From the NCBI GenBank assembly GCA_945890715.1, contig CAMDCX010000002.1, forward strand, positions 11,869-75,868: DNA of 64,000 nucleotides, written 5' to 3'. This document shows positions 1 to 64,000 of the stretch, in pieces (positions within the stretch are counted from its first letter, which is position 1; the number at the start of each line of letters is the position of its first letter). The notes below the pieces were generated by a model. The model saw nothing but the letters and a program-made list of their open reading frames with translations, did not search any database and was not told the DNA's origin. Both the position numbers and the translations under genes were made by a program. Source of the stretch: PVC group bacterium. GTDB taxonomy: Bacteria > Verrucomicrobiota > Kiritimatiellia > CAIKKV01 > CAITUY01.

Positions 1-3000
1 ACCGATGCCCTGGGACAGACCGCCACCCTCGAGTATGACCGGTTCGGAAATTCAATACAGGCAACCGATCCGGCTGGTAATGTTGAGATAACACGATATG
101 ACACTAATGGGGTGCATAGTCTTTCGGTTCGGAACAAGCGCGGATATGAGACACGGTATGACTACGATGGCTACGGGAATTGTGTACGCATTACCGATCC
201 TTGTGGCTTTAGCCGACATGCGAGTTTTAACAAGGTTGGCTGGAAGGAAAGTGAATGCGATGAGGCTGGGGTGGTGTCCCGATTCGAGTATGACCGCAAT
301 GGTCGACTGACGGCCTGTGTCAAATCCGCAGGAACACGGGAGGAGGCGATCACGCGGTTCAGCTATGATGGTCGCGGGTTGCCAGTGGAAATGATGGATT
401 CACGCGGAAACCGGGAAGTGACGGACTATGATGCGACAGGACGACCGACTTGCCTGACCGATAAACTGGGAGGGATAACGCTTACGGATTATGATTGGGA
501 TGACAATCCAGTCCGCATTGGCGATCCGCTCGGACAGGTCGCTGAAAATTTCTGCGATGGACGCGGGAATGTCATTCTTCACTTTGACCGCCGGGGCAGT
601 GCGACAACCGTGGCGTATGATGGCAACAATCAACCGGTTTCCAGTGTCGACGCCGGAGGGAATCGCCTTCAAAAAACCTACGATGAAAACGGAAATCTAC
701 TTGCTGAAAAACGGCAGGCTACGGGTTTCCCGGGATGTCTGCCTGGTGAGATTTCGGAACCGGTAACGGTGACTTATACCTATGATGCCCTTAATCGGAT
801 GACTCAAAAGGTCATCGGGGCAGGGCGGCAGGATGCCAGGGTCTATACCACCGACTACGACTCTTCGGGACGAGTGATTCGTGAAACCGATCCACTCGGG
901 AATTCCCTTGCCACCGGATATGACTCTGAAGGGAATCGCACCAATATCAGCCTTTTTGATGCGAGCGGGAGGCTTGTCAGTAGGGAACTGACCTTCTTTG
1001 ATGCGGCCAACCGTCCGGTCACTGTGATCAAGGGATTCGGTGTCGTTACGGCGACGAACTGGAGCGACTATGATGCCCGTGGACTGAAAGTCTCTACGTG
1101 TGATGGGCGGGGGAACAAAACACTGTTTTCGTACGACACTCACCGGCGCCTTATCTCAACCACGGATCCGCTCGGGACTGTTCATTGGGGGAATTATGAC
1201 AGTCTGGGCAATAAGGTCAGGGAGCGCGAGGCTTCCGGGGCGATTACTGAATATGCCTGGGATGCGGCCGGGCGCCTGACGAACACGGTGGTCGGTGTGG
1301 GACTGTCTGATGCCCGGGTGAGCTTCACGTTCCGTGACCGATTGGGACGGGTGGTGCGGGAAACTGATCCGGAGGGATATTCCCTTTCGTGGACCTATGA
1401 TGCCGAAGGGACTGTGCTTACGGAGACCAATTCGCTGGGGTATGTCAAAGTCTTCTTCCCTGATGCGATGGGGCGGGTCACCAATACGGTTGATGAGGCC
1501 GGGGGACAGATCGGGCAGGCTTTGGATGGCAACGGAAAGCTTCGACGGTTCACCGATAAATTGGGGGGCGTTACCGTCTCCGACTATGATGCGTACGGCA
1601 ATCTCGTCAGTCTTACGGATGCGCTTGGGGGACAGGCAAGATGGGCATATGACGGAAACGACACTAAGATCCGGGAAACTGATCCACGAGGATTGATATC
1701 CTCGCTATTTTATGATGCCGCCGGGCGGATGACCAATAAAACGGCCGGGGTCGGACTGGCTGATGTTTCAAGTTCCCGAGTGGTTTACGATGAATTGGGC
1801 CGGGCGGTGAGATCGTTCAATCCGGTCGGCGGGTGCGAGATCCTGCAGTATGACGTCGTCGGAAACTGCATTGCCAGAACGGATCCCCGTGGTGCTGTGA
1901 CCCATTATGAGTATGATGCGTTGAATCGTCAGACGGTCACAGTGGATGCCTTGGGCGGGAAGACCTCGATAACCTATGATGATCGGGGAAATAGTGTGTC
2001 GATGACGGACGCCCTGGGTGGCCTCTCACGCTCGTCTTATGATGCCTATAACCTGAAGCGGAGTTCCACCGACGCGCTGGGCAACACCACGCGATACCAG
2101 TATGACCGGCTGGGTCGCTTGATTGCCACGACGGATCCCCTGGGCGGTGTTGAATCGCGGGCGTATGATGCTGCTGGGAATTGTGTCGCGACAGTGAATA
2201 AGAACGGGGTCCCGTCCTTTTTTGCCTATGATCGTCTTGGACGTGTTACCAACACGACCGATGCCCTAGGCTATCATACCCGGAAGACCTATGATTCCCT
2301 TGGAAACCTGCTTGAGGCTTTTGATAAGCGCGGGAACGGCATGGTTTATCAGGTTGATAAGCTGGGGCGGAGGATAGCGGTGACTGACCCCGCCTCAAAC
2401 ACCCTGTATTTTGCCTATGACGCAGGCGGAAACAAAATTCAGGAATCCATGCCATCCGGGAGAGTGACCACATCAGGGTATGACGGGTTTGGTCGATTGA
2501 TTCTCAAAACCGTGGGAACGGGGGATCGCGAGGCCCGCCAGACACGGTTAGAATATGATTCCGTGGGGCGACTGACGCGGGATATAGATCCGTATGGGTA
2601 TGCCCTTGAACGCCAGTATGACGCCAATGGAAACACGACCAACATCACGGATCGGCGGGGATATTCGACCCGGATGGAATACGACGAACTGAACCGGTTG
2701 ACCAGGACGATTGATGCGCTGGGGAATTCGTCGTCAGTGATGTATGACCGGCTGGGGCGGATTACGGGAACAACCAATCGGCGTGGTGATACAACCCATC
2801 ACTCCTATGATGCGACAGGACGTCTGACGGCCATTCAGGATGCGGAAGGCCATATCACCAGCAACCGGTATGACAAACTGGGGCGATTGTGTGAGGAAAT
2901 GGCCCCTAACGGACGTCGAACCCTAATGAGTTACGATGCGGTGGGGCAGTTGACCAACAAGACCGTGAGCGGTTCCGGTAGCGAGAGCCGGAATCAGAGC

Positions 3001-3603
3001 TATGGATACGATGCCCTGGGCCGGATGTGCCGGGTTACTGATGCGGCGGGTGGGGAAACAATCCTGGATTATGATCCCACTGGGAATGTGATTCAATCGG
3101 CGACTCTGAATCCCTTAGGAAAAGTTCTGAGACGCCGAAGTACGCAGTATGATTCCCGGAATCTCCCTATCCTTGCTTATGATTACTTGGGGAATGCTTG
3201 GCGGACTGACTATGATTCCAGTGGGCGGAAAACGGGGGAAGAGGATCCGCTCGGAAATCGGACGACAACCGGGTTTAACCGTTTCGATGAAATTGTGTCG
3301 GTAACCGATGCGCTGGCTCACCGCACGGAAACCCGGTACGACCGGTGCGGGCGGAAAGTGGAAGTGGTAAACCCTCTGGGACAGCGTACGAGATACCAGT
3401 ATGACCCCAACGGCAACAGAACAGCCGTCATTGATGATAATGGCAATGCCATGCTCTATGCTTTTGATGCTCTGAACCGGGTGTCCGAAATCAATCGCAC
3501 CATGCCATCGGTTCCGGCTGATGTTCTGAAGCGGGCGGATGTAAATGGGGATGGTCGGATTAATGGGGATGATGTGACCACCCTGGACGGGGGACTCCCA
3601 TGA
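1..3603 (+). CDS. RHS/YD-repeat protein, 5'-partial (continues upstream of window); long YD shell with no RHS core/DPxGL motif
   Basis: Frame 1 is open from nt 1 (TDALGQTATLEYDRFGNSIQATDPAGN...), so the listed Met at 112 is internal. There are dozens of YD repeats (YDxxGRxxxxTDPLGN...). The C-terminus carries a DVNGDGRINGDDV calcium-loop/dockerin-like motif. The stop overlaps the next start (ATGA at 3600-3603). Confidence 0.85.
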   Translation, partial: TDALGQTATLEYDRFGNSIQATDPAGNVEITRYDTNGVHSLSVRNKRGYETRYDYDGYGNCVRITDPCGFSRHASFNKVGWKESECDEAGVVSRFEYDRNGRLTACVKSAGTREEAITRFSYDGRGLPVEMMDSRGNREVTDYDATGRPTCLTDKLGGITLTDYDWDDNPVRIGDPLGQVAENFCDGRGNVILHFDRRGSATTVAYDGNNQPVSSVDAGGNRLQKTYDENGNLLAEKRQATGFPGCLPGEISEPVTVTYTYDALNRMTQKVIGAGRQDARVYTTDYDSSGRVIRETDPLGNSLATGYDSEGNRTNISLFDASGRLVSRELTFFDAANRPVTVIKGFGVVTATNWSDYDARGLKVSTCDGRGNKTLFSYDTHRRLISTTDPLGTVHWGNYDSLGNKVREREASGAITEYAWDAAGRLTNTVVGVGLSDARVSFTFRDRLGRVVRETDPEGYSLSWTYDAEGTVLTETNSLGYVKVFFPDAMGRVTNTVDEAGGQIGQALDGNGKLRRFTDKLGGVTVSDYDAYGNLVSLTDALGGQARWAYDGNDTKIRETDPRGLISSLFYDAAGRMTNKTAGVGLADVSSSRVVYDELGRAVRSFNPVGGCEILQYDVVGNCIARTDPRGAVTHYEYDALNRQTVTVDALGGKTSITYDDRGNSVSMTDALGGLSRSSYDAYNLKRSSTDALGNTTRYQYDRLGRLIATTDPLGGVESRAYDAAGNCVATVNKNGVPSFFAYDRLGRVTNTTDALGYHTRKTYDSLGNLLEAFDKRGNGMVYQVDKLGRRIAVTDPASNTLYFAYDAGGNKIQESMPSGRVTTSGYDGFGRLILKTVGTGDREARQTRLEYDSVGRLTRDIDPYGYALERQYDANGNTTNITDRRGYSTRMEYDELNRLTRTIDALGNSSSVMYDRLGRITGTTNRRGDTTHHSYDATGRLTAIQDAEGHITSNRYDKLGRLCEEMAPNGRRTLMSYDAVGQLTNKTVSGSGSESRNQSYGYDALGRMCRVTDAAGGETILDYDPTGNVIQSATLNPLGKVLRRRSTQYDSRNLPILAYDYLGNAWRTDYDSSGRKTGEEDPLGNRTTTGFNRFDEIVSVTDALAHRTETRYDRCGRKVEVVNPLGQRTRYQYDPNGNRTAVIDDNGNAMLYAFDALNRVSEINRTMPSVPADVLKRADVNGDGRINGDDVTTLDGGLP

Positions 3604-6600
3604 GGGTGCCGATCTCCATAACCCGGGTTGTTCTGGCGTTTGGTATTGCCGCCGTGTGGTTGGTTTCAGGAGTTTCGGTCGCGACCCCCGAGTGGTGGAC
3701 GAGTCGAAAGGTTCTTGTCACGAACGCAATTCCGGAAGATTTTGCGCCGGTTCTCCAGGGGCAGGTCTGGTGGTTGGCAACCAATGCCTTCGCTGAATTC
3801 CAAGGGAAAATGCCCGGCGGGGCAGGGGATGAGGTGCAACACTTGATTACAAGCCCGGCGACTAGCAGTGATTTCAGCCCCGTCGCTATCGGACAGTTGA
3901 AGACTGTAGGGGCAGCATTTTACAGGCGTCTGATGGGGGAGGGTGTGGCAACCGGGTATCCGTGGGGGACGGATGATGGGGCTGATTTTGCGCCAGCAAC
4001 GATCGGGCAGGCAAAATCAGTGTTTGGGTTTGATTTGGAGGGTGCGGTATTCAGTCCGTCGATCTCCGGCCAGATTGCCTATCCCGGTTCTCAGCTCGGC
4101 TTGATTCGGGTGGTGGCGGTGCCGGTGGATCGGCCTTGCATCGAAGCGTGGGCGGATATCGCCGAAACAGGCGCCTATCATGTGGTGTCCGGGCGAGGTG
4201 CCGCGACATGGAGGATTGAGGCCTGGCGTGATTCCGATCAAAACGCGAGGCAGGATGCGTGGGAGGCCTGTGGAGAGTATCCGCTCAATCCCCTCACGGT
4301 CACCTCGGTCGTTTCAGGAATTGATCTGGTGTTGTCCGATCCGGATGAGGACGGTGATGGAATTCCAGGTTACCGTGAAATTGAACTCGGGCTTGATCCG
4401 GATTACCCCTTTGATGCCCTGGTTGATGCCGACGGTGATGGATTGTCGTTGGCAGATGAATTTCGGTTCGGATCCGATGCCCTCAAGGGGGATTCCGATG
4501 GGGATGGAATGGGAGATGGCGCTGAGATCCTGAACGAGTTCTCTCCGACGACTGGACACACTCATACTCGTCTTCCGTTCATTGAATCGTTTGAGCTTCC
4601 GGCTATTACCAACGGAATCCTCGCAGGACAAAAACAATGGCTTTCAACCGGAGGGCTTCTTGCGGTTGTATCTACGAATCCGGTGATATCGGGAAGCCAG
4701 ACGCTGTGGCTCCACGCTTCGACTAATACGGGGGCGGCGATTATTCAGCCTTTGGCCACCCATGGATTTGATCGGATCTGGATCGATTATCAGGCAATAC
4801 CCGTTTGGCGTTCAGCCAACAATGCCCCTTTGCCTGCTGCTGGATCCGTCGCTTCATTCTATTTCAACCCATCGGGAAAGATTGTTGTGTATGACAACTC
4901 GTGGCCACCCGGCGAATGGATGACATTGACCAATACCCCGATCCTGTCACGCAACAATGCGGTTCGGTTGACGGTTCAACTCGATTATGGACGCCGTATC
5001 TGGGGGCTGTGGCTCAACGGAACCAACATGCTGAAGGCGCTTCCGTTCGTAGGTGCTACTTCGGAATTGGCCCGGCTCCGGTTTACAGGCGCCTGGTATT
5101 CGGATACGGCCCTTGATCAGATTTCGGTTACGACCAATGCGCCTACAGGATTTGTGGCGGATTCGGATGGCGATGGCCTGCCGGATGATTGGGAATTGGC
5201 AAATGGCTTTGATCCTTATGAGGCGGACGATGCTTCGTCCGATTCCGACCGGGATGGCCTAACCAGCCTTCAGGAGTATACGCTGAACCTTGATCCCCGG
5301 GATTCTGATTCCGACCATGACGGCTGGAATGACGGCGCAGAAGTGGCTCTTGGAAATCCTTCTGTTTATGAGGATCCGAAATGGATGGCGACACTGCCGT
5401 TTGACGAGCCGTTTGAATCCCCGGTTGTGACGAATGGCGATCTTGCGGGACAGCATGGTTGGCTGGTCTCTCAAACCAACTGGGCACTCGTTCAAGGAGA
5501 AAAGCATGTCGGTGGATCTCAGTCTTTGAAATTAACTCCCAAATCAGACGTAACGGAAAACCTCTTCCATGTTGTAAAGGGGCCTTTCGGGGGTATCACT
5601 TGGACGGATTTCTGGGCTATTCCGGTAGGGCGTCAAATCGCGGGGCATCCTGTGATTCAGCCGTCTACCACGGCTTCCTTTTTCATCGACCATGACGGTT
5701 TTCCTGTTGTGCGAGATGGCGCAGAGTGGAAAATTGTGACGAATGCGCCGGTGATATCAGGGACAAATTGGCACCGGTTTACTCTCATGCAGGATTTTTC
5801 AAATTCTGTCTGGAGTTTATGCCTAGATGGCTTTCCTGTGGCTGTCGACCTGAGATTTGCGCATCCCCTCACCCAATATACCGGGGTCAGGGTTTCAGGT
5901 GCCTGCAACGCGGCAACATGGCTGGATGATCTCCATGTGACAACCGTGGCACCGGGGGATATTGATAGTGATGGGGACGGTCTTCCGAATGCCTGGGAAA
6001 TCGCCTACGGCTTCAATCCGAGCGATCCATCGGATGCCTCCGATGATCCTGATTCCGATGGTCTCGCCAATGAGGAAGAGTATCACTTTGGGCTTAATCC
6101 GGTTAACCGTGATACGGATGGCGATGGGATGGGTGACGGGGCTGAAATCATGCGGGGATATTCCCCGACGAATGCGGGATCATTTCGTTGTCTTCCATTT
6201 GCCGAACTCTTTGAGCCGACTGCGGTTACTAACGGTACTCTTGCGGGACAACAGGGGTGGATCGTGGTTTCGTCAAATGCTACGGCGGTGGTTCAGACGG
6301 ACATGGTGTGGGAGGCGACCCAGGCTTTGCAACTGGGCGGGTGTACTTCTCCTGTGTCCATTTTTAATCCCGTGGCGGCTGTGGGAATTCCGGTTGTTTG
6401 GACTGATCTGCGGGCCAAGCCCGTATTCCGGTCAGTGGCTAGCATGCCGGTTCTGGATGCTGCGTCGGTTCTGGGATTATTTGTAAACAAGGAGGGGTAT
6501 GTTGTTGCTCGTGATGGGTGTGATTGGATAACCCTGACCCATCATCAGTCGTTGATGACGAACGTCTGGAGCCGATTTACCACCTGTCAGGACTATGACA

Positions 6601-9600
6601 AAACGAACTGGACGCTTTATGTCAACGGGGAACGGTGGGCGACGAATCTGGCGTTTGCCTGTCCTTCAAAAGAGTATTCCGGGTTTGGGGTGAAAGGGCC
6701 TCTTTATCGCCCCGGGTTTCTGGATGCCGTGATGGTGTCCACCAATCCGCCTCTTGATATTGATATGGACGGGGATGGCCTGCCCGGCGATTGGGAAACC
6801 CTGTATGGTCTTAATCCCGGCAATCCTTCCGATTCATGGGTCGATTCCGATCAGGATGGTCTGTCAAATCTTGACGAATGCCGGCTTGGAACCAATCCCT
6901 GGCTTCGCGATACGGATGGCGATGGGATCGGAGATGGTGCGGAGTTGATTGTGGGCGGAGTGCCATCACTCTCCAATGAGTTTTTCAGATTACCTTTCGT
7001 GGAGGGCTATGAAGCGCCGATGGTGATTTCGGGAAATCTTGTTTGCCAGAATGGGTGGCTGGCGAGTGGGTCGAATGCGGTGATGGTTCAGTCGAATTGT
7101 GTTTTTGAGGGAATCCAGGCCCTGGCGCTGGGATCCACCGGAATGGCAACTCATGTTTTTGCCAGCGACGGGGCACCGGTGGTTTGGATTGATTTTCAGG
7201 CGAGGCTGGCTCGTCGGCTTACCCAAGCGGAACCTATCATCAGTTCCAATTCTGCATCGGCATTTTTCATAAATTCGTCTGGTCTGCTGGTCCTTTCCGG
7301 GAAGGCTTCCAGCACACAACGATGGGACGTTCTGTCCAGTCATGTTCCGGTGACGACGGGGCAATGGATCCGGTTAACGGCGTGTTTGAACTACCCTGCG
7401 CAGCGATGGTCCCTCTGGCTGAACGGAGTGCGTGTGGCCAGTGAGCTTTGCTTTGCCAATCCTGTTGTCGAGTTCTCCCGGGCTCAATTCCATGGCCCCG
7501 CCTTATCGGTCGCCACTCTGGATAACCTTGCCATCACCACGAACGAACCGCCAGGGCTCGACACCGATGGCGATGGGTTGCCGAATGCCTGGGAAATCGC
7601 CCATGGCTTTGATCCGTCTGATCCGTCTGATTCGTCGGATCCTGACTGTGATGGGCTCACCAATTTTGAGGAATATCAACTAGGGCTGGATCCGTGTGAC
7701 CCTGACACCGACCACGATGGCCTTGTGGATGGCCATGACGGGATCATGCCGATGGGGCTTTTCCCCGCCGGGGTTGATGTTACTGGAGACGGTTTTGCCG
7801 ATGGCGAATCAGATTTTGGGTGTGATCCGTTGCTGGATGACAGTGATCAGGATGGCATTACGGATGGCGAGGAAGTCAGGATGGGGCTGGATCCGTGCCA
7901 TTCCACAATCGGGCAGGGATTAGCGGCCTGGTACAAACTTGATGAAACCAATGGAATCATGATTGCGGATAGCTCGCCGAATCATCGTGGCGGTGAATGG
8001 GTTGGAGCCGGAAGTGTCACCGGGACGGTGGGGCGGATGGATGGGGCACTGCAATGTGATGGCCGTGGGGACGGGGTCATGATTGCAACGACCAATCTGC
8101 TTGATCTAAATACAAATTTTACGATTTCCGTTTGGGTCTGCCCGGATTCCCGTGGAACGAATCCAGTCCAAGTTATTGTGTCGCAGGGAAGTGCAGGGGC
8201 GATGGTGCTTAATCAAGGCAAGCCTGAATTCAGAGTTTTGAATGTTCCGACTGGATTAGTGGCATGTGCCGCGAGTCTTCCTGCAAGGGCCTGGACCCAT
8301 GTGGCTGTAGTCCGTGAGGGTGATGTCGTCTCTCTTTTTGTGGAGGGTAAGACGGTGTCTTCAAATCGGGTTTCGGGGACTGTTCCGGGCACGGCCGCGT
8401 TGTGGGGTCTTGGCTATAATCCCGGTCTGGCTTCCCAGTATTTTGCCGGGGGGTTGGATGATGTCCGCCTTTATCATCGTGCCCTTGCGGCGGGAGAGAT
8501 TCAGGAACTAGTTGTGCTGGGCGGAGATTTTGACGGGGACACGGTTGGAAATAAAGAGGAATTGAGGTCCGGTGCCGATCCCTTTTCCTCCCCGCTTCCG
8601 GCGGTCATGGCTGGTGATCTTGATGGAGATGGGCGCGTGACCGGCCGTGATCGCGATCGCTTGGTCGCTTTAGCGGATGAGATGACGCGCGATGTGACAC
8701 GATTCAGTTATGATGCTGAGGGGAATGTGACGCGTAAGGTGGATGCAATGGGGAATGCCACCGAGATGACTTATAACCGGAATAACCGGCTTCTGGGCAC
8801 ACGGGATGCGAATGGTCATCTTCAGCTCAACGAAATCGATAGCATGGGCGCCGTGGTGGCGACAACGGATGCGATGAGCGCACTCACGCGATTTGATTAT
8901 GATGGTTTCGGATCCGTGATTCAGGTGACTGATGCGGTCGGAAAAGCGACCCGGATGGAATATAACCTGCTCGGGCAGGTTGTCCGGACTGTCAATTCGC
9001 GCGGAACCGCCCAGGTCACCTTGTATGACGACCTCGGGCGTGTGGAGTGTGTGGTTGCCGCCGCCGGGACGCCCGAGGAACAGCGCTCGTGGTCGTACTA
9101 TGATGCGGGCGACAATCTGGTCAGCAACCGGAATAATATCGGCGTCATCAATGAGTACCAGTATGACGCTTGCGGGAAAATGGTGAAACAGATTCTGGCG
9201 CGCGGAACCTCCGGGGAGAAGGTTGATGAAACCATCTATGATGCCCGCGGACTGGCGGTCAGTCGTAAGGATTCCCGGGGTTATTGGTCCCATGTGGGCT
9301 ATGACGCTCTCGCGCGCCAGGTGAGTACAACGGATGCCCTGGGCCATGTTTCGCAGGAGCTGTATGACAATCTTGGGAATGTGATTTCCAGTATCCAGCC
9401 CAATGGCCGGACGGTTCAGACGGATTATGACAAGTGGGGCCGGGCTGTTCGGGTACGGGATGGAAATGACATTACCGAAACCGGCTATGATGTGCTTGAT
9501 CGTGTTGTTTCCAAAACGGATTGGCGCGGAATTCGAGCGGCCAATTTTTATGATGCCGTGGGCAATCTCACGAACGCGGTCGAGGCACTGGGCACACCCG

Positions 9601-12600
9601 AACAATCCGGAACGGTGACAGTCTATGATGCGGGCAACCGCCCGGTTCGCAGGGTGAATGCCAACGGTGGTTCTGTGGTGACTGCCTATGATGCGTTGGG
9701 CAACAAGACGTCCTTTACGGACGAATTGGGGTATGTCAGTCGCTGGACTTATGCCCATGGGAAACGGCTTGAAGGATATTCCCTGCCCGACGGTACGGGG
9801 GTCACCCATCACTATGATGCCTTGGATCGTTTGGTAGAGGTGCGGGTAAATGGTACGGCGCAACAGGCGTATGCGTATGACGGGGTATCCCGACTGACGA
9901 ATTCGATCGATTACAACCAAGCTGGTTCGGCAGATGATAGTGTTGTGGCCTACGACTATGATGCTCTCAACCGGGTTGTTGAGGAGCGTCAAAATGGAAA
10001 AAGAATTCAACGCCAGTTTGATACGGGGGGGCACGCTGTGGCGGTGACTTATCCTTCCGGCTTTGTGTTGAAACGGTCATTTGACGCCAAGGGTCGTCTT
10101 GCAGGCCTAAAAAACGAGGACGGCACGACGACCTATTCCGCCTATGCTTATACACCCAATTCCCGAATCCAGACTATCACGTATGGAAACGGGGTGGTGG
10201 AAACGCATGGACTGGATTCCCGGGAGCGATTGCAGACGCTGTTTCAGCAGGGAATTCACTGTGATCTGCGGGCCACATTGGCGCGGGATCCCGGTGGGAA
10301 TGTGACGCTGTGCTCCCAAAACGGGGGCGCAGGGGATGTGTTCATGTATGATTCCCTGAGCCGGGTTGTAGCGCGAAAAAACCTGAGCAACGTGTTTGAG
10401 GAATCGCTCCGGTATGATGCTCTTGGAAATTGGTTGTCCACATCCAATCCGGTTGAAGGGTCTGTTTCCCGTTCGGTAAATGTCGGCAATCAGTATGACC
10501 AGATCGGGGCGCAATCGCTCCGGTATGATTTGAACGGAAGCCTGACTAATTGGAACAACCGAAATTTTATTTATGACTATCTGGCACGGCTTGTGGAGGT
10601 TCGGTCGAATGGACAGGTGATTGCCCGGTACCGTTATGATGCCGCAAATCGTCGTGTCGGCAAGGATACCGTTGCAGGTCATCAGGCCTACTACTATGAC
10701 GGGGATACCCTTATTGATGAATCGACGAATGAGGCCTGGACTCGAAGCACCATTCACGGGGGCACTTTGGATACACCGGTGGCCATGGTGAGCGGCGGGG
10801 CGACATTCTATTATTTGAGGGATTGGCGGGCTAATATCGCCGCTCTTATCGATTCAGGGGGAACTCCCGTTGAAAGCTACCAGTATTCCCTTTTTGGCCG
10901 GATGACGGTAGTGAACGCCGAGGAAAATCCGGTTCAGCAAAGCGGGTTCGGCACGATCTGGACCTTTGCCGGACGCCAGTGGGATGCCGAAACAGGGTTG
11001 ATGCACAACCGGAACCGGACTTACTCGGCTGAACTGGGCCGGTTCCTCCAGCGCGATCCTGCGGGGTATGTCGATGGAATGAATCTTTATGCCTATGCAG
11101 GAAATAATCCGTTGCTGTTCTCAGACCCGTATGGATTGTACCGGTGGAGTCATGGTGCGCTGGATAGCCGTGTTGGCGACTGGATATTCGAGCAATACGG
11201 ACAAGTTCGTGAAATGGAGCGGCAGCGACGGGAGTATGAGGAGGCGCTTCGCCAGGCCGAGGAGGAGCGTCAGCGAATTGAACAGGAAAACGAGTATGCG
11301 GCTCGTGCCTTCAACCAGTACAAGAACGCGCATGTCGGCGAAATCAAGACTATGGTCGGGAAGTATCGCCACTTGGGGGTGAACGAGAACGAGGCGGCAC
11401 AGCTTCTCATGAGCGGGATCAGCTCGATTCCCAGGCTCGGGGCAACGGTGGGACCCAATGACACCCGGCGAGGCTGGTGGCTGGATTATTACCTGCGCGG
11501 CGGCCAGGTCAATACCACCATGCGTGACGAGATGCGCAGCGCGGGGGTCGGGACGGTGGATGAGTTTTTTGCGAAGACCTCCCAAAAGGAAACCGCATTG
11601 CGGGATAAACGGAAGGCTACGCAGCAGCAATATACCATGGCGGCCGTGGCGATTGTGGCCACGGTGGTAACCTGCGGGGCGGGTGGGGTCTTGGGGGCCG
11701 CGTTACTCGGAACCGTGGGGGTCACGGCAACCACCGCGTCGTTCGGCGCCTTTGTTGCAGGGGCAGTAGCGATTCAAGGGGTGTCGGCCGCCGCCACGAC
11801 GATGATCTCGCATGGCAATCTCAGTGACTTCGCCCAGTCATGGGCGATCAACTCTGCAGCTAGTGTGGCGGGGTATGGGGCTGGTTATTCAGCGGCCAAG
11901 GCGGGTGCGGATCTCAATATCCAATTGGCGACCCAATCGGCCGCGAGCACCTTTGTGTCGTCAGGCTCCCGTGCCACATTGGCGGGTGAGGGCTTTAAAA
12001 ATGTGTTCCGGGATACGGCGATCAGCTTTGTGGCCGGAGGCATGATGGGAACATTCATGAAGGCGGAGGGAACTGGTTCGGTGCCTGCCAATTTTGGTGA
12101 GTATGTGAATAATGGGGCATCATCCTCGTTCGGATATCTACATTCCCCGCTTTCAGGAGGGGTTCAAGGTTCGCTGCATGCCGCGGTATATGGTGGAAAT
12201 ATGGTGGAGGCCTTTGGCGAGGGCTCAATTTCAAAGGAGGCCTTGACGAGTTATCTGATGGCTTCAGAAGTGTCGCAGGCTGCGAAATGGATGTCGGATC
12301 AGCTTGTCTCAGCACTTCCCAATGCGCCACGTCAGACGGCTCAATCCCGTGAATGGAAGGCGACTCCGGCGGCCGTCCATTCGGATAATTCGGTTAAGCG
12401 GATGGAGAACTCACAATCCTGGCAATCCCGGATGAGGAATGCGGCGATTGGAAGTGTGGTCACTGTGGCCAGTCATCTGGAGGAAATCATCGTGGCACCA
12501 GCCCGGGCGGTCTCGGAAATCTATTCAACTATGACGGCAGAGTCCTGGAAGATTCGGTCGCATGTGATCAATCCGTTTTCAAGAAGTTTTGCGGGGTATC

Positions 12601-13313
12601 AGATTCTGGATAAAGCCACGGATGCTGCACAGGTTGCCGCAGGCCTCCCCATCAGTTTTCTGTCCGGCGATTTCATGGATGTTCAGAAATCTGGGGCGAT
12701 GACCTTGGATGCGCGACGAAAACTCGTGACCTTCAACGGGATGTTTAATGACAGTGCGGATGCCGCCAAAATGAGAGATGTCACCCGCCGGCAGTTTTCG
12801 GTGAGTGATTCCGCGCATATTGCCAATCGATCCGCTTTTTATGGGATTGGGGATGTCCTTCAAGTATTAGGAAATGAGTTTGGGTTGATTGACATCACCG
12901 CGATCAGAGGTGCTGCGGCGTTGCGGCAAGCCTCTGCCACACCGGGGTCGATCAATGTGGTGGCTCACAGTCAGGGAAGCATGACCTTCCGGCGTGCGCT
13001 CGATCTGGTGGATGAGCCGTCTGTCCGGGGACGGATTGCCTATCAGGGGTATGGTCCTGAGATTAATATCAGTCAAAGTTATCTGGGGCTTCAGTCTGCT
13101 CAGAACTTCTGGAATCAGGAGAAGGGCGGCGCCCAACGTTTTGATCGGGTTCCCCAGGCCAATTATTTTCCTTTGCCCGCCAGAATCATGGGCGATCCTT
13201 TTATGATGCAAGGTTCTACGGAATGGCAAGTTGTGGATTCCCCGGGAAATCGGCTTGTCCCGGGCGGAAATAGACATGGGTATCAGGATTATTATGGAGG
13301 GTATGCCTACTAA
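3600..13313 (+). CDS. Giant (3,237 aa) secreted/surface RHS polymorphic toxin: signal anchor, TSP3 repeats + 4 beta-sandwich modules, LamG, YD shell, RHS core, long C-terminal toxin region
   Basis: N-terminal hydrophobic segment VVLAFGIAAVWLVSGVSVA. Repeated DxDxDGxxDxxE (thrombospondin type-3-like) blocks. LamG_3-like segment ending GGLDDVRLYHRALAAGEIQEL. YD repeats from about nt 8700. RHS core signature RTYSAELGRFLQRDPAGYVDGMNLYAYAGNNPLLFSDPYGL. Confidence 0.9.
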   Translation: MRVPISITRVVLAFGIAAVWLVSGVSVATPEWWTSRKVLVTNAIPEDFAPVLQGQVWWLATNAFAEFQGKMPGGAGDEVQHLITSPATSSDFSPVAIGQLKTVGAAFYRRLMGEGVATGYPWGTDDGADFAPATIGQAKSVFGFDLEGAVFSPSISGQIAYPGSQLGLIRVVAVPVDRPCIEAWADIAETGAYHVVSGRGAATWRIEAWRDSDQNARQDAWEACGEYPLNPLTVTSVVSGIDLVLSDPDEDGDGIPGYREIELGLDPDYPFDALVDADGDGLSLADEFRFGSDALKGDSDGDGMGDGAEILNEFSPTTGHTHTRLPFIESFELPAITNGILAGQKQWLSTGGLLAVVSTNPVISGSQTLWLHASTNTGAAIIQPLATHGFDRIWIDYQAIPVWRSANNAPLPAAGSVASFYFNPSGKIVVYDNSWPPGEWMTLTNTPILSRNNAVRLTVQLDYGRRIWGLWLNGTNMLKALPFVGATSELARLRFTGAWYSDTALDQISVTTNAPTGFVADSDGDGLPDDWELANGFDPYEADDASSDSDRDGLTSLQEYTLNLDPRDSDSDHDGWNDGAEVALGNPSVYEDPKWMATLPFDEPFESPVVTNGDLAGQHGWLVSQTNWALVQGEKHVGGSQSLKLTPKSDVTENLFHVVKGPFGGITWTDFWAIPVGRQIAGHPVIQPSTTASFFIDHDGFPVVRDGAEWKIVTNAPVISGTNWHRFTLMQDFSNSVWSLCLDGFPVAVDLRFAHPLTQYTGVRVSGACNAATWLDDLHVTTVAPGDIDSDGDGLPNAWEIAYGFNPSDPSDASDDPDSDGLANEEEYHFGLNPVNRDTDGDGMGDGAEIMRGYSPTNAGSFRCLPFAELFEPTAVTNGTLAGQQGWIVVSSNATAVVQTDMVWEATQALQLGGCTSPVSIFNPVAAVGIPVVWTDLRAKPVFRSVASMPVLDAASVLGLFVNKEGYVVARDGCDWITLTHHQSLMTNVWSRFTTCQDYDKTNWTLYVNGERWATNLAFACPSKEYSGFGVKGPLYRPGFLDAVMVSTNPPLDIDMDGDGLPGDWETLYGLNPGNPSDSWVDSDQDGLSNLDECRLGTNPWLRDTDGDGIGDGAELIVGGVPSLSNEFFRLPFVEGYEAPMVISGNLVCQNGWLASGSNAVMVQSNCVFEGIQALALGSTGMATHVFASDGAPVVWIDFQARLARRLTQAEPIISSNSASAFFINSSGLLVLSGKASSTQRWDVLSSHVPVTTGQWIRLTACLNYPAQRWSLWLNGVRVASELCFANPVVEFSRAQFHGPALSVATLDNLAITTNEPPGLDTDGDGLPNAWEIAHGFDPSDPSDSSDPDCDGLTNFEEYQLGLDPCDPDTDHDGLVDGHDGIMPMGLFPAGVDVTGDGFADGESDFGCDPLLDDSDQDGITDGEEVRMGLDPCHSTIGQGLAAWYKLDETNGIMIADSSPNHRGGEWVGAGSVTGTVGRMDGALQCDGRGDGVMIATTNLLDLNTNFTISVWVCPDSRGTNPVQVIVSQGSAGAMVLNQGKPEFRVLNVPTGLVACAASLPARAWTHVAVVREGDVVSLFVEGKTVSSNRVSGTVPGTAALWGLGYNPGLASQYFAGGLDDVRLYHRALAAGEIQELVVLGGDFDGDTVGNKEELRSGADPFSSPLPAVMAGDLDGDGRVTGRDRDRLVALADEMTRDVTRFSYDAEGNVTRKVDAMGNATEMTYNRNNRLLGTRDANGHLQLNEIDSMGAVVATTDAMSALTRFDYDGFGSVIQVTDAVGKATRMEYNLLGQVVRTVNSRGTAQVTLYDDLGRVECVVAAAGTPEEQRSWSYYDAGDNLVSNRNNIGVINEYQYDACGKMVKQILARGTSGEKVDETIYDARGLAVSRKDSRGYWSHVGYDALARQVSTTDALGHVSQELYDNLGNVISSIQPNGRTVQTDYDKWGRAVRVRDGNDITETGYDVLDRVVSKTDWRGIRAANFYDAVGNLTNAVEALGTPEQSGTVTVYDAGNRPVRRVNANGGSVVTAYDALGNKTSFTDELGYVSRWTYAHGKRLEGYSLPDGTGVTHHYDALDRLVEVRVNGTAQQAYAYDGVSRLTNSIDYNQAGSADDSVVAYDYDALNRVVEERQNGKRIQRQFDTGGHAVAVTYPSGFVLKRSFDAKGRLAGLKNEDGTTTYSAYAYTPNSRIQTITYGNGVVETHGLDSRERLQTLFQQGIHCDLRATLARDPGGNVTLCSQNGGAGDVFMYDSLSRVVARKNLSNVFEESLRYDALGNWLSTSNPVEGSVSRSVNVGNQYDQIGAQSLRYDLNGSLTNWNNRNFIYDYLARLVEVRSNGQVIARYRYDAANRRVGKDTVAGHQAYYYDGDTLIDESTNEAWTRSTIHGGTLDTPVAMVSGGATFYYLRDWRANIAALIDSGGTPVESYQYSLFGRMTVVNAEENPVQQSGFGTIWTFAGRQWDAETGLMHNRNRTYSAELGRFLQRDPAGYVDGMNLYAYAGNNPLLFSDPYGLYRWSHGALDSRVGDWIFEQYGQVREMERQRREYEEALRQAEEERQRIEQENEYAARAFNQYKNAHVGEIKTMVGKYRHLGVNENEAAQLLMSGISSIPRLGATVGPNDTRRGWWLDYYLRGGQVNTTMRDEMRSAGVGTVDEFFAKTSQKETALRDKRKATQQQYTMAAVAIVATVVTCGAGGVLGAALLGTVGVTATTASFGAFVAGAVAIQGVSAAATTMISHGNLSDFAQSWAINSAASVAGYGAGYSAAKAGADLNIQLATQSAASTFVSSGSRATLAGEGFKNVFRDTAISFVAGGMMGTFMKAEGTGSVPANFGEYVNNGASSSFGYLHSPLSGGVQGSLHAAVYGGNMVEAFGEGSISKEALTSYLMASEVSQAAKWMSDQLVSALPNAPRQTAQSREWKATPAAVHSDNSVKRMENSQSWQSRMRNAAIGSVVTVASHLEEIIVAPARAVSEIYSTMTAESWKIRSHVINPFSRSFAGYQILDKATDAAQVAAGLPISFLSGDFMDVQKSGAMTLDARRKLVTFNGMFNDSADAAKMRDVTRRQFSVSDSAHIANRSAFYGIGDVLQVLGNEFGLIDITAIRGAAALRQASATPGSINVVAHSQGSMTFRRALDLVDEPSVRGRIAYQGYGPEINISQSYLGLQSAQNFWNQEKGGAQRFDRVPQANYFPLPARIMGDPFMMQGSTEWQVVDSPGNRLVPGGNRHGYQDYYGGYAY
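4335..7900 (+). repeat. Four tandem ~800-nt intragenic modules (TSP3 Ca-binding linker + ~190-aa beta-sandwich-like domain)
   Basis: Module starts LPFIESFELPAITNGILAGQKQW (4572), LPFDEPFESPVVTNGDLAGQHGW (5394), LPFAELFEPTAVTNGTLAGQQGW (6192), LPFVEGYEAPMVISGNLVCQNGW (6990). Spacing is 822/798/798 nt. Each module ends LDxxxVTTNxP followed by DSDGDGLPxxWE...DSDxDGLxNxEE...DTDGDGxGDGAE. Confidence 0.85.
7915..8515 (+). other. LamG/concanavalin-like lectin domain within the giant protein
   Basis: GLAAWYKLDETNG...FTISVWVCPD...WTHVAVVREGDVVSLFVEGK...GGLDDVRLYHRALAAGEIQEL follows the Laminin_G_3 pattern. Confidence 0.7.
8700..11138 (+). other. YD-repeat shell plus RHS-associated core ending at the predicted autoproteolysis motif DPYGL (11124-11138)
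   Basis: RFSYDAEGNVTRKVDAMGN... repeats run through RYRYDAANRRVGK, then ...GRFLQRDPAGYVDGMNLYAYAGNNPLLFSDPYGL. Confidence 0.85.
11139..13310 (+). other. 724-aa C-terminal variable (toxin) region: charged coiled coil, Gly/Ala-rich hydrophobic segment, C-terminal alpha/beta-hydrolase (putative lipase/esterase)
   Basis: EMERQRREYEEALRQAEEERQRIEQENEY (about 11210-11320). AAVAIVATVVTCGAGGVLGAALLGTVGVTATTASFGAFVAGAVAIQGV (about 11631-11810). Nucleophile elbow INVVAHSQGSMTF with the Ser codon at 12969-12971. Confidence 0.55.
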
Positions 13314-13314
13314 C

Positions 13315-13833
13315 ATGAAAAAGAGGACTCAGTTGACAGGACGGGGTTATGGGGCGGTGCTGGCCGCAATGGCCCTGGTATTTTCCGGTGGATGTGTATC
13401 GGGAAATTATGATCTTTCCCTTACCCCGCCCTATCAAGAGCAAGTGGGGGCTGACTATGAGTTGGCAGAAGACAGCTATATTGTCACCCTCCGGGAAATG
13501 GATGAACTCTTTTTGATCAACCGATGCAGTGCCTTTAGTCAGCCCTTTCCTGTTGATTCCCAGTATATGGGGAAAAGCACACAGGACATCAACATCAAGG
13601 GGGTGATTCCCAAGGGAACGGTATTAAAGGTGACAGCCATCCGGGGCTCCGAGTCGTTTGACGCCGGGCGTACGGTGGAGTTTTTTCTCGAAATGGGCCG
13701 TGCCGCGACGGAGCCACGGCTTCGATTGAATGCCTGCTTTTTAGAGGAGCGAGAAGGCGCGGTATACCGCTTGGATGGAAAAGCTTTCATTCAACGGGGT
13801 GTGGGTGACAAGTCGGGTAGCGGGAAATTGTAA
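13315..13833 (+). CDS. Small lipoprotein (172 aa), candidate cognate immunity protein
   Basis: The ATG at 13315 lies 1 nt after the toxin stop codon (TAA 13311-13313). Signal peptide with a lipobox-like MKKRTQLTGRGYGAVLAAMALVFSGGC. I recognised no family. The earlier Met at 13231 would overlap the toxin by 83 nt and was not used. Confidence 0.6.
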   Translation: MKKRTQLTGRGYGAVLAAMALVFSGGCVSGNYDLSLTPPYQEQVGADYELAEDSYIVTLREMDELFLINRCSAFSQPFPVDSQYMGKSTQDINIKGVIPKGTVLKVTAIRGSESFDAGRTVEFFLEMGRAATEPRLRLNACFLEEREGAVYRLDGKAFIQRGVGDKSGSGKL

Positions 13834-13845
13834 AGAGGGAAGACG

Positions 13846-14919
13846 ATGAAATTGAATATTAATCGGGTCGTGTTGTTGATGATGATAGTGGTATGCGGGC
13901 GATGCCTTGCCTGGACTGATCTAAGTGGGGGTGATCATGGGGGCAGCAATTGGGTCATTGCCGGTGGCGCCACAATCGCCAATAATCATTACGGTATTGG
14001 AATGATGACTATCAGTTCAGGGATGACGGTTTCTGTAAAAGGGTGGGATGGTTCCGCGTACGGAGGGGTTTCTATCAGCGCCAACGACATCCGGATTGAC
14101 GGGGTGTTGGATGCATCCGGAGCAGGTTATACAGGAGGAAATGGAGGGAATGGTGGATTCGGGTCTGCTTCCATCGGAGCTTCTGGAGGATCGGGAGGGA
14201 CCGGGTCCCCGGGATCCGGTCCGTTTGGGGGCAGTGGCGGGGTTTCGGGGAGCGGGGGATATGATTCAGGAAATCCCGCTTTGACCAGACCTGGTTGGCC
14301 CGGTGGGTACGGCGGGATGGGGGGGTATGCCACCAGCGGAATGCAGGGTGATGCCACCACCAATGATGCTGTATTGATGGGTGGTGGTGGTGGCGGGGGC
14401 GCCGGGGGCGGGGCGGGATGGAATCTACTAGGGACAACCTCAGGTGGGGGCGGCGGGGCTGGCGGAAATCCGGGTGCTGGCTGGATCAAGTTGTATGCAA
14501 CCAATACGATTGTGGTGCGAGGAACAGTTCAGGCCAAGGGACTCGCAGGAGCCAGGCAGAATGGCGGGACTGGGCAGACTCAGATGCCGGCTGCTCAAGG
14601 CGGAAATATGGGGTCCTCCACAGTCGCGGGGCAAAGTCTTGGCGGCTCCGGCGGCGCTTCCATCCCGGCGCAATGTTATCCGGCCGGGCTGGGCGGCAAT
14701 GGCGGCGCGGGCGCGGGCGGCGGTATTCTTTTGCAGGCCAGCACCGTGGACACGCTCGGTGGAAATCTTGACAACCGGGGCGGCGGGAATTCCCTGGTGA
14801 ATGGCGGAACCCTGAAGATCATCTATATCACGCTCCAAGGAGGGAGCTATACCAATACCGGCCGAACCTATCTGCAACAACTCATGCCACCGGAGCCGGG
14901 GACGGTGTTTGAATTTTGA
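13846..14919 (+). CDS. Glycine-rich secreted protein (357 aa), function unknown
   Basis: Signal peptide MKLNINRVVLLMMIVVCGRCLAWT. Central ~200 aa are dominated by GGxGG runs (GGNGGNGGFGSAS..., MGGGGGGGAGGGAGW...). Both ends have beta-strand-like rungs (VSISANDIRIDGVLDASG, GGTLKIIYITLQGG). The gene starts 12 nt after the lipoprotein gene. Confidence 0.6.
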   Translation: MKLNINRVVLLMMIVVCGRCLAWTDLSGGDHGGSNWVIAGGATIANNHYGIGMMTISSGMTVSVKGWDGSAYGGVSISANDIRIDGVLDASGAGYTGGNGGNGGFGSASIGASGGSGGTGSPGSGPFGGSGGVSGSGGYDSGNPALTRPGWPGGYGGMGGYATSGMQGDATTNDAVLMGGGGGGGAGGGAGWNLLGTTSGGGGGAGGNPGAGWIKLYATNTIVVRGTVQAKGLAGARQNGGTGQTQMPAAQGGNMGSSTVAGQSLGGSGGASIPAQCYPAGLGGNGGAGAGGGILLQASTVDTLGGNLDNRGGGNSLVNGGTLKIIYITLQGGSYTNTGRTYLQQLMPPEPGTVFEF

Positions 14920-15760
14920 TTTTCCTGACAATCCAGGCGTCCTGGAAAGTATTGTTCCCGCCGGGTTGGTGTTCGAGTAGTTCAGCGCCGGAGGCGGTGA
15001 TGATGTCCTTCATCAACGCCGGGCAATGGATCCCTGTGTACATCTGCGAGCCGTTGTGCCAGCTGGGAATGGCCACAAATTGGCCCTGCTCGAGTTTTTT
15101 TTGTTGCGTGGGACTCAGTTCGCTCAGGTGCTGCTGCCCGCTGTGGGTGCTGAACCAGAAGACTCCGCCCGGCTTCAGAATCCGCATGATCTCTTGGAAC
15201 CACGTGCGGGATAGGCTTTCGGATAAGTGGGTGAAGACAGAGACTGCGTAAACAAAGTCGACGCTGGAATCAGCCAGTGACAAGGGTGGTTCCATGTTGT
15301 TCAGATGGAAAGCAATCCGGCAATCGGGAACCGATTGCGCCCACTGGATCGAGGGCGCAAACATGTCGCTCCCAATGAACTCCATGGCTTTGCCGGTATC
15401 CAGCGCCTCGAGAGCAAAAAGGATTCGCCCGGGCCCGCACCCCCATTCGCAGACGACCCGGGTATCCGGCGAGCCCCACTTCCGGATGACCGATTGGATC
15501 TGTTCCGCCATCTTTTTTCCGGTTGTGACGTAGTATTCGGCGCTACTGCAGGCAATCACATCAAATCGTAGTTGCGGTGGCGGCAGGATCATGCCCGGGT
15601 TCGCCGCGAGGAAGGCCCGATCATTTTCAGAATAACGGCGCAGGTTCTTCCGGCAGACATAATGATAAATCAAGGGCTCCAGACCGATGCGCCGGAGGAC
15701 ACGTTCCGTCAGTCGTTTCAGGGTTTTAGATGAGATCATGCCCCGAATTTTACAGGGCAA
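14882..15760 (-). CDS. Class I SAM-dependent methyltransferase
   Basis: Motif I VVCEWGCGPGRILFAL and post-I/II elements (FVYAVSVFTHL, LKPGGVFWFSTH). The 3' end overlaps the Gly-rich gene convergently by 38 nt. Confidence 0.7.
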   Translation of the reverse strand: MPCKIRGMISSKTLKRLTERVLRRIGLEPLIYHYVCRKNLRRYSENDRAFLAANPGMILPPPQLRFDVIACSSAEYYVTTGKKMAEQIQSVIRKWGSPDTRVVCEWGCGPGRILFALEALDTGKAMEFIGSDMFAPSIQWAQSVPDCRIAFHLNNMEPPLSLADSSVDFVYAVSVFTHLSESLSRTWFQEIMRILKPGGVFWFSTHSGQQHLSELSPTQQKKLEQGQFVAIPSWHNGSQMYTGIHCPALMKDIITASGAELLEHQPGGNNTFQDAWIVRKIKIQTPSPAPVA

Positions 15761-15897
15761 TCCCCTTTGGGAGTATCGTCAAGAGTAACGATATTAGCAT
15801 CAGTATTCCCGTGATGCCCGGGATTGGCTTGATTTTGGCGGGGGGCTTTTGCACAGTGCGCGTGTGCCGGATGAATGGGCACAGGAGGAGATGCGGT

Positions 15898-16473
15898 ATG
15901 ACGGATCAAGACGTGTTGAATGTGTTTCTGGAAACCAAGGCGCTGTTGCGCGGTCATTTCGAATTGCGGTCAGGCTTGCACAGCGACCAGTTCTTTCAAT
16001 GCGCCAAGGTGCTTCAGCAGCCCCGCATTGCTGCCCGTCTGTGTGAGGCTCTGGTGCTGAAGTTGCGCAAGGAATTGCCCGGGGTCCATTTTGACGGCGT
16101 GATTGCCCCGGCTATGGGTGGCCTGTTTGTCGGGCATGAGATTGCCAAGACGCTGGGAGTCGTCTCGATTTTCGCCGAAAAGCAGGAGGGGATGCTCGTG
16201 CTACGCCGCGGTTTTGAAATTCATAAGGGCGCCTCGTTCGTGGTGGCCGAGGATGTGATTACTCGGGGTGGCCGCGTTCAGGAGACGATCGACATCGTCG
16301 AGGGGCGTGGTGGCAAGGTGGCGGCCGTGGCCGTGCTGGTGGACCGCAGTGGCGGCAAGGCACGGTTTGTTCAGCCTACGGTGAGCCTGCTCCAGATGGA
16401 GCCGGTGACCTTTGACCCGAAAGCCTGTCCGTTGTGCGCCAAAAAAGTGACGCTGGAACATCCGGGTTCGTAA
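15898..16473 (+). CDS. pyrE: Orotate phosphoribosyltransferase
   Basis: GHFELRSGLHSDQFFQ...VIAPAMGGLFVGHEIA...VVAEDVITRGGRVQETI (PRPP-binding loop). The ATG at 15898 follows GGAGGAG. The upstream extension to 15730 has no homology-like features. Confidence 0.85.
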   Translation: MTDQDVLNVFLETKALLRGHFELRSGLHSDQFFQCAKVLQQPRIAARLCEALVLKLRKELPGVHFDGVIAPAMGGLFVGHEIAKTLGVVSIFAEKQEGMLVLRRGFEIHKGASFVVAEDVITRGGRVQETIDIVEGRGGKVAAVAVLVDRSGGKARFVQPTVSLLQMEPVTFDPKACPLCAKKVTLEHPGS

Positions 16474-16480
16474 GAAATAA

Positions 16481-16514
16481 AAAAGGCAGGGCCTTGCGGC
16501 ACCTGCCTTTTTTA
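16481..16514. terminator. Bidirectional rho-independent terminator between convergent pyrE and ilvC
   Basis: A-run, then stem AGGCAGGGCC (16484-16493), loop TTGC, stem GGCaCCTGCCT (16498-16508, one bulged A), then a T-run to 16513. Confidence 0.65.
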
Positions 16515-16532
16515 TGGGTCGTGTCGAGGGGT

Positions 16533-17633
16533 TTAGTTCGACAACCGGCCGCCCACGCCCTTGGCATTCTTGGCTGTGGCCTTGACGCCCTCTTTCGGAC
16601 GAAGCGCGCGCACGGCGGCGCCTGCCTGCCACATTTCTGAATTATGGACATCGGCCAGTTTCTTGCCGAGGTACTTCTGGTAGTCCTTGCCGCCGCAATC
16701 GCGGATGACTTCGCGGGTTTCCTGTCCGCGTTTGACCGAGGCATAAAGCTTCTTGAAGACCGGGAGGTTGGCCTTCCAGAAAATCGGGCGCCACTTGAGC
16801 GCGCCATGCTGGGCGGTGACGGAACAGTTCTGGAACATCCAGTCCATACCGTTTTCGTCCACCAACCGGATGAGGCTCTGGGTGAGTTCCTCGACCGTCT
16901 CATTGAACGCTTCGCTCGGCGAGTGGCCGTTGGCGCGGAGCACATCATACTGGGCGTGCATCATGCCGGCCAGGGCACCCATCAGTACGCCACGTTCGCC
17001 GGTCAGATCGCTGAACACTTCCTTCTGGAAAGTGGTGGGGAACAGGTAGCCCGAGCCGATGCCGATGCCGAGCGCAATACAGCGCTCCGTGGCCCGGCCG
17101 GTCGCATCCTGGAACACCGCGAAGCTGGAGTTGATGCCCGCGCCAGACAGGAAGTTGCGGCGCACAGAGGTGCCGGATCCCTTGGGAGCGACCATGATCA
17201 CGTCCACGTCCTTCGGAGGAACGATGCTGGTTTGGTCCTTGTACACGATCGAGAAGCCGTGCGAGAAATAGATGGCGTCGCCGGGCTTGAGGTTGGCCTT
17301 GATGACGGGCCAGACCTTGCGCTGGGCGGCGTCGGAAACCAGAAACTGGATGACTGTGGCCTTCTTGACTGCCGTGGCGATGTCGAACAAGGTCTTGCCG
17401 GGAACCCAGCCGTCCTTGATGGCGCGATCCCAGTCACGCTTGAATTCCGGCGCCTGGCCGATGATGACCTTGAAGCCGTTGTCCTTGAGGTTCAACGCCT
17501 GCGCGGGACCCTGGACGCCGTAGCCGATGATTGCAATGACCTCGTTCTTGAGAACCTTGCGCGCCTTCGCCGTCGAGAACTCCTTGCGGGTGACGACGGT
17601 TTCCTTTTCTCCACCAAAGTTAATTAATGCCAT
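16533..17633 (-). CDS. ilvC: Ketol-acid reductoisomerase
   Basis: IAIIGYGVQGPAQALNLKDNGFKVIIG Rossmann motif and overall IlvC-like sequence (GFSIVY, LFPTTFQKEVFSDLTGERGVLMG). Confidence 0.9.
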   Translation of the reverse strand: MALINFGGEKETVVTRKEFSTAKARKVLKNEVIAIIGYGVQGPAQALNLKDNGFKVIIGQAPEFKRDWDRAIKDGWVPGKTLFDIATAVKKATVIQFLVSDAAQRKVWPVIKANLKPGDAIYFSHGFSIVYKDQTSIVPPKDVDVIMVAPKGSGTSVRRNFLSGAGINSSFAVFQDATGRATERCIALGIGIGSGYLFPTTFQKEVFSDLTGERGVLMGALAGMMHAQYDVLRANGHSPSEAFNETVEELTQSLIRLVDENGMDWMFQNCSVTAQHGALKWRPIFWKANLPVFKKLYASVKRGQETREVIRDCGGKDYQKYLGKKLADVHNSEMWQAGAAVRALRPKEGVKATAKNAKGVGGRLSN

Positions 17634-17821
17634 GTTGCTTTCTCCTGTTTGAAAGGCGTGCAGTGTAGGAAAATGGCGCCGTGCGTCAATCCTGAAAAAC
17701 AGGAGCTTGGGAAAAAAGGCGTTGACGGTGAGGCGCCGCGTGCTTCACACTTGAGCGGAATTTCACAGCGAGAACGACAGTTTTTTTGAGAGAGCGGTAA
17801 CGGTTTGAAAAAGGGGTGGTT

Positions 17822-18859
17822 ATGCGAGTACTGGTGACGGGTGGAGCCGGTTTTATTGGTAGCCATGTTGCGGAATACTATGCCCGCCGGGATAACGAGG
17901 TGGTGATCTATGACAACCTGTCACGGGCCCGTCTTCTCAATTGCGATGACCGTAACGCGCGGCACAACTGGGACTATCTCGGGAATTTCAAAAACATCCG
18001 GCGTGTGTGTGAGGATGTATGCAATCTTGCGGCTCTGGAGCCGCATTGCCGGCACGCTGATGTGATTTTTCACATTGCCGGCCAGACGGCGGTAACGACC
18101 TCGGTTCAGGAACCCCGCCCCGATTTTGAAACAAACGCCATGGGTACCTTCAACCTGCTTGAGGCGATCCGGCGGAGCGGCGAGCGGAAGACGGTGGTGT
18201 ATTGTTCGACGAACAAGGTTTATGGCGACAACGTCAATGATGTCGAATTGATTGAGGACGCGAAACGATACACGCTTACCGGTCAGTACAAGCAGGGGAT
18301 TCCGGAAACCTTTTCGGTGGATCATTGCAAGCACACGCCGTATGGGTGTTCAAAGCTGACGGCTGACCTGTATATGCAGGAATGGGCGAGATTGTACGGA
18401 CACCGTATCGGCGTGTTCAGAATGTCGTGCATCTATGGAACCCGCCAGTTTGGATTTGAGGATCAGGGATGGGTCGCCTGGTTTGTCATTGCCGCGCTCA
18501 AGGGCCGACCGATCACGATTTACGGGGACGGGAAGCAGGTTCGCGATGTTCTTGAGGTGAGCGACCTGGTGGCTGCGTACGACCGGTTTGTGATGTCGGA
18601 TAGTCCGCACGGCGTATTCAATACCGGCGGCGGGGTGGACAATACGCTTTCGTTGCTGGAGTTGATTTCCATGATTGAGCAGAAAATCGGGAAGCCCATT
18701 CCCCTGAAGTTCATGGACTGGCGGCCGAGTGACCAGAAGGCTTATGTTTCGGATATTCGAAAAGCCACCACAGTGCTGGGGTGGAAACCCGGCGTGAGTC
18801 CGGCGGCAGGGGTTGCGAAATTATTTGATTGGGTGAAACAAAACCAGGCGCTGTGGTGA
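17822..18859 (+). CDS. NAD-dependent sugar epimerase/dehydratase (SDR family)
   Basis: MRVLVTGGAGFIGSH and catalytic YGCSKLTAD. The ATG at 17822 follows an AAAGGGG SD; the GTG at 17816 is an alternative start. Confidence 0.8.
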   Translation: MRVLVTGGAGFIGSHVAEYYARRDNEVVIYDNLSRARLLNCDDRNARHNWDYLGNFKNIRRVCEDVCNLAALEPHCRHADVIFHIAGQTAVTTSVQEPRPDFETNAMGTFNLLEAIRRSGERKTVVYCSTNKVYGDNVNDVELIEDAKRYTLTGQYKQGIPETFSVDHCKHTPYGCSKLTADLYMQEWARLYGHRIGVFRMSCIYGTRQFGFEDQGWVAWFVIAALKGRPITIYGDGKQVRDVLEVSDLVAAYDRFVMSDSPHGVFNTGGGVDNTLSLLELISMIEQKIGKPIPLKFMDWRPSDQKAYVSDIRKATTVLGWKPGVSPAAGVAKLFDWVKQNQALW

Positions 18860-18903
18860 TGGGGCGATGCTCCCGAAGGGGGCGGTCGTAATGGAAGGAT
18901 TTC

Positions 18904-20028
18904 GTGAAGATACTGATCATTGAGTACCGGGATATCACCCACCCCGAGGCCGGTGGCGCCGAGGTCATTCTGCTGGAGATATTCAAGCGGATTGTGGCTC
19001 AGGGGCACACGGTGGATTATTTGTGCAACGGCCATGGCCGGGCTGCGCGGGAAGAGGTTATTGAAGGAATCCGAATCCTGCGGAGGGGACGTCAGCCCTA
19101 TTTCAATATTATTGTTCCGTGGGTCTATCGGTTTGAATTGAAGAAGAACGGCTATGATGTGATCATCGAAGGGATCGACAAGCTGCCCTTTTTCATGCCC
19201 TTGTTTGAGCGTAACGTTCCGGTGCTCTGCGTGATTCCGCACCTTTTCGGCACCACGGTTTTCCGGGAAGCCTCGTTTCTGGTGGGCTCCTATGTCTACT
19301 TGTATGAACGCCTCATTCCGTTCGTCTATCGCAAGTGCATGTTCTCTGTGTTGTCCCAGGGAACGCGGGATGATTTGATTGGGCGTGGAATTCCGGCTCA
19401 ACAACTTAAGGTGATTTACAGCGGTCTTTCCCAGGATCAATACGATGCGCCCTCCCGGAAGCCTGTCGCCGACCACCCCATTCTGATCTATCTTGGCCGC
19501 ATCAAAAAATATAAGGGGATTGAACTGGGAGTTGAGGCCGTGAGGCTTTTAAAGGATAAGTATCCCTCGATTGAGTATCAGGTGGTGGGAACCGGGGACT
19601 ATCTGGATGACTTAAAGAGCCTAGTCTCGCGTGCCGGGGTGAATGACCGAGTGTCGTTTTTAGGGCACAAGCGGGGGCGTGAAAAGACGGCTCTGCTTCA
19701 ACAGGCGAATGTGCTTCTCTATACCTCGCCCAAGGAAGGGTGGGGGCTGTCCGTTGTGGAGGCCAATTTATGCGGAACCGTGGTGGTGGCCAGTGATGCC
19801 CAGGGGTTGCGCGAGTCGGTTGTGAACGGCAAGACCGGCTTTCTGGTGAAACATGGCGATGTGCCAGCCCTGGCGCAGCGGATTGACGAGTTGCTCTCCA
19901 ATCCGGCCTTGTACGACGCCATGCGGGCAGAGGCCATTACCTGGGCGAAGTCATTTACCTGGGAACGGGCAACCGGTGAAACCCTGGCGCTGATTCAAGA
20001 GGAATGCCGACGTTTTTCGTCTACCTGA
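18904..20028 (+). CDS. Glycosyltransferase family 4
   Basis: C-terminal GT-B signature SPKEGWGLSVVEANLCGTVVVASDAQGLRESVVNGKTGFLV. GTG start after GGAAGGA. Confidence 0.8.
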   Translation: MKILIIEYRDITHPEAGGAEVILLEIFKRIVAQGHTVDYLCNGHGRAAREEVIEGIRILRRGRQPYFNIIVPWVYRFELKKNGYDVIIEGIDKLPFFMPLFERNVPVLCVIPHLFGTTVFREASFLVGSYVYLYERLIPFVYRKCMFSVLSQGTRDDLIGRGIPAQQLKVIYSGLSQDQYDAPSRKPVADHPILIYLGRIKKYKGIELGVEAVRLLKDKYPSIEYQVVGTGDYLDDLKSLVSRAGVNDRVSFLGHKRGREKTALLQQANVLLYTSPKEGWGLSVVEANLCGTVVVASDAQGLRESVVNGKTGFLVKHGDVPALAQRIDELLSNPALYDAMRAEAITWAKSFTWERATGETLALIQEECRRFSST

Positions 20029-20053
20029 ACCTTCCGTTTTCGGTGATTCCGGT

Positions 20054-21886
20054 TTACGCAAATCCTGTTTTTTTCAATACCGACTCATAGGCTTCGGCAT
20101 AATAGCGACCCAGATTATGCCAGTCGAAATGTTCCGAGGCGATCTGGGTCCGGTTACGCTGGTTGATTCGTTCGCGCCGATCCAGTTGCATGAAGTCGAA
20201 TAGCTGGTTGGTCAAGGTGTTTGCCGCGTTGTCGAAAGAGGTATGCCGCCGGTCGAGGACATGCAGGCCATCCTTGGCATGATCCGGGATGTTGCTCTCG
20301 AGATAGGTTCCAAAGCCCGACAAGTTGCTCGTGATGGAGGGGAGCCCCAGTGCGGCACATTCCAGGGGCGCATAGCCCCACGGCTCGTAGGAGCTCGGGA
20401 AGATGCCGAGGTGGCACCCCCGCACAAACTGATCGTAATCCATCCCGAAAAGCGGATCGTTGGTGGTGACGAAGTCGGGGTGATAGACCACCTTGACGGG
20501 ATCCGAAGGCTGGTTGAACAGTTGGCAGGATCGCAACTGGTTGAGCACCTCGTCATGCTGGTCATCCACCAGATCATGCGTGACAATCGTGGGCATGTTT
20601 TTTGTTTTCCAGACATGCATGAGCCGGCGCAGGCGCAGGCGCCAGTAATCATCCACCAGTTCATCCATGTCGGGATATTTGCCCATGGAGGCCGAGACAA
20701 ACAATCGTTCCTCGATCTGGTGCGCGATGGCGCGGCAATCATCCCGCATCTCCTGCATCATGGCGCGGCGGTGAAGCGCTTCGGCGTTGATGGAGCGGAT
20801 CGGCTGACGGGTGATGACGAAGAACACCACCGTTTTGTTGGTGCCGGCCATTTTCATGCGGTGGTTGAGACGGGCCAGTGATTCGATGGTGAGATCAAAT
20901 CCCTTGTTGCGATACTCAAACCGGCCGGAGGTGAAGAAATACATCGTCCGATCGAGGTCGAACGAATAGCTCGGAAAGAAATGGGCCACCACGAAATCGT
21001 TAATTTTTTCCTTGTAGACACGGTGCAGGTTCTGGAATTCGTGAAGCGCCACGAACCGCTCGATGTTCAGCCCGTTGGGCACCAGGACATCGGGTTTCCG
21101 CCCGAGCAGGTGCTCGCATTCGAGACCGGTGATATCACTGACAGTGGAGAAGATGTGGCTTCCGTGGGCGGCGGCGCGTTCCAGCCGGACTTGAGCCTCG
21201 ATATTGAACCGCCGGGCGTCCGCTTCCCAGTCCACGAACGGCAGATGATCATAAAACCACGGATCGTTCATCGCCAGATAACGCCCGAGCAGCGTGGCAT
21301 GTGTGGTGAAAACGATGGACACCGGAATGTTGGCACGCCGGATTTCCGGGATGGCGGAGGCACCCATCCATTCATGGAAATGCCCGATGATTGCACGCTT
21401 TCCGGTTTGGGCCTTAGTGATGGCCCGGAAGCATTGCTCCACGACATACCCGAAGGCACAGACCTGATTGATCAGGTCATCCCCGTCGGGAATGGCGATG
21501 TTGTGGTGTTCCCACAGAAGGTATTTGATCCAGCCCAGCTGGGGAGTGACGGAACGGGGATTCAACAGCAAAACGCGGGGACGCCCGGTGATCAGCCAAT
21601 GACCGTAATGCGCCTCAATACCCTGCTCGTTGAGCGATTGAATCACCTCATGAAAAATCCCCGTGGGCTGGACTTCTTCAAATTCGGTTTGTGAGGTCTG
21701 GGGATTGTACGGGCCGATCAGGCAATACCGGGAGCCCCATTGTTCCACGATGCTGGGCACCTTGGAGCGGATCACAGTGTAGATGCCCCCCAATTGCTGG
21801 CACACTTCCCAGGCCACCTCAAAAAGAATCGGCTTGGTTGAGGATACGGATTCGAGAGAACTTTCAGCGCTACTCTGTTTTGTCAT
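20054..21886 (-). CDS. Glycogen synthase, GT3 (animal/fungal-type) family
   Basis: ILFEVAWEVCQQLGGIYTVIRSKVPSIVEQWGSRYCLIGPY matches the eukaryotic glycogen synthase N-terminal signature. Length is 610 aa. Confidence 0.8.
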   Translation of the reverse strand: MTKQSSAESSLESVSSTKPILFEVAWEVCQQLGGIYTVIRSKVPSIVEQWGSRYCLIGPYNPQTSQTEFEEVQPTGIFHEVIQSLNEQGIEAHYGHWLITGRPRVLLLNPRSVTPQLGWIKYLLWEHHNIAIPDGDDLINQVCAFGYVVEQCFRAITKAQTGKRAIIGHFHEWMGASAIPEIRRANIPVSIVFTTHATLLGRYLAMNDPWFYDHLPFVDWEADARRFNIEAQVRLERAAAHGSHIFSTVSDITGLECEHLLGRKPDVLVPNGLNIERFVALHEFQNLHRVYKEKINDFVVAHFFPSYSFDLDRTMYFFTSGRFEYRNKGFDLTIESLARLNHRMKMAGTNKTVVFFVITRQPIRSINAEALHRRAMMQEMRDDCRAIAHQIEERLFVSASMGKYPDMDELVDDYWRLRLRRLMHVWKTKNMPTIVTHDLVDDQHDEVLNQLRSCQLFNQPSDPVKVVYHPDFVTTNDPLFGMDYDQFVRGCHLGIFPSSYEPWGYAPLECAALGLPSITSNLSGFGTYLESNIPDHAKDGLHVLDRRHTSFDNAANTLTNQLFDFMQLDRRERINQRNRTQIASEHFDWHNLGRYYAEAYESVLKKTGFA

Positions 21887-21987
21887 GGTGAACCCCGTTT
21901 TTGATTCGTCGCCACACTTCTACACTCCGGAGTTACGGCAGGCAAGCGACAATTCGGTTTAAACCCAAAGAAAAACATGAAAATTGT

Positions 21988-22055
21988 TTGACGGGTGGTG
22001 GGGCGAAGTGGTTCATTGTGTCGCAAGAGTACATCATTGTGGGGCACTTGTGCAG
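21988..22055 (+). promoter_or_regulatory. Candidate dcw promoter / MraZ operator region
   Basis: TTGACG at 21988-21993. It is followed by TG-started pentamers at about 10-bp phase: TGGGG 21999, TGGTT 22009, TGTCG 22019, TGGGG 22040, TGCAG 22051. This resembles the phased TGGGN repeats bound by MraZ. Confidence 0.25.
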
Positions 22056-22103
22056 TCAAAGGAAAAAACGGATATTCCGGCAGGGTCTGGAGCAGGGGTT
22101 TTT

Positions 22104-22532
22104 ATGGGTTCCTATACCCATTCCCTGGATCCCAAGAAGCGCCTGACGATTCCTTCCGAGTGGAGGGATCATTCGGGTACACCGGGAAGCCTCTATGTCC
22201 TACCCGGACTCGAAGACATGCGATATCTGATGGTATTTCCGGCCCGTGAAATGGTGCAGCGTTTGCAGAGCATTCGCAGTCTTTCGATTGCGGACACCAA
22301 GGGGCGGCAGTTCGCCCGGTTGCTGGGATCGCAATCCCAGCTGGCTCCGTGGGATTCGGCCGGCCGGATTCGCGTGAATGACAGTTTATTGGAGCACGCC
22401 CAGTTCTCGGATCAGGTGGTTCTGATCGGGGCGATTGACCATTTTGAGTTGTGGAGTCCGGTGTTATGGAAACAGGCGGGGCTGAAGGCGGCCTCGGAAC
22501 TGGGTGAAGCCGCCCGTTATGTGGGCTTCTAA
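22104..22532 (+). CDS. mraZ: Transcriptional regulator MraZ
   Basis: MGSYTHSLDPKKRLTIPSEWR... plus a second SpoVT/AbrB-like half (DSAGRIRVNDSLLEHA). The upstream in-frame extension to 21984 was not used. Confidence 0.85.
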   Translation: MGSYTHSLDPKKRLTIPSEWRDHSGTPGSLYVLPGLEDMRYLMVFPAREMVQRLQSIRSLSIADTKGRQFARLLGSQSQLAPWDSAGRIRVNDSLLEHAQFSDQVVLIGAIDHFELWSPVLWKQAGLKAASELGEAARYVGF

Positions 22533-22556
22533 CCCGGCCAACCGGGAGGATTATCA

Positions 22557-22784
22557 ATGCGAGGATCAACAGCCATATTAATGAAGTTGAACGGGTCTCT
22601 CACGGCGTGGCGGGACGCGTTGCCGTGGCGGCGGGCTTCCCTGCGGCGGGCTGATACGGTGGGCAATATGCTTGATTTTCGCCGTGTGGCTGGCGCGGGG
22701 CCGCGGATCATGAGCACGGTGGTGTGTCACCACACGATCCGCAACCCGGAGACCTTTCATGCATCAGGCCGTACTGCTCACTGA
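22557..22784 (+). CDS. Hypothetical 75-aa Arg-rich ORF in the mraZ-rsmH spacer (uncertain)
   Basis: A canonical SD GGAGG lies 7 nt upstream of the ATG. Third codon positions are G/C-rich. No recognisable motif. The ORF overlaps the rsmH start by 26 nt. Confidence 0.25.
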   Translation: MRGSTAILMKLNGSLTAWRDALPWRRASLRRADTVGNMLDFRRVAGAGPRIMSTVVCHHTIRNPETFHASGRTAH

Positions 22785-23682
22785 AGTGATGACCTGGCTC
22801 CGGCCCCGGCCGGGCGGGGTTTTTGTGGATGGAACTCTGGGCGGGGGTGGCCACACCGGGGCGATTGCCGAGGCGGTCGGCCCTTCAGGACGAGTGCTGA
22901 CGATGGATCAGGATGCGGGTGCGCTTGATCGGGCCCGCCGGAATTTGGGTGAACGGGTGTCCCGGTGCACGCTGGTACAAGGCAGTTTTGCCCGGATGGA
23001 TGAGCTGGCTACGGCCCATGGGTTCACGACGGTGGACGGGGTGCTGTTGGATATCGGGATTTCATCGGATCAACTCGATGATCCAGGACGCGGCTTTAGT
23101 TTCATGCGGGAAGGCCCGCTGGATATGAGAATGGATTTGAGCCGACCGGTTACGGCTGCGGATTTGTTGAATACGTTGGATGAGTGGGCACTGGCGGACC
23201 TCTTTAAGCGATATGGCGAGGAACCACGGGCCCGGGCGATTGCGGGACGGGTTGTACGGCAAAGGATGACCGAGCCTTTCCGATCCACCCGGCAGTTCGC
23301 GGATCTGGTGGAGGCGGTGTATGGCGGACGGCGAGGGCGGATTCATCCGGCGACGCTGGTGTTTCAGGCGCTCCGGATTGCCGTTAACGGTGAACTTGAA
23401 GCCTTGGAACAAGGCCTGGAGGCGGGTCTCCGGATTCTGGCACCGGGCGGAAGGATGGCGGTGATTTCCTTCCATAGTCTGGAAGACCGTCTGGTGAAAC
23501 GATTTTTTGTGGAACATCAGGGGCGATTGGAGTCCCTGCCTGAAGGCGGAGCGAACTGGGTCGGAACGCTTCCGGAAATGAGAATTTTGACCCGGAAGCC
23601 GGTCATGGCGGCGGATGAGGAATGTCGGGAAAATCCGCGTGCGCGGTCGGCAAAACTGCGCGTGGCGGAACGAAAGGATTAG
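22759..23682 (+). CDS. rsmH: 16S rRNA (cytosine1402-N4)-methyltransferase
   Basis: HQAVLLTEVMTWL...GVFVDGTLGGGGHT...DGVLLDIGISSDQLD...ISFHSLEDRLVK. Confidence 0.9.
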   Translation: MHQAVLLTEVMTWLRPRPGGVFVDGTLGGGGHTGAIAEAVGPSGRVLTMDQDAGALDRARRNLGERVSRCTLVQGSFARMDELATAHGFTTVDGVLLDIGISSDQLDDPGRGFSFMREGPLDMRMDLSRPVTAADLLNTLDEWALADLFKRYGEEPRARAIAGRVVRQRMTEPFRSTRQFADLVEAVYGGRRGRIHPATLVFQALRIAVNGELEALEQGLEAGLRILAPGGRMAVISFHSLEDRLVKRFFVEHQGRLESLPEGGANWVGTLPEMRILTRKPVMAADEECRENPRARSAKLRVAERKD

Positions 23683-24078
23683 ATGATGATCAAGAAAAAT
23701 AGAAAAAAAACGCAAACTAAATTTCCCGTTCCCATTCCTCTGGTGGCCTTGGTGCTTGTGTTGGCGGGGCTATCCCTGGTCTATGTTTGTCTGCAATCCC
23801 GGACTGAGACCCTGGGCCGCGAAATCAAGCAGCTTGAGGTCGTTCGGGATCGTCTGCGCGATCAACTCGTCAGGAATCAGTGTGAGTGGGCACGATTGCA
23901 GTCGCCCTCCAACCTGGAGCAGGCCTTGAAATTGCACGGACTGGTCATGACCTGGCCTAACCGGGATCAGATTGTCCGTATTCGTTATGATGGATCGCTT
24001 GACACCCTGCGTGGCCTTGAAAGTCGTCAGGCGTCGCGTGTGGCGCGGGCTGACAGGATTGTGATGAATGTCAACTGA
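23683..24078 (+). CDS. ftsL: Cell division protein FtsL-like (bitopic, coiled coil)
   Basis: Position between rsmH and ftsI. Basic N-terminus, one TM segment (PIPLVALVLVLAGLSLVYV), then a coiled-coil-like segment. Confidence 0.6.
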   Translation: MMIKKNRKKTQTKFPVPIPLVALVLVLAGLSLVYVCLQSRTETLGREIKQLEVVRDRLRDQLVRNQCEWARLQSPSNLEQALKLHGLVMTWPNRDQIVRIRYDGSLDTLRGLESRQASRVARADRIVMNVN

Positions 24079-25822
24079 GACTCGGGGATCAACCAGATGT
24101 GTCATCATTGTGGTCCTGCTGGGCCTGGCGATGGTGGGACTGGTGATTCGCCTGGTGGTGTTGCATCTCGAAAATCCCGAACAGGATCGGGCTACCGCCG
24201 CCAAAACACGAACCTTCAAACAGACCCTTTCTGTTCCCCGGGGGCGCATTCTGGATGGGAGTTCCTCTGCCGGAATTCTGGCGCTGAACATAGGAGTGAA
24301 GGATATCTGGGCTGATCCTTCCCTTTTGATGGCAAGCAATCTTGTTTCCCGCACCGTAGCACGGTTGAGCACCCTATTGGAGTTCAATGTCGCCGAGGTG
24401 ACGGAGCGGCTGTGCAGGACAAACAGCCGGTTCGCTTATATTGCAAGGTCGGTTCCGGAAGAGAAGGCTGATGAAGTGGCAAGTCTCAAGTTGCCCGGGA
24501 TCCATAGGGATGACGCCTCCACCCGGTCGTATCCGCAGAATCTCCTGTTGTGCCAGGTGCTGGGATTTGTGAATAGCGACGGGGTCGGGTCATGGGGTCT
24601 GGAACAGCTCATGGAGAAGTATCTCAAGGGAAGCCCCGGCCTGATTGAAAGCCGACTGGATGGTCGCCGTCGGGAAATGATGGATCGCAGGATTCGCGAA
24701 GTCCCGGCCAAGGATGGCGCCGATGTGGTGCTGACGATTGATCAGAATCTCCAGTACATGGTTGAGAAAGCCCTGGATTCGGCGATGGAACGAAACCGCG
24801 CCCGGGCGGCCTTTGTCATTATGCAGCGGATCCGCACGGGTGAGATTCTGGCCATGGCCAGCCGGCCTGCGTTTGATCCCAACCGCTATCGTGAGGCCCG
24901 GGATCCACAGAAAATCAACCGGGCAATCAGCCATACGTATGAACCGGGCTCCACCTTCAAGGTGTCGGTCATTGCAGGCGCTTTGGATGCGGGGGTTGTG
25001 AAGCCGGAAACGATGTTCGATACCGAAAACGGACGCTGGCTTTATCAGGCGAGGATCCTGAGGGATTATCACGCCTATACCCGTCTGAATGTTGCGGATA
25101 TCCTGAAGAAGTCCAGCAACATCGGCGCTGCCAAAATTGCGATCATGTTGGGCAATCAGCGGATGGATCAGTATCTTCGCGCCTTTCATGTCGGCAGCAA
25201 GTTGGGGATTGATCTTCCCGGGGAAGAGGGCGGCATTTATCCGCCCGTCGCCAAGTGGGCGCCCATCAGTTCAAGCCGGATTGCCATCGGGCAGGGAGTC
25301 TCGGTTACCGGGCTCCAGATGCTGAGCATTCTTTGCACGATCGCCAATGATGGGGTAGTGATGAAACCCTTCATCATCAAGCAGGTTGTTGCCGCCGATG
25401 GGACGGTGTTGTTGCGTCGGCAGCCCGAAGCGTTGCGTCGGGCGATTCGATCCGATACGGCCGCGTTGATGTGCTCTCTTCTGGCCCGTGTCTGTGAAGA
25501 GGGCGGAACAGGGACGAAGGCGGGGGTCGAGGGGTTTCGGGTGGCCGGAAAAACCGGAACCGCGCAAAAGGTGATCGGCGGGCATTATTCCGAAACGGAT
25601 TACATGGCTTCCTTTGTAGGGTTTTTGCCTGCGGAAAACCCGGAAATCGGCATGATTGTGGTTTTTGATGAACCTCAGCCGCTTCATACCGGCGGGGCGG
25701 TTTCGGCGCCTGTGTTTGGGGAAATCGCGGAGCAGGCGGTGCGTTACCTGGGAATCCTTCCGGCTGAAGGGTCGGCTCCGGTACATCGCGCGGCCCCATC
25801 GACCAGCAATGAGACTTTCTAA
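24068..25822 (+). CDS. ftsI: Peptidoglycan D,D-transpeptidase (PBP3/FtsI)
   Basis: SxxK (GSTFK), SxN (SSN) and KTG(T) (KTGTA) motifs; N-terminal TM anchor. Confidence 0.9.
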   Translation: MSTETRGSTRCVIIVVLLGLAMVGLVIRLVVLHLENPEQDRATAAKTRTFKQTLSVPRGRILDGSSSAGILALNIGVKDIWADPSLLMASNLVSRTVARLSTLLEFNVAEVTERLCRTNSRFAYIARSVPEEKADEVASLKLPGIHRDDASTRSYPQNLLLCQVLGFVNSDGVGSWGLEQLMEKYLKGSPGLIESRLDGRRREMMDRRIREVPAKDGADVVLTIDQNLQYMVEKALDSAMERNRARAAFVIMQRIRTGEILAMASRPAFDPNRYREARDPQKINRAISHTYEPGSTFKVSVIAGALDAGVVKPETMFDTENGRWLYQARILRDYHAYTRLNVADILKKSSNIGAAKIAIMLGNQRMDQYLRAFHVGSKLGIDLPGEEGGIYPPVAKWAPISSSRIAIGQGVSVTGLQMLSILCTIANDGVVMKPFIIKQVVAADGTVLLRRQPEALRRAIRSDTAALMCSLLARVCEEGGTGTKAGVEGFRVAGKTGTAQKVIGGHYSETDYMASFVGFLPAENPEIGMIVVFDEPQPLHTGGAVSAPVFGEIAEQAVRYLGILPAEGSAPVHRAAPSTSNETF

Positions 25823-27300
25823 TGAAACTATCCGCACTGCTTAGTCAAATCAGTCACCTCGGAGTTCGAGGGACGGTGGACCGTCCTGTTTCGGGACTTG
25901 CCTATGATTCCCGGAAAGTTCTGGCCGACGGACTTTTTGTCGCCATTCCCGGCTCGAAACATGATGGGTTTGAGTACGTCGAGGACGCCGTCAAGCGCGG
26001 GGCGGGGGTGATTGTCTCGCCGCATACGCGTTCTCCCGGCCGTGATGTCACCCATGTCCAGGTTGAGGATGCGCGAGTGGCCCTGGCGGATCTGGCCAGG
26101 GAATTTTATGGGAATCCGAGTCGTGCTCTGAAGGTCATCGGCATCACCGGAACCAATGGGAAGACGACGACGGCCTTTATGCTCCGGGACAGTCTTGAGG
26201 CGGCCGGTCTGACTCCAGGGTTGATGGGGACAGTGCACTATGAAATCGGCGCACGTATTCTTCCGGCAACCCGGACCACGCCGGAATCTCTGGATGTCCA
26301 GTCGTATTTCGATCAGATGCGTCATGCAGGCTGTCACAGTGCGGTCATGGAAGTGTCGTCGCATGCGTTGGATCAGAACCGGGTGAGGGGGATTGATTTT
26401 GATGTCGTCGTGTTCACCAATCTCACCCGGGATCATCTGGATTATCATCAAACCATGGAACGATATTACGAAGCCAAGCGCCGTCTTTTCACCAGCCTGG
26501 GGCGGAGTGATAAGCCGGGGCTTGCGGTGATCAACCGGGACGATCCGTGGGGGCGCCGGTTGGCGGCGGAGGCCGATATTTCAGCAAAGGTCTTGACCTT
26601 TGGTTTGGATGAAGGTGCGGATGTATGGGCTTGCGATCTGGTGCTGGGACAGGCGGGTAGCGATTTTACGGTACGAAGTCCCTGGGGTGAAAGCCGTGTG
26701 CACACCCCGTTGCTGGGACGTTTCAATCTCCAGAACGCACTGGCGGCGTATGCCGCTGCCCGGGCAATGGGGTTGGAGGAAACGCCTGTGTTGCAAGGAC
26801 TGGCCCGGCGAACTGCCGTGCCGGGTCGTTTGGAGGAAGTGTATACGGCGCGGGATTGGCGTGTCTTTGTGGATTACGCTCATACCGATGATGCGCTGGC
26901 CAATGTTCTTGAAACCCTGCGAGGCTTTACAAAAAATCGCCTGATTGTGGTTTTCGGATGCGGGGGGAATCGGGATCAGACCAAACGGGCTCCGATGGGC
27001 GCGGTGGCGGCACAGTTGGCGGATCTCTCGATCCTGACCTCGGACAATCCCCGCGATGAGGATCCCGCCGCGATTCTGGCCCAGGTTGTCGCCGGATTTG
27101 GTGATCGCTCGAATTATGAAGTGGTGGAAGATCGTTCAAAAGCCATTGAAATGGCCCTGATCATGGCTCGGGACGGGGATAGTGTTCTGATCGCCGGGAA
27201 GGGACATGAAATCACCCAGGAAGTCCGTGGCGCCTATCTGGTGTTTGATGACCGCCAGGTGGTGAGGGCACTTTTGAAGAAAATGGAAGGCGGATCATGA
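25822..27300 (+). CDS. murE: UDP-MurNAc-L-Ala-D-Glu:meso-DAP ligase
   Basis: GITGTNGKTTT P-loop and Mur ligase middle/C-terminal domains (DYAHTDDAL, DNPR), in dcw context. Confidence 0.9.
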   Translation: MKLSALLSQISHLGVRGTVDRPVSGLAYDSRKVLADGLFVAIPGSKHDGFEYVEDAVKRGAGVIVSPHTRSPGRDVTHVQVEDARVALADLAREFYGNPSRALKVIGITGTNGKTTTAFMLRDSLEAAGLTPGLMGTVHYEIGARILPATRTTPESLDVQSYFDQMRHAGCHSAVMEVSSHALDQNRVRGIDFDVVVFTNLTRDHLDYHQTMERYYEAKRRLFTSLGRSDKPGLAVINRDDPWGRRLAAEADISAKVLTFGLDEGADVWACDLVLGQAGSDFTVRSPWGESRVHTPLLGRFNLQNALAAYAAARAMGLEETPVLQGLARRTAVPGRLEEVYTARDWRVFVDYAHTDDALANVLETLRGFTKNRLIVVFGCGGNRDQTKRAPMGAVAAQLADLSILTSDNPRDEDPAAILAQVVAGFGDRSNYEVVEDRSKAIEMALIMARDGDSVLIAGKGHEITQEVRGAYLVFDDRQVVRALLKKMEGGS

Positions 27301-28697
27301 CCCTGAATTTTGACGCCGATGAAGTGGCGCGATGGAGTGGCGGGCAGTGGATGTCCCGACCGTCAGTCCCCCTGTCCTCCATTGTTCATGACACTCGACA
27401 GGTGGTGCCCGGTGCCTTGTTTGTGGCGATTCTTGGAACGCGTTTTGACGGACATGCGTTTATCGGCGAAGCGGCTCAAAAAGGAGCCGGTGCGGCCCTG
27501 GTGTCCCGAAGTCGACGTGATGAATTTGCCTCTCTGAAGATTCCCTTGCTTGCCGTGGAGGATCCGGCTCGGGCATTGCGCGATATCGCCACCGGCTATC
27601 GACTCAAGCTGGGGCTTCCGGTGATCGGGGTTACGGGGAGCACCGGGAAGACGACGGTTAAGGAAATGATTGCCAGTTTGCTTCAGTCGGCCATGCCCAC
27701 CGCCCGGACAAAGGGAAATTGGAACAACGAAATCGGTCTTCCCCTGAGCATTCTCGCGATTCCCCCGGAGTCACGGGCGGCGGTTCTGGAATTGGGAATC
27801 AGCCATCCCGGAGAGATGGCGCCCCTGTGTGCCATCGCCCGACCGGATTGGGGGGTGATTACCAATGTCGGGCCCGTGCATCTGGAATTCTTTGAATCTG
27901 TTGAGGCGATTGCCCGTGAGAAGGGGGAATTGTTCAGGAGTTTGCCCACCGGTGGAACGGCCGTGTTAAGCCTCGACGAACCCTGCCTCGGGCTACTTCG
28001 CGGTCTGGCGCGCTGTCGTGTGGTGACCACATCACTGAATCCGGAATCGGACGCTGACTATGTGCTGGTGAGGGCGGCCCGACAGGGAGGGGAGTGTGTG
28101 GTGGCGGATCGGATTGACGGCGGAATCCATACGTTCCGACTTCCGCTTCCCGGTGTCCACAATTGTCACAATGCCCTGCAGGCGGTGGCGGTCGCACGAG
28201 GGTTTGGCGTGTCATGGGACGGCATTGCGGCGGCATTTGAAGGCCTTGTGGCGCCGCCGATGCGGTGGGAATGCCGGGAGTGTGGCGGATTCACGATCAT
28301 CAATGATGCGTATAATGCGAATCCCGTCAGCATGCAGGCCGCGCTTGACACTTTCAGGGACAGGGAAGGGTCCGGCCAGAAATGGCTGGCGCTGGGTGAC
28401 ATGTTGGAACTGGGTCCGGGCGAAATCGAGGCGCATCGGAACATTGGTCGTGCTCTCGCCGAGGGCCCGTGGGCGGGGTTGGTCACGGTGGGCGTGCTGG
28501 GCGCACGAATGGCGGAAGGGGCGCTGGCCTCCGGAATGCCTGCTGCGCGTGTTCATACCTGTGTAACGGTTTCGGAAGCTTCAGAATACCTGAAGGAAAG
28601 AATGGTCAAGGGGGATGTCCTGTTGATAAAAGCATCCCGTGGAAAGCGCCTGGAGGATATTATCCCCGGGCTGACAATGGGGACGGGGAAGGATTGA
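27297..28697 (+). CDS. murF: UDP-MurNAc-tripeptide:D-Ala-D-Ala ligase
   Basis: GVTGSTGKTTVKEM and DAYNANP motifs; 4-nt overlap with murE. Confidence 0.9.
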   Translation: MTLNFDADEVARWSGGQWMSRPSVPLSSIVHDTRQVVPGALFVAILGTRFDGHAFIGEAAQKGAGAALVSRSRRDEFASLKIPLLAVEDPARALRDIATGYRLKLGLPVIGVTGSTGKTTVKEMIASLLQSAMPTARTKGNWNNEIGLPLSILAIPPESRAAVLELGISHPGEMAPLCAIARPDWGVITNVGPVHLEFFESVEAIAREKGELFRSLPTGGTAVLSLDEPCLGLLRGLARCRVVTTSLNPESDADYVLVRAARQGGECVVADRIDGGIHTFRLPLPGVHNCHNALQAVAVARGFGVSWDGIAAAFEGLVAPPMRWECRECGGFTIINDAYNANPVSMQAALDTFRDREGSGQKWLALGDMLELGPGEIEAHRNIGRALAEGPWAGLVTVGVLGARMAEGALASGMPAARVHTCVTVSEASEYLKERMVKGDVLLIKASRGKRLEDIIPGLTMGTGKD

Positions 28698-28701
28698 GGG
28701 A

Positions 28702-29802
28702 ATGTTTTATTATCTGAGTTATCTCAGCAATTGGATGTCCGAGCTGCGGGTGTTTAAATACATCACCGTGCGAGCTTTTGCGGGTGCCGCGACGGCCTTT
28801 TTGATTTGCGTGATTTTGGGGCCGTGGGTGATTCGGCAACTCCAGCGCCTCAGGGTTCAGCAGTATGTCCGCAAGGAGGAATCAGCGCCCCTACATGACT
28901 TGCACAAGAAAAAAGAAGGCACGCCGACAATGGGCGGGATCCTGATCATCGGATCCGTTACGGTGTCCACCTTGCTGTGGGCGGTGCCGACCAATATTTT
29001 TGTGTGGCTGACCCTGCTGACCTTTTTGTTCATGGGAGCAGTCGGATTCATTGATGATTTTGCGAAATTGAAAGGGAAAAGCTCAAAAGGCCTGAGCGCC
29101 CGGGGCAAATCCGGACTCCAGCTTCTTTGGGCAGTATTGATGGGCGCGGCGCTGCTGGTGATTCCCGCGACCCGTGAGCATGCCCGGGAGTTGATGGTGC
29201 CTTTCCTCAAGGGGCCGCTGGTGACCGACATGGGGTGGTTTTTAGCCGTGGTCTTTGTCGTGGTGATCATCGTTGGCGCGAGCAATGCCGTGAACCTGAC
29301 CGACGGGCTTGACGGGTTGGCGATCGGATGCACGAGTTCGGTAGCCGTGGCCTATCTGGTAATGGCCTATGTGGCCGGTCATCGTGCCTTTGCGGACTAT
29401 CTGTTTCTTCCTCACATTCCGGGAAGCGGGGAACTGGCCGTGTTTTGCGGATGCCTGCTTGGGGGGAGTCTCGGGTTCCTGTGGTACAACTGTCATCCCG
29501 CGCAGGTGTTCATGGGTGATACCGGCAGTCTGGCGCTGGGCGGGGCCATTGCCATGGTGGCGATCCTGATCAAGCAGGAACTTCTTCTTGTGATTGTGGG
29601 CGGGGTGTTTGTCATGGAGGCGATGAGTGTCATTCTTCAGGTGGCTTCCTTCAAGTTGCGCGGCAAACGCATTTTTGCCTGTGCGCCCATTCATCATCAT
29701 TTTGAAATTCGCAAGTGGAGTGAAACTCAGGTTACCATCCGTTTCTGGATCCTCTCCATCCTTTTCGCGCTCATTGGGGTGGCGACCCTGAAGATCAGGT
29801 AA
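28702..29802 (+). CDS. mraY: Phospho-MurNAc-pentapeptide translocase
   Basis: KxGTPTMGG, NAVNLTDGLDGLA and HHHFE motifs; polytopic membrane protein. Confidence 0.92.
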   Translation: MFYYLSYLSNWMSELRVFKYITVRAFAGAATAFLICVILGPWVIRQLQRLRVQQYVRKEESAPLHDLHKKKEGTPTMGGILIIGSVTVSTLLWAVPTNIFVWLTLLTFLFMGAVGFIDDFAKLKGKSSKGLSARGKSGLQLLWAVLMGAALLVIPATREHARELMVPFLKGPLVTDMGWFLAVVFVVVIIVGASNAVNLTDGLDGLAIGCTSSVAVAYLVMAYVAGHRAFADYLFLPHIPGSGELAVFCGCLLGGSLGFLWYNCHPAQVFMGDTGSLALGGAIAMVAILIKQELLLVIVGGVFVMEAMSVILQVASFKLRGKRIFACAPIHHHFEIRKWSETQVTIRFWILSILFALIGVATLKIR

Positions 29803-29859
29803 AAAGGGGTTAAGGGGTTCAGTCAGAGGAGCTCAAAATTCATTGATAGTAGAAATCTC

Positions 29860-32061
29860 ATGCACGGCCAGCTTAACCCCTTAACTCCTAAACCCCTGAT
29901 CCCCTCCGTAAAGACGGCGCTGGTTCTCGGTCTGGGTTCCAGCGGGGACGCCGCAGCGAGACTGCTGCGGCGGCAGGGGGTGGCGGTCACTCTTTTGGAT
30001 GCCGGCTCGGGCGCGGCTCTGGACGCGAAGGCGCGTGTCTTGAGAGAGGCGGGATGCATCGTCAGCCTCGGATCCCGCGCCTTGCCGGAAGGCGACTACG
30101 GCCTGGTTGTGGTGAGTCCCGGAATACCAATGGAGGATCCGTGGATTGTGACCCTGACGCAACGCGGGATTCCGGTCATTTCAGAGCTCGAGCTTGGGTG
30201 GCGGTTTTGTCGCAGTCGCGTTCTCGCGGTCACCGGATCCAATGGAAAAAGCACGCTGGTAAAACTATGCCGTGAGGCGCTTGAACAAGATGGCTTCACG
30301 GCGGTCGCCGGCGGGAATTACGGAATCCCCCTTTCGGTGCTGGTGTGCGAGGAGTCGGCGCCGGACTGGATTGTGGTGGAAGTGAGCTCCTTTCAACTTG
30401 AGACGGTGGATCAGTTCGCCCCCGATGCCGGCATTCTTTTGAACCTCAACCCCAACCACCTCGACCGGCATGGCTCCATGGAGGTGTATTTGAAACTGAA
30501 GGCCCGGCTTTTTGCGCGGATGACGGGCGGGCAGGTTGCCGTGATGTCCGAGACGGCGCCGGGGATCATCCGGGAGGCGATTCCCCGGGAAGCGCATCGG
30601 GCGACTTTCGGGCTATCGGAAGCCGCCGCCTTCCGCTACTCACGGGGATTTATTACCGGGCCTGGGTTGGTGCATCCCGTTTCCGTTGAGGGGACTGTTT
30701 TTGACAATGAAGTCATGGGGGTAACGGCGGCGGCCTGTGTGGCGGCGCTGGTCGGAGCCGGGCTTTCCCCGGAGGGTGTGACGGCGGCAGCGCGCCACTT
30801 TGAGCGGTTGCCCCACCGCATGCAAACGATCGCGACGGTTCGGAATGTGACGTTTGTGAATGACTCCAAGGCAACCAATTTGGCGGCGCTGTCGGCCGGC
30901 CTGGGAATGGCGTGCGGACCCGTGCGCCTGATCGCGGGGGGCTTGCTTAAGGAAAAAGACTTGGATTCGGTGAAAAATAATCTGGTCAAGCGGGTGCGCG
31001 GTGTCTACATTATCGGGAAATATTCGCAGGTCATGGCTTCCGCCTGGAAGGACGCTGTCCCCTGTGTGATATGTACGGATTTGAAAGAGGCCGTTCAGCG
31101 GGCGTGGAAAGATGCCCAAGCGGGTGAGTGGGTTCTTCTTTCACCGGGCTGTGCGAGTTTCGACCAGTTTAAAAGTTTCGAGGATAGAGGCGAACAGTTT
31201 ATCAATATTGTAAGAGACATTGAAAAAGGAGACATGATTGTGAAAAAGGCGCGGATGATGGGGTCGATGGTGGTGGTGGCAGGTGGTTTAATGTTGAGCG
31301 CGGGTTGCGGAACAACCAAGGTTGATTCCTCCGCAGTCGAACCGGTGGTGATGCCGCCGATGACGGAAACGGTTGCCCCGGTGATCAAAGTTGAGGAAGT
31401 GAAGCAGCCGGTTGCCGAAGTTCAAACCAAGACCTATGTGGTCAAGTCAGGCGACAGCATCGGGCTCATTGCCAAGCGGTTCAAGGTTCCGTCCAAGGAT
31501 ATCCTGAGCCTGAACAAGATCACCAATGCAAATAAGATTCGTATTGGCCAGAAATTGACACTTCCGGGTTATGTTGATCTGGGCGCCCCGGCTCCGGCCA
31601 AGACGGCCAAGGCCAAGAAGGTCGTCAAAGTGGCCCTCAGTGGTGACGTCTATGTGGTGAAGTCCGGTGATACACTGGGACACATTGCGGTGGCTCATAA
31701 GACCACGGTTCGCGCGATCAAGCAGGCGAACGGCCTGACGAGCGACAAGGTGCACATCGGCCAGAAGCTTGCGCTTCCCAAGGGTGCGGCAAAGGTTGAG
31801 AAGGCTCCTGCGGTGGAGGGTGCGGCTCCTGGGGAGACTGCGGTTCCGGCGGTGGACGGTACGGTGCCTGGTCCGGTGGAGGTCGTTGCGCCTGCTCCCA
31901 AGTCGAACGAAGTGCTGCATGTTGTCGAGCCTAATCAGGATTTGAGCTCCATTGCCATGATGTACGGAGTTCGAGCCGAGGAAGTGATCCAGTTGAACAG
32001 CCTGTCGTCTCCCGATGTAAAGGTCGGACAGACATTGAAAATTCCGCCGCCTGCTGAGTGA
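29860..32061 (+). CDS. murD: MurD (UDP-MurNAc-L-Ala:D-Glu ligase) reading in frame, with no stop, into a LysM lipoprotein module
   Basis: The MurD part (about 458 aa) shows VLGLGSSGDAAA, VTGSNGKST and SPGCASFDQFKSFEDRGEQF. It continues without a stop into MIVKKARMMGSMVVVAGGLMLSAGCG plus three LysM repeats. Confidence 0.8.
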   Translation: MHGQLNPLTPKPLIPSVKTALVLGLGSSGDAAARLLRRQGVAVTLLDAGSGAALDAKARVLREAGCIVSLGSRALPEGDYGLVVVSPGIPMEDPWIVTLTQRGIPVISELELGWRFCRSRVLAVTGSNGKSTLVKLCREALEQDGFTAVAGGNYGIPLSVLVCEESAPDWIVVEVSSFQLETVDQFAPDAGILLNLNPNHLDRHGSMEVYLKLKARLFARMTGGQVAVMSETAPGIIREAIPREAHRATFGLSEAAAFRYSRGFITGPGLVHPVSVEGTVFDNEVMGVTAAACVAALVGAGLSPEGVTAAARHFERLPHRMQTIATVRNVTFVNDSKATNLAALSAGLGMACGPVRLIAGGLLKEKDLDSVKNNLVKRVRGVYIIGKYSQVMASAWKDAVPCVICTDLKEAVQRAWKDAQAGEWVLLSPGCASFDQFKSFEDRGEQFINIVRDIEKGDMIVKKARMMGSMVVVAGGLMLSAGCGTTKVDSSAVEPVVMPPMTETVAPVIKVEEVKQPVAEVQTKTYVVKSGDSIGLIAKRFKVPSKDILSLNKITNANKIRIGQKLTLPGYVDLGAPAPAKTAKAKKVVKVALSGDVYVVKSGDTLGHIAVAHKTTVRAIKQANGLTSDKVHIGQKLALPKGAAKVEKAPAVEGAAPGETAVPAVDGTVPGPVEVVAPAPKSNEVLHVVEPNQDLSSIAMMYGVRAEEVIQLNSLSSPDVKVGQTLKIPPPAE
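31234..32061 (+). CDS. LysM-repeat lipoprotein (3 LysM domains), possibly translated independently from an internal start
   Basis: AAGGAG at 31226-31231 precedes ATG 31234 and GTG 31240. Signal peptide plus lipobox LSAGC. LysM repeats YVVKSGDSIGLIAKRF..., YVVKSGDTLGHIAVAH..., HVVEPNQDLSSIAMMY.... Confidence 0.5.
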   Translation: MIVKKARMMGSMVVVAGGLMLSAGCGTTKVDSSAVEPVVMPPMTETVAPVIKVEEVKQPVAEVQTKTYVVKSGDSIGLIAKRFKVPSKDILSLNKITNANKIRIGQKLTLPGYVDLGAPAPAKTAKAKKVVKVALSGDVYVVKSGDTLGHIAVAHKTTVRAIKQANGLTSDKVHIGQKLALPKGAAKVEKAPAVEGAAPGETAVPAVDGTVPGPVEVVAPAPKSNEVLHVVEPNQDLSSIAMMYGVRAEEVIQLNSLSSPDVKVGQTLKIPPPAE

Positions 32062-33197
32062 TGCGGAAAACGCCCACCATATTAGTGGGCATCGTTCTTT
32101 TGTTGCTGGCGCTGGGCATCGTTATGTTGGCCAGCGCCAGTTCTGTTAAAGGGAACGCTGTCTACAAGGACGCGAACTACTTCCTGATCCGGCAGCTGGT
32201 CTGGTTGGCGGCGGCTCTTGTGGCGGGCGGAATTACGGCGTCCATCGATTATCACCGCTGGCCCCGCTGGTGGATTCCCATCTCGGTTTTTGCGGGATTG
32301 TTTTTAGTGCTTGTTCTGATTCCCCATGTGGGCGTCAAGATCAACGGGAGCTACCGCTGGCTCAGGATCGGAAGCTTCAGCGCCCAGCCTTCCGAGTTTT
32401 CAAAGTTTGCCATGGTGATCATGATGAGCACCTGGATGGCCAAAAGTGGAGCCAGAAGCGGAACCTTCCGGGAGGGAGTTCTCAAGCCGGGGTTGTTGCT
32501 GGGGCCGTTGTTAGGGCTTGTTTTTCTGGAGCCGGATTATGGAACCACCATTCTGCTTGCCGTGGTGGGATGTTCCATCATGTTTTCCGGGGGGAGTCCC
32601 CGCCGGTATCTGGCCTTGGGCATCGTGGTCGGACTTATTGGATTTGCGTTTGCCGTCATGCATGATCCGGTTCGGGCGGGACGAATTCTGGCGTTTATTG
32701 AGCCGGATAAATATCCGGCAGCGGCGTACCATCTTCAGCAGTCTGAGCAGGCGTTTACGCTGGGCGGAGTCTGGGGCGTTGGCCTGGGGGAGAGTCTTCA
32801 GAAACATTTCTACCTTCCTGAAGCGCACACGGATTTCATTCTGGCCATTATTGGGGAAGAATTGGGGTTGGCGGCCACCGTTCTCGTGGTTCTTCTTTTT
32901 GCGGGATTTTTGGCGTGCGGAACGGTGATCAGTTTTCAGGCACCCGATCCTATTGGACGGTTGATGGGGCTCGGGTTTACCTTGATGACGGCGATCCAGG
33001 CCACAATCAATGTGGGAGTGGTGACCGGATGTCTTCCCACCAAGGGGTTGGCTCTGCCGTTCATCAGTTACGGCGGTTCCAGCCTTATTGTCTCGATGAT
33101 GGGGGTCGGGGTTTTGTTGAACATCGCCCGTCAGGGTGTGGTGACAGAGGAACGCGCTGTTAATCTGGCGGTTCGGGACAAGGGTCGCTGGCTGTAG
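32058..33197 (+). CDS. ftsW: SEDS-family peptidoglycan glycosyltransferase FtsW
   Basis: Polytopic FtsW/RodA pattern (QPSEFSKF, PEAHTDFI, LPTKGLALPFISYGGSS), in dcw context. The start overlaps the upstream stop. Confidence 0.88.
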   Translation: MMRKTPTILVGIVLLLLALGIVMLASASSVKGNAVYKDANYFLIRQLVWLAAALVAGGITASIDYHRWPRWWIPISVFAGLFLVLVLIPHVGVKINGSYRWLRIGSFSAQPSEFSKFAMVIMMSTWMAKSGARSGTFREGVLKPGLLLGPLLGLVFLEPDYGTTILLAVVGCSIMFSGGSPRRYLALGIVVGLIGFAFAVMHDPVRAGRILAFIEPDKYPAAAYHLQQSEQAFTLGGVWGVGLGESLQKHFYLPEAHTDFILAIIGEELGLAATVLVVLLFAGFLACGTVISFQAPDPIGRLMGLGFTLMTAIQATINVGVVTGCLPTKGLALPFISYGGSSLIVSMMGVGVLLNIARQGVVTEERAVNLAVRDKGRWL

Positions 33198-33227
33198 TAA
33201 GGGCAAGGGAACCACGATATGAGGTGA

Positions 33228-35663
33228 ATGATGACGGATTCCAAAAAAACTCCGGATGTTGAGGTGATGGGGCAGGAGAAATCCGAAAAGACGGATAATA
33301 AGACGATTGTGCCAACCCGGTTCGTCTTTCCCAATACCCTGCCGATTCTGCCGTTGCTGAACCGGCCGCTGTTTCCCAAAATGATGGTTCCGTTGAGCGT
33401 GGATGATGACGTGTTGAAGGCCATGCTTGCCGCCACGGCGGCTTCGTCCTCCAAGTTCATCGGTTTGGTACTGGCTCGAAATGAGGGCGAGAGCGAGGAG
33501 CGCCATATCCCCCGGAAAGCGGCGGATCTTTATTCGGTGGGTGTCATCGCAGAAATTCTCCAGACCAGCCAGCCTTCTCCGGAGGGGCCCATCCAGATCA
33601 TGGTCGGCATCCTGGAACGCTTCAAAATTACCCGGGTGGTGAGCGAGGATCCGCATGTCGTGGTTCATGTCGATTATATCGTTGAGACGGAGATGTCTGA
33701 GAATGATGAGCTTCGCGCCTATTCGCTGTCCATCATCATGGCAATCAAGGAACTGCTTCAGCTCAATCCGCTTTTCAAGGAGGAGCTTAACCTTTTCCTG
33801 AGCCGGTCGAATATCAAGGAACCGGGACGCCTGGCGGATTTTGCAGCCGCCATGACGACCGCCGCCGGGAAGGATCTCCAGGAGGTGCTCGAGGCCTTCA
33901 GCATCCGCGTCCGGATAGAGAAGGTACTGCTGCTGCTCAAGAAGGAAATCGACATCTCCCGTATCCAGGTCAGGATCAACAAGAGCATCGAGGAGAAGGT
34001 CTCCAAACAGCAGCATGATTTCTTCCTGCGCGAGCAACTCAAAGCGATCAAGAAGGAACTGGGTCTCGTCAAAGAGGGCAAAGAGACGGAACTGGATGAG
34101 TTCAAGGAGCGGCTGACCAAACTGACACTGACGCCCGAGGCGAATGAGCGGATTACCGAGGAAATGAATAAACTCGGCATCATGGAGCCCCATTCTCCGG
34201 AATTCACGGTCAGTCGGAATTATGTGGACTGGCTGACATCCCTGCCCTGGGGCGTGTTCAGCAAGGATAGCTATGACATCAAGAAAGCTGGCGGGATCCT
34301 GAACAACGACCACTATGGGTTGGAAGATGTCAAGGATCGGATCCTGGAGTTCCTGTCTGTGGGTATTCTCAAGGGGAATATTTCCGGATCCATCATTTGT
34401 TTTGTCGGGCCGCCCGGAGTGGGCAAGACCTCCATTGGCCAGTCCATTGCGCGGAGTATCGGGCGGCAGTTTTACAGGTTTTCCGTCGGGGGAATGCGTG
34501 ATGAGGCTGAGATCAAGGGACACCGTCGGACCTACATCGGTGCCATGCCGGGGAAATTTCTTCAGGCCATCAAGGTCTGCAAGACCCAGAACCCGGTGAT
34601 CATGCTTGATGAGGTGGATAAGATCGGGGCGAGCTATCACGGTGATCCCGCCTCAGCCCTCCTGGAAGTACTGGATCCCGAGCAGAATAAGGACTTCCTG
34701 GATCATTATCTGGATGTCCGGTTCGATCTGTCGAATGTGCTGTTCATCTGTACGGCCAACCAGCTCGATACGATCCCCGCGCCGCTGCTGGATCGCATGG
34801 AGGTGATCAAGCTGGCTGGATACATCCTGGAGGAGAAGGTTCAGATTGCCCGGAAATTCCTGATTCCCAAGCAATTGAAAGCGCATGGAATGACGTCGAA
34901 ACAGCTTGAAATCAATGACGCGGCACTTCGGGAGATTATTGACGGCTATGCCCGGGAGCCCGGTGTGCGCGGGCTTGAAAACCACATCAAGAAGATCTGC
35001 CGAAAGGCGGCAAAACAGATTGTGGAGAATAAAACTAAGCGGGTGACCGTGACGCTCAAGACGTTGAATGAGTATGTCGGAAAGCGTCTTTTCTCGGAGA
35101 CGGATCCCTACAAGAAGCCGCGGGTCGGTGTTGTCATGGGGCTGGCGTGGACGTCACTGGGTGGATCCACCCTGTATGTCGAGGCGACTCGGGTTGAAGC
35201 CAAGAACGCAGGATTCAAGCAGACCGGACAACTGGGCAGCGTTATGGTGGAATCATCAGAAATTGCCTACACGTATGTGCGATCCCTTCTGAACGGGGTT
35301 GTCGGAGCCAAGGAGTTCTTTGAGAAAAACTTTGTTCATTTGCATGTGCCTGCAGGCGCCACGCCCAAAGACGGTCCCTCCGCCGGGATCACGATGGCCA
35401 CGGCCCTGTATTCATTGGCGTTGAACAAGCCCATCCGGGCTCACTACGCCATGACTGGTGAATTGACCCTTACCGGCTTTGTCCTGCCCATTGGCGGGTT
35501 GAAGGAAAAGACCATTGCCGCCAAACGTGCCGGGGTCGTGGATCTCATCTTTCCCTTCGAAAACAAAAAGGATTTCGATGAGCTTCCCGCTTACATTCGT
35601 AAAGGCTTAAAACCGCATTTTGTCCAATCCTTCAAGGATGTGGTGAAGTTGTGCTTTGCGTGA
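33228..35663 (+). CDS. lon: ATP-dependent Lon protease (LonA)
   Basis: LON N-domain, Walker [10 protein letters not shown], and catalytic [15 protein letters not shown]. Confidence 0.93.
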
Positions 35664-37909
35664 AGAAAACTATTTTCGGGGTAGGGGGAGTGCTGATCGC
35701 GGGGGTGACGATCGGGCTGATGGTGATGGTCAGGCTTAATCCGGAACCGTCCTCCGGCTTCACAGGATCCCGAAGTTGCCGGAGCTGTCATGAGAGCTTC
35801 TATCAGAAGTGGTCAACCTCGCACCACGGACTGGCCATGCAGCCTTATACCCCCGCCTTTGCCCGAACCAATTTGCTCCCCCAGACGGGCGCGATTTCGA
35901 TTGGCGGGAAAGCCTATCGCTATCTCATGGAGCGCGGCGTGGTTCGTGAAACCGGACCGAGAGGAACCCGCGATTATCGGATGGTTCATGTCATGGGCGG
36001 GAAGAATGTCTTCTATTTCCTCACGCCGTTGGATCGGGGAAAACTCCAGGTCTTGCCCCTCGCGTTCGATGTGAAGAAGAAAATCTGGTATGACAATCCG
36101 GGAAGCGGGGTCCGGCATTTCGCTGGACGGCAGGATGAGGCGCTGGATTGGACGGACCGGCTCTATACCTTCAATACCGCTTGTTTCGGGTGTCATGTGA
36201 GCCAGCTTGCCACCCGCTATGATATCACCAAGGATGCGTATCACACCATCTGGACCGAGCCGGGTATCAATTGTGAAACCTGTCATGGGCCGGGTGATGA
36301 GCATGTTCGTGTCTGCCAGGCGGCGCCCACCAATCAGCCGCCCAAGGATCTGAAGATCATCAGCACCACGGGCATGACCCCTGTGCAACGCAATGATCTT
36401 TGCGCTCCTTGCCACGCGAGACTATCGCCTCTTACGGGAGCTTTTACGCCTGGTAATCGTTTTTTCGACCACTTTGACCTCGTGGGTCTGGAGCATCCGG
36501 ATTTTTATCCTGACGGACGTGATCTGGGGGAAAATTACACCATGACCGGATGGATGTTGAGCCCCTGTGCTCGGAAAGGAACACTTGATTGCCTCCACTG
36601 CCACACCTCGAGCGGCCGGTATCGCTTCTCCGGAGCCGACGCCAACAAGGCCTGTAGCTCCTGTCATGAGGCTCGCGTTAAGGAAGGATCCGCCCATACT
36701 CATCACGAACCCGGCTCCAAGGGAAGTGAGTGTGTGTCATGCCATATGCCTACAACCTCCTTTGCCAACATGCGCCGCAGTGACCATTCTATGCGGCCTC
36801 CCATGCCCGAGTCAGCCATCGCCTTCGGGTCAACACTGTCCTGCCTGAATTGCCACCCCGACAAGACGGCCGCCTGGGCTCTGGATGAGGTTCGGGAGTG
36901 GCATCCGGAAAGCAAGGTGGCGGCCCCCACTCTGTATTGGGCAGGACTCATTGAAGCGGCGCGTCGGGAGGACTGGACACGCCTTCCGGAAATGCTTCAT
37001 TACATTCAACGGACAAACCGGGAAGAGGCCGTATCGGCCGCGTTGCTACGTCTTTTCGGGACTTGTCCGGATGCGGCCAAGTGGCCGGTGTTGAAGACGG
37101 TGGCGCTGTCGGATCCTTCGCCCTATGTGCGTGCGGCCGCGGTTGAGGCGTGTCAGGGGAACTTGGTGCCTGATGTGGTGGCGGTGTTGCTGAAGGCGGT
37201 TCGGGATGAATACCGGCTGGTTCGTGTGCGGTCAGCTCTGGTGCTGGCGGCATTGCCACGCGAAAGTCTGGGCGTTGGGGATTGTGCGGCGCTCGACAAA
37301 GCGACGGCTGAACTGGAAACGTCGCTTCGTATCCGCTCGGATGATGCCGGAGCCCACTATAACCTCGGAAATTATCATGTGGCGCGACGTGACGTCACCA
37401 ATGCCCTGGGCGATTATGAAGCCTCCATTCAGTTGCGGGGCGATTTTCTGCCGGCACGGGTCAACCTGTCCTCATTGTTGAACTCGTTGGGTCGGAACGA
37501 GGAGGCGGAGCGGCACCTTCGCGAGGCCGTGCGCCTTGCCCCCAGCAATGCCGCAGTCCGCCTCAACGTTGCCCTGTTGCTGGGCGAAGTCGACCGGTTA
37601 TCGGAAGCCCGTTCGGAATACCTGAAGGTGCTTCAACTCGAGCCCACGAATGCCGTGGCCGCGTACAACCTGGCCGTTATTGCGGGGGCCTCCAGTCTTG
37701 TGGACGCGATCCGGTGGTCTGGCAAGGCGACGGCGTGGCGCCCTCAGGAACCCCGTTACGCCTACACGCATGCCTATTATCTCATGATTGCGGGAAACCC
37801 CCTGTCGGCAGCGACGGTTTTGCAGGAACTTCTTGCGAAAAATCCCGGATATACGGAAGCCCGTCAGCTGTTGCGTGAATGCCAGAGGGCGGCGGCGAGC
37901 CGTCCTTGA
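35660..37909 (+). CDS. Octaheme c-type cytochrome fused to HEAT-like and TPR repeats
   Basis: Eight CxxCH motifs (CRSCH, CFGCH, CETCH, CAPCH, CLHCH, CSSCH, CVSCH, CLNCH). N-terminal TM/signal [22 protein letters not shown]. The C-terminal half carries HEAT-like (DPSPYVRAAAVEA) and TPR repeats. GTG start at 35660 (or 35651) overlaps the lon stop. Confidence 0.8.
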   Translation: MKKTIFGVGGVLIAGVTIGLMVMVRLNPEPSSGFTGSRSCRSCHESFYQKWSTSHHGLAMQPYTPAFARTNLLPQTGAISIGGKAYRYLMERGVVRETGPRGTRDYRMVHVMGGKNVFYFLTPLDRGKLQVLPLAFDVKKKIWYDNPGSGVRHFAGRQDEALDWTDRLYTFNTACFGCHVSQLATRYDITKDAYHTIWTEPGINCETCHGPGDEHVRVCQAAPTNQPPKDLKIISTTGMTPVQRNDLCAPCHARLSPLTGAFTPGNRFFDHFDLVGLEHPDFYPDGRDLGENYTMTGWMLSPCARKGTLDCLHCHTSSGRYRFSGADANKACSSCHEARVKEGSAHTHHEPGSKGSECVSCHMPTTSFANMRRSDHSMRPPMPESAIAFGSTLSCLNCHPDKTAAWALDEVREWHPESKVAAPTLYWAGLIEAARREDWTRLPEMLHYIQRTNREEAVSAALLRLFGTCPDAAKWPVLKTVALSDPSPYVRAAAVEACQGNLVPDVVAVLLKAVRDEYRLVRVRSALVLAALPRESLGVGDCAALDKATAELETSLRIRSDDAGAHYNLGNYHVARRDVTNALGDYEASIQLRGDFLPARVNLSSLLNSLGRNEEAERHLREAVRLAPSNAAVRLNVALLLGEVDRLSEARSEYLKVLQLEPTNAVAAYNLAVIAGASSLVDAIRWSGKATAWRPQEPRYAYTHAYYLMIAGNPLSAATVLQELLAKNPGYTEARQLLRECQRAAASRP

Positions 37910-37941
37910 GGATCGTTGTGTTTTTCCTATCGGCAAAGTTC

Positions 37942-37969
37942 TTGATTCGGAAAGTTTGACGTCTATACT
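37942..37969 (+). promoter_or_regulatory. Candidate sigma70-type promoter for serA
   Basis: TTGATT (37942-37947), 16-nt spacer, TATACT (37964-37969), about 66 nt upstream of the serA ATG. Confidence 0.4.
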
Positions 37970-38035
37970 CCATGGGCGTGTTGTATTGCATCGCCGGGGA
38001 GATTTCGACCGGACAGTCTAACTCAGGAGACCATC

Positions 38036-39613
38036 ATGAAAAAAGTTCTGATTCCGACCAAGCTCGACAAAGTCGCCCATGAGATTCTCAAGGCCAACGG
38101 CCATTACGAGGTTCATCAGGATGACGGCGGTGATGTGGTGGCGCTGGCCGCCAAGCACCCGGACGCCTATGCCCTGATTGTCCGTAGCGAGGCGGTTACC
38201 GCCGAGATCATGGACAAGCTTCCCCTGCTGAAGGTTGTGATCCGTGCGGGGGCAGGCTACAACACCATCGACATCAAGACGGCCCGGAAAAAAGGCATTG
38301 ATGTGATGAATACCCCCGGCGCGAATTCCAATGGCGTGGCCGAGGAAGTGATCGCCCTGATGCTGGCCGATGCCCGTCACGTGATCAAGGCCGATGCCTC
38401 CTGCCGCGCTGGCGATTGGGAGAAGAAGGCGTTCATGGGGCGAGAAGTGGCCGGAAAGATCGTGGGCATTGTGGGTCTCGGCAATATCGGGCGCCTGGTG
38501 GTAAAACGATTGTCGGGATTCGACTGCAAATTTCTGGGCTATGATCCCCTGATTTCCGCCGAGCGGGCGGCGGCCATGGATGTGGAATTGGTTGATCTTG
38601 AAACGTTGTTCAGTCGGGCGGATTATATTTCCCTGCACATCCCTGAAACCCCCGAAACCAAGAAGCTGGTGGGCGTCAAACTTCTGAGTCTGATGAAGAA
38701 GGGGGCGACCATCATCAACTGCGCCAGGGCGGGTGTGATTGATGAGGATGCCTTGCGCAAAACCAAGGCGGAAAAGGGGTTGCGATTCCTGAATGATGTC
38801 TACCCTAAGGATGAGGCCGGGCCGAAGACGGTTGTGGATATAGCCGATATCATGGTTCCCCATCTGGGCGCCAGCACGAAAGAAGCGAACGCCATGGCGG
38901 CTCGTCGATCAGCCGAGCAGTTGATCGAGTTGGATGAGAAGGGGGTCACATCCTACATCGTCAACCGCGATATTCCAGAGGGCTTGGACGAGGCCTATTG
39001 TATGCTGGCCAATACCATTGCCCGTGTTGCCCTCCATGTCATGGGGAAGGACGCAAACCTGAAACAGATCGAGACCAGTTGTTACGGTTCGCTTAAGCCC
39101 TACGGTGATTGGCTGATTGTTCCGGTGGTCTCTGCGCTCTGGAACGAATTCGACCGGTCCATGGATTCCAAGGCGGCGCAGCATTTCCTGAAAGGGCGCG
39201 GAATTGACTACCAGAATCGTGAGACGGATGCGAAGAAGGGGTTTGCAAATTCCATGACGGTGGATCTGACTGGAAGCGTTGATGTGTCAACCTTGCGGCA
39301 GGTGAGCGTTCGCGGAACCGTGGCCGAGGGCACCATCATGATTTCCCGGATCAATCAGTTTGAGAAACTTTATTTTGAGCCGAGCGGGCATGTGGTCTGT
39401 TTCCAGTACAAGGATCGGCCGGGCGTGGTGGGTCATGTGGGGGCGGCTCTGGCGGATGCCAGCCTGAACATCGAGGATGTCCGGCACTCACATCATCCCC
39501 AGACCGATCAGTCCATGGCCATCTTCAGGCTCAATGCTCCGGCTCCAGCCGCCGTGATTCAGAAGATCGCCCGTGAAATCAAGGCCGTTATGGCCTTCGG
39601 TGCCACCCTGTAA
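38036..39613 (+). CDS. serA: D-3-phosphoglycerate dehydrogenase (long form with ASB and ACT domains)
   Basis: 2-hydroxyacid dehydrogenase motifs (GIVGLGNIGRLV, NCARAG, HLGAST); 525 aa with a C-terminal ACT-like segment. Confidence 0.88.
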   Translation: MKKVLIPTKLDKVAHEILKANGHYEVHQDDGGDVVALAAKHPDAYALIVRSEAVTAEIMDKLPLLKVVIRAGAGYNTIDIKTARKKGIDVMNTPGANSNGVAEEVIALMLADARHVIKADASCRAGDWEKKAFMGREVAGKIVGIVGLGNIGRLVVKRLSGFDCKFLGYDPLISAERAAAMDVELVDLETLFSRADYISLHIPETPETKKLVGVKLLSLMKKGATIINCARAGVIDEDALRKTKAEKGLRFLNDVYPKDEAGPKTVVDIADIMVPHLGASTKEANAMAARRSAEQLIELDEKGVTSYIVNRDIPEGLDEAYCMLANTIARVALHVMGKDANLKQIETSCYGSLKPYGDWLIVPVVSALWNEFDRSMDSKAAQHFLKGRGIDYQNRETDAKKGFANSMTVDLTGSVDVSTLRQVSVRGTVAEGTIMISRINQFEKLYFEPSGHVVCFQYKDRPGVVGHVGAALADASLNIEDVRHSHHPQTDQSMAIFRLNAPAPAAVIQKIAREIKAVMAFGATL

Positions 39614-39631
39614 CGGCGCAGACGGAAAGAG

Positions 39632-39930
39632 AAGACTGACCACGGAGGAGACGGAGGGTTGAGGGAGAGGAAGAGAAGGAAAATGTTTACGGCATTTTAT
39701 GCGGCGGGAGTACCCGCCACATAAAATGCCGCAAACACCGTCCCCGGAGGAAGAGCAGACGAGGAAGGTTTTAATCGTGCGAAGCGCCACTGGAGTGGCC
39801 TGCTTTTCCCCTATTCCTCACGGGAGGTGTTTTGCGATTTTTCAAAATGGTGTACCCGCCATTTTGAAAGATCGCAAAACATTTTCTTCCTCTCCCTCAA
39901 CCCTCCGTCGACTCCGTGGTAGATCGTCTT
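39632..39930. repeat. ~300-bp nested palindromic element (outer ~50-nt imperfect inverted repeats enclosing two long hairpins)
   Basis: Outer arms 39632-39688 and 39877-39930 pair with one 6-nt indel and a few mismatches. Hairpin 1 is 39691-39730 (17/18 bp, loop AGTA). Hairpin 2 is 39829-39880 (21/22 bp). Both hairpins contain the identical decamer GTACCCGCCA. Confidence 0.85.
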
Positions 39931-41770
39931 ATTCCGCTTCGGGGAAGAGCATGGAATTGCTGAATTCGAGGTGGAAGTCGGGGTCGAGCGATAGATCGAC
40001 ATGGCGGACTTGTCCGACTACCCGGGCTGCGTAGTCTTTTTCCTGAGTTGAAAGCAGAACCCGCTTGGCTCCAAAGGATGAGGTGTTGCCCACGAAGCGG
40101 ATCTTGTCGCAGGGGATGGGCGGTAGCATGCCAATGCGGCGGGCATGATTCCGCCGGATGAAATTGCCGAAGCCGCCCGCCAGCAGGATGGCCCCCAGCT
40201 GTGAGGCCTCAAGCCCCGCCATTTTCAGGAGAATGTTGATTCCAGCTCGAATGGCGGCATTGGCCAGTTGCAACTCCCGGATGTCGCGTTGATAAAGAAA
40301 AATGGGGGAGCCGGTGGCTGATTCTGTTTTGGGGACGAGTAGAAAATGGGTTTCCCCCTTGTCCGCCACCAGTCGGTCACGCAGCGCGGAGGGCAGTGTT
40401 GCCGGAATCTCATCGGGCGGCAGAATCCGACCGGTGACATCCAGAATCCCGACCCGCAACAGCTCTGCCGCGATGTCAATCAGACCCGTTCCGCAGAGAC
40501 CGGCCGGCTTTGTGTTTCCGATGACGTTGAGTTTGACGTCCCCGTCGAGGATGACTTTCTCGATGGCACCACTTGTTGCCCGCATGCCATTGGTGATACG
40601 GGCGCCCTCAAAGGCCGGGCCGGCTGCCACGGAGGTGGCCAGCAGTAACGAGCCGTGTTTCAGGACAATTTCCCCGTTGGTTCCGATATCCACCAGAAGG
40701 GTGGGTTCCGTGGTGCGGTCGAGGCGGGTGGCGACAATGCCGGCTGTGGTGTCGCCCCCGACAAATCCCCCGATCTGCGGGAAGACGGTGATTTTGGCGC
40801 AGGGATGGACATGAAGTGGAAGATCCCTGGCGGTAAATTCGAGTGCATCCCGGAAGGCAGGGGTAAAGGGGAGTTCCCCCAGCGCCGAGGGATCAATTCC
40901 ACAGAGCATTTGCTGCATGGTGGTGTTCCCGGCGAAGACGACCTCATAGACGGACAGGCGGCTGATGCGGGTTTTCCGTTCCAGTTCGTCAATGATCCGG
41001 TTGATTCCGTCCAGAATAGCCGACTGCAGTTGCATCAGTCCGCCCTTTTCACCCCGGCATTTTTGGATTCGCGAGATGACGTCATCTCCGAACGAGGTTT
41101 GTGGATTGACCCGTGCGGCGACCGCGATATCGATTCCTGTCAGGAGATCCACCAGGGTTCCCACCAGAGTGGTGCTGCCAATGTCAAAAGCAATTCCATA
41201 GCAAGAGGATGAGGTGTCGCCGGGTTCCAGGGCGATTACATCCTGATCCGCTTGGACGACAGTCAGGAGGCCGTTGGAGGAACGCAGGACATTCGGCAGG
41301 GATTGGAGCGCCAAAAAGGTCAGTGGCACTGAGACTCCTGCAGCCTGAAGGCGTTCGAGATCGGAGCGGGTTTCGTGAGGGGAGAGAGGCGGAATTTGAA
41401 TGACTGTTTTGCGGACGCGCGGGTTGACGTCACGCGTCTCGCCGGTGTCACCGGTCAGGATTTTCTGATGGGTTTGAAACAGGGAGTTTTCCGGGATTTC
41501 GATGGTGATCGGGCCCGTAATGCGGGCTAAACAGGCCAGGCGGAATCCCTCCTCGGTGCGAGCTTTTCCAAGAGCCGTGAGTTCCTGTTCCGTTGCCGGG
41601 CACTTTCCGTTTCGGATCAGGATGATACATTTGGCGCATTTTCCCGTTCCACCGCAGGGGGTGTGAATGATGAATCCAGCCAGGGCGGCGGCCTCAAGAA
41701 TGACGGTTCCGGGCAGGGCGTGAACGATCCGTCCGGAGGGCTGAAAGATGATTTTAACTTCCTTGCTCAT
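39929..41770 (-). CDS. 2Fe-2S ferredoxin + ASKHA ATPase fusion (RACo / corrinoid-activation-like, DUF4445-type)
   Basis: N-terminal plant-type ferredoxin pattern (HTPCGGTGKCAKCIILI...LACLA) followed by an actin-like ATPase fold (GIAFDIGSTTLV, LLVDIGTNGEI). The ATG at 41770 overlaps the upstream stop (ATGA). Confidence 0.7.
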   Translation of the reverse strand: MSKEVKIIFQPSGRIVHALPGTVILEAAALAGFIIHTPCGGTGKCAKCIILIRNGKCPATEQELTALGKARTEEGFRLACLARITGPITIEIPENSLFQTHQKILTGDTGETRDVNPRVRKTVIQIPPLSPHETRSDLERLQAAGVSVPLTFLALQSLPNVLRSSNGLLTVVQADQDVIALEPGDTSSSCYGIAFDIGSTTLVGTLVDLLTGIDIAVAARVNPQTSFGDDVISRIQKCRGEKGGLMQLQSAILDGINRIIDELERKTRISRLSVYEVVFAGNTTMQQMLCGIDPSALGELPFTPAFRDALEFTARDLPLHVHPCAKITVFPQIGGFVGGDTTAGIVATRLDRTTEPTLLVDIGTNGEIVLKHGSLLLATSVAAGPAFEGARITNGMRATSGAIEKVILDGDVKLNVIGNTKPAGLCGTGLIDIAAELLRVGILDVTGRILPPDEIPATLPSALRDRLVADKGETHFLLVPKTESATGSPIFLYQRDIRELQLANAAIRAGINILLKMAGLEASQLGAILLAGGFGNFIRRNHARRIGMLPPIPCDKIRFVGNTSSFGAKRVLLSTQEKDYAARVVGQVRHVDLSLDPDFHLEFSNSMLFPEAE

Positions 41771-42729
41771 GGGCCGCGGCTTTTGGAGGAGGCTTTCATC
41801 AGCCACTGGCCGCGTTCAAATCCCTGCCCTTCGACGGGTTTTGCGTAGGAAACCTTGTCATCAACCTGGATAATCCTGACGGTTCCTATTTTGGTTCCGG
41901 GAACGAAGGTCAGAATATCACCGGTGGTGGGGTCGGTTACCGGTTCTGCCGGGCCCCGGACTGTGTACTCGGTATCGACCCGGAAATCCCGGTCTTTTCC
42001 GCCGTTGACGAAAAGAATGCCATTCCGGAGGCAGCTCACCATCGGGCGCCAGCGGGTTTCAGGCATATCCCGGCTCAGTTGCTTGACTCCGCCATAAATG
42101 GCGCGGGCCGTGGCCCTGCCTAGCGGAGTTTCAAAAAAGATATCCCCTCCGAACGAAACGCCCTCGTAGGAGGCCTTGACGAAGGCCTCGCTGGTTCGAA
42201 CGATTCCCGCGCTTTGGACGGCACTCAGGATTTGGCCGGTCTCCACATCCACGAGAGTGAGGGTGAGCGCTACGCGGGCGGTATGGCTGCGACCGAGCAG
42301 GAAAAGAGTGCGGAGAAATGAGAGGGAGAAACTGCTCCCGCCTGTATGGGAGAAATCATTCACCACTCCGCGAATCAGGTATTGCGCATTTTTCATGCGG
42401 CCGAGCTGGGTTTTTCCCTCCGGCCGGAAAAGCCCGCTCTGTTGACGGCTCAATTCGCCTGATATTTTTTCAAAATGTTGTCGTTCAACAACGACAAAAT
42501 TACGCGACAGAACCAGTTCCGAAACCAGGAGATCCGCCATGCCGTCGCCCAATTTCCATTGTCCGTCAAACCCGGCGCGGTTGTCGAAGGAGGTCACGGC
42601 CACTACCGGAGCATGCCGTTCTTCCGGGAGAGGGGGAATCGAATCCACCAGGGTCATGTTGCATCCGGCGAACAGAAGCCCGAGGGCAACGCTCACCATG
42701 GCTTTTTCAGGTGCTTTCATTGAAGTCAT
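41767..42729 (-). CDS. CsgG-family lipoprotein with C-terminal beta-rich extension
   Basis: Lipobox LLFAGC. CsgG-like core (VAVTSFDNRAG...LGDGMADLLVSELVLSRNFVVVERQHFEKI...AQYLIRGVVNDF...LTLVDVETGQIL). Extra ~90-aa C-terminal domain. Confidence 0.65.
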   Translation of the reverse strand: MTSMKAPEKAMVSVALGLLFAGCNMTLVDSIPPLPEERHAPVVAVTSFDNRAGFDGQWKLGDGMADLLVSELVLSRNFVVVERQHFEKISGELSRQQSGLFRPEGKTQLGRMKNAQYLIRGVVNDFSHTGGSSFSLSFLRTLFLLGRSHTARVALTLTLVDVETGQILSAVQSAGIVRTSEAFVKASYEGVSFGGDIFFETPLGRATARAIYGGVKQLSRDMPETRWRPMVSCLRNGILFVNGGKDRDFRVDTEYTVRGPAEPVTDPTTGDILTFVPGTKIGTVRIIQVDDKVSYAKPVEGQGFERGQWLMKASSKSRGP

Positions 42730-42802
42730 TATGTCTACACCAATCGACCCGGGTAAAACAACTCATTTAACCCGGGAATCAGGGTGGGAAGCGCATCTTA
42801 AC

Positions 42803-42832
42803 TTGATTGCATGGTTTTTTGCGTGGTATACA
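42803..42832 (+). promoter_or_regulatory. Candidate promoter for the hexokinase gene (extended -10)
   Basis: TTGATT (42803-42808), 18-nt spacer, TGgTATACA (-10 at 42827-42832). An upstream inverted repeat CCCGGGTAAA...TTTAACCCGGG lies in the divergent region. Confidence 0.35.
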
Positions 42833-42854
42833 GAGCCACCTGTTTGGAGGAAAA

Positions 42855-44189
42855 ATGAAATCATCATTGATTGAGACGCTTGACGGGCAATTTTCGGTTC
42901 CGCTCTCCTGTATGAGGAAAATCAGGAGTTTTGTGGCGAAGGAAATGGACGCCGGGCTCGCCGGCCGGAAAAGTTCGATTGCGATGCTGCCCGCTTATTG
43001 TGATGCTGCGAGCGGCCGGGAGCAGGGGCGTTATCTGGCGCTGGACCTCGGGGGCACCAATTTCAGGGTCATGCTGGTGGAACTTCCCGGTTTCGGGAAA
43101 CCGCCCCGGGTTGTTGCCGAGGCCAAGTATCGGCTGACCCCGGGACAGATCACCGGAACCGGAACCGCGCTTTTTGGGGTGATTGCCGGGTATCTCGGGA
43201 AATTTCTCAAGGATCATGCGATTACCTCTGAAATCGCGCTGGGGTATACCTTTAGTTTTCCCGTTCAACTACTGGGAATTGATGAGGGTATTCTCATGAA
43301 GTGGACCAAGGATTTTTCGGCGTCCGGTGTTGTGGGGAGGAAAGTCGTGGCGATTCAGCGTCAGGCGCTCGTTCAAAAAAAAGTGCGTAACGTGAACATT
43401 GTCGCTCTGGCCAATGATACCGTGGGGACATTACAGGCTCAGGCCGTTCTGGATCCGGATTGCGGAATGGGCGTTATTTTGGGAACCGGATTCAACATTG
43501 CCGTGCGTGTGGCCAGTCGACGGATCAGGAAAGAGACCGGCGCTTATCGCGGCAAAAGCATGATCATCAACATGGAGACCGGAAATTTCAATAAAGTCCT
43601 CCCCCGGAATCACTATGACCGGCGGGTGGATATGGATTCCGGGAATGTGGCACACCAGTTTGCTGAAAAAATGATTGCCGGGAAATACCTGCCGCAACTG
43701 GTCAGGTTGGTGGTGCTGGACCTGATCCGGAAGGATCATTTTTTTGACGGCCATGTGCCGACGGTGTTCTGCGACAAGGAATCGTTTAAAGGTTGGCATA
43801 TGGATGTATTCGAGGCTGGCTCCAAGGAGGCGGTTCAGAAACTTTCACAGGAATTGTTTGGCAGGGAGCTGACCCCGGTGGAGCGGCGGGTGATGGCCCG
43901 GGTGTGCCGACTGGTTTCGCGGCGTTCCGCCCGCATCGCGGCCGCGTTGATTATCGGTGCGCTGACGCGGTTGGAGCGCCGCTCGAAGCAGCGGATGGTC
44001 GTGGCGGTGGACGGCTCTCTTTTTGAGAAATATCCCGGTTACAGCCGGGTGCTGGCCGCCGCGATTCGTGAGTTGGCCGGTCCGGCAGGAAAAGGGATCC
44101 GTTTGAAATTAACCAAAGACGGTTCAGGAATCGGTGCCGCTGTCATTGCCGCTGTGGTGGCCTCAGGGAACACGAATTTGGTTCGGTGA
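42855..44189 (+). CDS. Hexokinase (eukaryote-type hexokinase family)
   Basis: LALDLGGTNFRVMLVEL signature, GFTFSFP-like YTFSFPV, and C-terminal DGSLFEKYPGY...DGSGIGAAV. The ATG at 42855 follows GGAGG. Confidence 0.85.
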   Translation: MKSSLIETLDGQFSVPLSCMRKIRSFVAKEMDAGLAGRKSSIAMLPAYCDAASGREQGRYLALDLGGTNFRVMLVELPGFGKPPRVVAEAKYRLTPGQITGTGTALFGVIAGYLGKFLKDHAITSEIALGYTFSFPVQLLGIDEGILMKWTKDFSASGVVGRKVVAIQRQALVQKKVRNVNIVALANDTVGTLQAQAVLDPDCGMGVILGTGFNIAVRVASRRIRKETGAYRGKSMIINMETGNFNKVLPRNHYDRRVDMDSGNVAHQFAEKMIAGKYLPQLVRLVVLDLIRKDHFFDGHVPTVFCDKESFKGWHMDVFEAGSKEAVQKLSQELFGRELTPVERRVMARVCRLVSRRSARIAAALIIGALTRLERRSKQRMVVAVDGSLFEKYPGYSRVLAAAIRELAGPAGKGIRLKLTKDGSGIGAAVIAAVVASGNTNLVR

Positions 44190-44197
44190 ATTCGATC

Positions 44198-47077
44198 ATG
44201 AAGATTCAACGGATTATCCACTTGATGATGGGGATGATTCTGAGTTTATGGATGACTGCGCCACTGCTGGCGCAACAGGCGAAGTTTTGCGCCGCGCCCG
44301 TTCCGGATCAGGCGGCTTCTGTGGAGGCCGAATGGAGTAACCCGCTTCCTCCCGGACGGTTGAACCTGGGGCTCCACTTTGGCGACCAGCAGACGGAAAC
44401 CTCCGGAGATATTCTGGCACCCATCATCCCGTTCGAGTCCGGCCTGATGTTCGTCAATCCGCGCGGAACTTGGAACGACAGCGACGGCCAGGAATTCAAC
44501 CTGGGGCTGGGGTACCGCCATCTTTTCCCGAATCGCAACATCATCATTGGCGGCAATCTGTTTTATGACCTCCGGAATACCTCCCTGGACAACACGTTTA
44601 ACCAGTTCGGATGTGGGTTGGAATTCCTGAGCACCTGGGTGGATGCCCGCGTGAATGCGTATTTACCCGAGACGGGGAAGAAGACGTCGGATCAATACGC
44701 CACCGCGGCGTCGAAAACCCAGGAGCAGGAGAGTTATTGGTACGCGCCGACCGGGCAGGGGCATTTGATCACGCAGTATGGCTATGACGTCACCTCCACC
44801 TATGATGTGAAGACATTGCAGCATTATCAGATTGCAGAGCAGGCCATGGATGGATTTGACGGTGAAATCGGTGTTTTGTTGCCGATTCCGGGTGTCAACG
44901 ATTTTGCCGATGTTAAAGTGTTTGCGGGATATTATGACTATAATGCCCACTATGGTGATGACATCACCGGCATGAAGGGACGTCTGGAGATCAAGCCGAT
45001 GCCCTCGCTCTATCTGGATGCGGCCTGGTTTGAGGACAGAGCGCTTCTGGGTTCGAAGTATTCGATAGGAGTCCGACTCTCGGTTCCCTTTGATCTGGCG
45101 AACCTGAGTCGCGGCAAGAATCCGTTTGTCGGAGCCCTGGATGGATTCAAGCCCGGTGCCGTGAAGGCGCCCTTTGCCTCCCGCATGACGGAAATGGTGG
45201 TTCGTGATCTACATATTCGAAGCGATATGTCCGATCCTGTGGAAGTGGTGTCGGATCGCCGGACCCTGGAAAAGAAAATGACGAGTCTCGACCGGAAGGA
45301 TTTCAATCTGGTGCTGGCGTCGGGGGTGACCTTTGTGGATGATGATAACCTGAGCGGTGTGGAGGATGGTTCCTGGGAGAACCCCTATCGCCAGATCAAT
45401 ACGGGTGTCCAAAGCGCGATTGGGACGATGGTCTATGTGCGGGATGCGACTCGGCAGTATTATGAAAATGTGGTGTTGCGCGATGGTCTAACGCTGTGGG
45501 GCAGCGGCGCTCGGATCTACGGGCAGGGTGACCGGTATCTTGGCGGAATCTATCCTATTGTGAACGGCATGGGAACGGGTTCCGCCATTACGCTGGCCAA
45601 TAATGTGACGGTAACTGGGTTTTACATTACCCAGCCGAATGCTTTCCGTCCTGAGTCCAATGAGCCTGCCTCGAAGGCAGCCGGAATCTACGGCAAGAAT
45701 GTAACGGGTGTCAGTGTTTGTCGTAACATTATCAGTGGAAGCCTGGAGTCTGGCGTCATGCTTCGATCCGATTTTATGCCCTCGCTCCACGCCAAAATTT
45801 CAGACAACCGGATTGAAGGTATGAGGGGGAACGGGATTGATGTGTTGTCCGACGGGACGACCGAGGTTGACTTGACGCTGGAAAACAACAGTGTCACAGG
45901 ATCGGGGGGAAGTGGCGCTTTCCTGATTACACAGGGGGGCGATACCTTTCGAGCGTTAGTGTCGGGTGTCTATTCCCAGAACTTATTGGACGGCGTCAGT
46001 GTCGAAGCCAGCAACAATAAAAAGGCCGTTGCGGTGTTTGTTGATACGAAGGTCAACGGAAACGGCAGAGATGGTATTCGAGCGAGCGTTTCGGCAACAT
46101 CGCCTCATCTGGGAGAAACGGGGGAGGCCATGCTGGGAGGCGTCAATATTATGGCCGATGACAATCAATTATCCGGATTAAATCTGAAGGTCAGAAGTGA
46201 TTCCCGAACCGCTTCTTATCTGGTTTTGGCGGGCATTGAAGCCAATCGTAATAGGGGTGGATTGGGTATTGATGCCAGGCTGAGTGGCGAGGGTGTCGCG
46301 AGGGCCGCTTTGACGGATATTCAGGCGAATAGAAATGGAAATGACGGAATTTTCATTCAAACCGATTGCACGTCCCTTTCCGGCGGAAACAGTCATATCT
46401 GGATATCCCGAAATGCTGTTCAGGAGATGAAGTTTCATGGCGGAGGGATTGATTTTCTCGGGATTGACATTATTTCCAGGCTTTCGTCCGGAGGCATTGA
46501 TGTCAATGACAATGGCGATACTGGAATTCATATCGATGCGAATACTCAGGGCAATAGTTTTGTGGATATCAAGGATGTTTCCGCATCTGGGAACACCGGT
46601 TATGGAATCCTGGTTGAATCCGGCAGTACTGACGGACAGGGCACGGTTAATCTCCATGGCAACATGACCTCCGGCAATGGCGTGAATGGCCTTCGGGTGG
46701 TTTTGAGTGCCACAACGGATGGCGCAATCGCGATGATGAACAATGTGGCGACCGGAAACAGTTCTGACGGGATCAGTATCGATACCACAGTGGGTCTCCA
46801 TTTGACTTTGACGGGTCGTTCCAATGTCGCGAAGAACAATCTGGGTGATGGCATCGATATGAGGATCGCGAGCGATAGTGGCTTGTATGACTTTGGGACG
46901 GAAATCGTTTTTGGAAATAATTCCATGACGGGTAATGCCGGTGTCGGGATTCGCTGGGATAATACGGGTGATGGTGCAGATCTCTGGGCCCAGAACAATT
47001 ATTGGGGTGGAGCGCCGGGGGTTTCCGGGAATGTCGTTATGGATCCGCACCTGACGGATGATCCGGACGTTCCTTGA
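44198..47077 (+). CDS. Inverse autotransporter (intimin/invasin-type beta-barrel) with parallel beta-helix passenger
   Basis: Signal peptide MKIQRIIHLMMGMILSLWMTAPLLAQQ. IAT beta-domain-like GLGYRHLF...GGNLFYD...GCGLEFLSTWVDARVNAYLP...DGFDGEIGVLLP...GRLEIKPMPSLYLDAAW. The C-terminal ~600 aa consist of PbH1-like rungs (NGIDV, DGISI, NGLRV...). An alternative GTG start at 44186 overlaps the hexokinase stop. Confidence 0.65.
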   Translation: MKIQRIIHLMMGMILSLWMTAPLLAQQAKFCAAPVPDQAASVEAEWSNPLPPGRLNLGLHFGDQQTETSGDILAPIIPFESGLMFVNPRGTWNDSDGQEFNLGLGYRHLFPNRNIIIGGNLFYDLRNTSLDNTFNQFGCGLEFLSTWVDARVNAYLPETGKKTSDQYATAASKTQEQESYWYAPTGQGHLITQYGYDVTSTYDVKTLQHYQIAEQAMDGFDGEIGVLLPIPGVNDFADVKVFAGYYDYNAHYGDDITGMKGRLEIKPMPSLYLDAAWFEDRALLGSKYSIGVRLSVPFDLANLSRGKNPFVGALDGFKPGAVKAPFASRMTEMVVRDLHIRSDMSDPVEVVSDRRTLEKKMTSLDRKDFNLVLASGVTFVDDDNLSGVEDGSWENPYRQINTGVQSAIGTMVYVRDATRQYYENVVLRDGLTLWGSGARIYGQGDRYLGGIYPIVNGMGTGSAITLANNVTVTGFYITQPNAFRPESNEPASKAAGIYGKNVTGVSVCRNIISGSLESGVMLRSDFMPSLHAKISDNRIEGMRGNGIDVLSDGTTEVDLTLENNSVTGSGGSGAFLITQGGDTFRALVSGVYSQNLLDGVSVEASNNKKAVAVFVDTKVNGNGRDGIRASVSATSPHLGETGEAMLGGVNIMADDNQLSGLNLKVRSDSRTASYLVLAGIEANRNRGGLGIDARLSGEGVARAALTDIQANRNGNDGIFIQTDCTSLSGGNSHIWISRNAVQEMKFHGGGIDFLGIDIISRLSSGGIDVNDNGDTGIHIDANTQGNSFVDIKDVSASGNTGYGILVESGSTDGQGTVNLHGNMTSGNGVNGLRVVLSATTDGAIAMMNNVATGNSSDGISIDTTVGLHLTLTGRSNVAKNNLGDGIDMRIASDSGLYDFGTEIVFGNNSMTGNAGVGIRWDNTGDGADLWAQNNYWGGAPGVSGNVVMDPHLTDDPDVP

Positions 47078-47123
47078 CGAGTTGGCCGGTTTAAAGGTGA
47101 CAATAAAAGCGATCCGTCGCACG

Positions 47124-48350
47124 ATGACTCTCTTTCCAATGAACACGGGACTCTTGAATCGCGGACTGACCATCTTGCATGTGGATATGGACGCTTTTTT
47201 TGCGGCCGTTGAGGTGCTGGATCATCCGGAATGGAAGGGGAAACCCCTGGTGGTCGGATCTCCGCCCGATCAGCGCGGTGTGGTTGCGACCTGTTCCTAC
47301 GAGGCTCGCAAATTTGGTATTCATTCGGCCATGCCTTCCCGAACTGCCGGAAAACTCTGTCCGCATGCGGTGTTTGTGGAGCCGCGGATGGGTCGCTATT
47401 CTGAAATTTCGGGCCAGATCATGGCGATCTTCGAGGAATTCACGCCGCTGGTAGAACCCTTGTCGTTGGATGAGGCGTTTTTGGATGTCAGCGGGGCCCT
47501 TCATATCTGGGGTGATGCCGTAACGATTGCCCGGGAACTCAAGGCACGTATCCGCTCCCGAATCGGCCTTACCGCTTCGGTCGGAGTGGCGTCCAACAAG
47601 TTTCTGGCCAAGATTGCGAGCGATATGAACAAGCCCGACGGTTTGACGGTGGTTCCCCTGACAGAGCCTGAGATCATGGCATTTCTCGCGCCGATGCCCG
47701 TTACCAAAATGTGGGGTGTGGGTAAGGTGTCGGCCGCCCGGCTGGAAAAGGAGGGGATCCGCACCATTGGCCAACTTCAGACTCTTCCGCCTTCCGTGAT
47801 GGAGTCGTTGTTTGGTCGCGCCGGCGCGAGGGACATGGAGGAGCTCGTTCGGGGCCGGGATGATCGGCCGGTCATCACGCACTGGGAGGAAAAGAGCATT
47901 TCCAATGAGCATACCTTTGACCGCGATGAGCCGGATGCCGCCCGGGTACGGCAGCGGTTACTGGAACTGGTTGAGGAGGTTGGGGGCCGGTTGCGGGGTG
48001 CTGGAAAATTGGCGCGTACCGCCCAGATCAAGATCAGGTTCGCTGATTTTTCAACGATTACCCGCCAGATGTCGTTTCCGGCGGCCCTGGATACGGATCG
48101 CGATTTGATTCACTGCGCCTTTACCCTTTTCGACCGGGAACGGATTGGACGTCCGATTCGCCTGATTGGCTTCGGTGTTCATAATCTGGCCACCCCGGAA
48201 CAGGCCGCTCCGGTTCAGCCGGATCTTTTCGCCGATACCATCGCCGCGCCTGTGGATCGGCGTAACAAAAATCTGGATCAGGCCGTGGATTCACTCCGAA
48301 AGACTTTTGGCTCTCGCGCCATTAAACGCGGAGTGTCGTCCACTTCTTGA
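47124..48350 (+). CDS. dinB: DNA polymerase IV (Y-family)
   Basis: ILHVDMDAFFAAVEVLDHPEWKGKPLVVG...SLDEAFLDVSG...ASVGVASNKFLAKIASD. The start is ambiguous (47058/47124/47139). Confidence 0.88.
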   Translation: MTLFPMNTGLLNRGLTILHVDMDAFFAAVEVLDHPEWKGKPLVVGSPPDQRGVVATCSYEARKFGIHSAMPSRTAGKLCPHAVFVEPRMGRYSEISGQIMAIFEEFTPLVEPLSLDEAFLDVSGALHIWGDAVTIARELKARIRSRIGLTASVGVASNKFLAKIASDMNKPDGLTVVPLTEPEIMAFLAPMPVTKMWGVGKVSAARLEKEGIRTIGQLQTLPPSVMESLFGRAGARDMEELVRGRDDRPVITHWEEKSISNEHTFDRDEPDAARVRQRLLELVEEVGGRLRGAGKLARTAQIKIRFADFSTITRQMSFPAALDTDRDLIHCAFTLFDRERIGRPIRLIGFGVHNLATPEQAAPVQPDLFADTIAAPVDRRNKNLDQAVDSLRKTFGSRAIKRGVSSTS

Positions 48351-49422
48351 CCTGCTCCATGAGCCGGTCCAGGATTTCGGCTTCCGGCACGGTGGCCAGA
48401 AACGCGCCCCGGACATACAGGGCGGCTTTGCCCTGGCCCCCGGCAATGGCAATATCCGCTTCACGGGCTTCTCCGGGTCCGTTGACCATGCAGCCCATGA
48501 CAGCGATCGCCGGGTGCGGGGCGGTCGGATTGGCGCGATAATACTGGTCCAACTCGGCTTCCACCCGTTGCGCCAGGGAGACCACATCAATCTGGATCCG
48601 CCCACAGGTGGGGCAGGAGATCACGCTGGCGCCCGGCGGACGCAGACCCAGGCAGCGCAGGAGTTCGAGACCCACCCGGATTTCCTGCACAGGGTGGTCA
48701 GTCAGCGAAACCCGGAGCGTGTCGCCGATGCCCTCGGCGATGAGCATCCCCAGGGCCACACTGGAACGGATGGTTCCATTCAGGAGCGTGCCCGCTTCGG
48801 TTACTCCGAGGTGAAGGGGATGATCCGTGGTTTGGGAAAGGAGTCGGTACGCCTGAAGCGTGCGCGGGACATCCGAGGCTTTGACGGAAATTTTGATCCA
48901 GGGGTGGCCTGCATCCTCCAGGATCCGGACATGGCGCATGGCGCTTTCGACGAGCGCCTCAGCCGTGGCACCGTCATGCTTTTCGAGAAGCTCCTTTTCC
49001 AGGGAGCCTGCATTGACGCCAATCCGGATGGGAACCTGGCGGGGGGCGGCCGCTTTAACCACCTCCCTGACACGATCCAGGCCGCCGATGTTGCCCGGAT
49101 TGATCCGCAGGCCGTCAATGCCTGCCTCCAGAGCAATCAGGGCCAGCTTATGGTTGAAATGAATGTCGGCGACCAGAGGGATTTTTACTTCTCGCCGGAT
49201 AGCCGCAAGCGCCAGGGCGGCGTCCTCGTCAATGACGGCGAGGCGGACGATATCGCAGCCGGCGGATTCGATTTCGCGGATCTGGGCGACCGTAGCCGCG
49301 ACATTCCGGGTGTCGGTCTTGGTCATAGTCTGCACGCTGATCGGCGCCATTCCACCGATCACAACCGTCCCCACCTGAATCTGGCGGGTCTGGCGCCGGG
49401 TGATGGGGAGCGTGGCGTGCAT
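48322..49422 (-). CDS. ispG: 4-hydroxy-3-methylbut-2-enyl diphosphate synthase
   Basis: RRQTRQIQVGTVVIGGMAPISVQTMTKTDT...DIVRLAV...CPTCGR. The ATG at 49422 lies directly after the rseP stop. The 3' end overlaps dinB convergently by 29 nt. Confidence 0.9.
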   Translation of the reverse strand: MHATLPITRRQTRQIQVGTVVIGGMAPISVQTMTKTDTRNVAATVAQIREIESAGCDIVRLAVIDEDAALALAAIRREVKIPLVADIHFNHKLALIALEAGIDGLRINPGNIGGLDRVREVVKAAAPRQVPIRIGVNAGSLEKELLEKHDGATAEALVESAMRHVRILEDAGHPWIKISVKASDVPRTLQAYRLLSQTTDHPLHLGVTEAGTLLNGTIRSSVALGMLIAEGIGDTLRVSLTDHPVQEIRVGLELLRCLGLRPPGASVISCPTCGRIQIDVVSLAQRVEAELDQYYRANPTAPHPAIAVMGCMVNGPGEAREADIAIAGGQGKAALYVRGAFLATVPEAEILDRLMEQVKKWTTLRV

Positions 49423-49423
49423 A

Positions 49424-50836
49424 TTATTTCGACGGGCTGGCAGGGCTTGTGGCAGGCGCAACGGCCGGTTGAACCTGTTCGGTGGCCTGGTTTTTGGGGC
49501 CCATTAACTTATTCACCAGACCCCCCAGCGGGGTAAACCGGAGGGCATCCCGATACGTTAAGATCACAAAAAGTCCAATCAGAAGGGTGGCGAATATATT
49601 GGTTGATATCGTAACCACCTTGGGGTGAACCGGCCGTCGGAAAATCATCTCGATGAGCGAGAAGACGATGTGGCCGCCATCGAGAACCGGGATGGGCATA
49701 ATGTTGAGGATTGCCAGATTGACATTCAGGAAGCAGGTGAAAAAGATTGCCACCATGAAGCTGGCCTTGACGATGAAGTAATAGCTGATGAGGATGGCCA
49801 GCGGGCCGCCCACCTGCTTGGAGGTCGCCTTGGCCTGGCTGGGCGTGGTCAACGCCTGAAGTGTCCGGAAGATCGCCAGGGAATGGGATTTGATCTGGGC
49901 CATCGGGGCGGGATGCACAATCCGGTCGAAATCAACTTCGTTTGGATTGAATTGAACTCCGATTCGAACCAGTTTAGTGCCCTCATCATAGTCGGGGGTC
50001 ACCATGCCGGTCATCAGGGTGTCATTCCGTTTGAAGGTAATGGGGACGGGCTTGCCCTTACGTTCCGTAACCAGTGCAATGAGTTGGGCGCGACTGATGA
50101 TCGTCTGGCCATCGAGACCTGTGATGATATCGCCCCGTTTCAAGCCGGCTCGGTCGGCGCTCATGCCTGCATCGACCGAGAGAATCATACACAGGCTTTT
50201 GCCGTCCATCTTGAAAAGCGATTCCTCGCCCGGCATGGTGAGCGTCGTCGTGCTTCCATCCCGCTTCAGGGTTACGGTGACGGTTTTGTAACGGGAACAG
50301 GCCATGAGGAAGTCGGTCCAATTTTCAATTCTCTCGCCATTGACGGTCTGGATTTCGTCGCCCATGCGAAGCCCGGAGGCGTAGGCGCCGCTGTTGGTGG
50401 ACACATAGCCAACTAGGGCGCTTTCCTCGGCGGGCGTGGCGGGTTTACCCACGATATAGACAACCCAAGCCAGAATGAGGGCGAAGATCATATTGCCTAC
50501 CGCGCCTGCGGCCGAGACAACAATCCGTTTCCAGGGCGGCATGGCCTGGAGTGTTACAGGTGGAGTCGCCTTGCCGTCCTCTGTTTCATTTGACCCCTGG
50601 ATCAGGGCCATGCCCGTGGGGTCAAGTTGGGGAAGCGCCACATAGCCGCCAAACGGAATGCAGCCTATTTTGTAAACGGTGCCATTGACTTTCCGTTTCC
50701 ACAGCGCGGGGCCGAATCCGATAGAAAAGGTCTCTACAATAAATCCGCACCACCGTGCTGCCAGATAGTGGCCGAGTTCATGCACAAAAATAGTCATTCC
50801 AAAAAGCATCGCGACAATGGCAATCGTAATAATCAT
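49424..50836 (-). CDS. rseP: RIP site-2 metalloprotease RseP (M50, PDZ domains)
   Basis: HELGHYLAARWCG zinc motif, PDZ-like segments (GLRMGDEIQTVNG, GLKRGDIITGLDG), and a C-terminal membrane domain with NLAILNIMPIPVLDGG. Confidence 0.88.
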   Translation of the reverse strand: MIITIAIVAMLFGMTIFVHELGHYLAARWCGFIVETFSIGFGPALWKRKVNGTVYKIGCIPFGGYVALPQLDPTGMALIQGSNETEDGKATPPVTLQAMPPWKRIVVSAAGAVGNMIFALILAWVVYIVGKPATPAEESALVGYVSTNSGAYASGLRMGDEIQTVNGERIENWTDFLMACSRYKTVTVTLKRDGSTTTLTMPGEESLFKMDGKSLCMILSVDAGMSADRAGLKRGDIITGLDGQTIISRAQLIALVTERKGKPVPITFKRNDTLMTGMVTPDYDEGTKLVRIGVQFNPNEVDFDRIVHPAPMAQIKSHSLAIFRTLQALTTPSQAKATSKQVGGPLAILISYYFIVKASFMVAIFFTCFLNVNLAILNIMPIPVLDGGHIVFSLIEMIFRRPVHPKVVTISTNIFATLLIGLFVILTYRDALRFTPLGGLVNKLMGPKNQATEQVQPAVAPATSPASPSK

Positions 50837-50963
50837 AGGCTCCTGTCCGGCAATCGTTTAATTAATCACAGTAGACTACAGCAAGGGCCCTACTGACATC
50901 AAGATTAGTCGATCTGACATCATGCCGCTTGGAGGGAAGAGGTGAGAGTGGTATAAGTCTGGC

Positions 50964-51533
50964 ATGCCAGATCGCCAAGAGTTGGATCGGGAATGCGTCG
51001 GTCGGGCAAAGGCGGGAGACGATGACGCGTTCACTGAGCTAATGGGGCACTATAAGGGGCCGATCCTGAATTTTGTCTACCGGTTGACAGGGGATGCCGC
51101 CGGGGCGGAGGATATCGCCCAGGACACCTTTGTTCGGGCCTACCGGAACCTTGACCGGTTTGCTTTCAGGAAGCCCAGCGATCGTTTTTCAACCTGGCTG
51201 TTCCAGTTGGCTCGCAATGCCGCCATCGATGCGATGCGCCGTCGTCAGCGCCGACCGGCACAATCGCTTGAGATGACTCCGGAGGGAGAACTCTCTGGGG
51301 GTCAGTCAAATCCCTCAGATCAGGCGGATCTCAGGGAGCGCGAAGCCCTCATCATGACCGCTGTGATGGATCTTCCCGAAGACCAGCGTACGGCACTAGT
51401 GTTGTCGGTGTTTGAAGACCTGTCCTGTGGCGAGATCGCCTCTGTCATGCAGGCGACCACGAAATCAGTTGAATCCCGTCTCTATCGTTCCCGGCAGTAC
51501 CTCAGGGTGCGGCTGGGGAAGTTATTAGGGTAG
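50964..51533 (+). CDS. ECF-type RNA polymerase sigma factor
   Basis: Region 2 (AEDIAQDTFVRAYRNL, STWLFQLARNAAIDAMRRR) and region 4 (LPEDQRTALVLSVFEDLSCGEIASVM). Confidence 0.85.
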   Translation: MPDRQELDRECVGRAKAGDDDAFTELMGHYKGPILNFVYRLTGDAAGAEDIAQDTFVRAYRNLDRFAFRKPSDRFSTWLFQLARNAAIDAMRRRQRRPAQSLEMTPEGELSGGQSNPSDQADLREREALIMTAVMDLPEDQRTALVLSVFEDLSCGEIASVMQATTKSVESRLYRSRQYLRVRLGKLLG

Positions 51534-52016
51534 AGAGATGCGTTTATGAGATCGGGGTCTGATACGGTAGATTGTTCCTGGCTCTTTAACTTGAGTTTCG
51601 TTCTTTGTCGCTATCGGATTTCGAATCGTGACAGAGAGAATGGATTGGCCTGGATTAAGATCTTCTGTCCAAAGTTCAGAACAGCGGGCTTTTCGCGCCG
51701 CCACGACAATGAGTGCATCCCAAAATGAAATCTGACTCAGGATGCTGGTGTCAATAGCTTCCCGAACCATGGACACATCAACCGCCACGACTTCCATGGG
51801 GGGAAGCGCATCGATGAGTTGTTTTGCCACCAAGGGAGCCACATGAAGTTTTCGGGTAACAGCGACATAGAATTCCTGCAAGACCTGGGTTGAAATAACC
51901 CCTTGGCCGCTGTGATGAACCATTTCCAGTAATTCCCGGGCGCGTTTATTGCGAACCTGATCATGCTCGTCCACGGTATACACCAGGATATTGGTATCCA
52001 GGAAGATTTTAGCCAC
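51525..52016 (-). CDS. vapC: PIN-domain toxin (VapC-like)
   Basis: IFLDTNILVY...FWDALIVVAA...LWTEDL acidic PIN residues. The likely GTG start at 52016 overlaps the antitoxin stop by 8 nt. The upstream in-frame extension to 52100 would lie inside the antitoxin gene. Confidence 0.7.
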   Translation of the reverse strand: MAKIFLDTNILVYTVDEHDQVRNKRARELLEMVHHSGQGVISTQVLQEFYVAVTRKLHVAPLVAKQLIDALPPMEVVAVDVSMVREAIDTSILSQISFWDALIVVAARKARCSELWTEDLNPGQSILSVTIRNPIATKNETQVKEPGTIYRIRPRSHKRISLP

Positions 52017-52236
52017 GATGCAATTCCTCCCGTGCCCAACGCTTCCCGCCGGAATTGCCATGCGCTTTGTTGGCCACGGAAAAGAACTGGTCGCAGGCAC
52101 CTTTTCCCGATTCGCGCATAACCGTTTGCTGGAGGAGGCTTCGGATAAGGCCGTTTAGTGAAATATGGTGTTCACGAGCATATAACCGACCCGCTTCATA
52201 AATCGGATTGTCCAAGGCGATTGTCACGTTTTTCAT
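52009..52236 (-). CDS. Antitoxin (ribbon-helix-helix-like) of the PIN toxin
   Basis: MKNVTIALDNPIYEAGRLYAREHHISLNGLIRSLLQQ. GGAG lies 8 nt upstream of the ATG at 52236. The gene is upstream of and overlaps the PIN gene. Confidence 0.6.
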   Translation of the reverse strand: MKNVTIALDNPIYEAGRLYAREHHISLNGLIRSLLQQTVMRESGKGACDQFFSVANKAHGNSGGKRWAREELHRG

Positions 52237-52254
52237 TAAGATCACTCCACATAA

Positions 52255-52268
52255 ACTGTGTACACAGT
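52255..52268 (-). promoter_or_regulatory. Perfect 14-bp palindrome ACTGTGTACACAGT overlapping a candidate -10 (TATACT) of the vapBC promoter; likely autoregulatory operator
   Basis: The palindrome was verified base by base. The minus strand reads TTGCAC-N18-TATACTGTGTACACAGT, about 20 nt upstream of the antitoxin SD. Confidence 0.5.
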
Positions 52269-52367
52269 ATAAGTGTTCCCGCTCGGCAAGTGCAATCGCA
52301 TATTTCCAGCAATTTCCCCGAGGGTTTTTTTGGTTCCGGACGTTTTACTGATCAAAGGAGAATAACC

Positions 52368-52643
52368 ATGAAGAAAATATTAGGGATGTTGGGTGTTGTG
52401 GCAATGTTGATCGGGAGTGGTGTGGCGGGCGCGGCAGAGGGGCAGGCTATCAAGAAGCAGACCATGTGCCCTGTCATGGGTGGGGCGGTGAAAACCAACC
52501 TGTACGTGGATGCCGAGGGTAAGCGGATCTATGTCTGTTGTGCTGGCTGTCTTCCCGCTATCAAAAAGGATCCTGCCAAGTATATCGCCAAGTTGGAGAA
52601 AGATGGGGTCACGCTGGACAAGGCTGAGCCCAAGGGAAAATAA
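52368..52643 (+). CDS. Small secreted TRASH/YHS-like metal-binding protein
   Basis: Signal peptide MKKILGMLGVVAMLIGSGVAGAA. Cys pattern C-X22-C-X3-C (CPVMGG...YVCCAGC) matches the TRASH motif. SD AAAGGAG. The gene lies directly upstream of the metal efflux genes. Confidence 0.65.
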   Translation: MKKILGMLGVVAMLIGSGVAGAAEGQAIKKQTMCPVMGGAVKTNLYVDAEGKRIYVCCAGCLPAIKKDPAKYIAKLEKDGVTLDKAEPKGK

Positions 52644-52645
52644 TC

Positions 52646-52888
52646 ATGACTCCGGATGAAAAGCTGAAGGTCCTGCTGAAACAGGGAAGGGGAATTGAGC
52701 CTCGTCCGGGTTTTGAGGAGGCGGTGTGGACTCGGATCCACGCCGCCTCTGAATTGGCAACTCTGGAGCATATCCGCAGGGTGAGTGTCTTGTTGACTTC
52801 GGATCAGCGGAAAAAGTTTCTTTCGGATTTGACCCGGTGCCTGTGCGGTGGCGAGGGCTTGTGTGCGGGGGGATGCAGCCATGAATAG
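52646..52888 (+). CDS. Small 80-aa protein with an anti-sigma-like N-terminus, an LTxxQ-like motif and a Cys-rich tail
   Basis: PRPGFEEAVWTRIHAA, LTSDQRKKF, and C-terminal CLCGGEGLCAGGCSH. Tightly packed between the TRASH gene and the OMF gene. Confidence 0.45.
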   Translation: MTPDEKLKVLLKQGRGIEPRPGFEEAVWTRIHAASELATLEHIRRVSVLLTSDQRKKFLSDLTRCLCGGEGLCAGGCSHE

Positions 52889-54260
52889 ATCCGAAAATAC
52901 TGTCAGGGTGGACGCCGACCTTGCTACTCTGCGAAGTCAGCGAAGCCTGCCTTCGCTACGAAGCACGAGCCGGGCGGCGTCAGGAGCAAGGGGTCGTCTA
53001 TCGAGCGCCGACCGCGCCCGGAGGTCGCGGTCCACCTGTAAATCGGTAGTGGCTGTCTGTGTGGTGATGCTTGCCGTTCTGGCTGTCGCGGAGACGGGAT
53101 CCCTCTCCCTCGATCAGGTTGTCCGGGATGCGTTGAGCCGGAATCCCCGCCTGGTTGCCCTGGGGACTACACGGGACGCGATGTTGGAACGGCCTGTCCA
53201 GGCAACAAGTCTGCCCAATCCCATGTTTACCTATCGAGGAATGGACGCCACGTCGGGCGGTGCCTTCCCGAATACCTCGGAAAAACGGTTTGAAATCGAA
53301 CAGCCGCTTCCCGGTTATGGAAAGCGTGGATTGCGCGAAGCGGTGGCTGTGAATGAGGCGGGTGCGATGGGGGCCGAGGCGGAGGTCATGGCTCAGGAGG
53401 TGATCTTGATGGTTAAGGACGCTGCGTATGAACTTCAGGCGGTCCAGAAATCTTTGCTCATTACTCGGACTGAGGATGACCTTTTGAGCCGCATGACCAA
53501 GGTGGCGGAAGTGCGCTATGCCGCAGGGGAAGCGGCCCAGGTGGATGCGATCAAAGCCCGGACCGAGAGCACAATGCTCCAGCAAAAATTGGTAGAATTG
53601 GAAGGTCGCGAAAAGACACTCCAAGCCAAGCTCGCCTTTCTTATGAATCGCGATGCGGATCAAGCGCCGGTAACAATCCTTGCGCCGATTCCCGGTGGCG
53701 CGGTTCCTGATCCTGTGATTCTGGTCAAGTTGGCCCTGGGAAAACGGGCTGAGATCAAAGGGGCACAACTCAAGGTGGATCGGAGTGAGTTGCAACGTAA
53801 ACTGATGACGCGCGAATCCCAGCCGGACTACAAGGTGGGTCTGGAATACCGGGCGATTGAGCGTCAGGATGACATGGTGATGTTTATGGTGGGCGTCGAC
53901 CTGCCCTTGTGGCGTGGGAAAACCCGTGCGGCGATCCGTGAGGCGGGGATGATGGCCTCGGCGAGTGAGGCGGATCGCATGGCCATGGAGCGACAGGTGA
54001 CCCTTGATGTTCAATCGGCCTGCTACAAGGTGGCGACGGCCAGGAGAACGGTGGAGTTATACCAGAAGGAGTTGATTCCCCAGGCGGCCGTCCGGCTTCA
54101 GTCGAGTGAGGCGGGCTATCGCGCGGGTAAGGTGGATTTCAGCGACTGGCTGGAAAGTCAGCGGTTCGGTTTGACTGTTCGGATCATGGCTGTGATGGCC
54201 GAAGGCGAGTTGGGTTCGGGTTGGGCGGCACTGGAACGAGCCGTGGGAGGGAGCTTATGA
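52881..54260 (+). CDS. TolC-family outer membrane efflux protein (CusC-like by context)
   Basis: Two-repeat OEP pattern (LSLDQVVRDALSRNPRL..., coiled helices). The start is ambiguous (52848 or 52881), and an unusually long basic N-region precedes the hydrophobic segment. Confidence 0.75.
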   Translation: MNRSENTVRVDADLATLRSQRSLPSLRSTSRAASGARGRLSSADRARRSRSTCKSVVAVCVVMLAVLAVAETGSLSLDQVVRDALSRNPRLVALGTTRDAMLERPVQATSLPNPMFTYRGMDATSGGAFPNTSEKRFEIEQPLPGYGKRGLREAVAVNEAGAMGAEAEVMAQEVILMVKDAAYELQAVQKSLLITRTEDDLLSRMTKVAEVRYAAGEAAQVDAIKARTESTMLQQKLVELEGREKTLQAKLAFLMNRDADQAPVTILAPIPGGAVPDPVILVKLALGKRAEIKGAQLKVDRSELQRKLMTRESQPDYKVGLEYRAIERQDDMVMFMVGVDLPLWRGKTRAAIREAGMMASASEADRMAMERQVTLDVQSACYKVATARRTVELYQKELIPQAAVRLQSSEAGYRAGKVDFSDWLESQRFGLTVRIMAVMAEGELGSGWAALERAVGGSL

Positions 54261-55480
54261 ACTTCAAATGGCTTTTAGTGGTGTTGTTGGCGATGGGTAT
54301 GGTTTCGGCGATGGGGTGCTCGAAAAGGACGAAGACGGGCGGCGAGGCCGCCGCCCCTCCCATCAAGACGGTTGGCCGCTATCATTGTCCGATGCATCCG
54401 CAGATCGTGTCGGAGAAACCCGGCGAATGCCCGATTTGCGGGATGGACTTGGTGCCGGTTGAGGCGGCCGCGGGGCAGGAGGGGAAGAGCGGGGTGTCGG
54501 GGTTGGCACCGGTAACCCTTTCGACGGAAGCCCGACAGCGGATGGGCCTGAAATTGGGCGCCATTGAAAAAAGGGACATGGTCCGGATCCTCCGGTTGCC
54601 TGCCCGGATTGTCCCGGATGAAACCCGTCAGATCCGCGTGACCACCAAGATCGAGGGGTTTGTCGAGATATTGCATGTGTCGGCGACCGGTCAGGTGGTG
54701 AAAAAGGGGGATCCCTTGCTGACGATCTACAGCCCCGCTCTGGTTGCCTCACAGGAGGAGTACCTTGTCGCGTTGCAGTCCGGCATGAAGCCGCTCATTG
54801 AGGCGGCACGACAACGGCTTTTGAACTGGGATCTCACCGCAGATCAGATCTCAGCCTTGGAGAAGACTAATCGGGTGGAACGAACCATGACCCTGTATTC
54901 GCCGGTGGGCGGCGTTGTGACGGAGAAGACGCTGCTGGCCGGACAGAAGATTATGCCGGGAGAATCCCTGATGGTGGTGACGGATTGCTCCGTGGTGTGG
55001 GCGGAAGCCGATGTTGCTGAATCCGATCTGCCCCTGATTCGGGTGGGATTACCGGTTGAGTTGAGTTTTCCCAATCGGCCCGGCAAATCGGTTTCGGGCG
55101 AGGTGTCGTTTCTGCCGCCGGGTCTGAATGCGGAGACGCATACTTTGAAAGCAAGGGTCACGGTTTCCAATCCTGACGGAACGCTTAAACTGGGGATGTA
55201 TGCCGATGCCGGTCTTCGATTGACGCTCGGGGAGCGGACGGTTGTTCCGGAGACGGCAGTCATGCAGACCGGAACGCACAGTTATGTTTTCCGGGATGAC
55301 GGCGCGGGGAAACTGACGCCCATCGAGATCCGGATCGGGGTACGGAGCGATGGGTATTACGAGGTTCTTTCCGGGGTGGTCGCTGGTGACCAGGTGGTCA
55401 TTATGGCGAATTTTCTAGTGGACTCCGAGTCCTCCATCCGGGCGGCCATGGAGAGCCCTTCGGGCGATAAAATGCCATGA
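54257..55480 (+). CDS. cusB: RND efflux periplasmic adaptor with N-terminal heavy-metal-binding domain (CusB-like)
   Basis: Lipobox MVSAMGC. YHCPMHPQIVSEKPGECPICGMDLVP. HlyD-like barrel-sandwich. ATGA overlap with the upstream gene. Confidence 0.82.
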   Translation: MNFKWLLVVLLAMGMVSAMGCSKRTKTGGEAAAPPIKTVGRYHCPMHPQIVSEKPGECPICGMDLVPVEAAAGQEGKSGVSGLAPVTLSTEARQRMGLKLGAIEKRDMVRILRLPARIVPDETRQIRVTTKIEGFVEILHVSATGQVVKKGDPLLTIYSPALVASQEEYLVALQSGMKPLIEAARQRLLNWDLTADQISALEKTNRVERTMTLYSPVGGVVTEKTLLAGQKIMPGESLMVVTDCSVVWAEADVAESDLPLIRVGLPVELSFPNRPGKSVSGEVSFLPPGLNAETHTLKARVTVSNPDGTLKLGMYADAGLRLTLGERTVVPETAVMQTGTHSYVFRDDGAGKLTPIEIRIGVRSDGYYEVLSGVVAGDQVVIMANFLVDSESSIRAAMESPSGDKMP

Positions 55481-58400
55481 TTAACTCGATTATCACGTTT
55501 AGTTCGCGTAATCGGCTGCTGGTGATCGGGCTGGTGGCCATGTTGTCGGCCTATGCCTGGTATACCCTGCGGAACATCCCGGTCGATGCTATTCCTGACC
55601 TGAGCGATACCCAGGTGATTATCTACACCAAGTGGGATCGCAGCCCCGACATCATGGAGGATCAGGTGACGTATCCGGTCGTCACTGCGCTACTTGGTGC
55701 TCCAAAGGTGAAGGCGATCCGGGCCATCAGCGATTTCGGGTTCTCCTATGTCTATGTGATCTTCCAGGATGGCACGGATATCTACTGGGCGCGAAGCCGG
55801 GTAGTGGAATACCTGTCGAAGTTGCAGGGGAGTCTGCCAGCCGGGGTGACGCCGCAATTGGGGCCCGATGCGACTGGTGTCGGGTGGGTCTACCAGTATG
55901 CCCTGGTGGATCGAAGCGGGAAGCATGACCTGTCGGAGTTGCGGAGTTTTCAGGATTGGGTTCTGAAATATGCGCTGCAGAGCGTGCCGGGTGTGGCCGA
56001 GGTGGCGGGAATCGGCGGATTCCAGAAGCAGTACCAGGTGACGCTGGATCCGAACCGGTTGCAGGGCTACGGCCTGTCGATGATCGAAGTGGCCGATGCC
56101 ATCCGGAAGAGCAACAACGAGGTGGGTGGCCGGCTGATTGAGTGGAATGGCCGGGAATTCATGGTTCGCGCCCGGGGCTATATCCAGAAGCCGGACGCGC
56201 TCGCTCAGGTGGTCGTCAAGGCTGACCGGACCGGCACGCCGGTGCTGCTGCGTGATGTGGCCACGGTGGGGCTAGGCCCCCAGATGCGGCGCGGGGTTTC
56301 AGATTTGAACGGCGAGGGCGACACGGTGGGCGGCATTATTGTGATGCGTCACGGCGAAAATGCCCGGAGTGTTATTGAACGGGTCAAGGCCAAGCTGGCG
56401 GAACTGCAACCTTCCCTGCCGGCCGGCGTGGAGGTGGTGACGACCTATGACCGGTCTGAGCTGATTGATAAATCCATTCGCACCCTCAAGCATGAGTTGG
56501 TTCTGGAGATCATCATTGTCAGCTTGGTGATCCTGTTTTTCCTGCGGCACCTGCCCTCGGCGATCGTGCCTATTATTACGATTCCCGTTTCGGTGTTGGC
56601 CTGCTTTATTCCCATGTATTGGCTGGGAATCAGTTCCAACATCATGAGTCTGGCGGGGATTGCCATTTCCATTGGTGTGCTGGTGGATGGCGCCATCGTG
56701 GAGGTGGAGAACGCCTACAAGAAACTGGAGTTGTGGCAGGAGAAGGGGCGAGTAGGGGATTATCATCAGATCCGGTTGCAGGCGATGCTTGAAGTCGGGC
56801 CATCGGTTTTCTTTTCCCTGCTTGTGATTGCCGTGGCGTTTCTGCCGATTTTCACGCTGGTTGATCAGGAAGGGCGCCTGTTCAAGCCGTTGGCCTACAC
56901 CAAGACTCTGGCCATTGCCATTGCGGCACTGCTGGCCATCACGCTGGATCCGGCGGTACGCATGTCATTCACCCGGATGGAGCCGTTCCAGTTCCGGCCC
57001 CGGTGGCTGGCGAAGCTGGCGTCGATGATCGTGGTCGGCAAGTATTATCCCGAGGAAAAACATCCGGTCAGTCGGGTGCTGTTCAAGCTTTATGAGGGGC
57101 CCTGCCGCTGGGTGTTGCGCCACCCCAAGGCAGTGCTCCTGTCGGCGGTATTGATTGTGGCCACCACGGTGCCGGTGTTCCTGAAGCTGGGACATGAATT
57201 CATGCCGCCATTGAATGAGGAAGTCATTTTGTATATGCCGACAACGTTGCCCGGCATATCAGTGACCGAGGCCCAGCGCCTCATGGAGACGCAGGATCGG
57301 ATTTTTAAAGCCTTTCCTGAAGTGGTGTCTGTATTTGGCAAGGCGGGGCGCGCTGACACGTCGACCGATCCGGCGCCGTTCTCGATGATGGAGACCACGG
57401 TGGTGCTGAAGCCGCCGACCGAATGGCGGGCGAAGGAGCGCTGGTTTACCAAGTGGGCACCGAAGCCGGTTCGCGGGGCACTGGGCTATTTCTGGCCGGA
57501 ACGGATTTCCTGGGATGAGTTGATCGCCGAAATGGATCGGGCGATTAAGATTCCCGGCTGTGTGAATGGGTTCACCATGCCCATCAAGGCGCGGATCGAT
57601 ATGCTGTCCACGGGGATCCGCACGCCGGTTGGCATCAAGGTGTTCGGGTCGAGCACGGAGGAGATTGAGCGGGTGGGGGCCCGGCTTGAACCGATTCTGC
57701 AGAAGGTGCCCGGCACGCGGAGCGTGATTGCCGAGCGGACAGCCAGCGGCTATTTCGTGGATTTCGTGCCCCGTCGCGAGGCGTTGGCTCGGTACGGGTT
57801 GACGATCAATGATGTCCACGAGGTCATCATGTCCGCGGTCGGCGGGGTGGAGGTTTCCACCACGGTTGAAGGGCGTGAGCGATATACGATCAATGTGCGG
57901 TATGCCCGTGATTTCAGGTCCGATCTGGATCAACTGGAGCGGATTAAAGTGACCACGCCCGCAGGGATTCAGGTGCCGATGGGGCAATTGACGGAGATCA
58001 CGCTGAACCAAGGACCGGCGATGATCCGTGATGAAAACGGCATGCTGGTGGGGTATGTGTATGTGGATGTTGCCGGGCGTGATATTGGCGGCTATGTCGA
58101 GGAAGCCAAGCAGGCGGTGGCTCGGGATCTGAAATTGCCCACGGGCTATTCCCTGTCATGGAGCGGTCAGTATGAGAATATGCTGCGGGTTCGCGAGCGG
58201 CTCAAGCTGGTCATCCCGGCGACGATTCTGCTGATTTTTGTACTCCTGTATTTGAACACCAAGTCTGCCTTCAAAGCGATGGTGGTGATGCTGGCGGTTC
58301 CCTTTTCACTGGTCGGGGCCTTTTGGCTCCTGTATGCGCTGGGGTATAATTTATCTATTGCCACGTGGGTCGGGATGATCGCCCTGATGGGACTGGATGC

Positions 58401-58728
58401 TGAAACAGGCGTATTCATGCTTTTATTTCTGGATCTTTCCTATGATCAAGCGAAGCGGGAGGGGCGGCTTCGCAGCCTAGCCGATCTTCATGAGGCGATC
58501 GTTCATGGTGCGGTGAAACGGATCCGGCCCAAGCTGATGACCGTGGCTGCCGCCTCGATGGGCTTGATGCCGATTATGGGGTCCATGGGAACCGGCGCCG
58601 ATCTCATGAAGCGCGTCGCCGCGCCGATGGTAGGCGGCCTCGCCACCTCATTCCTGATGGAACTGCTGGTCTACCCGGCGATCTATCTGTTATGGAAGAC
58701 GCGATCAGCCGGGTTGTGTGGGCGGTAA
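55477..58728 (+). CDS. cusA: Heavy-metal efflux RND pump (CusA/CzcA family)
   Basis: The N-terminus, RNRLLVIGLVAMLSAYAWYTLRNIPVDAIPDLSDTQVIIYTKW...EDQVTYPV, closely parallels CusA. 1,083 aa with 12-TM RND architecture. Confidence 0.9.
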   Translation: MINSIITFSSRNRLLVIGLVAMLSAYAWYTLRNIPVDAIPDLSDTQVIIYTKWDRSPDIMEDQVTYPVVTALLGAPKVKAIRAISDFGFSYVYVIFQDGTDIYWARSRVVEYLSKLQGSLPAGVTPQLGPDATGVGWVYQYALVDRSGKHDLSELRSFQDWVLKYALQSVPGVAEVAGIGGFQKQYQVTLDPNRLQGYGLSMIEVADAIRKSNNEVGGRLIEWNGREFMVRARGYIQKPDALAQVVVKADRTGTPVLLRDVATVGLGPQMRRGVSDLNGEGDTVGGIIVMRHGENARSVIERVKAKLAELQPSLPAGVEVVTTYDRSELIDKSIRTLKHELVLEIIIVSLVILFFLRHLPSAIVPIITIPVSVLACFIPMYWLGISSNIMSLAGIAISIGVLVDGAIVEVENAYKKLELWQEKGRVGDYHQIRLQAMLEVGPSVFFSLLVIAVAFLPIFTLVDQEGRLFKPLAYTKTLAIAIAALLAITLDPAVRMSFTRMEPFQFRPRWLAKLASMIVVGKYYPEEKHPVSRVLFKLYEGPCRWVLRHPKAVLLSAVLIVATTVPVFLKLGHEFMPPLNEEVILYMPTTLPGISVTEAQRLMETQDRIFKAFPEVVSVFGKAGRADTSTDPAPFSMMETTVVLKPPTEWRAKERWFTKWAPKPVRGALGYFWPERISWDELIAEMDRAIKIPGCVNGFTMPIKARIDMLSTGIRTPVGIKVFGSSTEEIERVGARLEPILQKVPGTRSVIAERTASGYFVDFVPRREALARYGLTINDVHEVIMSAVGGVEVSTTVEGRERYTINVRYARDFRSDLDQLERIKVTTPAGIQVPMGQLTEITLNQGPAMIRDENGMLVGYVYVDVAGRDIGGYVEEAKQAVARDLKLPTGYSLSWSGQYENMLRVRERLKLVIPATILLIFVLLYLNTKSAFKAMVVMLAVPFSLVGAFWLLYALGYNLSIATWVGMIALMGLDAETGVFMLLFLDLSYDQAKREGRLRSLADLHEAIVHGAVKRIRPKLMTVAAASMGLMPIMGSMGTGADLMKRVAAPMVGGLATSFLMELLVYPAIYLLWKTRSAGLCGR

Positions 58729-58787
58729 TCCTCACTCATTCCCCTCTTACACATTCCGTTTGAACTCCCGCCCCTGCCGCAGCCCCC

Positions 58788-59087
58788 GTGGACGATAAAG
58801 TCAGGATCCTGGGCAGGGGAGTGAAAAGCCTGCGCCGAAAATTAGGGCTGACACAAGAGGAGCTTGGAAAATTGACAGGCGTTTCTCTTGGTGGCGTTCG
58901 GGCTTGGGAACGACAGCAGGGGATGCTGAAGCTCAAGGATGCATCCAAGGTGGCCATCCTATCAATCAAGGGTATTGGCAAGGCCGAGGCCCGGAAGCGG
59001 TTGGAGGCGATGAAGCCAGTAAAGAAGGTTGTAGCCAAGGTCAGGAAAGTCTCCAAGGGTGGTAAGGCGAGACGGCGAAAGAAATAA
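58788..59087 (+). CDS. XRE-family HTH protein with Lys/Arg-rich tail
   Basis: LRRKLGLTQEELGKLTGVSLGGVRAWERQQ. GTG start. Basic C-terminus KVRKVSKGGKARRRKK. Confidence 0.55.
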   Translation: MDDKVRILGRGVKSLRRKLGLTQEELGKLTGVSLGGVRAWERQQGMLKLKDASKVAILSIKGIGKAEARKRLEAMKPVKKVVAKVRKVSKGGKARRRKK

Positions 59088-59191
59088 GCGCTGAGGCCTT
59101 ATTTGCCTACTACCAGTCTACCCTGGGAACACGATGATGCGCGTGCTGAAAGGAGCCACCACGGCTCACGTGGTCCAATACGTTTGGGGTG

Positions 59192-60073
59192 TTACATCTC
59201 GGAATTGGATGAGCGGTAGAGTGATGGGGCCATGCCCAGATGGGCGGTGAATACGCGTGAAAAATAGAGAGGGTTTTCATAGCCGACGGCCTCCGCGATT
59301 TCCTTGATCGTGAGCGAGGTGCTGGAGAGCAGGTGCCGGGCGTTGTTGAGTCGTTGTTTCATCATGAAGTTGAAGGGAGATATCCCGAAAAGGGCGGTGA
59401 ATTGGCGATGGAAATAGTTCGGCGCTAAATTGACCCGGGCAGCGATATCCCGCAGGGAGGGATTTTGCTGGTAGTGTGATTGCATATAATCCACTGCCGA
59501 TTTCAATTGGTAGTACTGCGGATGAAAGGAGTCGAGTGTTGAGGCATCAAGGGCTCGCAACAGTCGCGCGATGGTAATCAACAGAAGCCCTTGAATCCGG
59601 CAGGCCGTTGCCGGTTGTGTGTCCTCACGGGGGGGCTGCATCCGGCCGTTATAGGGGGGGAACATGCGCGCCAACTTCCCGTAGCCATCAGGCCCCCAAC
59701 CGTCCTCCTTGCTTGACCAATGCTGCACCGGGGAAGATTGATCGAGAAGGTAGCGCAAATAGAGGGATTCCGGCATGAAGTGCAGCCAGTGGATGTCCAT
59801 TCGGTTTGAACAGTTCTGGGTTTTGAGCCGGAATCCGGAGATAAAGTAGATCTGGCCGGGAACCAACGGGACGTTGCCGATGTCGGTCCCGATACATGCC
59901 GATCCTGAGGTTGGCACGTAGAGTTTGTAGCATTGCTCAATTCCCGTCGAGGCCTTGGTCCAGGTCCGGTCGCAACGGGCGAAGCCGCCAGCCAGAACGA
60001 TAAGTTTGTAATTGTCGAGCACAGGCGATCTCCACGTTGTCCACAAGGTTAAGATCGTGCATGTTATTGTCAA
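59192..60073 (-). CDS. AraC-family transcriptional regulator
   Basis: C-terminal double HTH (LRDIAARVNLAPNYFHRQFTALFGISP...IKEIAEAVGYENPLYFSRVFTAHLGMAPSLYR) and an N-terminal cupin-like domain. The start is uncertain (TTG 60073, TTG 60046 or GTG 60022). Confidence 0.82.
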   Translation of the reverse strand: MTITCTILTLWTTWRSPVLDNYKLIVLAGGFARCDRTWTKASTGIEQCYKLYVPTSGSACIGTDIGNVPLVPGQIYFISGFRLKTQNCSNRMDIHWLHFMPESLYLRYLLDQSSPVQHWSSKEDGWGPDGYGKLARMFPPYNGRMQPPREDTQPATACRIQGLLLITIARLLRALDASTLDSFHPQYYQLKSAVDYMQSHYQQNPSLRDIAARVNLAPNYFHRQFTALFGISPFNFMMKQRLNNARHLLSSTSLTIKEIAEAVGYENPLYFSRVFTAHLGMAPSLYRSSNSEM

Positions 60074-60118
60074 GATTGTTTATGGCGTGATTGTGGGGGA
60101 AAAGTTACGCTCCGCACC

Positions 60119-61510
60119 ATGAATACTCCCGACATGATTTCCACAACGCCTCGCGGTAACAGTCCCGGCAGGCGGCCCATCTCCATGTTTCGCACAGCGG
60201 ATGGAGCTAATCATCTGTTGACGTTTGCCATGGTCTGCTGCCTGTTTTGCCTGTCAGGGCTGTGCAACGGCATGATCGATGTGCTCAACAAGCATTTCCA
60301 GAATTCGCTTCAGGTAAGCAAGGCCCAGTCCGCCCTCGTGCAGGGATTCTGGTATGGCGGATACTTCCTGCTGGCGCTTCCGGCGGGTCTGTTTGCCCGG
60401 CGATATGGGTATCGGGGCGGGATCCTTTTCGGTCTTATCGTCATTGTGATTGGTTGCGTCTGTTTTGTGCCGGTGACCCGGATTGTGGGGTCGCAGATGT
60501 TGATTTTTACGGTGTTTTTGCTGGCGCTAGGACTTGTGGCCAGCGGTTTTACCTTTATTGAGACCATCGCCAATCCCTACGCCACGGTATTGGGTGCGCC
60601 TGAAACAGGAGTCGCCCGCATCAATCTGGCGCAAAGCTGTAATGCCGTCGGCTGGATTTTCGGGCCGCTTCTGGGCGGGGCGTTCATCTTGTCCAAGACG
60701 GAAACTGTCAATACCAGCAACGCCGGTCTTTATGTGCCTTACCTGATTGTCGCCGGCATCGTGGTCATGCTGATCATCGCGTTTTTCCTGGTGCCTGTTC
60801 CTGAGATTCATGCCGGACAGGAGACCCGGCCCGGGGTGGATGGCAAGGTGCATGAACGCCCCCTGTTCAAGGAATGGCATTTTGTCCTGGCCGTTGTCTC
60901 CCAGTTCCTCTACTGCGCCGCGCAGACTGGGATATTCAGCTTTTTCATCAATTACATGAAGGATCCTGATTACACGCCGCTCCTGCCGTTATGGATGGCC
61001 GACCTGCTGCCTGCAAATATGAAATACGCTCAAGCCGGGGCCTGGCATATCACGGAATATTGCGCCAGCGCCATGCTCTCCCTGGCCTTCGTTTTGTTCA
61101 CTATCGGACGCTTCTCCGGCAGCGCCATTTTGCGGCGGGCGCCCGCCCACCGCGTACTGGGACTCTACGCCTCCTGTAATGTCCTGCTCATGGCACTTGT
61201 GTTTTTGGGCTTGGGCTGGGTTTCGGTGATTGCGTTGATGATGAGCTTTTTCTTCATGTCCATCATGTATCCCACCCACTTTGCCCTGGCTATCCGGGGG
61301 CTTGGGGAACGAACCAAAGTGGCGTCATCGTGGATGGTGACGGCCATTGTCGGCGGGGCGATCATGCCCATGTTCATGGGGTGGCTGGCCGATCGGTACT
61401 CCATGCGGATCGGCTTCCTGATGCCGCTGGCTTGTTTTGCCATTATCGCCTGCTATGGGTTCTTTTGGAAACGCACATTTGTCCGCGATATGGCGCCTCA
61501 AGAATCCTAA
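60119..61510 (+). CDS. MFS sugar transporter, FucP (fucose/glucose/galactose:H+ symporter) family
   Basis: FAMVCCLFCLSGLCNGMIDVLNKHFQNSLQVSKAQSALVQGFWYGGYFLLALPAG... and 12-TM architecture. Confidence 0.82.
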   Translation: MNTPDMISTTPRGNSPGRRPISMFRTADGANHLLTFAMVCCLFCLSGLCNGMIDVLNKHFQNSLQVSKAQSALVQGFWYGGYFLLALPAGLFARRYGYRGGILFGLIVIVIGCVCFVPVTRIVGSQMLIFTVFLLALGLVASGFTFIETIANPYATVLGAPETGVARINLAQSCNAVGWIFGPLLGGAFILSKTETVNTSNAGLYVPYLIVAGIVVMLIIAFFLVPVPEIHAGQETRPGVDGKVHERPLFKEWHFVLAVVSQFLYCAAQTGIFSFFINYMKDPDYTPLLPLWMADLLPANMKYAQAGAWHITEYCASAMLSLAFVLFTIGRFSGSAILRRAPAHRVLGLYASCNVLLMALVFLGLGWVSVIALMMSFFFMSIMYPTHFALAIRGLGERTKVASSWMVTAIVGGAIMPMFMGWLADRYSMRIGFLMPLACFAIIACYGFFWKRTFVRDMAPQES

Positions 61511-61567
61511 TCTTAATCGTAATCCTAATCGTAATCATAATCCTAATCCTAATCGTAATCATAATCA
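61508..61567 (+). repeat. (TAATCN)x10 hexanucleotide microsatellite
   Basis: Units taatct, taatcg, taatcc, taatcg, taatca, taatcc, taatcc, taatcg, taatca, taatca. The first TAA is the transporter stop codon. The repeat ends 1 nt before the SD AGGAGG of the next gene. Confidence 0.95.
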
Positions 61568-61582
61568 CAGGAGGTCGTTGTT

Positions 61583-62887
61583 ATGTTGCACGATGTCAGT
61601 CATGAGACAATGAAGTCGGTTTCCGGGGAAATCAAACTGTCCGGGAAGGATGTGGATGTGCTCCGCCGGTTGGCGGGTGATCTGGCCGCCATTGCTGCGT
61701 TACCCGTACATCGGGAAAAGGCCCGCCTTTGGACGGCCCTCAACGACCTGAAGTCTGAACGCCCCATGGTATGGATCAACGAAATCTGCTGGAACGAAAT
61801 GGACGTGGATGGTGAACTGACGCTCCAGGCCGAGCATCCCTGGGCCCGGGACCAGGAGCGCGCGATTCGGCAGACGATCTACCAGTGGCGCCATCTTCCT
61901 GCCGATATGATTGTGAATGACTATCTGGCCTGTCCGTTGGCCATTGAAGACAGTGGATGGGGCATCCATGAGGATGTGGAAGTCGTCAAAACGGATGACT
62001 CAAACGAGGTAGTGTCGCGGCATTTTCACAAACAGATCTGCGAGTTGGAAGATCTGGACAAGATCAGAATGCCGGTCGTCACGCACAATGTGGCGGAGAC
62101 GGAAGCCCGCTTTCAGCTCATGAATTCAGTCTATGCGGGGATCATGCCGGTGAAGAAGGTGGGCCAATCCCACATCTGGTTCACGCCCTGGGACTTCCTG
62201 ATCCGGTGGTGGGGGATCGAGGACGCCATGACCGATATGTATGACCGTCCGGAATTGGTCCACGCCGCCGTGGAGCGGATGGCGGATGCCTGGATGGTGG
62301 AAATGGACCAGTTCGAGGCGCAGGGTCTCTTGGCTTTGGATAACAATAATACGCGCGTGGGATCGGGGGGGTACGGCTATGTGTCCTCCCTGCCGGGAAA
62401 GGACTTTCAGTCCGATCATGTGAAGCCGCACAACATGTGGGGCTGTTCCAATGCCCAGATCTTTTCAGAGGTCTCGCCTGAAATGCATTGGGAGTTTGCC
62501 ATCCAGCACGACCTGCGCTGGCTCAAGCGGTGGGGGCTAACCTATTACGGTTGCTGTGAACCCCTGGACGGTAAGGCGGAGATCCTGAAACGCATCCCCA
62601 ACCTGCGAAAAGTTTCCGTCAGTCCCTGGTGCAAGAGTGAGCGGGCTGTGTCGGACTTGGGCGGCAAGTATGTGCTAAGCCGCAAGCCCAGCCCGGCGAT
62701 TCTGGCCGAGGATAACTGGCATCCCGATCGGGCGCGGGCCGACTTGGTGAAATTCATGGAAGCGACCGGTGGCGCCTGCCATGTGGAACTGATCATGAAG
62801 GATATCTCAACCCTTCGCTACAAGCCCCAGCGCTTGTGGGAGTGGTCGCGGATTGCGATGGAAGTGGCTGAGGAATTTGCCCGATAA
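61583..62887 (+). CDS. Conserved-looking hypothetical protein (434 aa), cytoplasmic; possibly a URO-D/TIM-barrel-like enzyme linked to the sugar locus
   Basis: Strong SD (AGGAGG, 8-nt spacer). Long ORF with balanced composition and no signal peptide. Motifs YYGCCEPLD and RKVSVSPW. No family confidently recognised. Confidence 0.6.
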   Translation: MLHDVSHETMKSVSGEIKLSGKDVDVLRRLAGDLAAIAALPVHREKARLWTALNDLKSERPMVWINEICWNEMDVDGELTLQAEHPWARDQERAIRQTIYQWRHLPADMIVNDYLACPLAIEDSGWGIHEDVEVVKTDDSNEVVSRHFHKQICELEDLDKIRMPVVTHNVAETEARFQLMNSVYAGIMPVKKVGQSHIWFTPWDFLIRWWGIEDAMTDMYDRPELVHAAVERMADAWMVEMDQFEAQGLLALDNNNTRVGSGGYGYVSSLPGKDFQSDHVKPHNMWGCSNAQIFSEVSPEMHWEFAIQHDLRWLKRWGLTYYGCCEPLDGKAEILKRIPNLRKVSVSPWCKSERAVSDLGGKYVLSRKPSPAILAEDNWHPDRARADLVKFMEATGGACHVELIMKDISTLRYKPQRLWEWSRIAMEVAEEFAR

Positions 62888-62940
62888 GCCTGTTACAGGA
62901 GGGATGTGGTAACGGGTGCTTCGGCCTCCGCCTGATTGAA

Positions 62941-63126
62941 CTGCTGTGGCCGTTCCGGCTGAAGATCCTCTTGCCGAATGTCCAGCTCTCCAGTCATCTC
63001 GCCGGTGCGCACGGCGACGAGGTGGTCCGCATGGCCGACACCATGATCGAGGAATTCCGCCGCTGGCAGGAAGGCGAGCCCCTGCGTTACGCCATGAGCC
63101 TCGACATGCTCGACCGCATGGCGTGA
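62941..63126 (+). pseudogene. Coding-like orphan fragment (possible gene remnant or 31-aa small ORF)
   Basis: Frame 1 reads ...HLAGAHGDEVVRMADTMIEEFRRWQEGEPLRYAMSLDMLDRMA* with no long ORF or plausible full-length start. GAGG lies 9 nt before the internal ATG. Confidence 0.2.
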
Positions 63127-63191
63127 GGGCAGGGTGATAGATCATTGTCAATCAGGGCTTGGTGATGTAGACCACAATGCCATCCAGGAGC

Positions 63192-64000
63192 CTACATCGA
63201 CTGTTGCCGGATCCAAACTGCAAGGAAGGGATCACAAAAGCGGTAGGTGGTATCAACTTTTTGGACTAATCGGCGATCCACCAGCGCGACCATGGCTTTG
63301 CGCACGGAGGGCGCAAGTGTAATTCCCGTGGTTTCAATGAAGTTAGCCGACAAGGTTGATTCTCCGCCGGCATGGGCAAGGGCTCGCAACACCTTTGTCT
63401 GGTGCGGACTCAGTGAGGGCAACAGCAACTCATAGGAATCTTTCTGCATGGCGAATAGCATGCCCCATGCGGCTGCAATGTCCTTGTCGCCAATCTCCTG
63501 GCCATGAGATGTAACCTGCCACAGGCTGATGCAAAAACGTTGGACGTGCCCGGGATTCTCATGACATGCATTTAGAATTATGTCCAAAATACGATCTGGA
63601 ATATGGCGTTTGCCGCTCTGGAACCGCTGATAAAGAAAATCGCCAAAAAGCTTTCTGTCCAGTGGGCCGACAAAGAGGCGGACGGCGGAGTTAAAGAAGG
63701 GCGATTGTTCATGGGTGAAGATTTCCTCCATGCGGTTCCGAATGCTGCCGCAAAACACAAAGGATGTGTTTTGCTGCTGTTGGATTAAGCTGCGTAACTT
63801 GGCAATAATCCGCGAAGCGTCACTTAACTCCAGAATGTCCTGAAACTCATCCAGGATCACAACCGCATTACGCCATTGTTCGGATAACGCAAAAAGATCA
63901 TCCAAGGAGTCCAATTGGTTTCCGGTGCCCGGCGCAAACGTAACTGAGGGTGAGCCCGTGAGACTGTCCACAGAGATCTGGGGTCGCAAGGAGGCTAGTC
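63192..64000 (-). CDS. AAA-type ATPase with C-terminal winged-helix (Arch_ATPase/DUF234-like), 5'-partial (N-terminus beyond window)
   Basis: Walker B-like VVILDEFQDI. Sensor-like FVFCGS. C-terminal wHTH-like LSPHQTKVLRALAHAGGEST...VDRRLVQKVDTTYRFCDPFL. The frame stays open to the window edge. Confidence 0.6.
   Translation of the reverse strand, partial: LASLRPQISVDSLTGSPSVTFAPGTGNQLDSLDDLFALSEQWRNAVVILDEFQDILELSDASRIIAKLRSLIQQQQNTSFVFCGSIRNRMEEIFTHEQSPFFNSAVRLFVGPLDRKLFGDFLYQRFQSGKRHIPDRILDIILNACHENPGHVQRFCISLWQVTSHGQEIGDKDIAAAWGMLFAMQKDSYELLLPSLSPHQTKVLRALAHAGGESTLSANFIETTGITLAPSVRKAMVALVDRRLVQKVDTTYRFCDPFLAVWIRQQSM

What the first reader, a model, noticed from the sequence alone, without database searches (positions are those of the whole stretch)
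1..14919. Four tightly coupled genes form an unusual RHS polymorphic-toxin locus with no recognisable delivery machinery
Seen in sequence: the YD-shell protein stop overlaps the start of the 3,237-aa protein (ATGA, 3600-3603). The lipoprotein ATG (13315) lies 1 nt after the toxin stop. The Gly-rich protein starts 12 nt after that. This looks like one operon: YD-shell protein -> TSP3/LamG/RHS toxin -> lipoprotein -> glycine-rich secreted protein. No VgrG/PAAR/Hcp (T6SS), TcA-like or two-partner-secretion genes occur in the 64 kb. Instead the toxin carries its own N-terminal signal anchor and about 1,400 aa of Ca-binding/lectin-like surface modules. That points to a Sec-dependent, surface-displayed RHS toxin, a delivery route that is poorly characterised. 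The fourth gene has no counterpart in classical Rhs toxin/immunity pairs.
Basis: partly seen in the sequence, partly recalled or inferred. Interest (0 to 1): 0.8.

Follow-up and report, generated by a model that had tools for sequence, protein, structure and literature searches.

The report
Sec-exported two-gene RHS lipase-toxin operon
A lake-dwelling Kiritimatiellia bacterium carries a conserved operon in which every protein has a secretion signal: two coupled RHS "cage" proteins, one carrying a membrane-inserting lipase-like cargo, plus small secreted partners. It is an uncommon, T6SS-independent variant of a known toxin type, not a new kind of system.

Summary
The sequence observation holds. 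The ORFs, the ATGA overlap (3600-3603), the 1-nt and 12-nt gaps and the RHS/TSP3/LamG domains are all present. No T6SS, Tc or TPS gene lies in the 64 kb or in the 6.4 kb upstream.

The interpretation needs four corrections:
- **Operon size.** It has six genes. Two small secreted proteins (pA, pB) precede gene 1, which is 1,925 aa in full.
- **Conservation.** pA-pB-g1-g2-g4 is conserved in at least 14 species-level Kiritimatiellia/Verrucomicrobiota lake MAGs. The g1/g2 4-nt overlap is kept in 19 of 19 loci.
- **Downstream genes.** The lipoprotein (g3) occurs only in the window's subclade. The Gly-rich g4 is the constant downstream partner.
- **Toxin tip.** The 724-aa tip is not polymorphic; it is as conserved as, or more conserved than, the rest of g2. 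It has a clade-specific helical/hydrophobic module and a minimal alpha/beta-hydrolase (AHSQG Ser-Asp-His, cutinase/lipase fold). The hydrolase fits the "Tox-ABhydrolase-2" of Zhang et al. 2012.

The g2 N-terminus looks like a cleavable signal peptide, not an anchor. The N-plug (DUF6531) is only in g1 and the C-plug/autoprotease only in g2, which suggests a TcB/TcC-like composite cage. Sec-exported LamG-RHS toxins are already a described class.

The parts
1..3603 (+). g1, 3' part (aa ~726-1925 of a 1,925-aa protein). The full protein is signal peptide + DUF6531 (RHS N-terminal plug) + ~1,300 aa of RHS repeats with two inserted ~150-aa domains. It has no RHS core or toxin and ends in one dockerin-like Ca-loop/helix tail (RADVNGDGRINGDDV..LP*).
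   Evidence: RHS repeats. Full length and DUF6531 from identical contig L001 4227-10004. No TIGR03696 hit. PDB matches only to mid-shell parts. Tail conserved in 19 loci.
3600..13313 (+). g2, a 3,237-aa exported RHS protein whose start overlaps the g1 stop (ATGA).
   Evidence: The overlap is conserved in 19 of 19 loci.
3600..3683 (+). g2 signal peptide (aa 1-28, ...VSVA|TPEWW), predicted to be cleaved.
   Evidence: Basic n-region, hydrophobic core (KD 2.3) and an AxA site followed by a conserved mature end, [TSA]P[DE]WW, in 14 of 16 orthologues. Inferred from sequence; no SignalP was run.
4380..7919 (+). Stalk of four ~270-aa modules. Each has a triplet of TSP3-type DxDxDG calcium motifs plus an unassigned ~200-aa domain starting LPFxE. 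A TSP3 linker follows.
8058..8504 (+). Laminin_G_3 (concanavalin-like lectin) domain, aa 1487-1635.
   Evidence: Pfam E 3.3e-31.
8613..8672 (+). Single dockerin/EF-hand-like loop-helix (GDLDGDGRVTGRDRDRLVAL) just before the RHS repeats.
   Evidence: Conserved in all 8 full-length orthologues. The function is inferred.
8628..10883 (+). RHS/YD repeat shell of g2 (~750 aa). No DUF6531 plug was detected.
   Evidence: PDB matches to T6SS Rhs shells and a teneurin-like protein.
10884..11138 (+). RHS-associated core (C-terminal plug and aspartyl autoprotease): ...GRFLQRDPAG-x19-DPYGL|YRW.
   Evidence: TIGR03696 E 3.8e-21. The motif is invariant in orthologues. Motif function is taken from PMC10684867.
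11139..12269 (+). CT1, a clade-specific cargo module (aa 2514-2890): coiled/helical part, then a Gly/Ala-rich region with two strongly hydrophobic segments (aa ~2677-2737, nt 11628-11810). It is the most conserved part of g2.
   Evidence: No family or PDB hit. Hydropathy and restriction to the orthologous giant proteins. Identity is 68-79% in distant orthologues against 39-56% for the stalk modules, LamG and shell.
12450..13310 (+). CT2, a minimal alpha/beta-hydrolase toxin domain. It has FNG, the AHSQG nucleophile elbow (Ser3124, nt 12969-12971), Asp3182 and His3226.
   Evidence: Invariant residues. AF2 model pLDDT 88. Foldseek top hits are cutinases and lipases, prob 0.97-1.0. The PDB profile matches the AHSQG elbow of family I.5 lipases. 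The family has 219 clusters at the C-termini of RHS and TPS proteins. The motifs fit Tox-ABhydrolase-2.
13315..13833 (+). g3, a 172-aa putative lipoprotein found only in this subclade. It is a candidate (extra) immunity protein.
   Evidence: Present in L004, L009, L010 and L013; absent elsewhere. No Pfam, NCBIfam or PHROG hit.
13846..14919 (+). g4, a 357-aa secreted Gly-rich protein. The mature N-terminus (AWTDLGGGDHGGSNW) and C-terminus (PPEPGTVFEF) are conserved. It is the constant gene downstream of g2.
   Evidence: Synteny. Found alone in L006. No Pfam, NCBIfam, PHROG or PDB hit.
14932..14946 (+). Weak terminator-like hairpin 13 nt after the g4 stop. The convergent methyltransferase gene (14882-15760, minus strand) marks the end of the unit.
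   Evidence: The overall scan is at chance level, so only the position is suggestive.

Best explanation
This is a vertically inherited cassette of freshwater Kiritimatiellia: pA-pB-g1-g2-g4, plus g3 in this subclade. It encodes a wholly Sec-exported RHS encapsulation toxin that needs no T6SS, Tc or TPS partner.

- **g2** is exported and its signal peptide is cleaved. Its ~1,650-aa calcium-binding TSP3/beta-sandwich/LamG stalk acts as an adhesin.
- Its RHS shell ends in a canonical aspartyl-autoprotease core, which cuts after DPYGL and frees a 724-aa cargo.
- **The cargo** has two parts. A helical, two-hydrophobic-segment module is proposed to insert into a target membrane. A Ser-Asp-His minimal alpha/beta-hydrolase of the Tox-ABhydrolase-2 type is proposed to be a lipase/esterase that damages the envelope.
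- **g1** is made by translational coupling. It supplies the only DUF6531 N-plug and a long cargo-less RHS shell, and it most likely works as a stoichiometric partner of g2.
- **g4** is an obligatory secreted accessory. Whether it is an immunity protein or a fibre/adhesin-like protein is not resolved.
- **g3** is a recent add-on and could be a periplasmic immunity lipoprotein.

Shown: the gene anatomy, the domains, the synteny, the conservation pattern and the hydrolase fold with its motifs. Inferred: surface display, cargo release, membrane insertion, lipid substrate, the g1-g2 complex, and the roles of g3 and g4.
For: **Anatomy and coupling:**

**Signal peptides:** all six products have N-terminal signal peptides.

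**No delivery genes:**
- None in the window or upstream.
- No conserved gene upstream of pA in 10 loci.

**Conservation:**
- The cassette occurs in at least 14 species-level MAGs and in metagenome contigs.
- g4 travels with g1-g2 in at least three different chromosomal neighbourhoods.

**Core and cargo:**
- The core motif is intact in all orthologues.
- The cargo is conserved end to end, with CT1 the best conserved part.

**CT2 as a hydrolase toxin:**
- Invariant FNG / AHSQG / D / H residues.
- Strand-Ser-helix elbow in a pLDDT-88 model.
- Cutinase, LipA and pancreatic-lipase fold matches, and a family I.5 lipase elbow match.
- The same domain ends RHS and TPS/haemagglutinin proteins elsewhere.
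- The motif set equals Tox-ABhydrolase-2.

**Plugs:** DUF6531 is the N-plug and the DPxG-x19-DPxG core is the C-plug in solved Rhs cages. Here they are split between g1 and g2.
Against: - No experiment or expression data exist. Promoter and terminator scans are at chance level.
- How 200-350 kDa proteins would cross the outer membrane of a diderm is unknown.
- A ~750-aa shell cannot plausibly enclose a 724-aa cargo on its own. The solved Tse5 cage of ~1,120 aa holds 149 aa.
- The substrate of Tox-ABhydrolase-2 was left open by its describers. Foldseek E-values are only 1e-3 to 2e-2, with TM 0.3-0.55.
- The lack of tip polymorphism and the patchy g3 are atypical for an interbacterial toxin/immunity pair.
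- g4 also exists without any RHS gene in L006.
Confidence: 0.55

Rival explanations
1. It is a classical polymorphic toxin/immunity pair for competition between close relatives. g2 is the toxin, the gene right after it is the cognate immunity protein (g4 in most lineages, g3 here, or both), and g1 is a degenerate or ancillary RHS paralogue.
For: - The core plus C-terminal toxin architecture is present.
- CT2 is a mobile toxin cassette found on RHS and TPS proteins.
- g4 sits 16-80 nt after g2 wherever g3 is absent.
- An 'orphan' g4 without the toxin in L006 is a pattern typical of immunity genes.
- An orphan RHS-core fragment follows g4 in L002 and L018.
- g3 and g4 are exported, as the immunity proteins of periplasm-acting lipases are (own knowledge of Tle/Tli).
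Against: - There is no identity drop after DPYGL. The tip is 51-96% identical across orthologues and CT1 is the best conserved region.
- g1 is under strong conservation, with its N-terminal part 63-92% identical, and is always translationally coupled, so it is not a relic.
- g4 is 357 aa, about 40% glycine, and has distant relatives in phage tail modules.
- Imm-SUKH, the immunity family recorded for Tox-ABhydrolase-2, is absent.
Confidence: 0.2
2. It is not an antibacterial weapon but a conserved surface or extracellular device for the organism's own lifestyle. It would attach to algal, cyanobacterial or particle glycans through the TSP3/LamG stalk and deploy an encapsulated esterase or lipase on prey, host or substrate membranes (predation or nutrient acquisition).
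For: - Inheritance is vertical and non-polymorphic across a whole clade.
- The lectin-like stalk is very large.
- There is no consistent immunity gene.
- Tox-ABhydrolase-2 occurs without immunity in an amoeba endosymbiont and was suggested to act on host molecules.
Against: The RHS cage plus autoprotease is otherwise known only as a toxin-containment device. There is no direct ecological or expression evidence. In practice this reading overlaps with the best explanation and differs only in the target.
Confidence: 0.15
3. g4, and perhaps pA and pB, are merely neighbouring genes with no functional tie to the RHS pair.
For: - g4 stands alone in L006 with its own 389-nt upstream gap.
- L007 has a 359-nt gap before g4.
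- No domain links g4 to RHS biology.
Against: - g4 follows g2 in 11 of 11 loci, although downstream neighbours differ: methyltransferase/PRT, HSP20/FtsH or PA14.
- pA and pB precede g1 in all 12 loci that reach that far, and upstream contexts differ.
Confidence: 0.07

Closest known systems
Sec/T2SS-class RHS polymorphic toxins with N-terminal laminin-G domains, and the Tox-ABhydrolase-2 toxin domain (Zhang et al. 2012, PMC3482391)
   Same: - Signal peptide, LamG adhesion module, RHS repeats, core and a C-terminal toxin.
- The CT2 motifs FNG, D/E, R, AHSQG, D, H match the published 'NG, [DE], [KR], HSxG, D, H'.
- The published family is reported on FilH and RHS proteins and in Verrucomicrobia. 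CT2 has the same distribution.
   Different: - The tip is not polymorphic in this clade.
- A 380-aa clade-specific membrane-type module precedes the hydrolase.
- A coupled cargo-less RHS gene and a Gly-rich partner are obligatory.
- No Imm-SUKH is present.
- Membership of CT2 rests on motifs only, because the authors' profile is not available here.
Tc toxin BC subcomplex (TcB/TcC, e.g. TcdB2-TccC3, YenB/YenC2)
   Same: Two adjacent genes each contribute RHS repeats. Only the second carries the aspartyl-protease core and the cargo. The g2 core matches the TccC and YenC2 cores.
   Different: - There is no TcA.
- No SpvB or TcdB mid-N/mid-C domains were found in g1.
- g1 has a DUF6531 plug instead.
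- Both proteins have Sec signal peptides.
- g2 carries a 1,650-aa adhesin stalk.
- The cargo is 724 aa.
Bacterial teneurin-like proteins (PMC13018210, 2026)
   Same: They are Sec-dependent, presumed surface-exposed YD-shell toxins with N-terminal adhesion domains, a DPxG...DPxG core and a gene immediately downstream. g2 hits the TEN_YD-shell Pfam model and the solved TLP 9ifo.
   Different: - No FN-plug, NHL or TIP domains were detected.
- TLP tips average ~15 kDa and are hypervariable, whereas this tip is 78 kDa and conserved.
- TLPs have no coupled second RHS gene.
- The phylum is not among the six reported.
T6SS Rhs effectors (RhsA, Tse5, Rhs1, TseI)
   Same: RHS cage, a DUF6531 N-plug (in g1), and a C-plug with DPxG-x19-DPxGL (in g2). 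They give the best PDB sequence matches. Tse5's tip is likewise a membrane-inserting toxin.
   Different: There is no PAAR, prePAAR, VgrG, Hcp or Eag, and no T6SS genes nearby. Sec signal peptides are present. The two plugs lie on two proteins.
T6SS lipase effectors Tle1-4 with periplasmic Tli immunity proteins; WapA of Bacillus
   Same: Like the Tle effectors, CT2 is an alpha/beta-hydrolase toxin with a GxSxG-type elbow, and exported or lipoprotein immunity candidates lie downstream. Like WapA, g2 is a Sec-dependent RHS toxin. Both comparisons rest on my own knowledge.
   Different: No sequence relationship to the Tle families was detected; there is no DUF2235 or other Pfam hit. WapA belongs to monoderms and is anchored to the cell wall.

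Membership tests
RHS/YD-repeat encapsulated toxin (Rhs family, broad sense) | Multiple RHS/YD repeats forming the shell | tested here: met
   PF05593 E 7e-153 for g1 and 1e-41 for g2. TIGR01643 also hits.
RHS/YD-repeat encapsulated toxin (Rhs family, broad sense) | RHS-associated core with the bipartite DPxG-x18/19-DPxG(L) aspartyl autoprotease motif | tested here: met
   g2 aa 2429-2513, TIGR03696 E 3.8e-21. The motif DPAG-x19-DPYGL is invariant in 8 orthologues. It is absent from g1. Cleavage itself was not tested.
RHS/YD-repeat encapsulated toxin (Rhs family, broad sense) | N-terminal plug (DUF6531) on the same polypeptide as the core | tested here: not met
   DUF6531 is found only in g1 (E 2.7e-11). 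None is found in g2.
Polymorphic toxin system (Zhang/Aravind sense) | C-terminal toxin domain that varies between related loci, with identity collapsing after the core | tested here: not met
   Across orthologues the tip is 51-96% identical, equal to or above the rest of the protein. Only a ~60-aa linker is variable. The CT2 domain is nevertheless shared with unrelated RHS and TPS proteins.
Polymorphic toxin system (Zhang/Aravind sense) | Cognate immunity gene immediately downstream | tested here: inconclusive
   g4 is always downstream and g3 only in one subclade. Neither belongs to a known Imm family. Binding and neutralisation were not tested.
T6SS-delivered Rhs effector | PAAR/prePAAR or VgrG-binding N-terminus, Eag chaperone, and T6SS genes | tested here: not met
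   No such Pfam or NCBIfam hits in g1, g2, pA or pB. None occur in the window or upstream. The rest of the genome was not examined.
Tc (ABC) toxin BC component | TcB with SpvB and TcdB mid-N/mid-C domains plus a beta-propeller; a TcA partner | tested here: not met
   No hits to those families in full-length g1 (window part at E<=0.01, N-terminal 758 aa at E<=1). No TcA-like ORF is in the window.
Tc (ABC) toxin BC component | Cocoon built from two polypeptides, with core and cargo on the second | not testable with these tools
   Only indirect support: complementary plugs, a conserved ATGA coupling and paired half-dockerin motifs. Complex prediction or cryo-EM is needed.
Bacterial teneurin-like protein | FN-plug + NHL beta-propeller + YD-shell superfold (plus a TIP domain in 96% of members) | tested here: not met
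   Only the YD-shell is detected. Just ~40 aa separate LamG from the first RHS repeat. The definition comes from PMC13018210.
Alpha/beta-hydrolase fold (lipase/cutinase-like) | Strand-nucleophile-helix elbow (Sm-x-Ser-x-Sm) and a Ser-Asp-His triad in that order on an alpha/beta core | tested here: met
   - AHSQG follows strand 123-128 and precedes helix 131-141 of the model.
- The Ser and Asp are invariant and the His nearly invariant (>=90%) across family alignments.
- Foldseek prob 0.97-1.0 to cutinases and lipases, but E is only 1e-3 to 2e-2.
- The profile hits the family I.5 lipase elbow at E 0.03.
- Spatial proximity of the triad was not checked.
Tox-ABhydrolase-2 (Zhang et al. 2012) | Motifs NG, [DE], [KR], HSxG, D, H; located at C-termini of FilH/RHS toxins | tested here: inconclusive
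   All the motifs and the architectural distribution fit. No profile of the published family was available for a direct test, and no Pfam or NCBIfam model covers CT2.

The most novel reading that the evidence does not exclude
g1 and g2 assemble end to end into one oversized composite RHS cocoon. g1 brings the N-plug and g2 the C-plug, and the two are joined by their single dockerin-like Ca-loop motifs pairing in trans. This cocoon would be big enough for the 78-kDa self-translocating cargo.

Together with the small secreted proteins pA and pB and the fibre-like Gly-rich g4, it would form a self-contained, Sec-exported toxin-delivery particle. That would be a functional analogue of ABC toxins without a TcA and without any dedicated secretion machine.
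Probability: 0.15. Interest if true: 0.8.

Novelty: new variant of a known kind. Interest (0 to 1): 0.5.

Why it matters
How Sec-exported Rhs toxins of diderm bacteria reach and enter a target is still unknown.

This cassette is compact, conserved as a block in different genomic contexts, and free of any known injection machinery. Its five or six secreted proteins are therefore a defined candidate set for that route.

It also supplies three specific leads:
- a natural split of the two Rhs plugs onto two translationally coupled proteins;
- a cargo that carries its own membrane module;
- a fold assignment (cutinase/lipase-like Ser-Asp-His) for a widespread toxin domain (219 sequence clusters) that has no Pfam or NCBIfam model.

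The limits are that there is no cultured host, there are no expression data, and the roles of g1, g3 and g4 are only inferred.

Tried and rejected
- **Word-indexed homologue search with the 724-aa tip.** It returned only 4 fragments, which first suggested a rare, possibly polymorphic tip. Direct comparison with orthologous loci showed the tip is conserved in every orthologue, so that impression was an artefact of the search.
- **First AF2 model of CT2 from 5 sequences.** It was poor (pLDDT 43) and its Foldseek hits were only suggestive. A 24-sequence alignment gave pLDDT 88.
- **Family and structure searches for g3 and g4.** Pfam, NCBIfam and PHROGs gave nothing. A PDB profile search with the g4 family gave nothing. 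tblastn of g4 and of a phage-context relative against GenBank phages gave nothing.
- **Link between g4 and phage tail-module proteins.** It rests on HMMER scores that may be inflated by glycine content. Composition-adjusted pairwise BLASTP gives only E 0.01-0.14, though shared non-Gly motifs exist. I keep it as a lead, not a finding.
- **pB as a lipoprotein.** Rejected, because the Cys is not conserved.
- **PEP-CTERM sorting for g4.** Rejected, because no transmembrane or basic tail follows PEP.
- **Tox-WTIP for CT1.** Only a loose 'SSIP' resemblance and no Pfam hit.
- **Promoter and terminator scans and Rfam on the leader.** Chance level, or nothing found.
- **Conserved gene upstream of pA.** None; the histidine kinase is specific to this locus.

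Full report
**1. Observation**

The window opens inside a frame-1 ORF that runs to a TGA at 3601-3603 and is saturated with RHS/YD repeats (Pfam RHS_repeat, 22 stretches, E 7e-153). ATG 3600-3602 overlaps that stop (ATGA). It starts a 3,237-aa ORF ending at 13313.

A 172-aa ORF starts at 13315, 1 nt after the TAA. A 357-aa Gly-rich ORF starts at 13846, 12 nt after the previous stop, and ends at 14919. The next gene (14882-15760) is a convergent methyltransferase, so the unit ends at g4.

**2. Upstream of the window**

An ENA metagenome contig identical to window 1-14971 (0 mismatches) extends 6.4 kb further (L001).
- Gene 1 is 1,925 aa. It has a signal peptide (..NSAYS|APQAAPS), DUF6531, and RHS repeats interrupted by two ~150-aa inserted domains.
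- It is preceded by pB. This is 89 aa, with a signal peptide and a ~65-aa mature part built of LTVxG-type repeats.
- Before pB lies pA. This is 226 aa, with a signal peptide, a beta-rich part and TSP3 repeats.
- Before pA lie a 280-nt AT-rich gap and a divergent hybrid histidine kinase.

So the operon has six genes, and all six products begin with Sec-type signal peptides (g3 has a lipobox).

**3. No delivery machinery**

Every sizeable ORF from 14.9 to 64 kb hits ordinary families. These include phosphoribosyltransferase, ilvC, glycosyltransferases, glycogen synthase, mraZ-mraW-ftsI-murE-murF-mraY-murD-ftsW, Lon, a multihaem cytochrome/TPR protein and serA. They also include RACo, a CsgG-like lipoprotein, hexokinase, an inverse-autotransporter-type protein, dinB and RseP. 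The rest are an ECF sigma factor, a PIN protein, a CusCBA-like pump, AraC and an MFS transporter.

There is no VgrG, PAAR, Hcp, TcA or TpsB. In ten orthologous loci the 1.2-3.2 kb upstream of pA share no conserved gene. The absence is therefore a property of the cassette, not of this one genome. The remainder of the genome could not be examined.

**4. Distribution and synteny**

A scan of one genome per species (185,579 species) found full-length relatives only in 14 MAGs. They are labelled Kiritimatiellia, Verrucomicrobiota or 'bacterium'. Several isolate names suggest lake metagenomes, for example Loc..-8m, ELA.., ME2014 and Rohwer bins. Two MAGs carry two copies.

tblastn mapping and gene tables from further metagenome contigs give this picture:
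- pA-pB-g1-g2 is present in every locus that reaches that far.
- The g2 ATG overlaps the g1 stop by 4 nt in 19 of 19 loci.
- g4 follows g2 in 11 of 11 loci where the 3' end is visible.
- g3 is present only in the window's close relatives (L009, L010 and L013 at 80-84%; L004 at 54%).
- g3 is absent from L002, L003, L018, L089, L090 and L091, where g4 starts 16-83 nt after the g2 stop. In L007 an unrelated 107-aa ORF takes its place.
- The whole database holds only nine g3 homologues, all at least 79% identical.
- The neighbours downstream of g4 differ: methyltransferase/PRT, HSP20/FtsH or PA14. The g1-g2-g4 linkage is therefore not just shared ancestry of one neighbourhood.
- One related genome (L006) keeps g4 in the same PRT-ilvC-glycogen synthase-mraZ neighbourhood but has no RHS genes.

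**5. Anatomy of g2**

From N- to C-terminus:
- **Signal peptide.** It has an AxA site followed by a conserved mature end, [TSA]P[DE]WW, in the 14 of 16 orthologues whose start is called cleanly. I read it as cleavable, not as an anchor.
- **N-terminal region** with three DF[AS]P..GQ.K motifs.
- **Four ~270-aa modules.** Each has three TSP3-type DxDxDG calcium sites plus an unassigned ~200-aa domain starting LPFxE, at aa 325, 599, 865 and 1131.
- **Laminin_G_3**, aa 1487-1635.
- **A single dockerin/EF-hand-like loop-helix**, GDLDGDGxVT..DR..L.
- **About 750 aa of RHS repeats.**
- **A canonical core**, GRFLQRDPAG-x19-DPYGL, invariant in orthologues.

In solved Rhs cages the core is the C-terminal plug and aspartyl autoprotease, and DUF6531 is the N-terminal plug (PMC10684867). 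Here DUF6531 occurs only in g1, and the core only in g2.

**6. The cargo**

The 724 aa after DPYGL have no Pfam, NCBIfam or PDB sequence match.

In distant orthologues, per-region identity to the window protein is 39-56% for the signal/N-terminal region, stalk modules, LamG and shell, and 59-69% for the short TSP3 linker. It is 69-78% for the core and 68-79% for the first 380 aa of the tip (CT1). It is 20-30% for a ~60-aa linker and 51-55% for the last ~290 aa (CT2). There is no collapse of identity after the core, so the tip is not polymorphic in this lineage.

CT1 contains a coiled/helical part and two strongly hydrophobic Gly/Ala-rich segments at aa ~2677-2737. Apart from the signal peptide, these are the only segments of g2 with that hydropathy. 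CT1 occurs only in the orthologous giant proteins.

CT2 is a separate, widespread domain:
- An exhaustive profile search found 219 representative clusters, mostly at the extreme C-termini of proteins up to 3,687 aa.
- Of 34 members scanned, 10 are RHS proteins and one is a TPS/haemagglutinin (CdiA-type) protein. No Pfam model covers the domain itself, and no NCBIfam model does either.
- Residues invariant or nearly invariant (>=90%) across the family are FNG, GD..Q, E, AHSQG, D and H.
- A 24-sequence alignment gave an AF2 model with pLDDT 88. In it AHSQG sits between a strand and a helix, the nucleophile elbow.
- Its best PDB fold matches are cutinases, B. subtilis LipA, pancreatic-lipase-related proteins and palmitoyl thioesterases. 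Probabilities are 0.97-1.0, E-values 1e-3 to 2e-2, and target-normalised TM reaches 0.55.
- A profile search of PDB sequences aligns the elbow with the identical AHSQG of Geobacillus family I.5 lipases at E 0.03.

The motif set and the FilH/RHS, T2SS/T5SS/T6SS distribution equal those published for 'Tox-ABhydrolase-2' (PMC3482391). The authors of that family left its substrate open. The lipase/cutinase-like fold found here adds to that description. It does not prove a lipid substrate.

**7. g3 and g4**

g3 has a conserved Cys in a PROSITE-type lipobox and no detectable family.

g4 forms a family of about 24 full-length homologues at 47-90% identity. It has an invariant mature N-terminus (AWTDLGGGDHGGSNW), several Gly tracts separated by beta-strand-like I.L.A..I.V.G segments, and an invariant C-terminus (PE.GTVFEF).

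More distant relatives share the non-Gly motifs QGDxTT, GAGGGILL and RGGG..NGGTLK. Two of them sit in phage-like contexts: one directly after baseplate genes, the other after an endolysin. Composition-corrected pairwise E-values are only 0.01-0.14, so this is a lead. pB gives weak PHROG hits to baseplate wedge proteins (E 1e-4 to 1e-2).

g4 could therefore be the immunity protein, given its position and the orphan copy in L006. It could instead be a fibre or adhesin-like accessory. I could not decide between these.

**8. Mechanism proposed**

- **Shown:** a conserved, coupled, all-secreted cassette; an intact autoprotease core; a conserved two-part cargo ending in a Ser-Asp-His alpha/beta-hydrolase that is used as a toxin tip elsewhere.
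- **Inferred:**
  - g1 and g2 are made in fixed proportion, exported by Sec, and act together.
  - The stalk binds surface glycans.
  - The core releases the cargo inside the cage.
  - On contact, CT1 inserts into a target membrane and CT2 hydrolyses envelope lipids or esters.

The complementary plugs, the single F-hand motif at the end of g1 (conserved in 19 loci), the matching motif before the g2 shell, and the mismatch between a ~750-aa shell and a 724-aa cargo all point the same way. For comparison, Tse5's ~1,120-aa cage holds 149 aa. Together they make a TcB/TcC-like composite cocoon attractive. It remains untested.

**9. Comparison and novelty**

Sec/T2SS-exported RHS toxins with LamG modules are a catalogued class. 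Sec-dependent surface YD-shell toxins (teneurin-like proteins) were recently characterised. T6SS Rhs cages are the closest solved relatives.

This locus fails the defining tests for T6SS Rhs effectors, Tc BC components and teneurin-like proteins. It also fails the 'polymorphic tip' criterion.

New here are:
- the obligatory coupled plug-plus-shell partner;
- the conserved 78-kDa cargo with its own membrane module;
- the Gly-rich partner;
- the lineage.

I rate it a new variant of a known kind and moderately interesting.

Noticed in passing
L002 4321-4506; L018 ~20280-20434: Right after g4 there is an ORF starting with an RHS-core-like fragment (..YYGHRYYFPGMGRWMSRDPIEEKG..). Its core type differs from that of g2, so it may be an orphan or displaced RHS toxin tip. 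It is seen only in these two related loci.
   Followed up: partly
L001 4227-6500 (g1 aa ~130-290 and ~520-690; upstream of the window): Two duplicated ~150-aa domains are inserted among the first RHS repeats of g1. They share the motif (S/R)WTW(S/A)D(L/I)(N/S) and end in V.Y.R. No family matches them.
   Followed up: no
window 3690-4050 (g2 aa 30-150): The motif DF[AS]P(V/A)..GQ(L/V/A)K occurs three times after the conserved mature N-terminus PEWW. It is unassigned and conserved in orthologues.
   Followed up: no
L001 3950-4219 (pB) and 3250-3930 (pA): pB is a highly conserved ~65-aa mature secreted protein (GELTVxGxLTVKTNLxVxGQL...PQGDLxMGPYTN). It gives weak PHROG hits to phage baseplate wedge proteins. 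The C-terminus of pA looks like the first turns of a parallel beta-helix that stops abruptly.
   Followed up: partly
L089 16084-21074: In one orthologous locus a T2SS-F/G plus pseudopilin (N_methyl) cluster lies ~5 kb downstream of g4. It is not seen in the other loci.
   Followed up: no
window 41767-42729 (-); L006 13489-15267: The window holds a CsgG-like lipoprotein gene. In L006 a CsgG/DUF4810/GNA1162-like trio lies 2.4 kb from the solitary g4. It could be a secretion channel of unknown cargo. No link to the RHS cassette was established.
   Followed up: no
window 29860-32061: A MurD-type ligase in the dcw cluster is fused to three C-terminal LysM domains (733 aa). This is an unusual fusion.
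   Followed up: no
window 44186-47077: A 963-aa protein has an inverse-autotransporter beta-domain (E 2.7e-15) and an otherwise unassigned passenger. It lies directly after a hexokinase gene.
   Followed up: no
window 20054-21886 (-) and 42807-44189: A Glycogen_syn (PF05693, E 2e-210) glycogen synthase and a Hexokinase_1/2 hexokinase are present. From memory, both families are mainly eukaryotic. Both are conserved in the related MAG contigs.
   Followed up: no
window 35651-37909: A 752-aa protein combines several multihaem cytochrome c motifs with a long TPR region. It lies just after lon.
   Followed up: no
L004 11124-12141 (-); L006 2458-3671: Small toxin-antitoxin or abortive-infection genes (AbiEii; ParE/Unstab_antitox) flank g4 in related genomes. 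In L006 they occupy the place of the RHS genes, which hints that this site is a hotspot for gene gain and loss.
   Followed up: no

Follow-up and report, generated by a model that had tools for sequence, protein, structure and literature searches.

A conserved 78-kDa tail pairing a putative membrane module with a predicted alpha/beta-hydrolase in a secreted bacterial RHS protein

In the current picture, an RHS shell is a sealed container whose cargo is a small, unfolded toxin of 15-30 kDa. The locus described here, from a freshwater Verrucomicrobiota/Kiritimatiellia genome, encodes an RHS protein in which 724 residues follow the cleavage motif, and raises the question of what so long a tail consists of, what it might do and how a shell could carry it. 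An earlier reading made from the DNA alone (the sequence-only reading) had described this region as a composite payload ending in a lipase or esterase. Here we follow it up by profile, structure-prediction, ortholog and neighbourhood comparisons centred on the window, that is, the whole stretch of 64,000 nucleotides (64 kb) that was analysed.

A long and conserved tail behind the RHS core

The features referred to throughout, numbered from the first letter of the window, are the following.

1-3603, plus strand: ORF1, 3' two-thirds of the gene (profiles; full gene seen in the related locus L033)
3600-13313, plus strand: ORF2, 3237-aa secreted RHS protein (ORF translation, Pfam/NCBIfam profiles)
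10884-11138, plus strand: Rhs-associated core, predicted aspartyl autoprotease plug, ending in PLLFSDPYGL (TIGR03696; motif read from the translation)
11139-11633, plus strand: helical "head", tail residues 1-165 (AF2, ortholog identity, hydrophobic moment)
11634-11804, plus strand: 57-aa hydrophobic segment, read as a two-helix hairpin, tail residues 166-222 (hydropathy, conservation)
11805-12323, plus strand: Ser/Ala/Gly-rich, predicted helical region, tail residues 223-395 (AF2 at low pLDDT, conservation, hydrophobic moment)
12324-12449, plus strand: hypervariable linker, tail residues 396-437 (ortholog identity, AF2)
12450-13310, plus strand: predicted toxin domain of an uncurated alpha/beta-hydrolase family, tail residues 438-724 (conservation, AF2, Foldseek, weak profiles)
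12735-12740, plus strand: candidate oxyanion residues N533-G534
12969-12971, plus strand: predicted nucleophile Ser611, in AHSQG (VVAHSQGS)
13143-13145, plus strand: Asp669, in FDRVP
13275-13277, plus strand: His713, in GGNRHGY
13315-13833, plus strand: 172-aa lipoprotein (signal peptide, then ...FSGGC), candidate cognate immunity protein (neighbourhood comparison)
13846-14919, plus strand: 357-aa Gly-rich secreted protein ending ...PEPGTVFEF (neighbourhood comparison)

ORF2 begins with a signal-like (Sec-type) hydrophobic segment, followed by four modules of ~270 aa with TSP3 repeats, a LamG_3 domain (aa 1487-1635) and an RHS shell of 878 aa (~aa 1640-2513). RHS/YD repeats are matched by PF05593 (E 1.3e-41) and TIGR01643 (E 3.5e-32), and the best PDB alignment of the shell is with P. 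protegens RhsA (7q97, E 2e-45). The Rhs_assc_core model TIGR03696 is matched over its full length (profile positions 1-76 of 76, aa 2429-2513) at 75.4 bits against a cutoff of 32.5, and DPYGL, already proposed as the cleavage motif, closes this match at nt 11124-11138. The PxxxxDPxGL motif is intact, and the putative catalytic aspartates D2486 and D2509 lie 23 residues apart, a spacing equal to that of the D1141/D1164 pair in Tse5 (PMC10684867). On this motif evidence, cleavage would be expected after L2513 (nt 11138).

ORF1, the stop of which overlaps the ORF2 start (ATGA), encodes in its full form a 1925-aa protein with a signal peptide, DUF6531 and RHS repeats reaching almost to the C-terminus; profile searches found in it neither an Rhs core nor a toxin, and no Pfam match pointing to a beta-propeller gate. 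PAAR, VgrG and Hcp domains are absent from ORF1, ORF2 and the neighbouring genes, no dedicated secretion system (T6SS, T5SS partner or TcA) was seen in the 64-kb window, and the rest of the window holds housekeeping genes.

The 724-aa tail reads in one frame over nt 11139-13310, up to a TAA stop at 13311-13313, and has a mass of 77.9 kDa; its position and length are as first described. The same layout, from RHS shell through DPYGL into a tail of 713-727 aa in straight read-through, is shared by no fewer than 20 orthologs, which come from Verrucomicrobiota/Kiritimatiellia MAGs and metagenomes (L005-L015, L024-L027, L029, L030, P0001, P0006 and P0007). Because these orthologs keep it uninterrupted, with no internal stop, the tail is not an assembly or fusion artefact. 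Identity across the whole tail is 51-66% in nine more distant orthologs.

The sequence-only reading was right that the region is composite: the tail consists of two parts, residues 1-395 and 438-724, split by a hypervariable linker. The linker, with an identity of 5-31% in orthologs whose whole tails reach 51-77%, carries no predicted secondary structure and is probably disordered. Each part also occurs by itself. The hydrolase domain alone directly follows DPxGL in other RHS proteins (P0010, P0025, P0031, P0100 and L016), with tails of 272-345 aa, and the module stands without the hydrolase in P0021, ahead of an unrelated C-terminal domain of ~290 aa, the sole example of its pairing with a different toxin.

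The C-terminal hydrolase domain and the genes downstream

Judged by conservation and structure prediction, residues 438-724 (31.3 kDa) form a divergent alpha/beta-hydrolase, an esterase- or lipase-like toxin domain. S611, D669 and H713 are invariant in 24 family members and at least 90% conserved in 76, forming a predicted triad in the canonical order nucleophile-acid-His; in the A-H-S611-Q-G elbow of the 76, Ser and Gly are invariant and His and Gln nearly so. Invariant residues specific to the family are D511, N563, D572, Q575, E580 and N656. Both the elbow VVAHSQGS and a catalytic His in GGNRHGY had been picked out from the sequence, and they correspond to the family-wide Ser611 and the conserved H713. 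The acid had been sought at D700 in VVDSPG, which is Gln in several orthologs, the conserved acid being D669. The proposal of a lipase or esterase at the C-terminus is thus supported for the predicted fold class, the nucleophile and the histidine, but not for the acid; the domain takes up the last ~290 aa.

The AF2 model of the domain (mean pLDDT 62; 70-89 in the core) predicts a strand-Ser-helix elbow: strand 175-181 leads into helix 184-195, with S611 (residue 182 of the model) at the turn. Foldseek matches of this model in the PDB are almost all alpha/beta-hydrolases, with cutinases, acetylxylan esterase and lipases as the best (E 8e-3 to 1e-1), but none lies below E 1e-3; in BFVD, a DUF676 protein is matched at E 8.6e-5. 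The minimal alpha/beta-hydrolases among these neighbours (cutinases, acetylxylan esterase, mycobacteriophage LysB and DUF676/PGAP1-like esterases) share a core of ~200-230 aa and a Ser-Asp-His triad in canonical order, yet TM-scores are low (0.3-0.45) and identities 8-16%, and the tail differs from them in that residues 438-500 add a helical subdomain at the N-terminal side. Among curated Pfam and NCBIfam models, theirs included, none passes threshold, and the window domain itself gives no match. Sub-threshold Pfam matches of family members are overwhelmingly to alpha/beta-hydrolase families (DUF676, Tle3, Palm_thioest, Cutinase, DUF900 and Lipase_2), the only Pfam families that recur across members, and a PDB profile search gave a match at the AHSQGG elbow of Geobacillus lipases. 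Alpha/beta-hydrolases also comprise peptidases and thioesterases.

Membership of a Tle lipase family was considered and rejected: Tle3 (PF24322) is matched weakly in 8 of 24 and 6 of 76 members (best E 4e-4) and not by the window protein, the Pfam lipase models underlying other Tle families (e.g. DUF2235, Lipase_3) are not among the matches, and there is no T6SS context. The polymorphic-toxin domains Tox-ABhydrolase-1/2/3 (Zhang et al. 2012, PMC3482391) and the T6SS lipases Tle1-4, with their periplasmic Tli immunity proteins, are the nearest toxin groups, the likeness lying in a C-terminal alpha/beta-hydrolase with a GxSxG elbow, an exported immunity protein (here a lipoprotein candidate) and weak profile similarity to Tle3 and DUF676. 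The domain differs in falling below every curated threshold, and the immunity proteins reported for Tox-ABhydrolase-2/3 are SUKH, Imm66 and Imm69 (PMC3482391), whereas the lipoprotein found here has no Pfam match.

The family comprises 209 representative matches (~200 proteins), in about nine-tenths of which the domain is C-terminal; most members have no hydrophobic segment upstream of it. Some carry several toxins: P0046 also bears a RES domain, and in P0041 Ntox10 is matched below threshold.

Homologs of the lipoprotein (~150-190 aa) directly follow the toxin domain in L003, L005-L009, L012 and L016-L025, in unrelated delivery contexts and phyla that include Elusimicrobiota, Desulfobacteraceae, Planctomycetales and Obscuribacterium; L021 has the gene in tandem copies, and L016 is a typical orphan cassette of core fragment, toxin and lipoprotein. 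Although it matches no Pfam model, the lipoprotein is likely to be the periplasmic immunity protein of the hydrolase domain, because it adjoins that domain in phylogenetically distant contexts, and an exported immunity protein would imply action in the envelope. About half of the long-tail orthologs have intact triads and no lipoprotein gene beside the toxin (orthologs without it being L001/L013, L002, L010, L011, L014, L015, L026, L027, L029 and L030). For the hydrolase and lipoprotein families alike, current annotation goes no further than "hypothetical" or "RHS repeat-associated protein".

The Gly-rich protein is encoded downstream of the toxin, either next to it or with the lipoprotein gene in between, both in the window and at all long-tail loci long enough to show it; in other contexts of the hydrolase no such neighbour was seen. 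Its product has a signal peptide, a beta-signal-like C-terminus and no Pfam or NCBIfam match, and is a candidate accessory factor or second immunity protein.

The helical and hydrophobic module

Residues 1-395, which match no Pfam or PDB family, are modelled as a lineage-specific all-helical module. Its head starts with an invariant YRWSHG and includes a small helical domain, in which WWLDYYLRGG lies, as well as a conserved KRK flank; it is predicted with confidence to be helical (AF2 pLDDT 68-90 over residues 10-156), is 57-98% identical per segment among orthologs, has invariant residues in common with P0021 and shows a hydrophobic moment above that of shuffles. A highly charged coiled coil had been proposed here. 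The charged stretch in question, EMERQRREYEEALRQAEEERQRIEQENEY, does occur, at tail residues 25-53, but AF2 places it in one long, confident helix (residues 10-64), amphipathic and, as we read its sequence, heptad-compatible, by which a coiled coil is not shown.

The ~60-aa Gly/Ala/Val/Thr hydrophobic stretch noted earlier at 11631-11810 is recovered as 57 aa at 11634-11804. Its Kyte-Doolittle mean over 19 residues rises to 1.97, and the first helix of the presumed hairpin, at 1.97-2.1, is within the transmembrane range; the inter-helix turn, GTVGVTATT, is uncharged, and the KRK flank lies on the N-terminal side. No other segment of the tail is as well conserved: identity is 84-100% in 12 of the 14 orthologs compared and still 65-79% in the remaining two, which are the most distant. 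Two further suggestions about it fell away. Small-xxx-small spacing of the glycine-zipper kind is not above chance, (G/A/S)xxx(G/A/S) occurring 9 times against 11.7 +/- 1.9 in shuffles of the same residues and GxxxG once against 1.2, and kinship with PT-TG modules found no backing, since neither PT-TG nor any other Pfam pre-toxin model was matched at E <= 1 in eight module sequences, or in the whole protein.

Residues 223-395 contain the conserved motifs GFKNVFRDTAISF and GGVQGSLHAAVYGGNM and are weakly amphipathic (mean hydrophobic moment 0.20 vs 0.16 +/- 0.02 in shuffles); AF2 pLDDT is below 40 over residues 157-437. The divergent module of P0021 is without the strongly hydrophobic hairpin. 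Searches with the tail and with a module profile gave no PDB match, SGS1 included, and no sequence or profile similarity to Tse5 or colicins. Composition and conservation together suggest that the module may be a membrane-insertion or delivery device.

Packaging, precedents and competing readings

The volume of the tail is estimated at ~94,000 cubic angstroms, about three times the cavity of the solved single-chain T6SS Rhs shells (~32,000-35,000 cubic angstroms, cargo 15-16 kDa; PMC10684867); Tc cocoons are larger and hold ~30 kDa (PMC8765631). The sequence-only reading had judged the payload too long for known Rhs or TcC cargo and had asked how it is packaged, or whether only part of it is; with 724 residues far above the known sizes, that question is legitimate. 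It had passed over the hypervariable linker, the very strong conservation of the hydrophobic segment, the lipoprotein gene at 13315-13833, the core-less ORF1 and the SGS1 precedent described below. The volume estimate argues against full encapsulation in a single-chain shell. With the whole 78 kDa unlikely to fit a standard shell of this kind, either part of the tail would lie outside or the cocoon would be larger.

[quoted passage not shown] Its cleavage site is followed by 631 aa; ~230 aa of predicted transmembrane helices are stored within the shell, and a toxin domain sits outside, past an opening in the wall (PMC9935623). Both proteins exceed 3000 aa and carry receptor domains on an Rhs/YD shell, with an aspartyl-protease site before a long tail (631 vs 724 aa) that runs from predicted hydrophobic helices through a linker to a separate toxin-like domain (~300 aa in SGS1). 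SGS1 shows that hydrophobic helices can be stored in a shell and that a chain can leave through its wall. The resemblance is architectural only: the tails have no sequence similarity, and the Rhs core alone aligns (E 3e-6). Moreover, the shell of SGS1 is of the Tc BC type, a fused cocoon bearing beta-propellers, whereas that of ORF2 (878 aa) is most RhsA-like, and where SGS1 has six predicted transmembrane helices, a furin site and Tox-SGS, the ORF2 tail has one predicted hairpin, a variable linker, an alpha/beta-hydrolase and a candidate bacterial lipoprotein immunity gene.

With T6SS Rhs effectors (RhsA 7q97, Rhs1/Tre23, Tse5 and Tse15), ORF2 shares a homologous shell and autoprotease core, and a polymorphic C-terminal toxin beside an immunity gene (a candidate in this locus); Tse5 in addition keeps a hydrophobic, membrane-active pore-former in its shell (PMC10684867). 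Their cargo, however, is 15-16 kDa against 77.9 kDa (PMC10684867), ORF2 has a Sec signal, TSP3 repeats and LamG in place of a PAAR/VgrG/T6SS context, and its hydrophobic region is C-terminal to the cleavage site and not an N-terminal prePAAR transmembrane domain. The adjoining RHS genes with their stop/start overlap, a core-less ORF1 before a core- and cargo-bearing ORF2, resemble the TcB-TcC pair, and ORF1 might act as a TcB-like partner; the ~30 kDa Tc cargo (PMC8765631) is about the size of the hydrolase domain alone. Against this likeness, no TcA-like gene was seen in the window, both ORFs have Sec signals, the additional N-terminal domains of ORF2 amount to ~1640 aa, and 78 kDa would overfill even a cavity of Tc size.

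From these comparisons one could arrive at a packaging mode not yet described in bacteria, with a payload that brings its own membrane-translocation device, so that ORF2 would deliver itself and need neither T6SS nor Tc machinery. We consider this less likely than not. It might take an SGS1-like form, with the module inside the shell, the linker passing through the wall and the hydrolase outside, or that of an enlarged ORF1-ORF2 cocoon, a Sec-dependent TcB/TcC analogue without TcA.

For the tail as a whole, the explanation we favour, at a probability somewhat above one half (roughly 0.55), is a two-part payload, a membrane module plus a Ser611-Asp669-His713 hydrolase, of a Sec-exported RHS polymorphic toxin against which the lipoprotein protects. 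ORF2 would be exported and then undergo autoproteolysis after L2513. The RHS shell would keep the module soluble, as the shells of SGS1 and Tse5 do for predicted transmembrane helices and for the hydrophobic Tse5-CT, respectively. The module would insert as a hairpin in the target-cell membrane and place the hydrolase in the target envelope. There the enzyme would cut an ester-linked component, most likely a phospholipid, while the downstream periplasmic lipoprotein would protect the producer. Counting against this explanation, a hydrophobic hairpin in a Sec substrate should tend to act as a stop-transfer sequence in the producer membrane.

Residues 1-395 might instead be a toxin in their own right, pore-forming or depolarising in the manner of Tse5-CT or a colicin hairpin, and the hydrolase a second, independent one; the Gly-rich protein could then be the immunity or neutralising partner of the pore-former. 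The conservation of the hairpin above all other tail segments, its build of two hydrophobic helices that are joined by a turn without charge and flanked by charged residues, the precedent of Tse5 as a shell-stored hydrophobic payload (PMC10684867) and the multi-toxin proteins of the family (RES, sub-threshold Ntox10) speak for such a reading, as does the retention of the Gly-rich gene in long-tail loci even where the lipoprotein is missing. We nevertheless regard it as unlikely, as the module resembles neither Tse5, colicins nor any PDB chain in sequence or profile, glycine-zipper periodicity is absent, the P0021 version is not hydrophobic, and the signal peptide and beta-signal-like C-terminus of the Gly-rich protein fit an outer-membrane or accessory role equally well. 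Were the hairpin a stop-transfer/re-insertion pair acting during Sec export, it would tether ORF2 to the producer inner membrane, with shell and hydrolase both periplasmic and the tail not delivered in the usual sense. The Sec-type signal, the transmembrane-range first helix and the lack of a T6SS, T5SS partner or TcA in the window are compatible with a tether, but in the topology it would require the KRK cluster is periplasmic and the cytoplasmic turn has no positive charge, which contradicts the positive-inside rule; cleavage by the intact autoprotease would part anchor and shell, and elsewhere toxin domain and lipoprotein act as a mobile toxin/immunity cassette, all of which makes it improbable.

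It is equally hard to credit a role outside antagonism, in which ORF2 would be an adhesin-like RHS scaffold of giant size, binding through its LamG and TSP3 modules, the hydrolase a surface-displayed degradative esterase (acting, for example, on acetylated or esterified polymers) and the lipoprotein its regulator or chaperone. Cutinases, acetylxylan esterase and LysB-type esterases are indeed among the fold neighbours, carbohydrate-binding-type domains lie upstream, and about half of the long-tail orthologs are without the lipoprotein. Yet the domain sits after an Rhs autoprotease core, occurs in orphan core-fragment cassettes, is C-terminal in about nine of ten members and is sometimes accompanied by other toxin domains such as RES, and its tight cross-phylum pairing with a small lipoprotein is a toxin/immunity signature.

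The analysis newly defines an uncurated, predicted alpha/beta-hydrolase toxin family of ~200 representative clusters in several phyla, together with a matching lipoprotein family of likely immunity proteins. A conserved bacterial lineage with a 78 kDa tail, combining a membrane-type module with an enzyme, tests the limits of the sealed-container model, and the ORF2 tail offers a bacterial counterpart to SGS1, the single eukaryotic example. If ORF1 and ORF2 do co-assemble, they would form a new two-component cocoon, in principle able to carry large cargo, and the ORF2 system could show how Sec-exported RHS toxins of diderms without a T6SS cross target membranes.

The RHS protein and its 724-residue tail

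The main features of the locus are as follows (window coordinates unless another contig or protein is named).

3600..13313 (+): ORF2, a 3237-aa RHS protein with TSP3 repeats and RHS/YD repeats along its length (Pfam and NCBIfam matches)
ORF2 aa 1487-1635: LamG_3 domain (Pfam and NCBIfam)
ORF2 aa 2429-2513: complete Rhs-associated core (TIGR03696, 75.4 bits against a cutoff of 32.5)
1-3603 (full gene at 4227-10004 of contig locus L033): ORF1, a secreted RHS protein of 1925 aa
13315-13833: lipoprotein ORF starting 1 base after the toxin stop codon, 172 aa, with a signal peptide and a lipobox-like FSGGC
13846-14919: Gly-rich secreted protein, 357 aa (in relatives at L001 3138-4223, L010 3371-4501 and L027 3471-4586)

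The Rhs-associated core of ORF2 is closed by PLLFSDPYGL, with DPYGL at nt 11124-11138, and its expected aspartyl autoprotease pair, D2486 and D2509, has the same spacing of 23 residues as the catalytic pair of Tse5, D1141/D1164 (PMC10684867). DPYGL is followed by 724 residues, with the stop codon at 13311-13313. The sequence-only reading had described this tail as a composite payload, and its charged stretch, VVDSPG and GGNRHGY are all present where it placed them, as are the hydrophobic stretch (nt 11634-11804) and VVAHSQGS, with its Ser codon at 12969-12971. Far upstream, ORF2 aa ~325-1330 (window ~4570-7600) comprise four tandem modules of ~270 aa, each made up of TSP3 Ca-binding repeats and an uncharacterised domain that opens with LPFxExFE(x)5TNGxLAGQxGW and matches no Pfam model.

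Segments of the tail, with identity to the window computed per segment across 14 orthologs

Tail 1-165: conserved helical head, 57-98%
Tail 166-222: hydrophobic stretch, 84-100% in 12 of 14, 65-79% in the two most distant
Tail 223-395: small-residue-rich region, 47-95%
Tail 396-437: linker, 5-31% in the more distant orthologs
Tail 438-724: C-terminal domain, 41-94%

The hydrophobic stretch is the best-conserved part of the tail, though the nine more distant orthologs reach just 51-66% overall, and the linker shows essentially no conservation outside the closest relatives. Computed masses are 77.9 kDa for the tail, 41.9 kDa for the module at residues 1-395 and 31.3 kDa for the C-terminal domain.

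When 1.84 billion representative proteins were searched exhaustively with a profile, full-length relatives with an ORF2-type tail were recovered (P0005, P0006 and P0007, 3187-3275 aa). Shell, DPYGL and a tail of 713-727 aa share one unbroken reading frame in eleven species-representative MAG contigs (L005-L015), which belong to uncultured Verrucomicrobiota/Kiritimatiellia and to unclassified bacteria and whose sample names suggest an origin in freshwater lakes, and in six metagenome contigs (L024-L027, L029, L030). The first metagenome fragments recovered, P0001-P0004, are ORFs running off contig ends and not separate genes. A fusion artefact or hidden gene boundary within ORF2, which the sequence-only reading had raised against itself, is thereby ruled out, as the frame stays open in at least 20 independent contigs. 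GC content gave no support for a recent horizontal origin of the tail, showing no break beyond that explained by Gly/Ala codons. Near-identical relatives are annotated merely as 'RHS repeat-associated protein', and a literature search found no description of Kiritimatiellia RHS systems or of this composite tail.

A truncated natural allele was seen in two different metagenomes (L031 1985-2569 and L032 5001-5585). Its tail keeps 91% identity up to and including residue 172, and the break falls precisely where the hydrophobic hairpin begins (…YTMAAVAI/DGNSCISL…stop). Unrelated genes of 143, 130 and 433 aa follow, and the allele looks like the product of an insertion or recombination event.

The C-terminal hydrolase domain and its neighbours

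Of the 209 significant matches that the representative library gave, just a few span the tail from end to end, while more than 140 are restricted to residues ~440/490-720 and, in about nine cases out of ten, form the very C-terminus of their protein. In other RHS carriers (P0010, P0025, P0031, P0100) and in the orphan cassette L016 the domain directly follows DPxGL, giving tails of 272-345 aa. By its sequence distribution, the C-terminal domain (438-724) is a predicted stand-alone toxin domain. Its hosts include Elusimicrobiota, Desulfobacteraceae, Planctomycetales and a melainabacterial MAG, and some carriers hold further toxin domains (a RES domain; a sub-threshold Ntox10 match). For the delivery context of non-RHS members, Pfam gave almost nothing. 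A hydrophobic segment is lacking in most members, which rules out that it belongs intrinsically to the hydrolase family.

Family conservation was read from alignments of 24 and 76 members. Kept across them are N533-G534 (mostly), N563, D572, Q575, E580, the elbow A-H-S611-Q-G, G637/G639 and N656, together with D669 (motif D-x-V-P) and H713 (motif G-N-x-H-x-F..YY), so that Ser611, Asp669 and His713 stand in canonical order. Of the catalytic residues proposed earlier, the elbow serine and the GGNRHGY histidine (H713) are conserved; the VVDSPG aspartate (D700) is Gln in several orthologs and was discarded as the catalytic acid in favour of D669.

The AlphaFold2 model of the domain, built on a 12-sequence alignment whose depth was limited by the few homologs recovered, is of moderate quality (mean pLDDT 62, pTM 0.68, core 70-89); strands and helices alternate, with Ser611 placed at a strand-helix turn. 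In the PDB, Foldseek matched almost exclusively cutinases, acetylxylan esterase, lipases and thioesterases, at no better than E 8e-3 to 1e-1, and in BFVD its best match was a DUF676 protein (E 8.6e-5), ahead of other alpha/beta-hydrolases and LysB esterases. The window's domain matches no curated Pfam or NCBIfam model. Sub-threshold Pfam matches of family members are overwhelmingly to alpha/beta-hydrolases (DUF676, Tle3, Palm_thioest, Cutinase, DUF900, Lipase_2 and Abhydrolase_6 recur, and no other families do so across members), and a profile search of PDB sequences matched the AHSQGG elbow of Geobacillus lipases. The alpha/beta-hydrolase assignment of the sequence-only reading thus has the support of family conservation, predicted topology and, more weakly, Foldseek and profile matches; with the acid corrected, both the fold class and the Ser611-Asp669-His713 triad are well supported. 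Alpha/beta-hydrolase toxin domains are already known in polymorphic toxins as Tox-ABhydrolase-1/2/3 (PMC3482391), and the present family may coincide with type 2 or type 3.

Homologs of the downstream lipoprotein, 150-190 aa long and all bearing a signal peptide and Cys, are encoded directly after the hydrolase domain both in the closest orthologs and in distant, architecturally unrelated carriers (L016-L023). Single-sequence phmmer searches of a small local set gave E 8e-8 to 6e-5, and with a family profile 18 loci besides the window were seen to have a homolog following the toxin gene. Since lipoprotein and hydrolase are co-inherited across delivery contexts, they bear the signature of a candidate toxin/immunity pair. 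Export of the putative immunity protein, as in Tle/Tli pairs, would imply that the toxin acts outside the cytoplasm. Two tandem lipoprotein paralogs follow one Elusimicrobia toxin gene (L021 6651-7166 and 7105-7686).

About half of the long-tail orthologs have what looks like an intact hydrolase but no lipoprotein beside it (L001/L013, L002, L010, L011, L014, L015, L026, L027, L029, L030), and at these loci the Gly-rich secreted protein usually comes directly after the toxin gene. Wherever a long-tail ortholog locus is covered far enough downstream, the Gly-rich gene is found after the toxin gene, as it is in the window; beside the hydrolase domain in other lineages it is absent. Its product, for which neither Pfam nor NCBIfam gave a matching model, has at its N-terminus a conserved AWTDLxGGDHGGSNWVIAGG domain, contains long runs of GGxG and ends in ...PEPGTVFEF, which resembles an outer-membrane beta-signal. 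In L001, another Rhs core fragment (4312-4506; …YYYGHRYYFPGMGRWMSRDPIEEKG…) begins downstream of this gene, which suggests an array of orphan toxin cassettes.

The N-terminal module

Neither Pfam (including PT-TG) nor the PDB gave a match to residues 1-395, also when searched as a profile, and no solved structure, Tse5 and SGS1 included, showed sequence homology to the tail or the module. The PT-TG-type relationship earlier proposed for this part of the tail therefore finds no counterpart in Pfam, and a glycine-zipper-like character is not supported, the small-xxx-small spacing of the hydrophobic stretch not exceeding that of shuffles. The stretch is compatible with two helices and an uncharged turn, preceded by a conserved KRK cluster, and the amphipathicity of residues 223-395 slightly exceeds that of shuffled sequence. 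AlphaFold2 predicts a long amphipathic helix and a small helical domain at residues 10-156 (pLDDT 68-90), the remainder being helical with pLDDT below 40; Foldseek with this model (pLDDT 49) returned no match below E 2.8, a meaningless comparison.

Module and enzyme are separable, since P0021 (3476 aa) joins a 31%-identical version of the module, without a strongly hydrophobic hairpin, to an unrelated C-terminal domain of ~290 aa. It is the sole such example: a metagenome scan for other toxin types behind the module gave only hydrolase-type orthologs and one truncated allele. Because the hairpin, its flanks and its position are extremely conserved, we infer a role for the module in membrane insertion or delivery; the main rival reading is that the module is itself pore-forming.

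Packaging and genomic setting

Solved single-chain Rhs shells (Tse5, RhsA, Rhs1) enclose ~32,000-35,000 cubic angstroms and cargo of 15-16 kDa, and the Tc cocoon holds cargo of ~30 kDa (PMC10684867, PMC8765631). The ORF2 shell region (878 aa) is closest to RhsA. With 1.21 cubic angstroms allowed per Da, ~94,000 cubic angstroms would be needed for the tail and ~51,000 for the module by itself, which makes enclosure of the whole tail in a standard single-chain shell implausible, in agreement with the earlier remark that encapsulating so long a payload would be a stretch. Mosquito SGS1 carries 631 residues after its autoprotease site; its shell stores ~230 aa of predicted transmembrane helices, and the chain leaves by an opening, with the Tox-SGS domain outside (PMC9935623). 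These analogies suggest that the tail may be packaged either in an SGS1-like manner or in a Tc-like two-protein cocoon.

In Tc toxins, two RHS proteins combine into a larger cocoon. ORF1, whose stop codon overlaps the ORF2 start (ATGA), carries a signal peptide and DUF6531, has RHS repeats over most of the protein and ends in a dockerin-like Ca-binding tail; it lacks both an Rhs core and a toxin. This layout, known here from genes alone, recalls TcB/TcC, and by analogy ORF1 is a possible TcB-like partner of ORF2. Upstream of ORF1, L033 encodes a 226-aa TSP3-repeat protein and an 89-aa ORF.

Genes around the RHS locus are chromosomal housekeeping genes (dcw cluster, ilvC, lon and others), with no T6SS or Tc genes among the neighbours in the 64-kb window. 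The dcw cluster includes a MurD-type Mur ligase with three C-terminal LysM domains (29860-32058), a fusion believed to be unusual. Strong matches to the mainly eukaryotic families Hexokinase_1/Hexokinase_2 (42807-44186; Pfam, E 1e-51 and 3e-58) and Glycogen_syn PF05693 (20054-21883, minus strand; E 2e-210) were also seen, as were, ~30 kb from the RHS locus, a CsgG-like lipoprotein (41767-42726, minus strand) and a 963-aa protein with an inverse-autotransporter beta-domain (44186-47074).

The RHS polymorphic toxin is a known kind of system. New to bacterial RHS systems are the conserved helical/hydrophobic module of ~400 aa between cleavage site and toxin, the uncurated hydrolase toxin family with its matching lipoprotein candidate immunity family, and a cargo about three times the known shell capacity, beside a possible TcB-like partner.

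Follow-up and report, generated by a model that had tools for sequence, protein, structure and literature searches.

Bacterial MITEs, such as the Correia elements of Neisseria, ERIC/IRU, Nezha and MITEAba12, are non-coding elements of about 0.3 kb with terminal inverted repeats, which occur in many intergenic copies, are present in some strains and absent from others, are frequently co-transcribed and possibly affect RNA ends. Free-standing homing endonuclease genes, some of them of PD-(D/E)XK type (for example I-Ssp6803I), move into the equivalent site of other genomes, and have neither terminal inverted repeats nor gene-less derivatives. The origin of the ORF-bearing intervening sequences (IVSs) of 23S rRNA has been in question since the early 1990s. 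Those of Coxiella and Leptospira are selfish-looking elements of about 430-470 nt with complementary termini and one ORF of about 120 aa, which are located in helix 25 or 45 of 23S rRNA and encode the four-helix-bundle protein S23p. In the 428-nt IVS of Coxiella burnetii, the terminal stem has 28 bp, and an AGAAGA stretch and three tandem heptamers come before the ORF of about 120 aa; RNase III removes this IVS from the RNA, and a mobile origin has long been suspected for it but never demonstrated (PMC4990558). In the literature searched on S23p cassettes outside rRNA, only this Coxiella paper was relevant. REP sequences are defined as palindromes of 20-40 bp tagged with GTAG or CGTC at one end (PMC3733652), and their enzyme is an HUH tyrosine transposase, which, when its gene is flanked by the repeats, makes up a REPtron.

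Here, we analyse a stretch of 64,000 nt (hereafter the window) from a PVC group bacterium (GenBank assembly GCA_945890715.1, contig CAMDCX010000002.1, positions 11,869 to 75,868), in which the 315-nt gap between the convergent serA gene and a RACo-like gene is filled by a nested palindrome. Like a MITE, this element is small, non-coding and bounded by terminal inverted repeats; like an IVS, it has complementary termini, a long stem and tandem short repeats just inside the end. By analogy of architecture, the ORF-bearing 23S rRNA IVS appears to be the nearest described element. However, IVSs are located within rRNA and are excised by RNase III, whereas the window element lies between protein-coding genes, without an ORF, and its relatives encode a GxxExxY protein; no rRNA match was found in the window. 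The features of the locus are as follows.

serA, 38036-39613, + strand: D-3-phosphoglycerate dehydrogenase of 525 aa with Pfam domains 2-Hacid_dh_C, 2-Hacid_dh and ACT; left flank, outside the element.
Left junction, 39614-39638, no strand: a 17-nt degenerate partial arm, CGGCGCAGACGGAAAGA, then the purine-rich outer end GAGAAGACTG.
Left terminal inverted repeat (arm), 39639-39688, + strand: terminus ACCACGGAGG, degenerate iterations AGACGGAGG and GTTGAGGGAG, and a purine-rich tail.
Hairpin H1, 39684-39737, + strand: 25-bp stem with loop AGTA; terminator-like on the - strand, where ACATTTTCCT comes next.
Left inner arm, 39738-39770, no strand: CCGTCCCCGGAGGAAGAGCAGACGAGGAAGG, partly complementary to 39800-39827 according to the fold and the family alignment.
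Asymmetric centre core, 39771-39799, + strand: GCGAAGC at 39779-39785 and a small hairpin, GCCAC-TGGA-GTGGC, at 39786-39799.
Right inner arm, 39800-39827, no strand: assigned from the fold and the family alignment.
Hairpin H2, 39828-39881, + strand: 23-bp stem with loop TGTACCCG; terminator-like on the + strand, where ACATTTTCTT comes next.
Right terminal inverted repeat (arm), 39877-39920, - strand: its end is CTCCGTGGT (39912-39920).
Right outer end, 39921-39933, no strand: AGATCGTCTTATT, resembling AAATCTTCTCTT of the family; it overlaps the RACo stop codon at 39929-39931.
RACo-like gene, 39929-41806, - strand: Fer2 domain and RACo linker, middle and C-terminal domains; right flank, outside the element.

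The Pfam domains agree with the two convergent flanking genes that the preliminary description had named. The RACo-like gene is called at 39929-41770 on the source contig (L001), and an exact-sequence lookup of its protein gave no match. As to the palindrome itself, the inverted-repeat search returned outer arms at 39623-39677 and 39882-39936 (55 nt, 84% complementary), which resume past a 6-nt shift at 39667-39688 and 39877-39898, just as the outer arms had been described, that is, as reverse complements with one 6-nt indel. The two long, near-perfect hairpins reported inside were likewise recovered, with arms at 39684-39708 and 39713-39737 for H1 (25 nt, 92% complementary) and at 39828-39850 and 39859-39881 for H2 (23 nt, 96%). 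The limits first given to the element (39632-39930) hold as far as the pairings are concerned, but the complementarity extends a few bases beyond them, over the RACo stop codon. The 24-mer GACGGAGGGTTGAGGGAGAGGAAG occurs exactly once per strand in the window (expected 0), and the decamer GTACCCGCCA, noticed earlier in both hairpins, is indeed found in the window only at 39710 and 39852, that is, in the two hairpin loops (expected 0.1). Folded as RNA, the element reaches -201.9 kcal/mol on the + strand (z = -17.0) and -197.9 kcal/mol on the - strand (z = -20.5), and 0 shuffles were as stable for either strand.

Measured from ACCACGG to CCGTGGT the element is 282 nt long, within the small size (less than about 600 bp) by which MITEs are recognised, and its 55-nt arms, the terminal inverted repeats, have termini that are conserved among the family copies described below. 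It has no coding capacity, being placed between two stop codons and overlapped by short ORFs only, which gave no GxxExxY match in tblastn. The terminus of the left arm is common to all copies of the family as well as to the GxxExxY cassettes of other phyla. Ahead of ACCACGG, the family consensus of the left outer end is (A)AGAGAAGATTT. The 17-nt CGGCGCAGACGGAAAGA at the left junction resembles ACGGAGGAGACGGA further inside the element, forming a direct repeat.

Is the element fixed at this site? An exact lookup of the SerA protein returned three contigs, namely L001, which is the window sequence, L002 and one JGI contig. In the latter two, only 8 nt separate the serA and RACo stop codons, vs 315 nt in the window; the junction in L002 reads ...CTGTAA GAAGTGTC TTATTC..., where GAAGTGTC is the 8 nt. 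The left junction sequence is missing from this empty site, and the RACo reading frame has the same terminal codon in the filled and the empty site. Over 1737 nt of serA, the window and L002 share 99.66% identity; the roughly 307 nt by which the sites differ were therefore gained or lost recently, and, as far as the aligned sequences tell, insertion and precise loss both fit this. The comparison of the serA/RACo site among strains, which had been proposed as a check, thus turned up an empty site in a 99.7%-identical strain, and the locus shows the presence/absence polymorphism with an identifiable empty site that is among the criteria for a MITE. The left junction of the window carries an extra 17 nt, which speaks against the explanation preferred below.

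The orthologous serA/RACo locus was also found in a MAG (L007) whose flanking genes are 87-90% identical to those of the window. Its element has an 80-nt deletion that includes H1 and lies between 9-nt direct repeats, GAGGAAGAG, and the H1-deleted form recurs in DNA and RNA contigs of other samples. The two elements are 97.4% identical (229 of 235 shared nt), while serA is 90.2% identical, the RACo-like gene 86.8% and the third codon positions of serA 77.5%. Because the element is 97.4% identical in L007 and is absent from the 99.7%-identical strain, the comparison fits an element much younger than the split of the hosts; in that case, the lineages would have gained it at the same site or passed it from one to the other. 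Alternatively, the element may have diverged so little because purifying selection acts on a host function or because its sequence is strongly constrained.

Target-site duplications, which had also been named for checking, were found neither at the window copy nor at 57 other pairs of ends, where no direct repeat flanks the element. The bases just outside ACCAC...GTGGT tend to complementarity instead (TTC...GAA, and 6-12 nt in some copies).

The element is repeated elsewhere. When contigs of four freshwater metagenomes were placed on the region, many short ones matched parts of the element at 85-95% identity, 63-78% of the mapped contig sequence continued into unlike flanks, the depth over H2 and the right arm was 3-6 times that of the flanks, and several distinct left flanks joined the element at 39626-39639. 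When species-representative genomes were searched for a 21-mer of the arm, three MAGs, including one labelled uncultured Verrucomicrobiota, proved to hold copies, and a scan of metagenomes with the H1 pattern added 6 further loci and no more. Altogether, copies 70-98% alike occur at no fewer than 13 distinct other sites in the three related MAGs and the metagenomes; it should be noted that all of these copies come from metagenome assemblies, in which the palindromes break or distort the contigs. Most of them lie 0-22 nt past stop codons, often between convergent genes. The copy-number check proposed earlier has therefore given many copies with different flanks, which, together with the empty site, supports the reading of a non-autonomous mobile element (MITE) that had been suggested from the letters alone.

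According to BLAST and a profile HMM, full copies at unrelated loci are about 70-80% identical and keep the order of parts, which runs from the purine-rich outer end through ACCACGGAGG, degenerate ACGGAGG-like iterations, H1, the inner arm and the asymmetric core to the second inner arm, H2, the second arm and the terminus CCTCCGTGGT. The degenerate ACGGAGG iterations stand behind each end of the copies, and H1 is present in the other copies with compensatory changes in its stem. The score of the family profile is 265 bits for the + strand but 103 bits for the - strand; the family therefore has an orientation despite its palindromy. Searched with the profile built from 10 full copies, the 64-kb window holds no second copy or fragment; matches of TCACCACNGAG at 31636-31660 and a weak tblastn match at 31381-31470 fall in the same MurD/LysM coding region and were attributed to chance. 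Full-text literature searches with the repeat sequences of the element gave nothing relevant, and the literature on Verrucomicrobia with MITEs or palindromic repeats consisted mainly of the REP survey and MITE papers, none of which describes the present repeat. Judged by its sequence relationships, then, the element is a dispersed and recently mobile repeat of freshwater Verrucomicrobiota, undescribed in the literature searched.

Some members of the family carry a predicted gene. In L004, a 124-aa ORF is located between H1 and H2, flanked by the inner inverted repeats and an AT-rich upstream stretch, and its product is a GxxExxY protein (TIGR04256, E = 1e-40; PF13366 (PDDEXK_3), E = 3e-41). 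The same order, namely arm, H1, inner arm, GxxExxY gene, second inner arm, H2 and second arm, is seen in L004, L031, L016 and L086, where the gene takes the place of the 90-nt core of the window copy; in L004 and L086 the inner arms flank the gene. At the locus orthologous to that of L004, the gene has the same orientation in L031, while in L016 and L086 it is inverted relative to the same flanking genes. In L011, this locus holds a minimal form of 140 nt composed of arm, one hairpin and second arm; the inner stem of this hairpin is that of H2 in L086, while its outer stem is mismatched as expected of a junction between the left part of H1 and the right part of H2, that is, of a chimera. The assembly that contains L086 (ERZ27280308) is that of the window's own contig, so gene-bearing and gene-less members coexist. 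The 64-kb window itself contains no GxxExxY gene. Homologues 79% and 76% identical were found at unrelated loci in L019 and L025, each between two complete, near-identical element copies of 300 nt in direct orientation. Hence two placements of the predicted GxxExxY gene are seen within the family, one replacing the core and the other between two tandem element copies.

More distant homologues are organised in a similar way. Those 65-69% identical, from Kiritimatiella glycovorans and other metagenomic contigs, lie in compact cassettes that are delimited on one side by ACCACGGAG(N)CACGGAG(N)CACGGAG and on the other by its complement. One cassette of 470 bp lies between the ATPase and permease genes of an ABC transporter, that of K. 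glycovorans is followed by two tandem gene-less units of 123 nt, and another locus holds a gene-less element of 176 bp with perfect 28-nt ends. A tblastn search of plasmids added distant homologues, 32-48% identical, from Bacteroides, Bernardetia and Sphingomonas. Automated testing of 14 loci sampled by protein alone gave flanking inverted repeats at nine, with scores of 18-44 vs a shuffle maximum of at most 12.5, and these nine are cassettes of about 470 bp with the same iterated type of inverted repeat. They include those of Kiritimatiella and other PVC bacteria (repeat ACCACGGAGNCACGGAGNCACGGAG), Bacteroides (between radA and a FAD protein gene, TTCACCACAGAGGACGCAGAGGACACGGAG), Sphingomonas (between fabD and fabG, TTCACGCGAAGGCGCGAGGACGCGA) and Bernardetia (between ade and manC, AACACAGAGATAAGGAGAACCACAGAGA). 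The other 5 of the 14, which are the most distant, have no significant flanking repeat.

Pairs of such ends also occur in viral contigs, where a scan with the 25-nt end returned 33 loci and about 45 pairs. Nearly all of these are gene-less, 63-224 nt long and varied in their interiors, so that the pair of ends is the constant unit; the H2-flank pattern is absent from viral contigs. One viral element of 450 nt holds an unrelated 129-aa ORF, and the ORFs inside two viral elements gave no Pfam match. In 307 kb of viral contigs with about 45 gene-less pairs of ends, no GxxExxY gene was found; therefore, GxxExxY is not needed in cis and could be cargo.

The GxxExxY protein is a predicted minimal nuclease of the PD-(D/E)XK fold. 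In an alignment of 29 sequences, none departs from E28 (of the GxxExxY motif), E78 or K80, and D68 is almost invariant, which is a PD-(D/E)XK signature. The AlphaFold model is a confident one (pLDDT 94). The structures closest to it are Cas4 SSO0001, lambda exonuclease and restriction-enzyme-like domains, each of them a weak match (TM about 0.5); no sequence relative was found in the PDB, and PADLOC and PHROGs gave marginal matches only, to Cas4b and an endonuclease. A search for relatives returned 5260 at E ≤ 1e-20. PF13366 has been listed as 'Unknown' (PMC3424549), and the literature searched on GxxExxY or PF13366 otherwise consists of such listings or passing mentions, while the literature searched on PDDEXK together with terminal inverted repeats gave nothing relevant.

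The element is transcribed. In two metatranscriptomes, contigs of 657 and 818 nt, belonging to the H1-deleted variant, run from inside serA into the element, crossing the stop codon, the left arm and the core and ending at 39820-39822, at the foot of H2. The element is thus co-transcribed with serA as part of its 3' UTR. The point at which the RNA contigs stop may mark a 3' end, or the assembly may have broken off at the hairpin. A scan for the terminator consensus, a G+C-rich stem with a T run behind it on the transcribed strand, returned H2 on the + strand, H1 on the - strand and the hairpin in the centre, whose tails have 5 T among 8 bases (4 sites vs 0.4 expected), and by sequence H1(-) and H2(+) look like outward-facing terminators. 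If so, in the gene-bearing forms they would terminate the cargo transcript whichever way the gene points; in the window they would stop read-through from serA and RACo only past the element. The stem of H2 covaries among 12 copies: 94% of cells are paired, both sides have changed in 14 of the 23 pairs, and none of 500 shuffles and no slid register came near this. No Rfam family matched the window at the gathering score, and at E ≤ 1 over the element only generic miRNA-precursor-like hairpins appeared, far below threshold, so that the Rfam scan suggested earlier has named no family. The structured non-coding RNA of the preliminary description is thus borne out in that the element is transcribed within the serA 3' UTR and its hairpins covary, but not as a free-standing RNA gene.

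We consider it likely that the element belongs, as a non-coding and non-autonomous (MITE-like) member, to a family of selfish DNA cassettes with terminal inverted repeats of the GxxExxY type; since the family contains gene-bearing relatives and cassettes with like ends, the window element is best explained as their gene-less derivative. The kinship of the copies and their mobility as a unit follow from the comparisons above; what enzyme moves them and by what chemistry they insert, we infer as follows. The terminal repeats of the cassette, which start at (TTC)ACCACGGAG and consist of about three degenerate iterations of 8-9 nt, may be recognised by an enzyme by which the element is inserted, or lost, as a unit. 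A GxxExxY nuclease acting in trans is the leading candidate, and one such gene is present in the same assembly. Because each hairpin is a palindrome, H1 and H2 are both direct and inverted repeats of each other, and recombination between them by the host may delete or flip the centre; in this way both the minimal form with one hairpin and the occurrence of the gene in two orientations at a single locus would be explained. Each hairpin with the following ACAUUUUCUU may act as an outward-facing terminator that insulates the neighbours, which would make the spot between convergent stop codons a tolerated home. Only tentatively, and with more doubt than confidence, we extend this to the GxxExxY proteins (TIGR04256 / PF13366) at large, which might be the nucleases of an unrecognised class of elements of about 0.45 kb with iterated inverted-repeat ends, spread across bacterial phyla and phages, with abundant gene-less derivatives and an architecture akin to that of the ORF-bearing 23S rRNA IVS.

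Could a conventional transposase (DDE or HUH) recognise the ACCACGGAG ends of a classical MITE instead, with GxxExxY and other small ORFs as passenger cargo? The gene-less elements far outnumber the gene-bearing ones, those of the viral contigs have no GxxExxY gene within 5 kb, one element of 450 bp carries an unrelated 129-aa ORF without a Pfam match, and we know of no precedent for a 124-aa PD-(D/E)XK protein as a transposase. However, no transposase gene was found between such ends in about 90 fetched loci, GxxExxY lies between them in 9 of the 14 loci sampled by protein alone, from four phyla, and the repeat sequence drifts along with the lineage of the GxxExxY protein, whose catalytic residues are conserved; we therefore judge this alternative unlikely. 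Spread of a REP/BIME- or REPIN-type element by a RAYT (an IS200/IS605-like tyrosine transposase) acting on single-stranded H1/H2 is still harder to maintain, and we give it hardly any weight. As in those elements, the palindromes are extragenic, lie just downstream of genes and are modular, single or paired; the loops share an asymmetric (G/A)GTAC(C/T)CGCC in the same orientation, which suggests strand-specific recognition of folded DNA, and a GxxExxY gene flanked by elements parallels a REPtron. The hairpins, however, are 48-54 nt instead of 20-40 nt and start with (A/G)TGTT..., and the long iterated terminal repeats are common to cassettes that have no hairpins. In the strict sense, the REP/BIME-like reading raised at the outset is not upheld, because the family has no GTAG or CGTC tag and no RAYT gene, nor any other HUH tyrosine transposase of the REP kind, was noticed in the fetched loci.

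An element selected by the host is an explanation of another kind, in which a bidirectional terminator, an mRNA-stabilising 3' structure or an RNase III site would serve the convergent serA and RACo transcripts and the repetition would be secondary. The stems with T-rich tails of H2(+) and H1(-) and their covariation fit it, as do transcription with serA, conservation well above that of synonymous sites between two lineages, and the position of most copies shortly past stop codons, often of convergent genes. However, a 99.7%-identical strain lacks the element and has no more than 8 nt from one stop codon to the other, H1 is missing from the orthologous copy in L007, the same family flanks or contains a selfish-looking gene and has no Rfam match, and covariation in a DNA palindrome can also come from hairpin-templated repair. 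Consequently, a host function as the primary explanation seems quite improbable to us.

The selfish, MITE-like cassette family that we prefer still differs in several respects from the MITEs named at the beginning. Target-site duplications were not found, iterated 8-9-mers make up the ends, and where relatives carry a gene, its product is a 124-aa PD-(D/E)XK protein and not a recognised transposase; there are also two internal covarying hairpins, with one-hairpin and gene-containing variants at a single locus. The cassettes resemble homing genes in that a small nuclease gene is placed between housekeeping genes (fabD/fabG, radA, ABC transporter subunits) and is patchy among strains, but they possess the terminal inverted repeats and gene-less derivatives that homing genes do not, and the family occupies many sites within one genome.

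With these results, an odd intergenic palindrome becomes a documented mobile repeat family of uncultured freshwater Verrucomicrobiota, whose copies interrupt the assembly of metagenomes and may define the 3' ends of mRNAs. A protein family that is widespread but of unknown function gains a concrete, testable context, namely short cassettes with conserved iterated ends between housekeeping genes. If GxxExxY acts on these ends, the cassettes would be among the smallest self-contained mobile elements known, and could explain the source of the ORF-bearing rRNA intervening sequences; even if GxxExxY is cargo, the ends define a repeat superfamily undescribed in the literature searched.

Two recombination schemes were also considered but not adopted, namely integron attC sites, imperfect palindromes that directly follow the ORF of a cassette, and the integration of a circle by the Campbell mechanism, since no integrase or recombinase was found and the inner stems of H1 and H2 differ. 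Campbell-type integration would explain the direct repeats of the whole element around the gene in L019 and L025.

The GxxExxY gene, which encodes a 124-aa nuclease of the PD-(D/E)XK fold, lies between or beside copies of the element at some loci; these and other arrangements are as follows.

L019, 2125-3209: GxxExxY gene flanked by two complete 300-nt elements in direct orientation
L025, 2136-3204: GxxExxY gene flanked by two complete 300-nt elements in direct orientation
L036 (Kiritimatiella glycovorans, CP010904), 2400-2680: tandem gene-less units after the gene cassette
L012, 1250-1745, read on the minus strand: a second set of ends, with iteron TTCACCACTAATCTGCACTGATTCGCACTGATG, inside an outer ACCACCCGCTTCGCTGG-type arm
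L081, 12487-12638; L082, 12160-12260; L062, 824-915; L009, 795-1066: copies with complementary outer flanks

In the unrelated loci L019 and L025, the two flanking elements are nearly identical, a layout expected if a circle had integrated through one crossover, or if the entire element had been copied as a giant target-site duplication. In K. glycovorans, two 123-nt units, 99% identical and each composed of a gene-less element and a 22-nt spacer, stand in tandem after the gene cassette. This bacterium is cultured, its genome is complete, and the system could be studied there.

The ends can also be doubled. In L012, a different iteron, TTCACCACTAATCTGCACTGATTCGCACTGATG, mirrored on the right, forms a second set of ends within the ACCACCCGCTTCGCTGG-type outer arm and surrounds the hairpin H1, the core and the hairpin H2, which reflects either a nested insertion or the exchange of arm types as modules within one genome. 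In addition, between three and five gene-less elements bounded by ACCACGGAG-type ends occur on single viral contigs (L059, L060, L068 and other IMG/VR loci), and some of them contain further AT-rich palindromes in their interior.

In some copies, the two flanks bordering ACCAC...GTGGT are mutually complementary over 6-12 bases, with a sequence that varies from copy to copy (ACATCC/GGATGT, GCAGATATC/GATATCTGC and GAAAAC/GTTTTC). At the empty serA site, the sequence TAAGA-AGTG-TCTTA likewise makes up a small palindrome. Insertion may therefore occur in the middle of palindromic targets, or the target may be duplicated in inverted rather than direct orientation.

The heptamer GCGAAGC, which forms a DNA mini-hairpin of unusual stability, is present in the element core (window 39779-39785) and again in the variant family terminus CCAGCGAAGCGGGTGGT, found in L008, L010, L011 and L013.

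We also noted other features of the window. When L002 (1-1791), from the near-identical strain, is compared with window 34734-37877, the blocks 36342-37032 and 37225-37876 are absent from it; both belong to the upstream gene for a 752-aa multihaem-cytochrome/TPR protein, and their absence represents either a strain difference or repeats collapsed in assembly. The 460-aa protein at 42807-44189 (plus strand) matches both hexokinase domains (PF00349, E = 1e-52; PF03727, E = 3e-58), and hexokinases of this eukaryote type are uncommon in bacteria. At 1-9700, long direct-repeat families with YD/RHS-like and calcium-binding (GDGDG-type) repeats and a periodicity of ~800 nt point to a very large repetitive protein, putatively surface or toxin-like, encoded at the start of the window.
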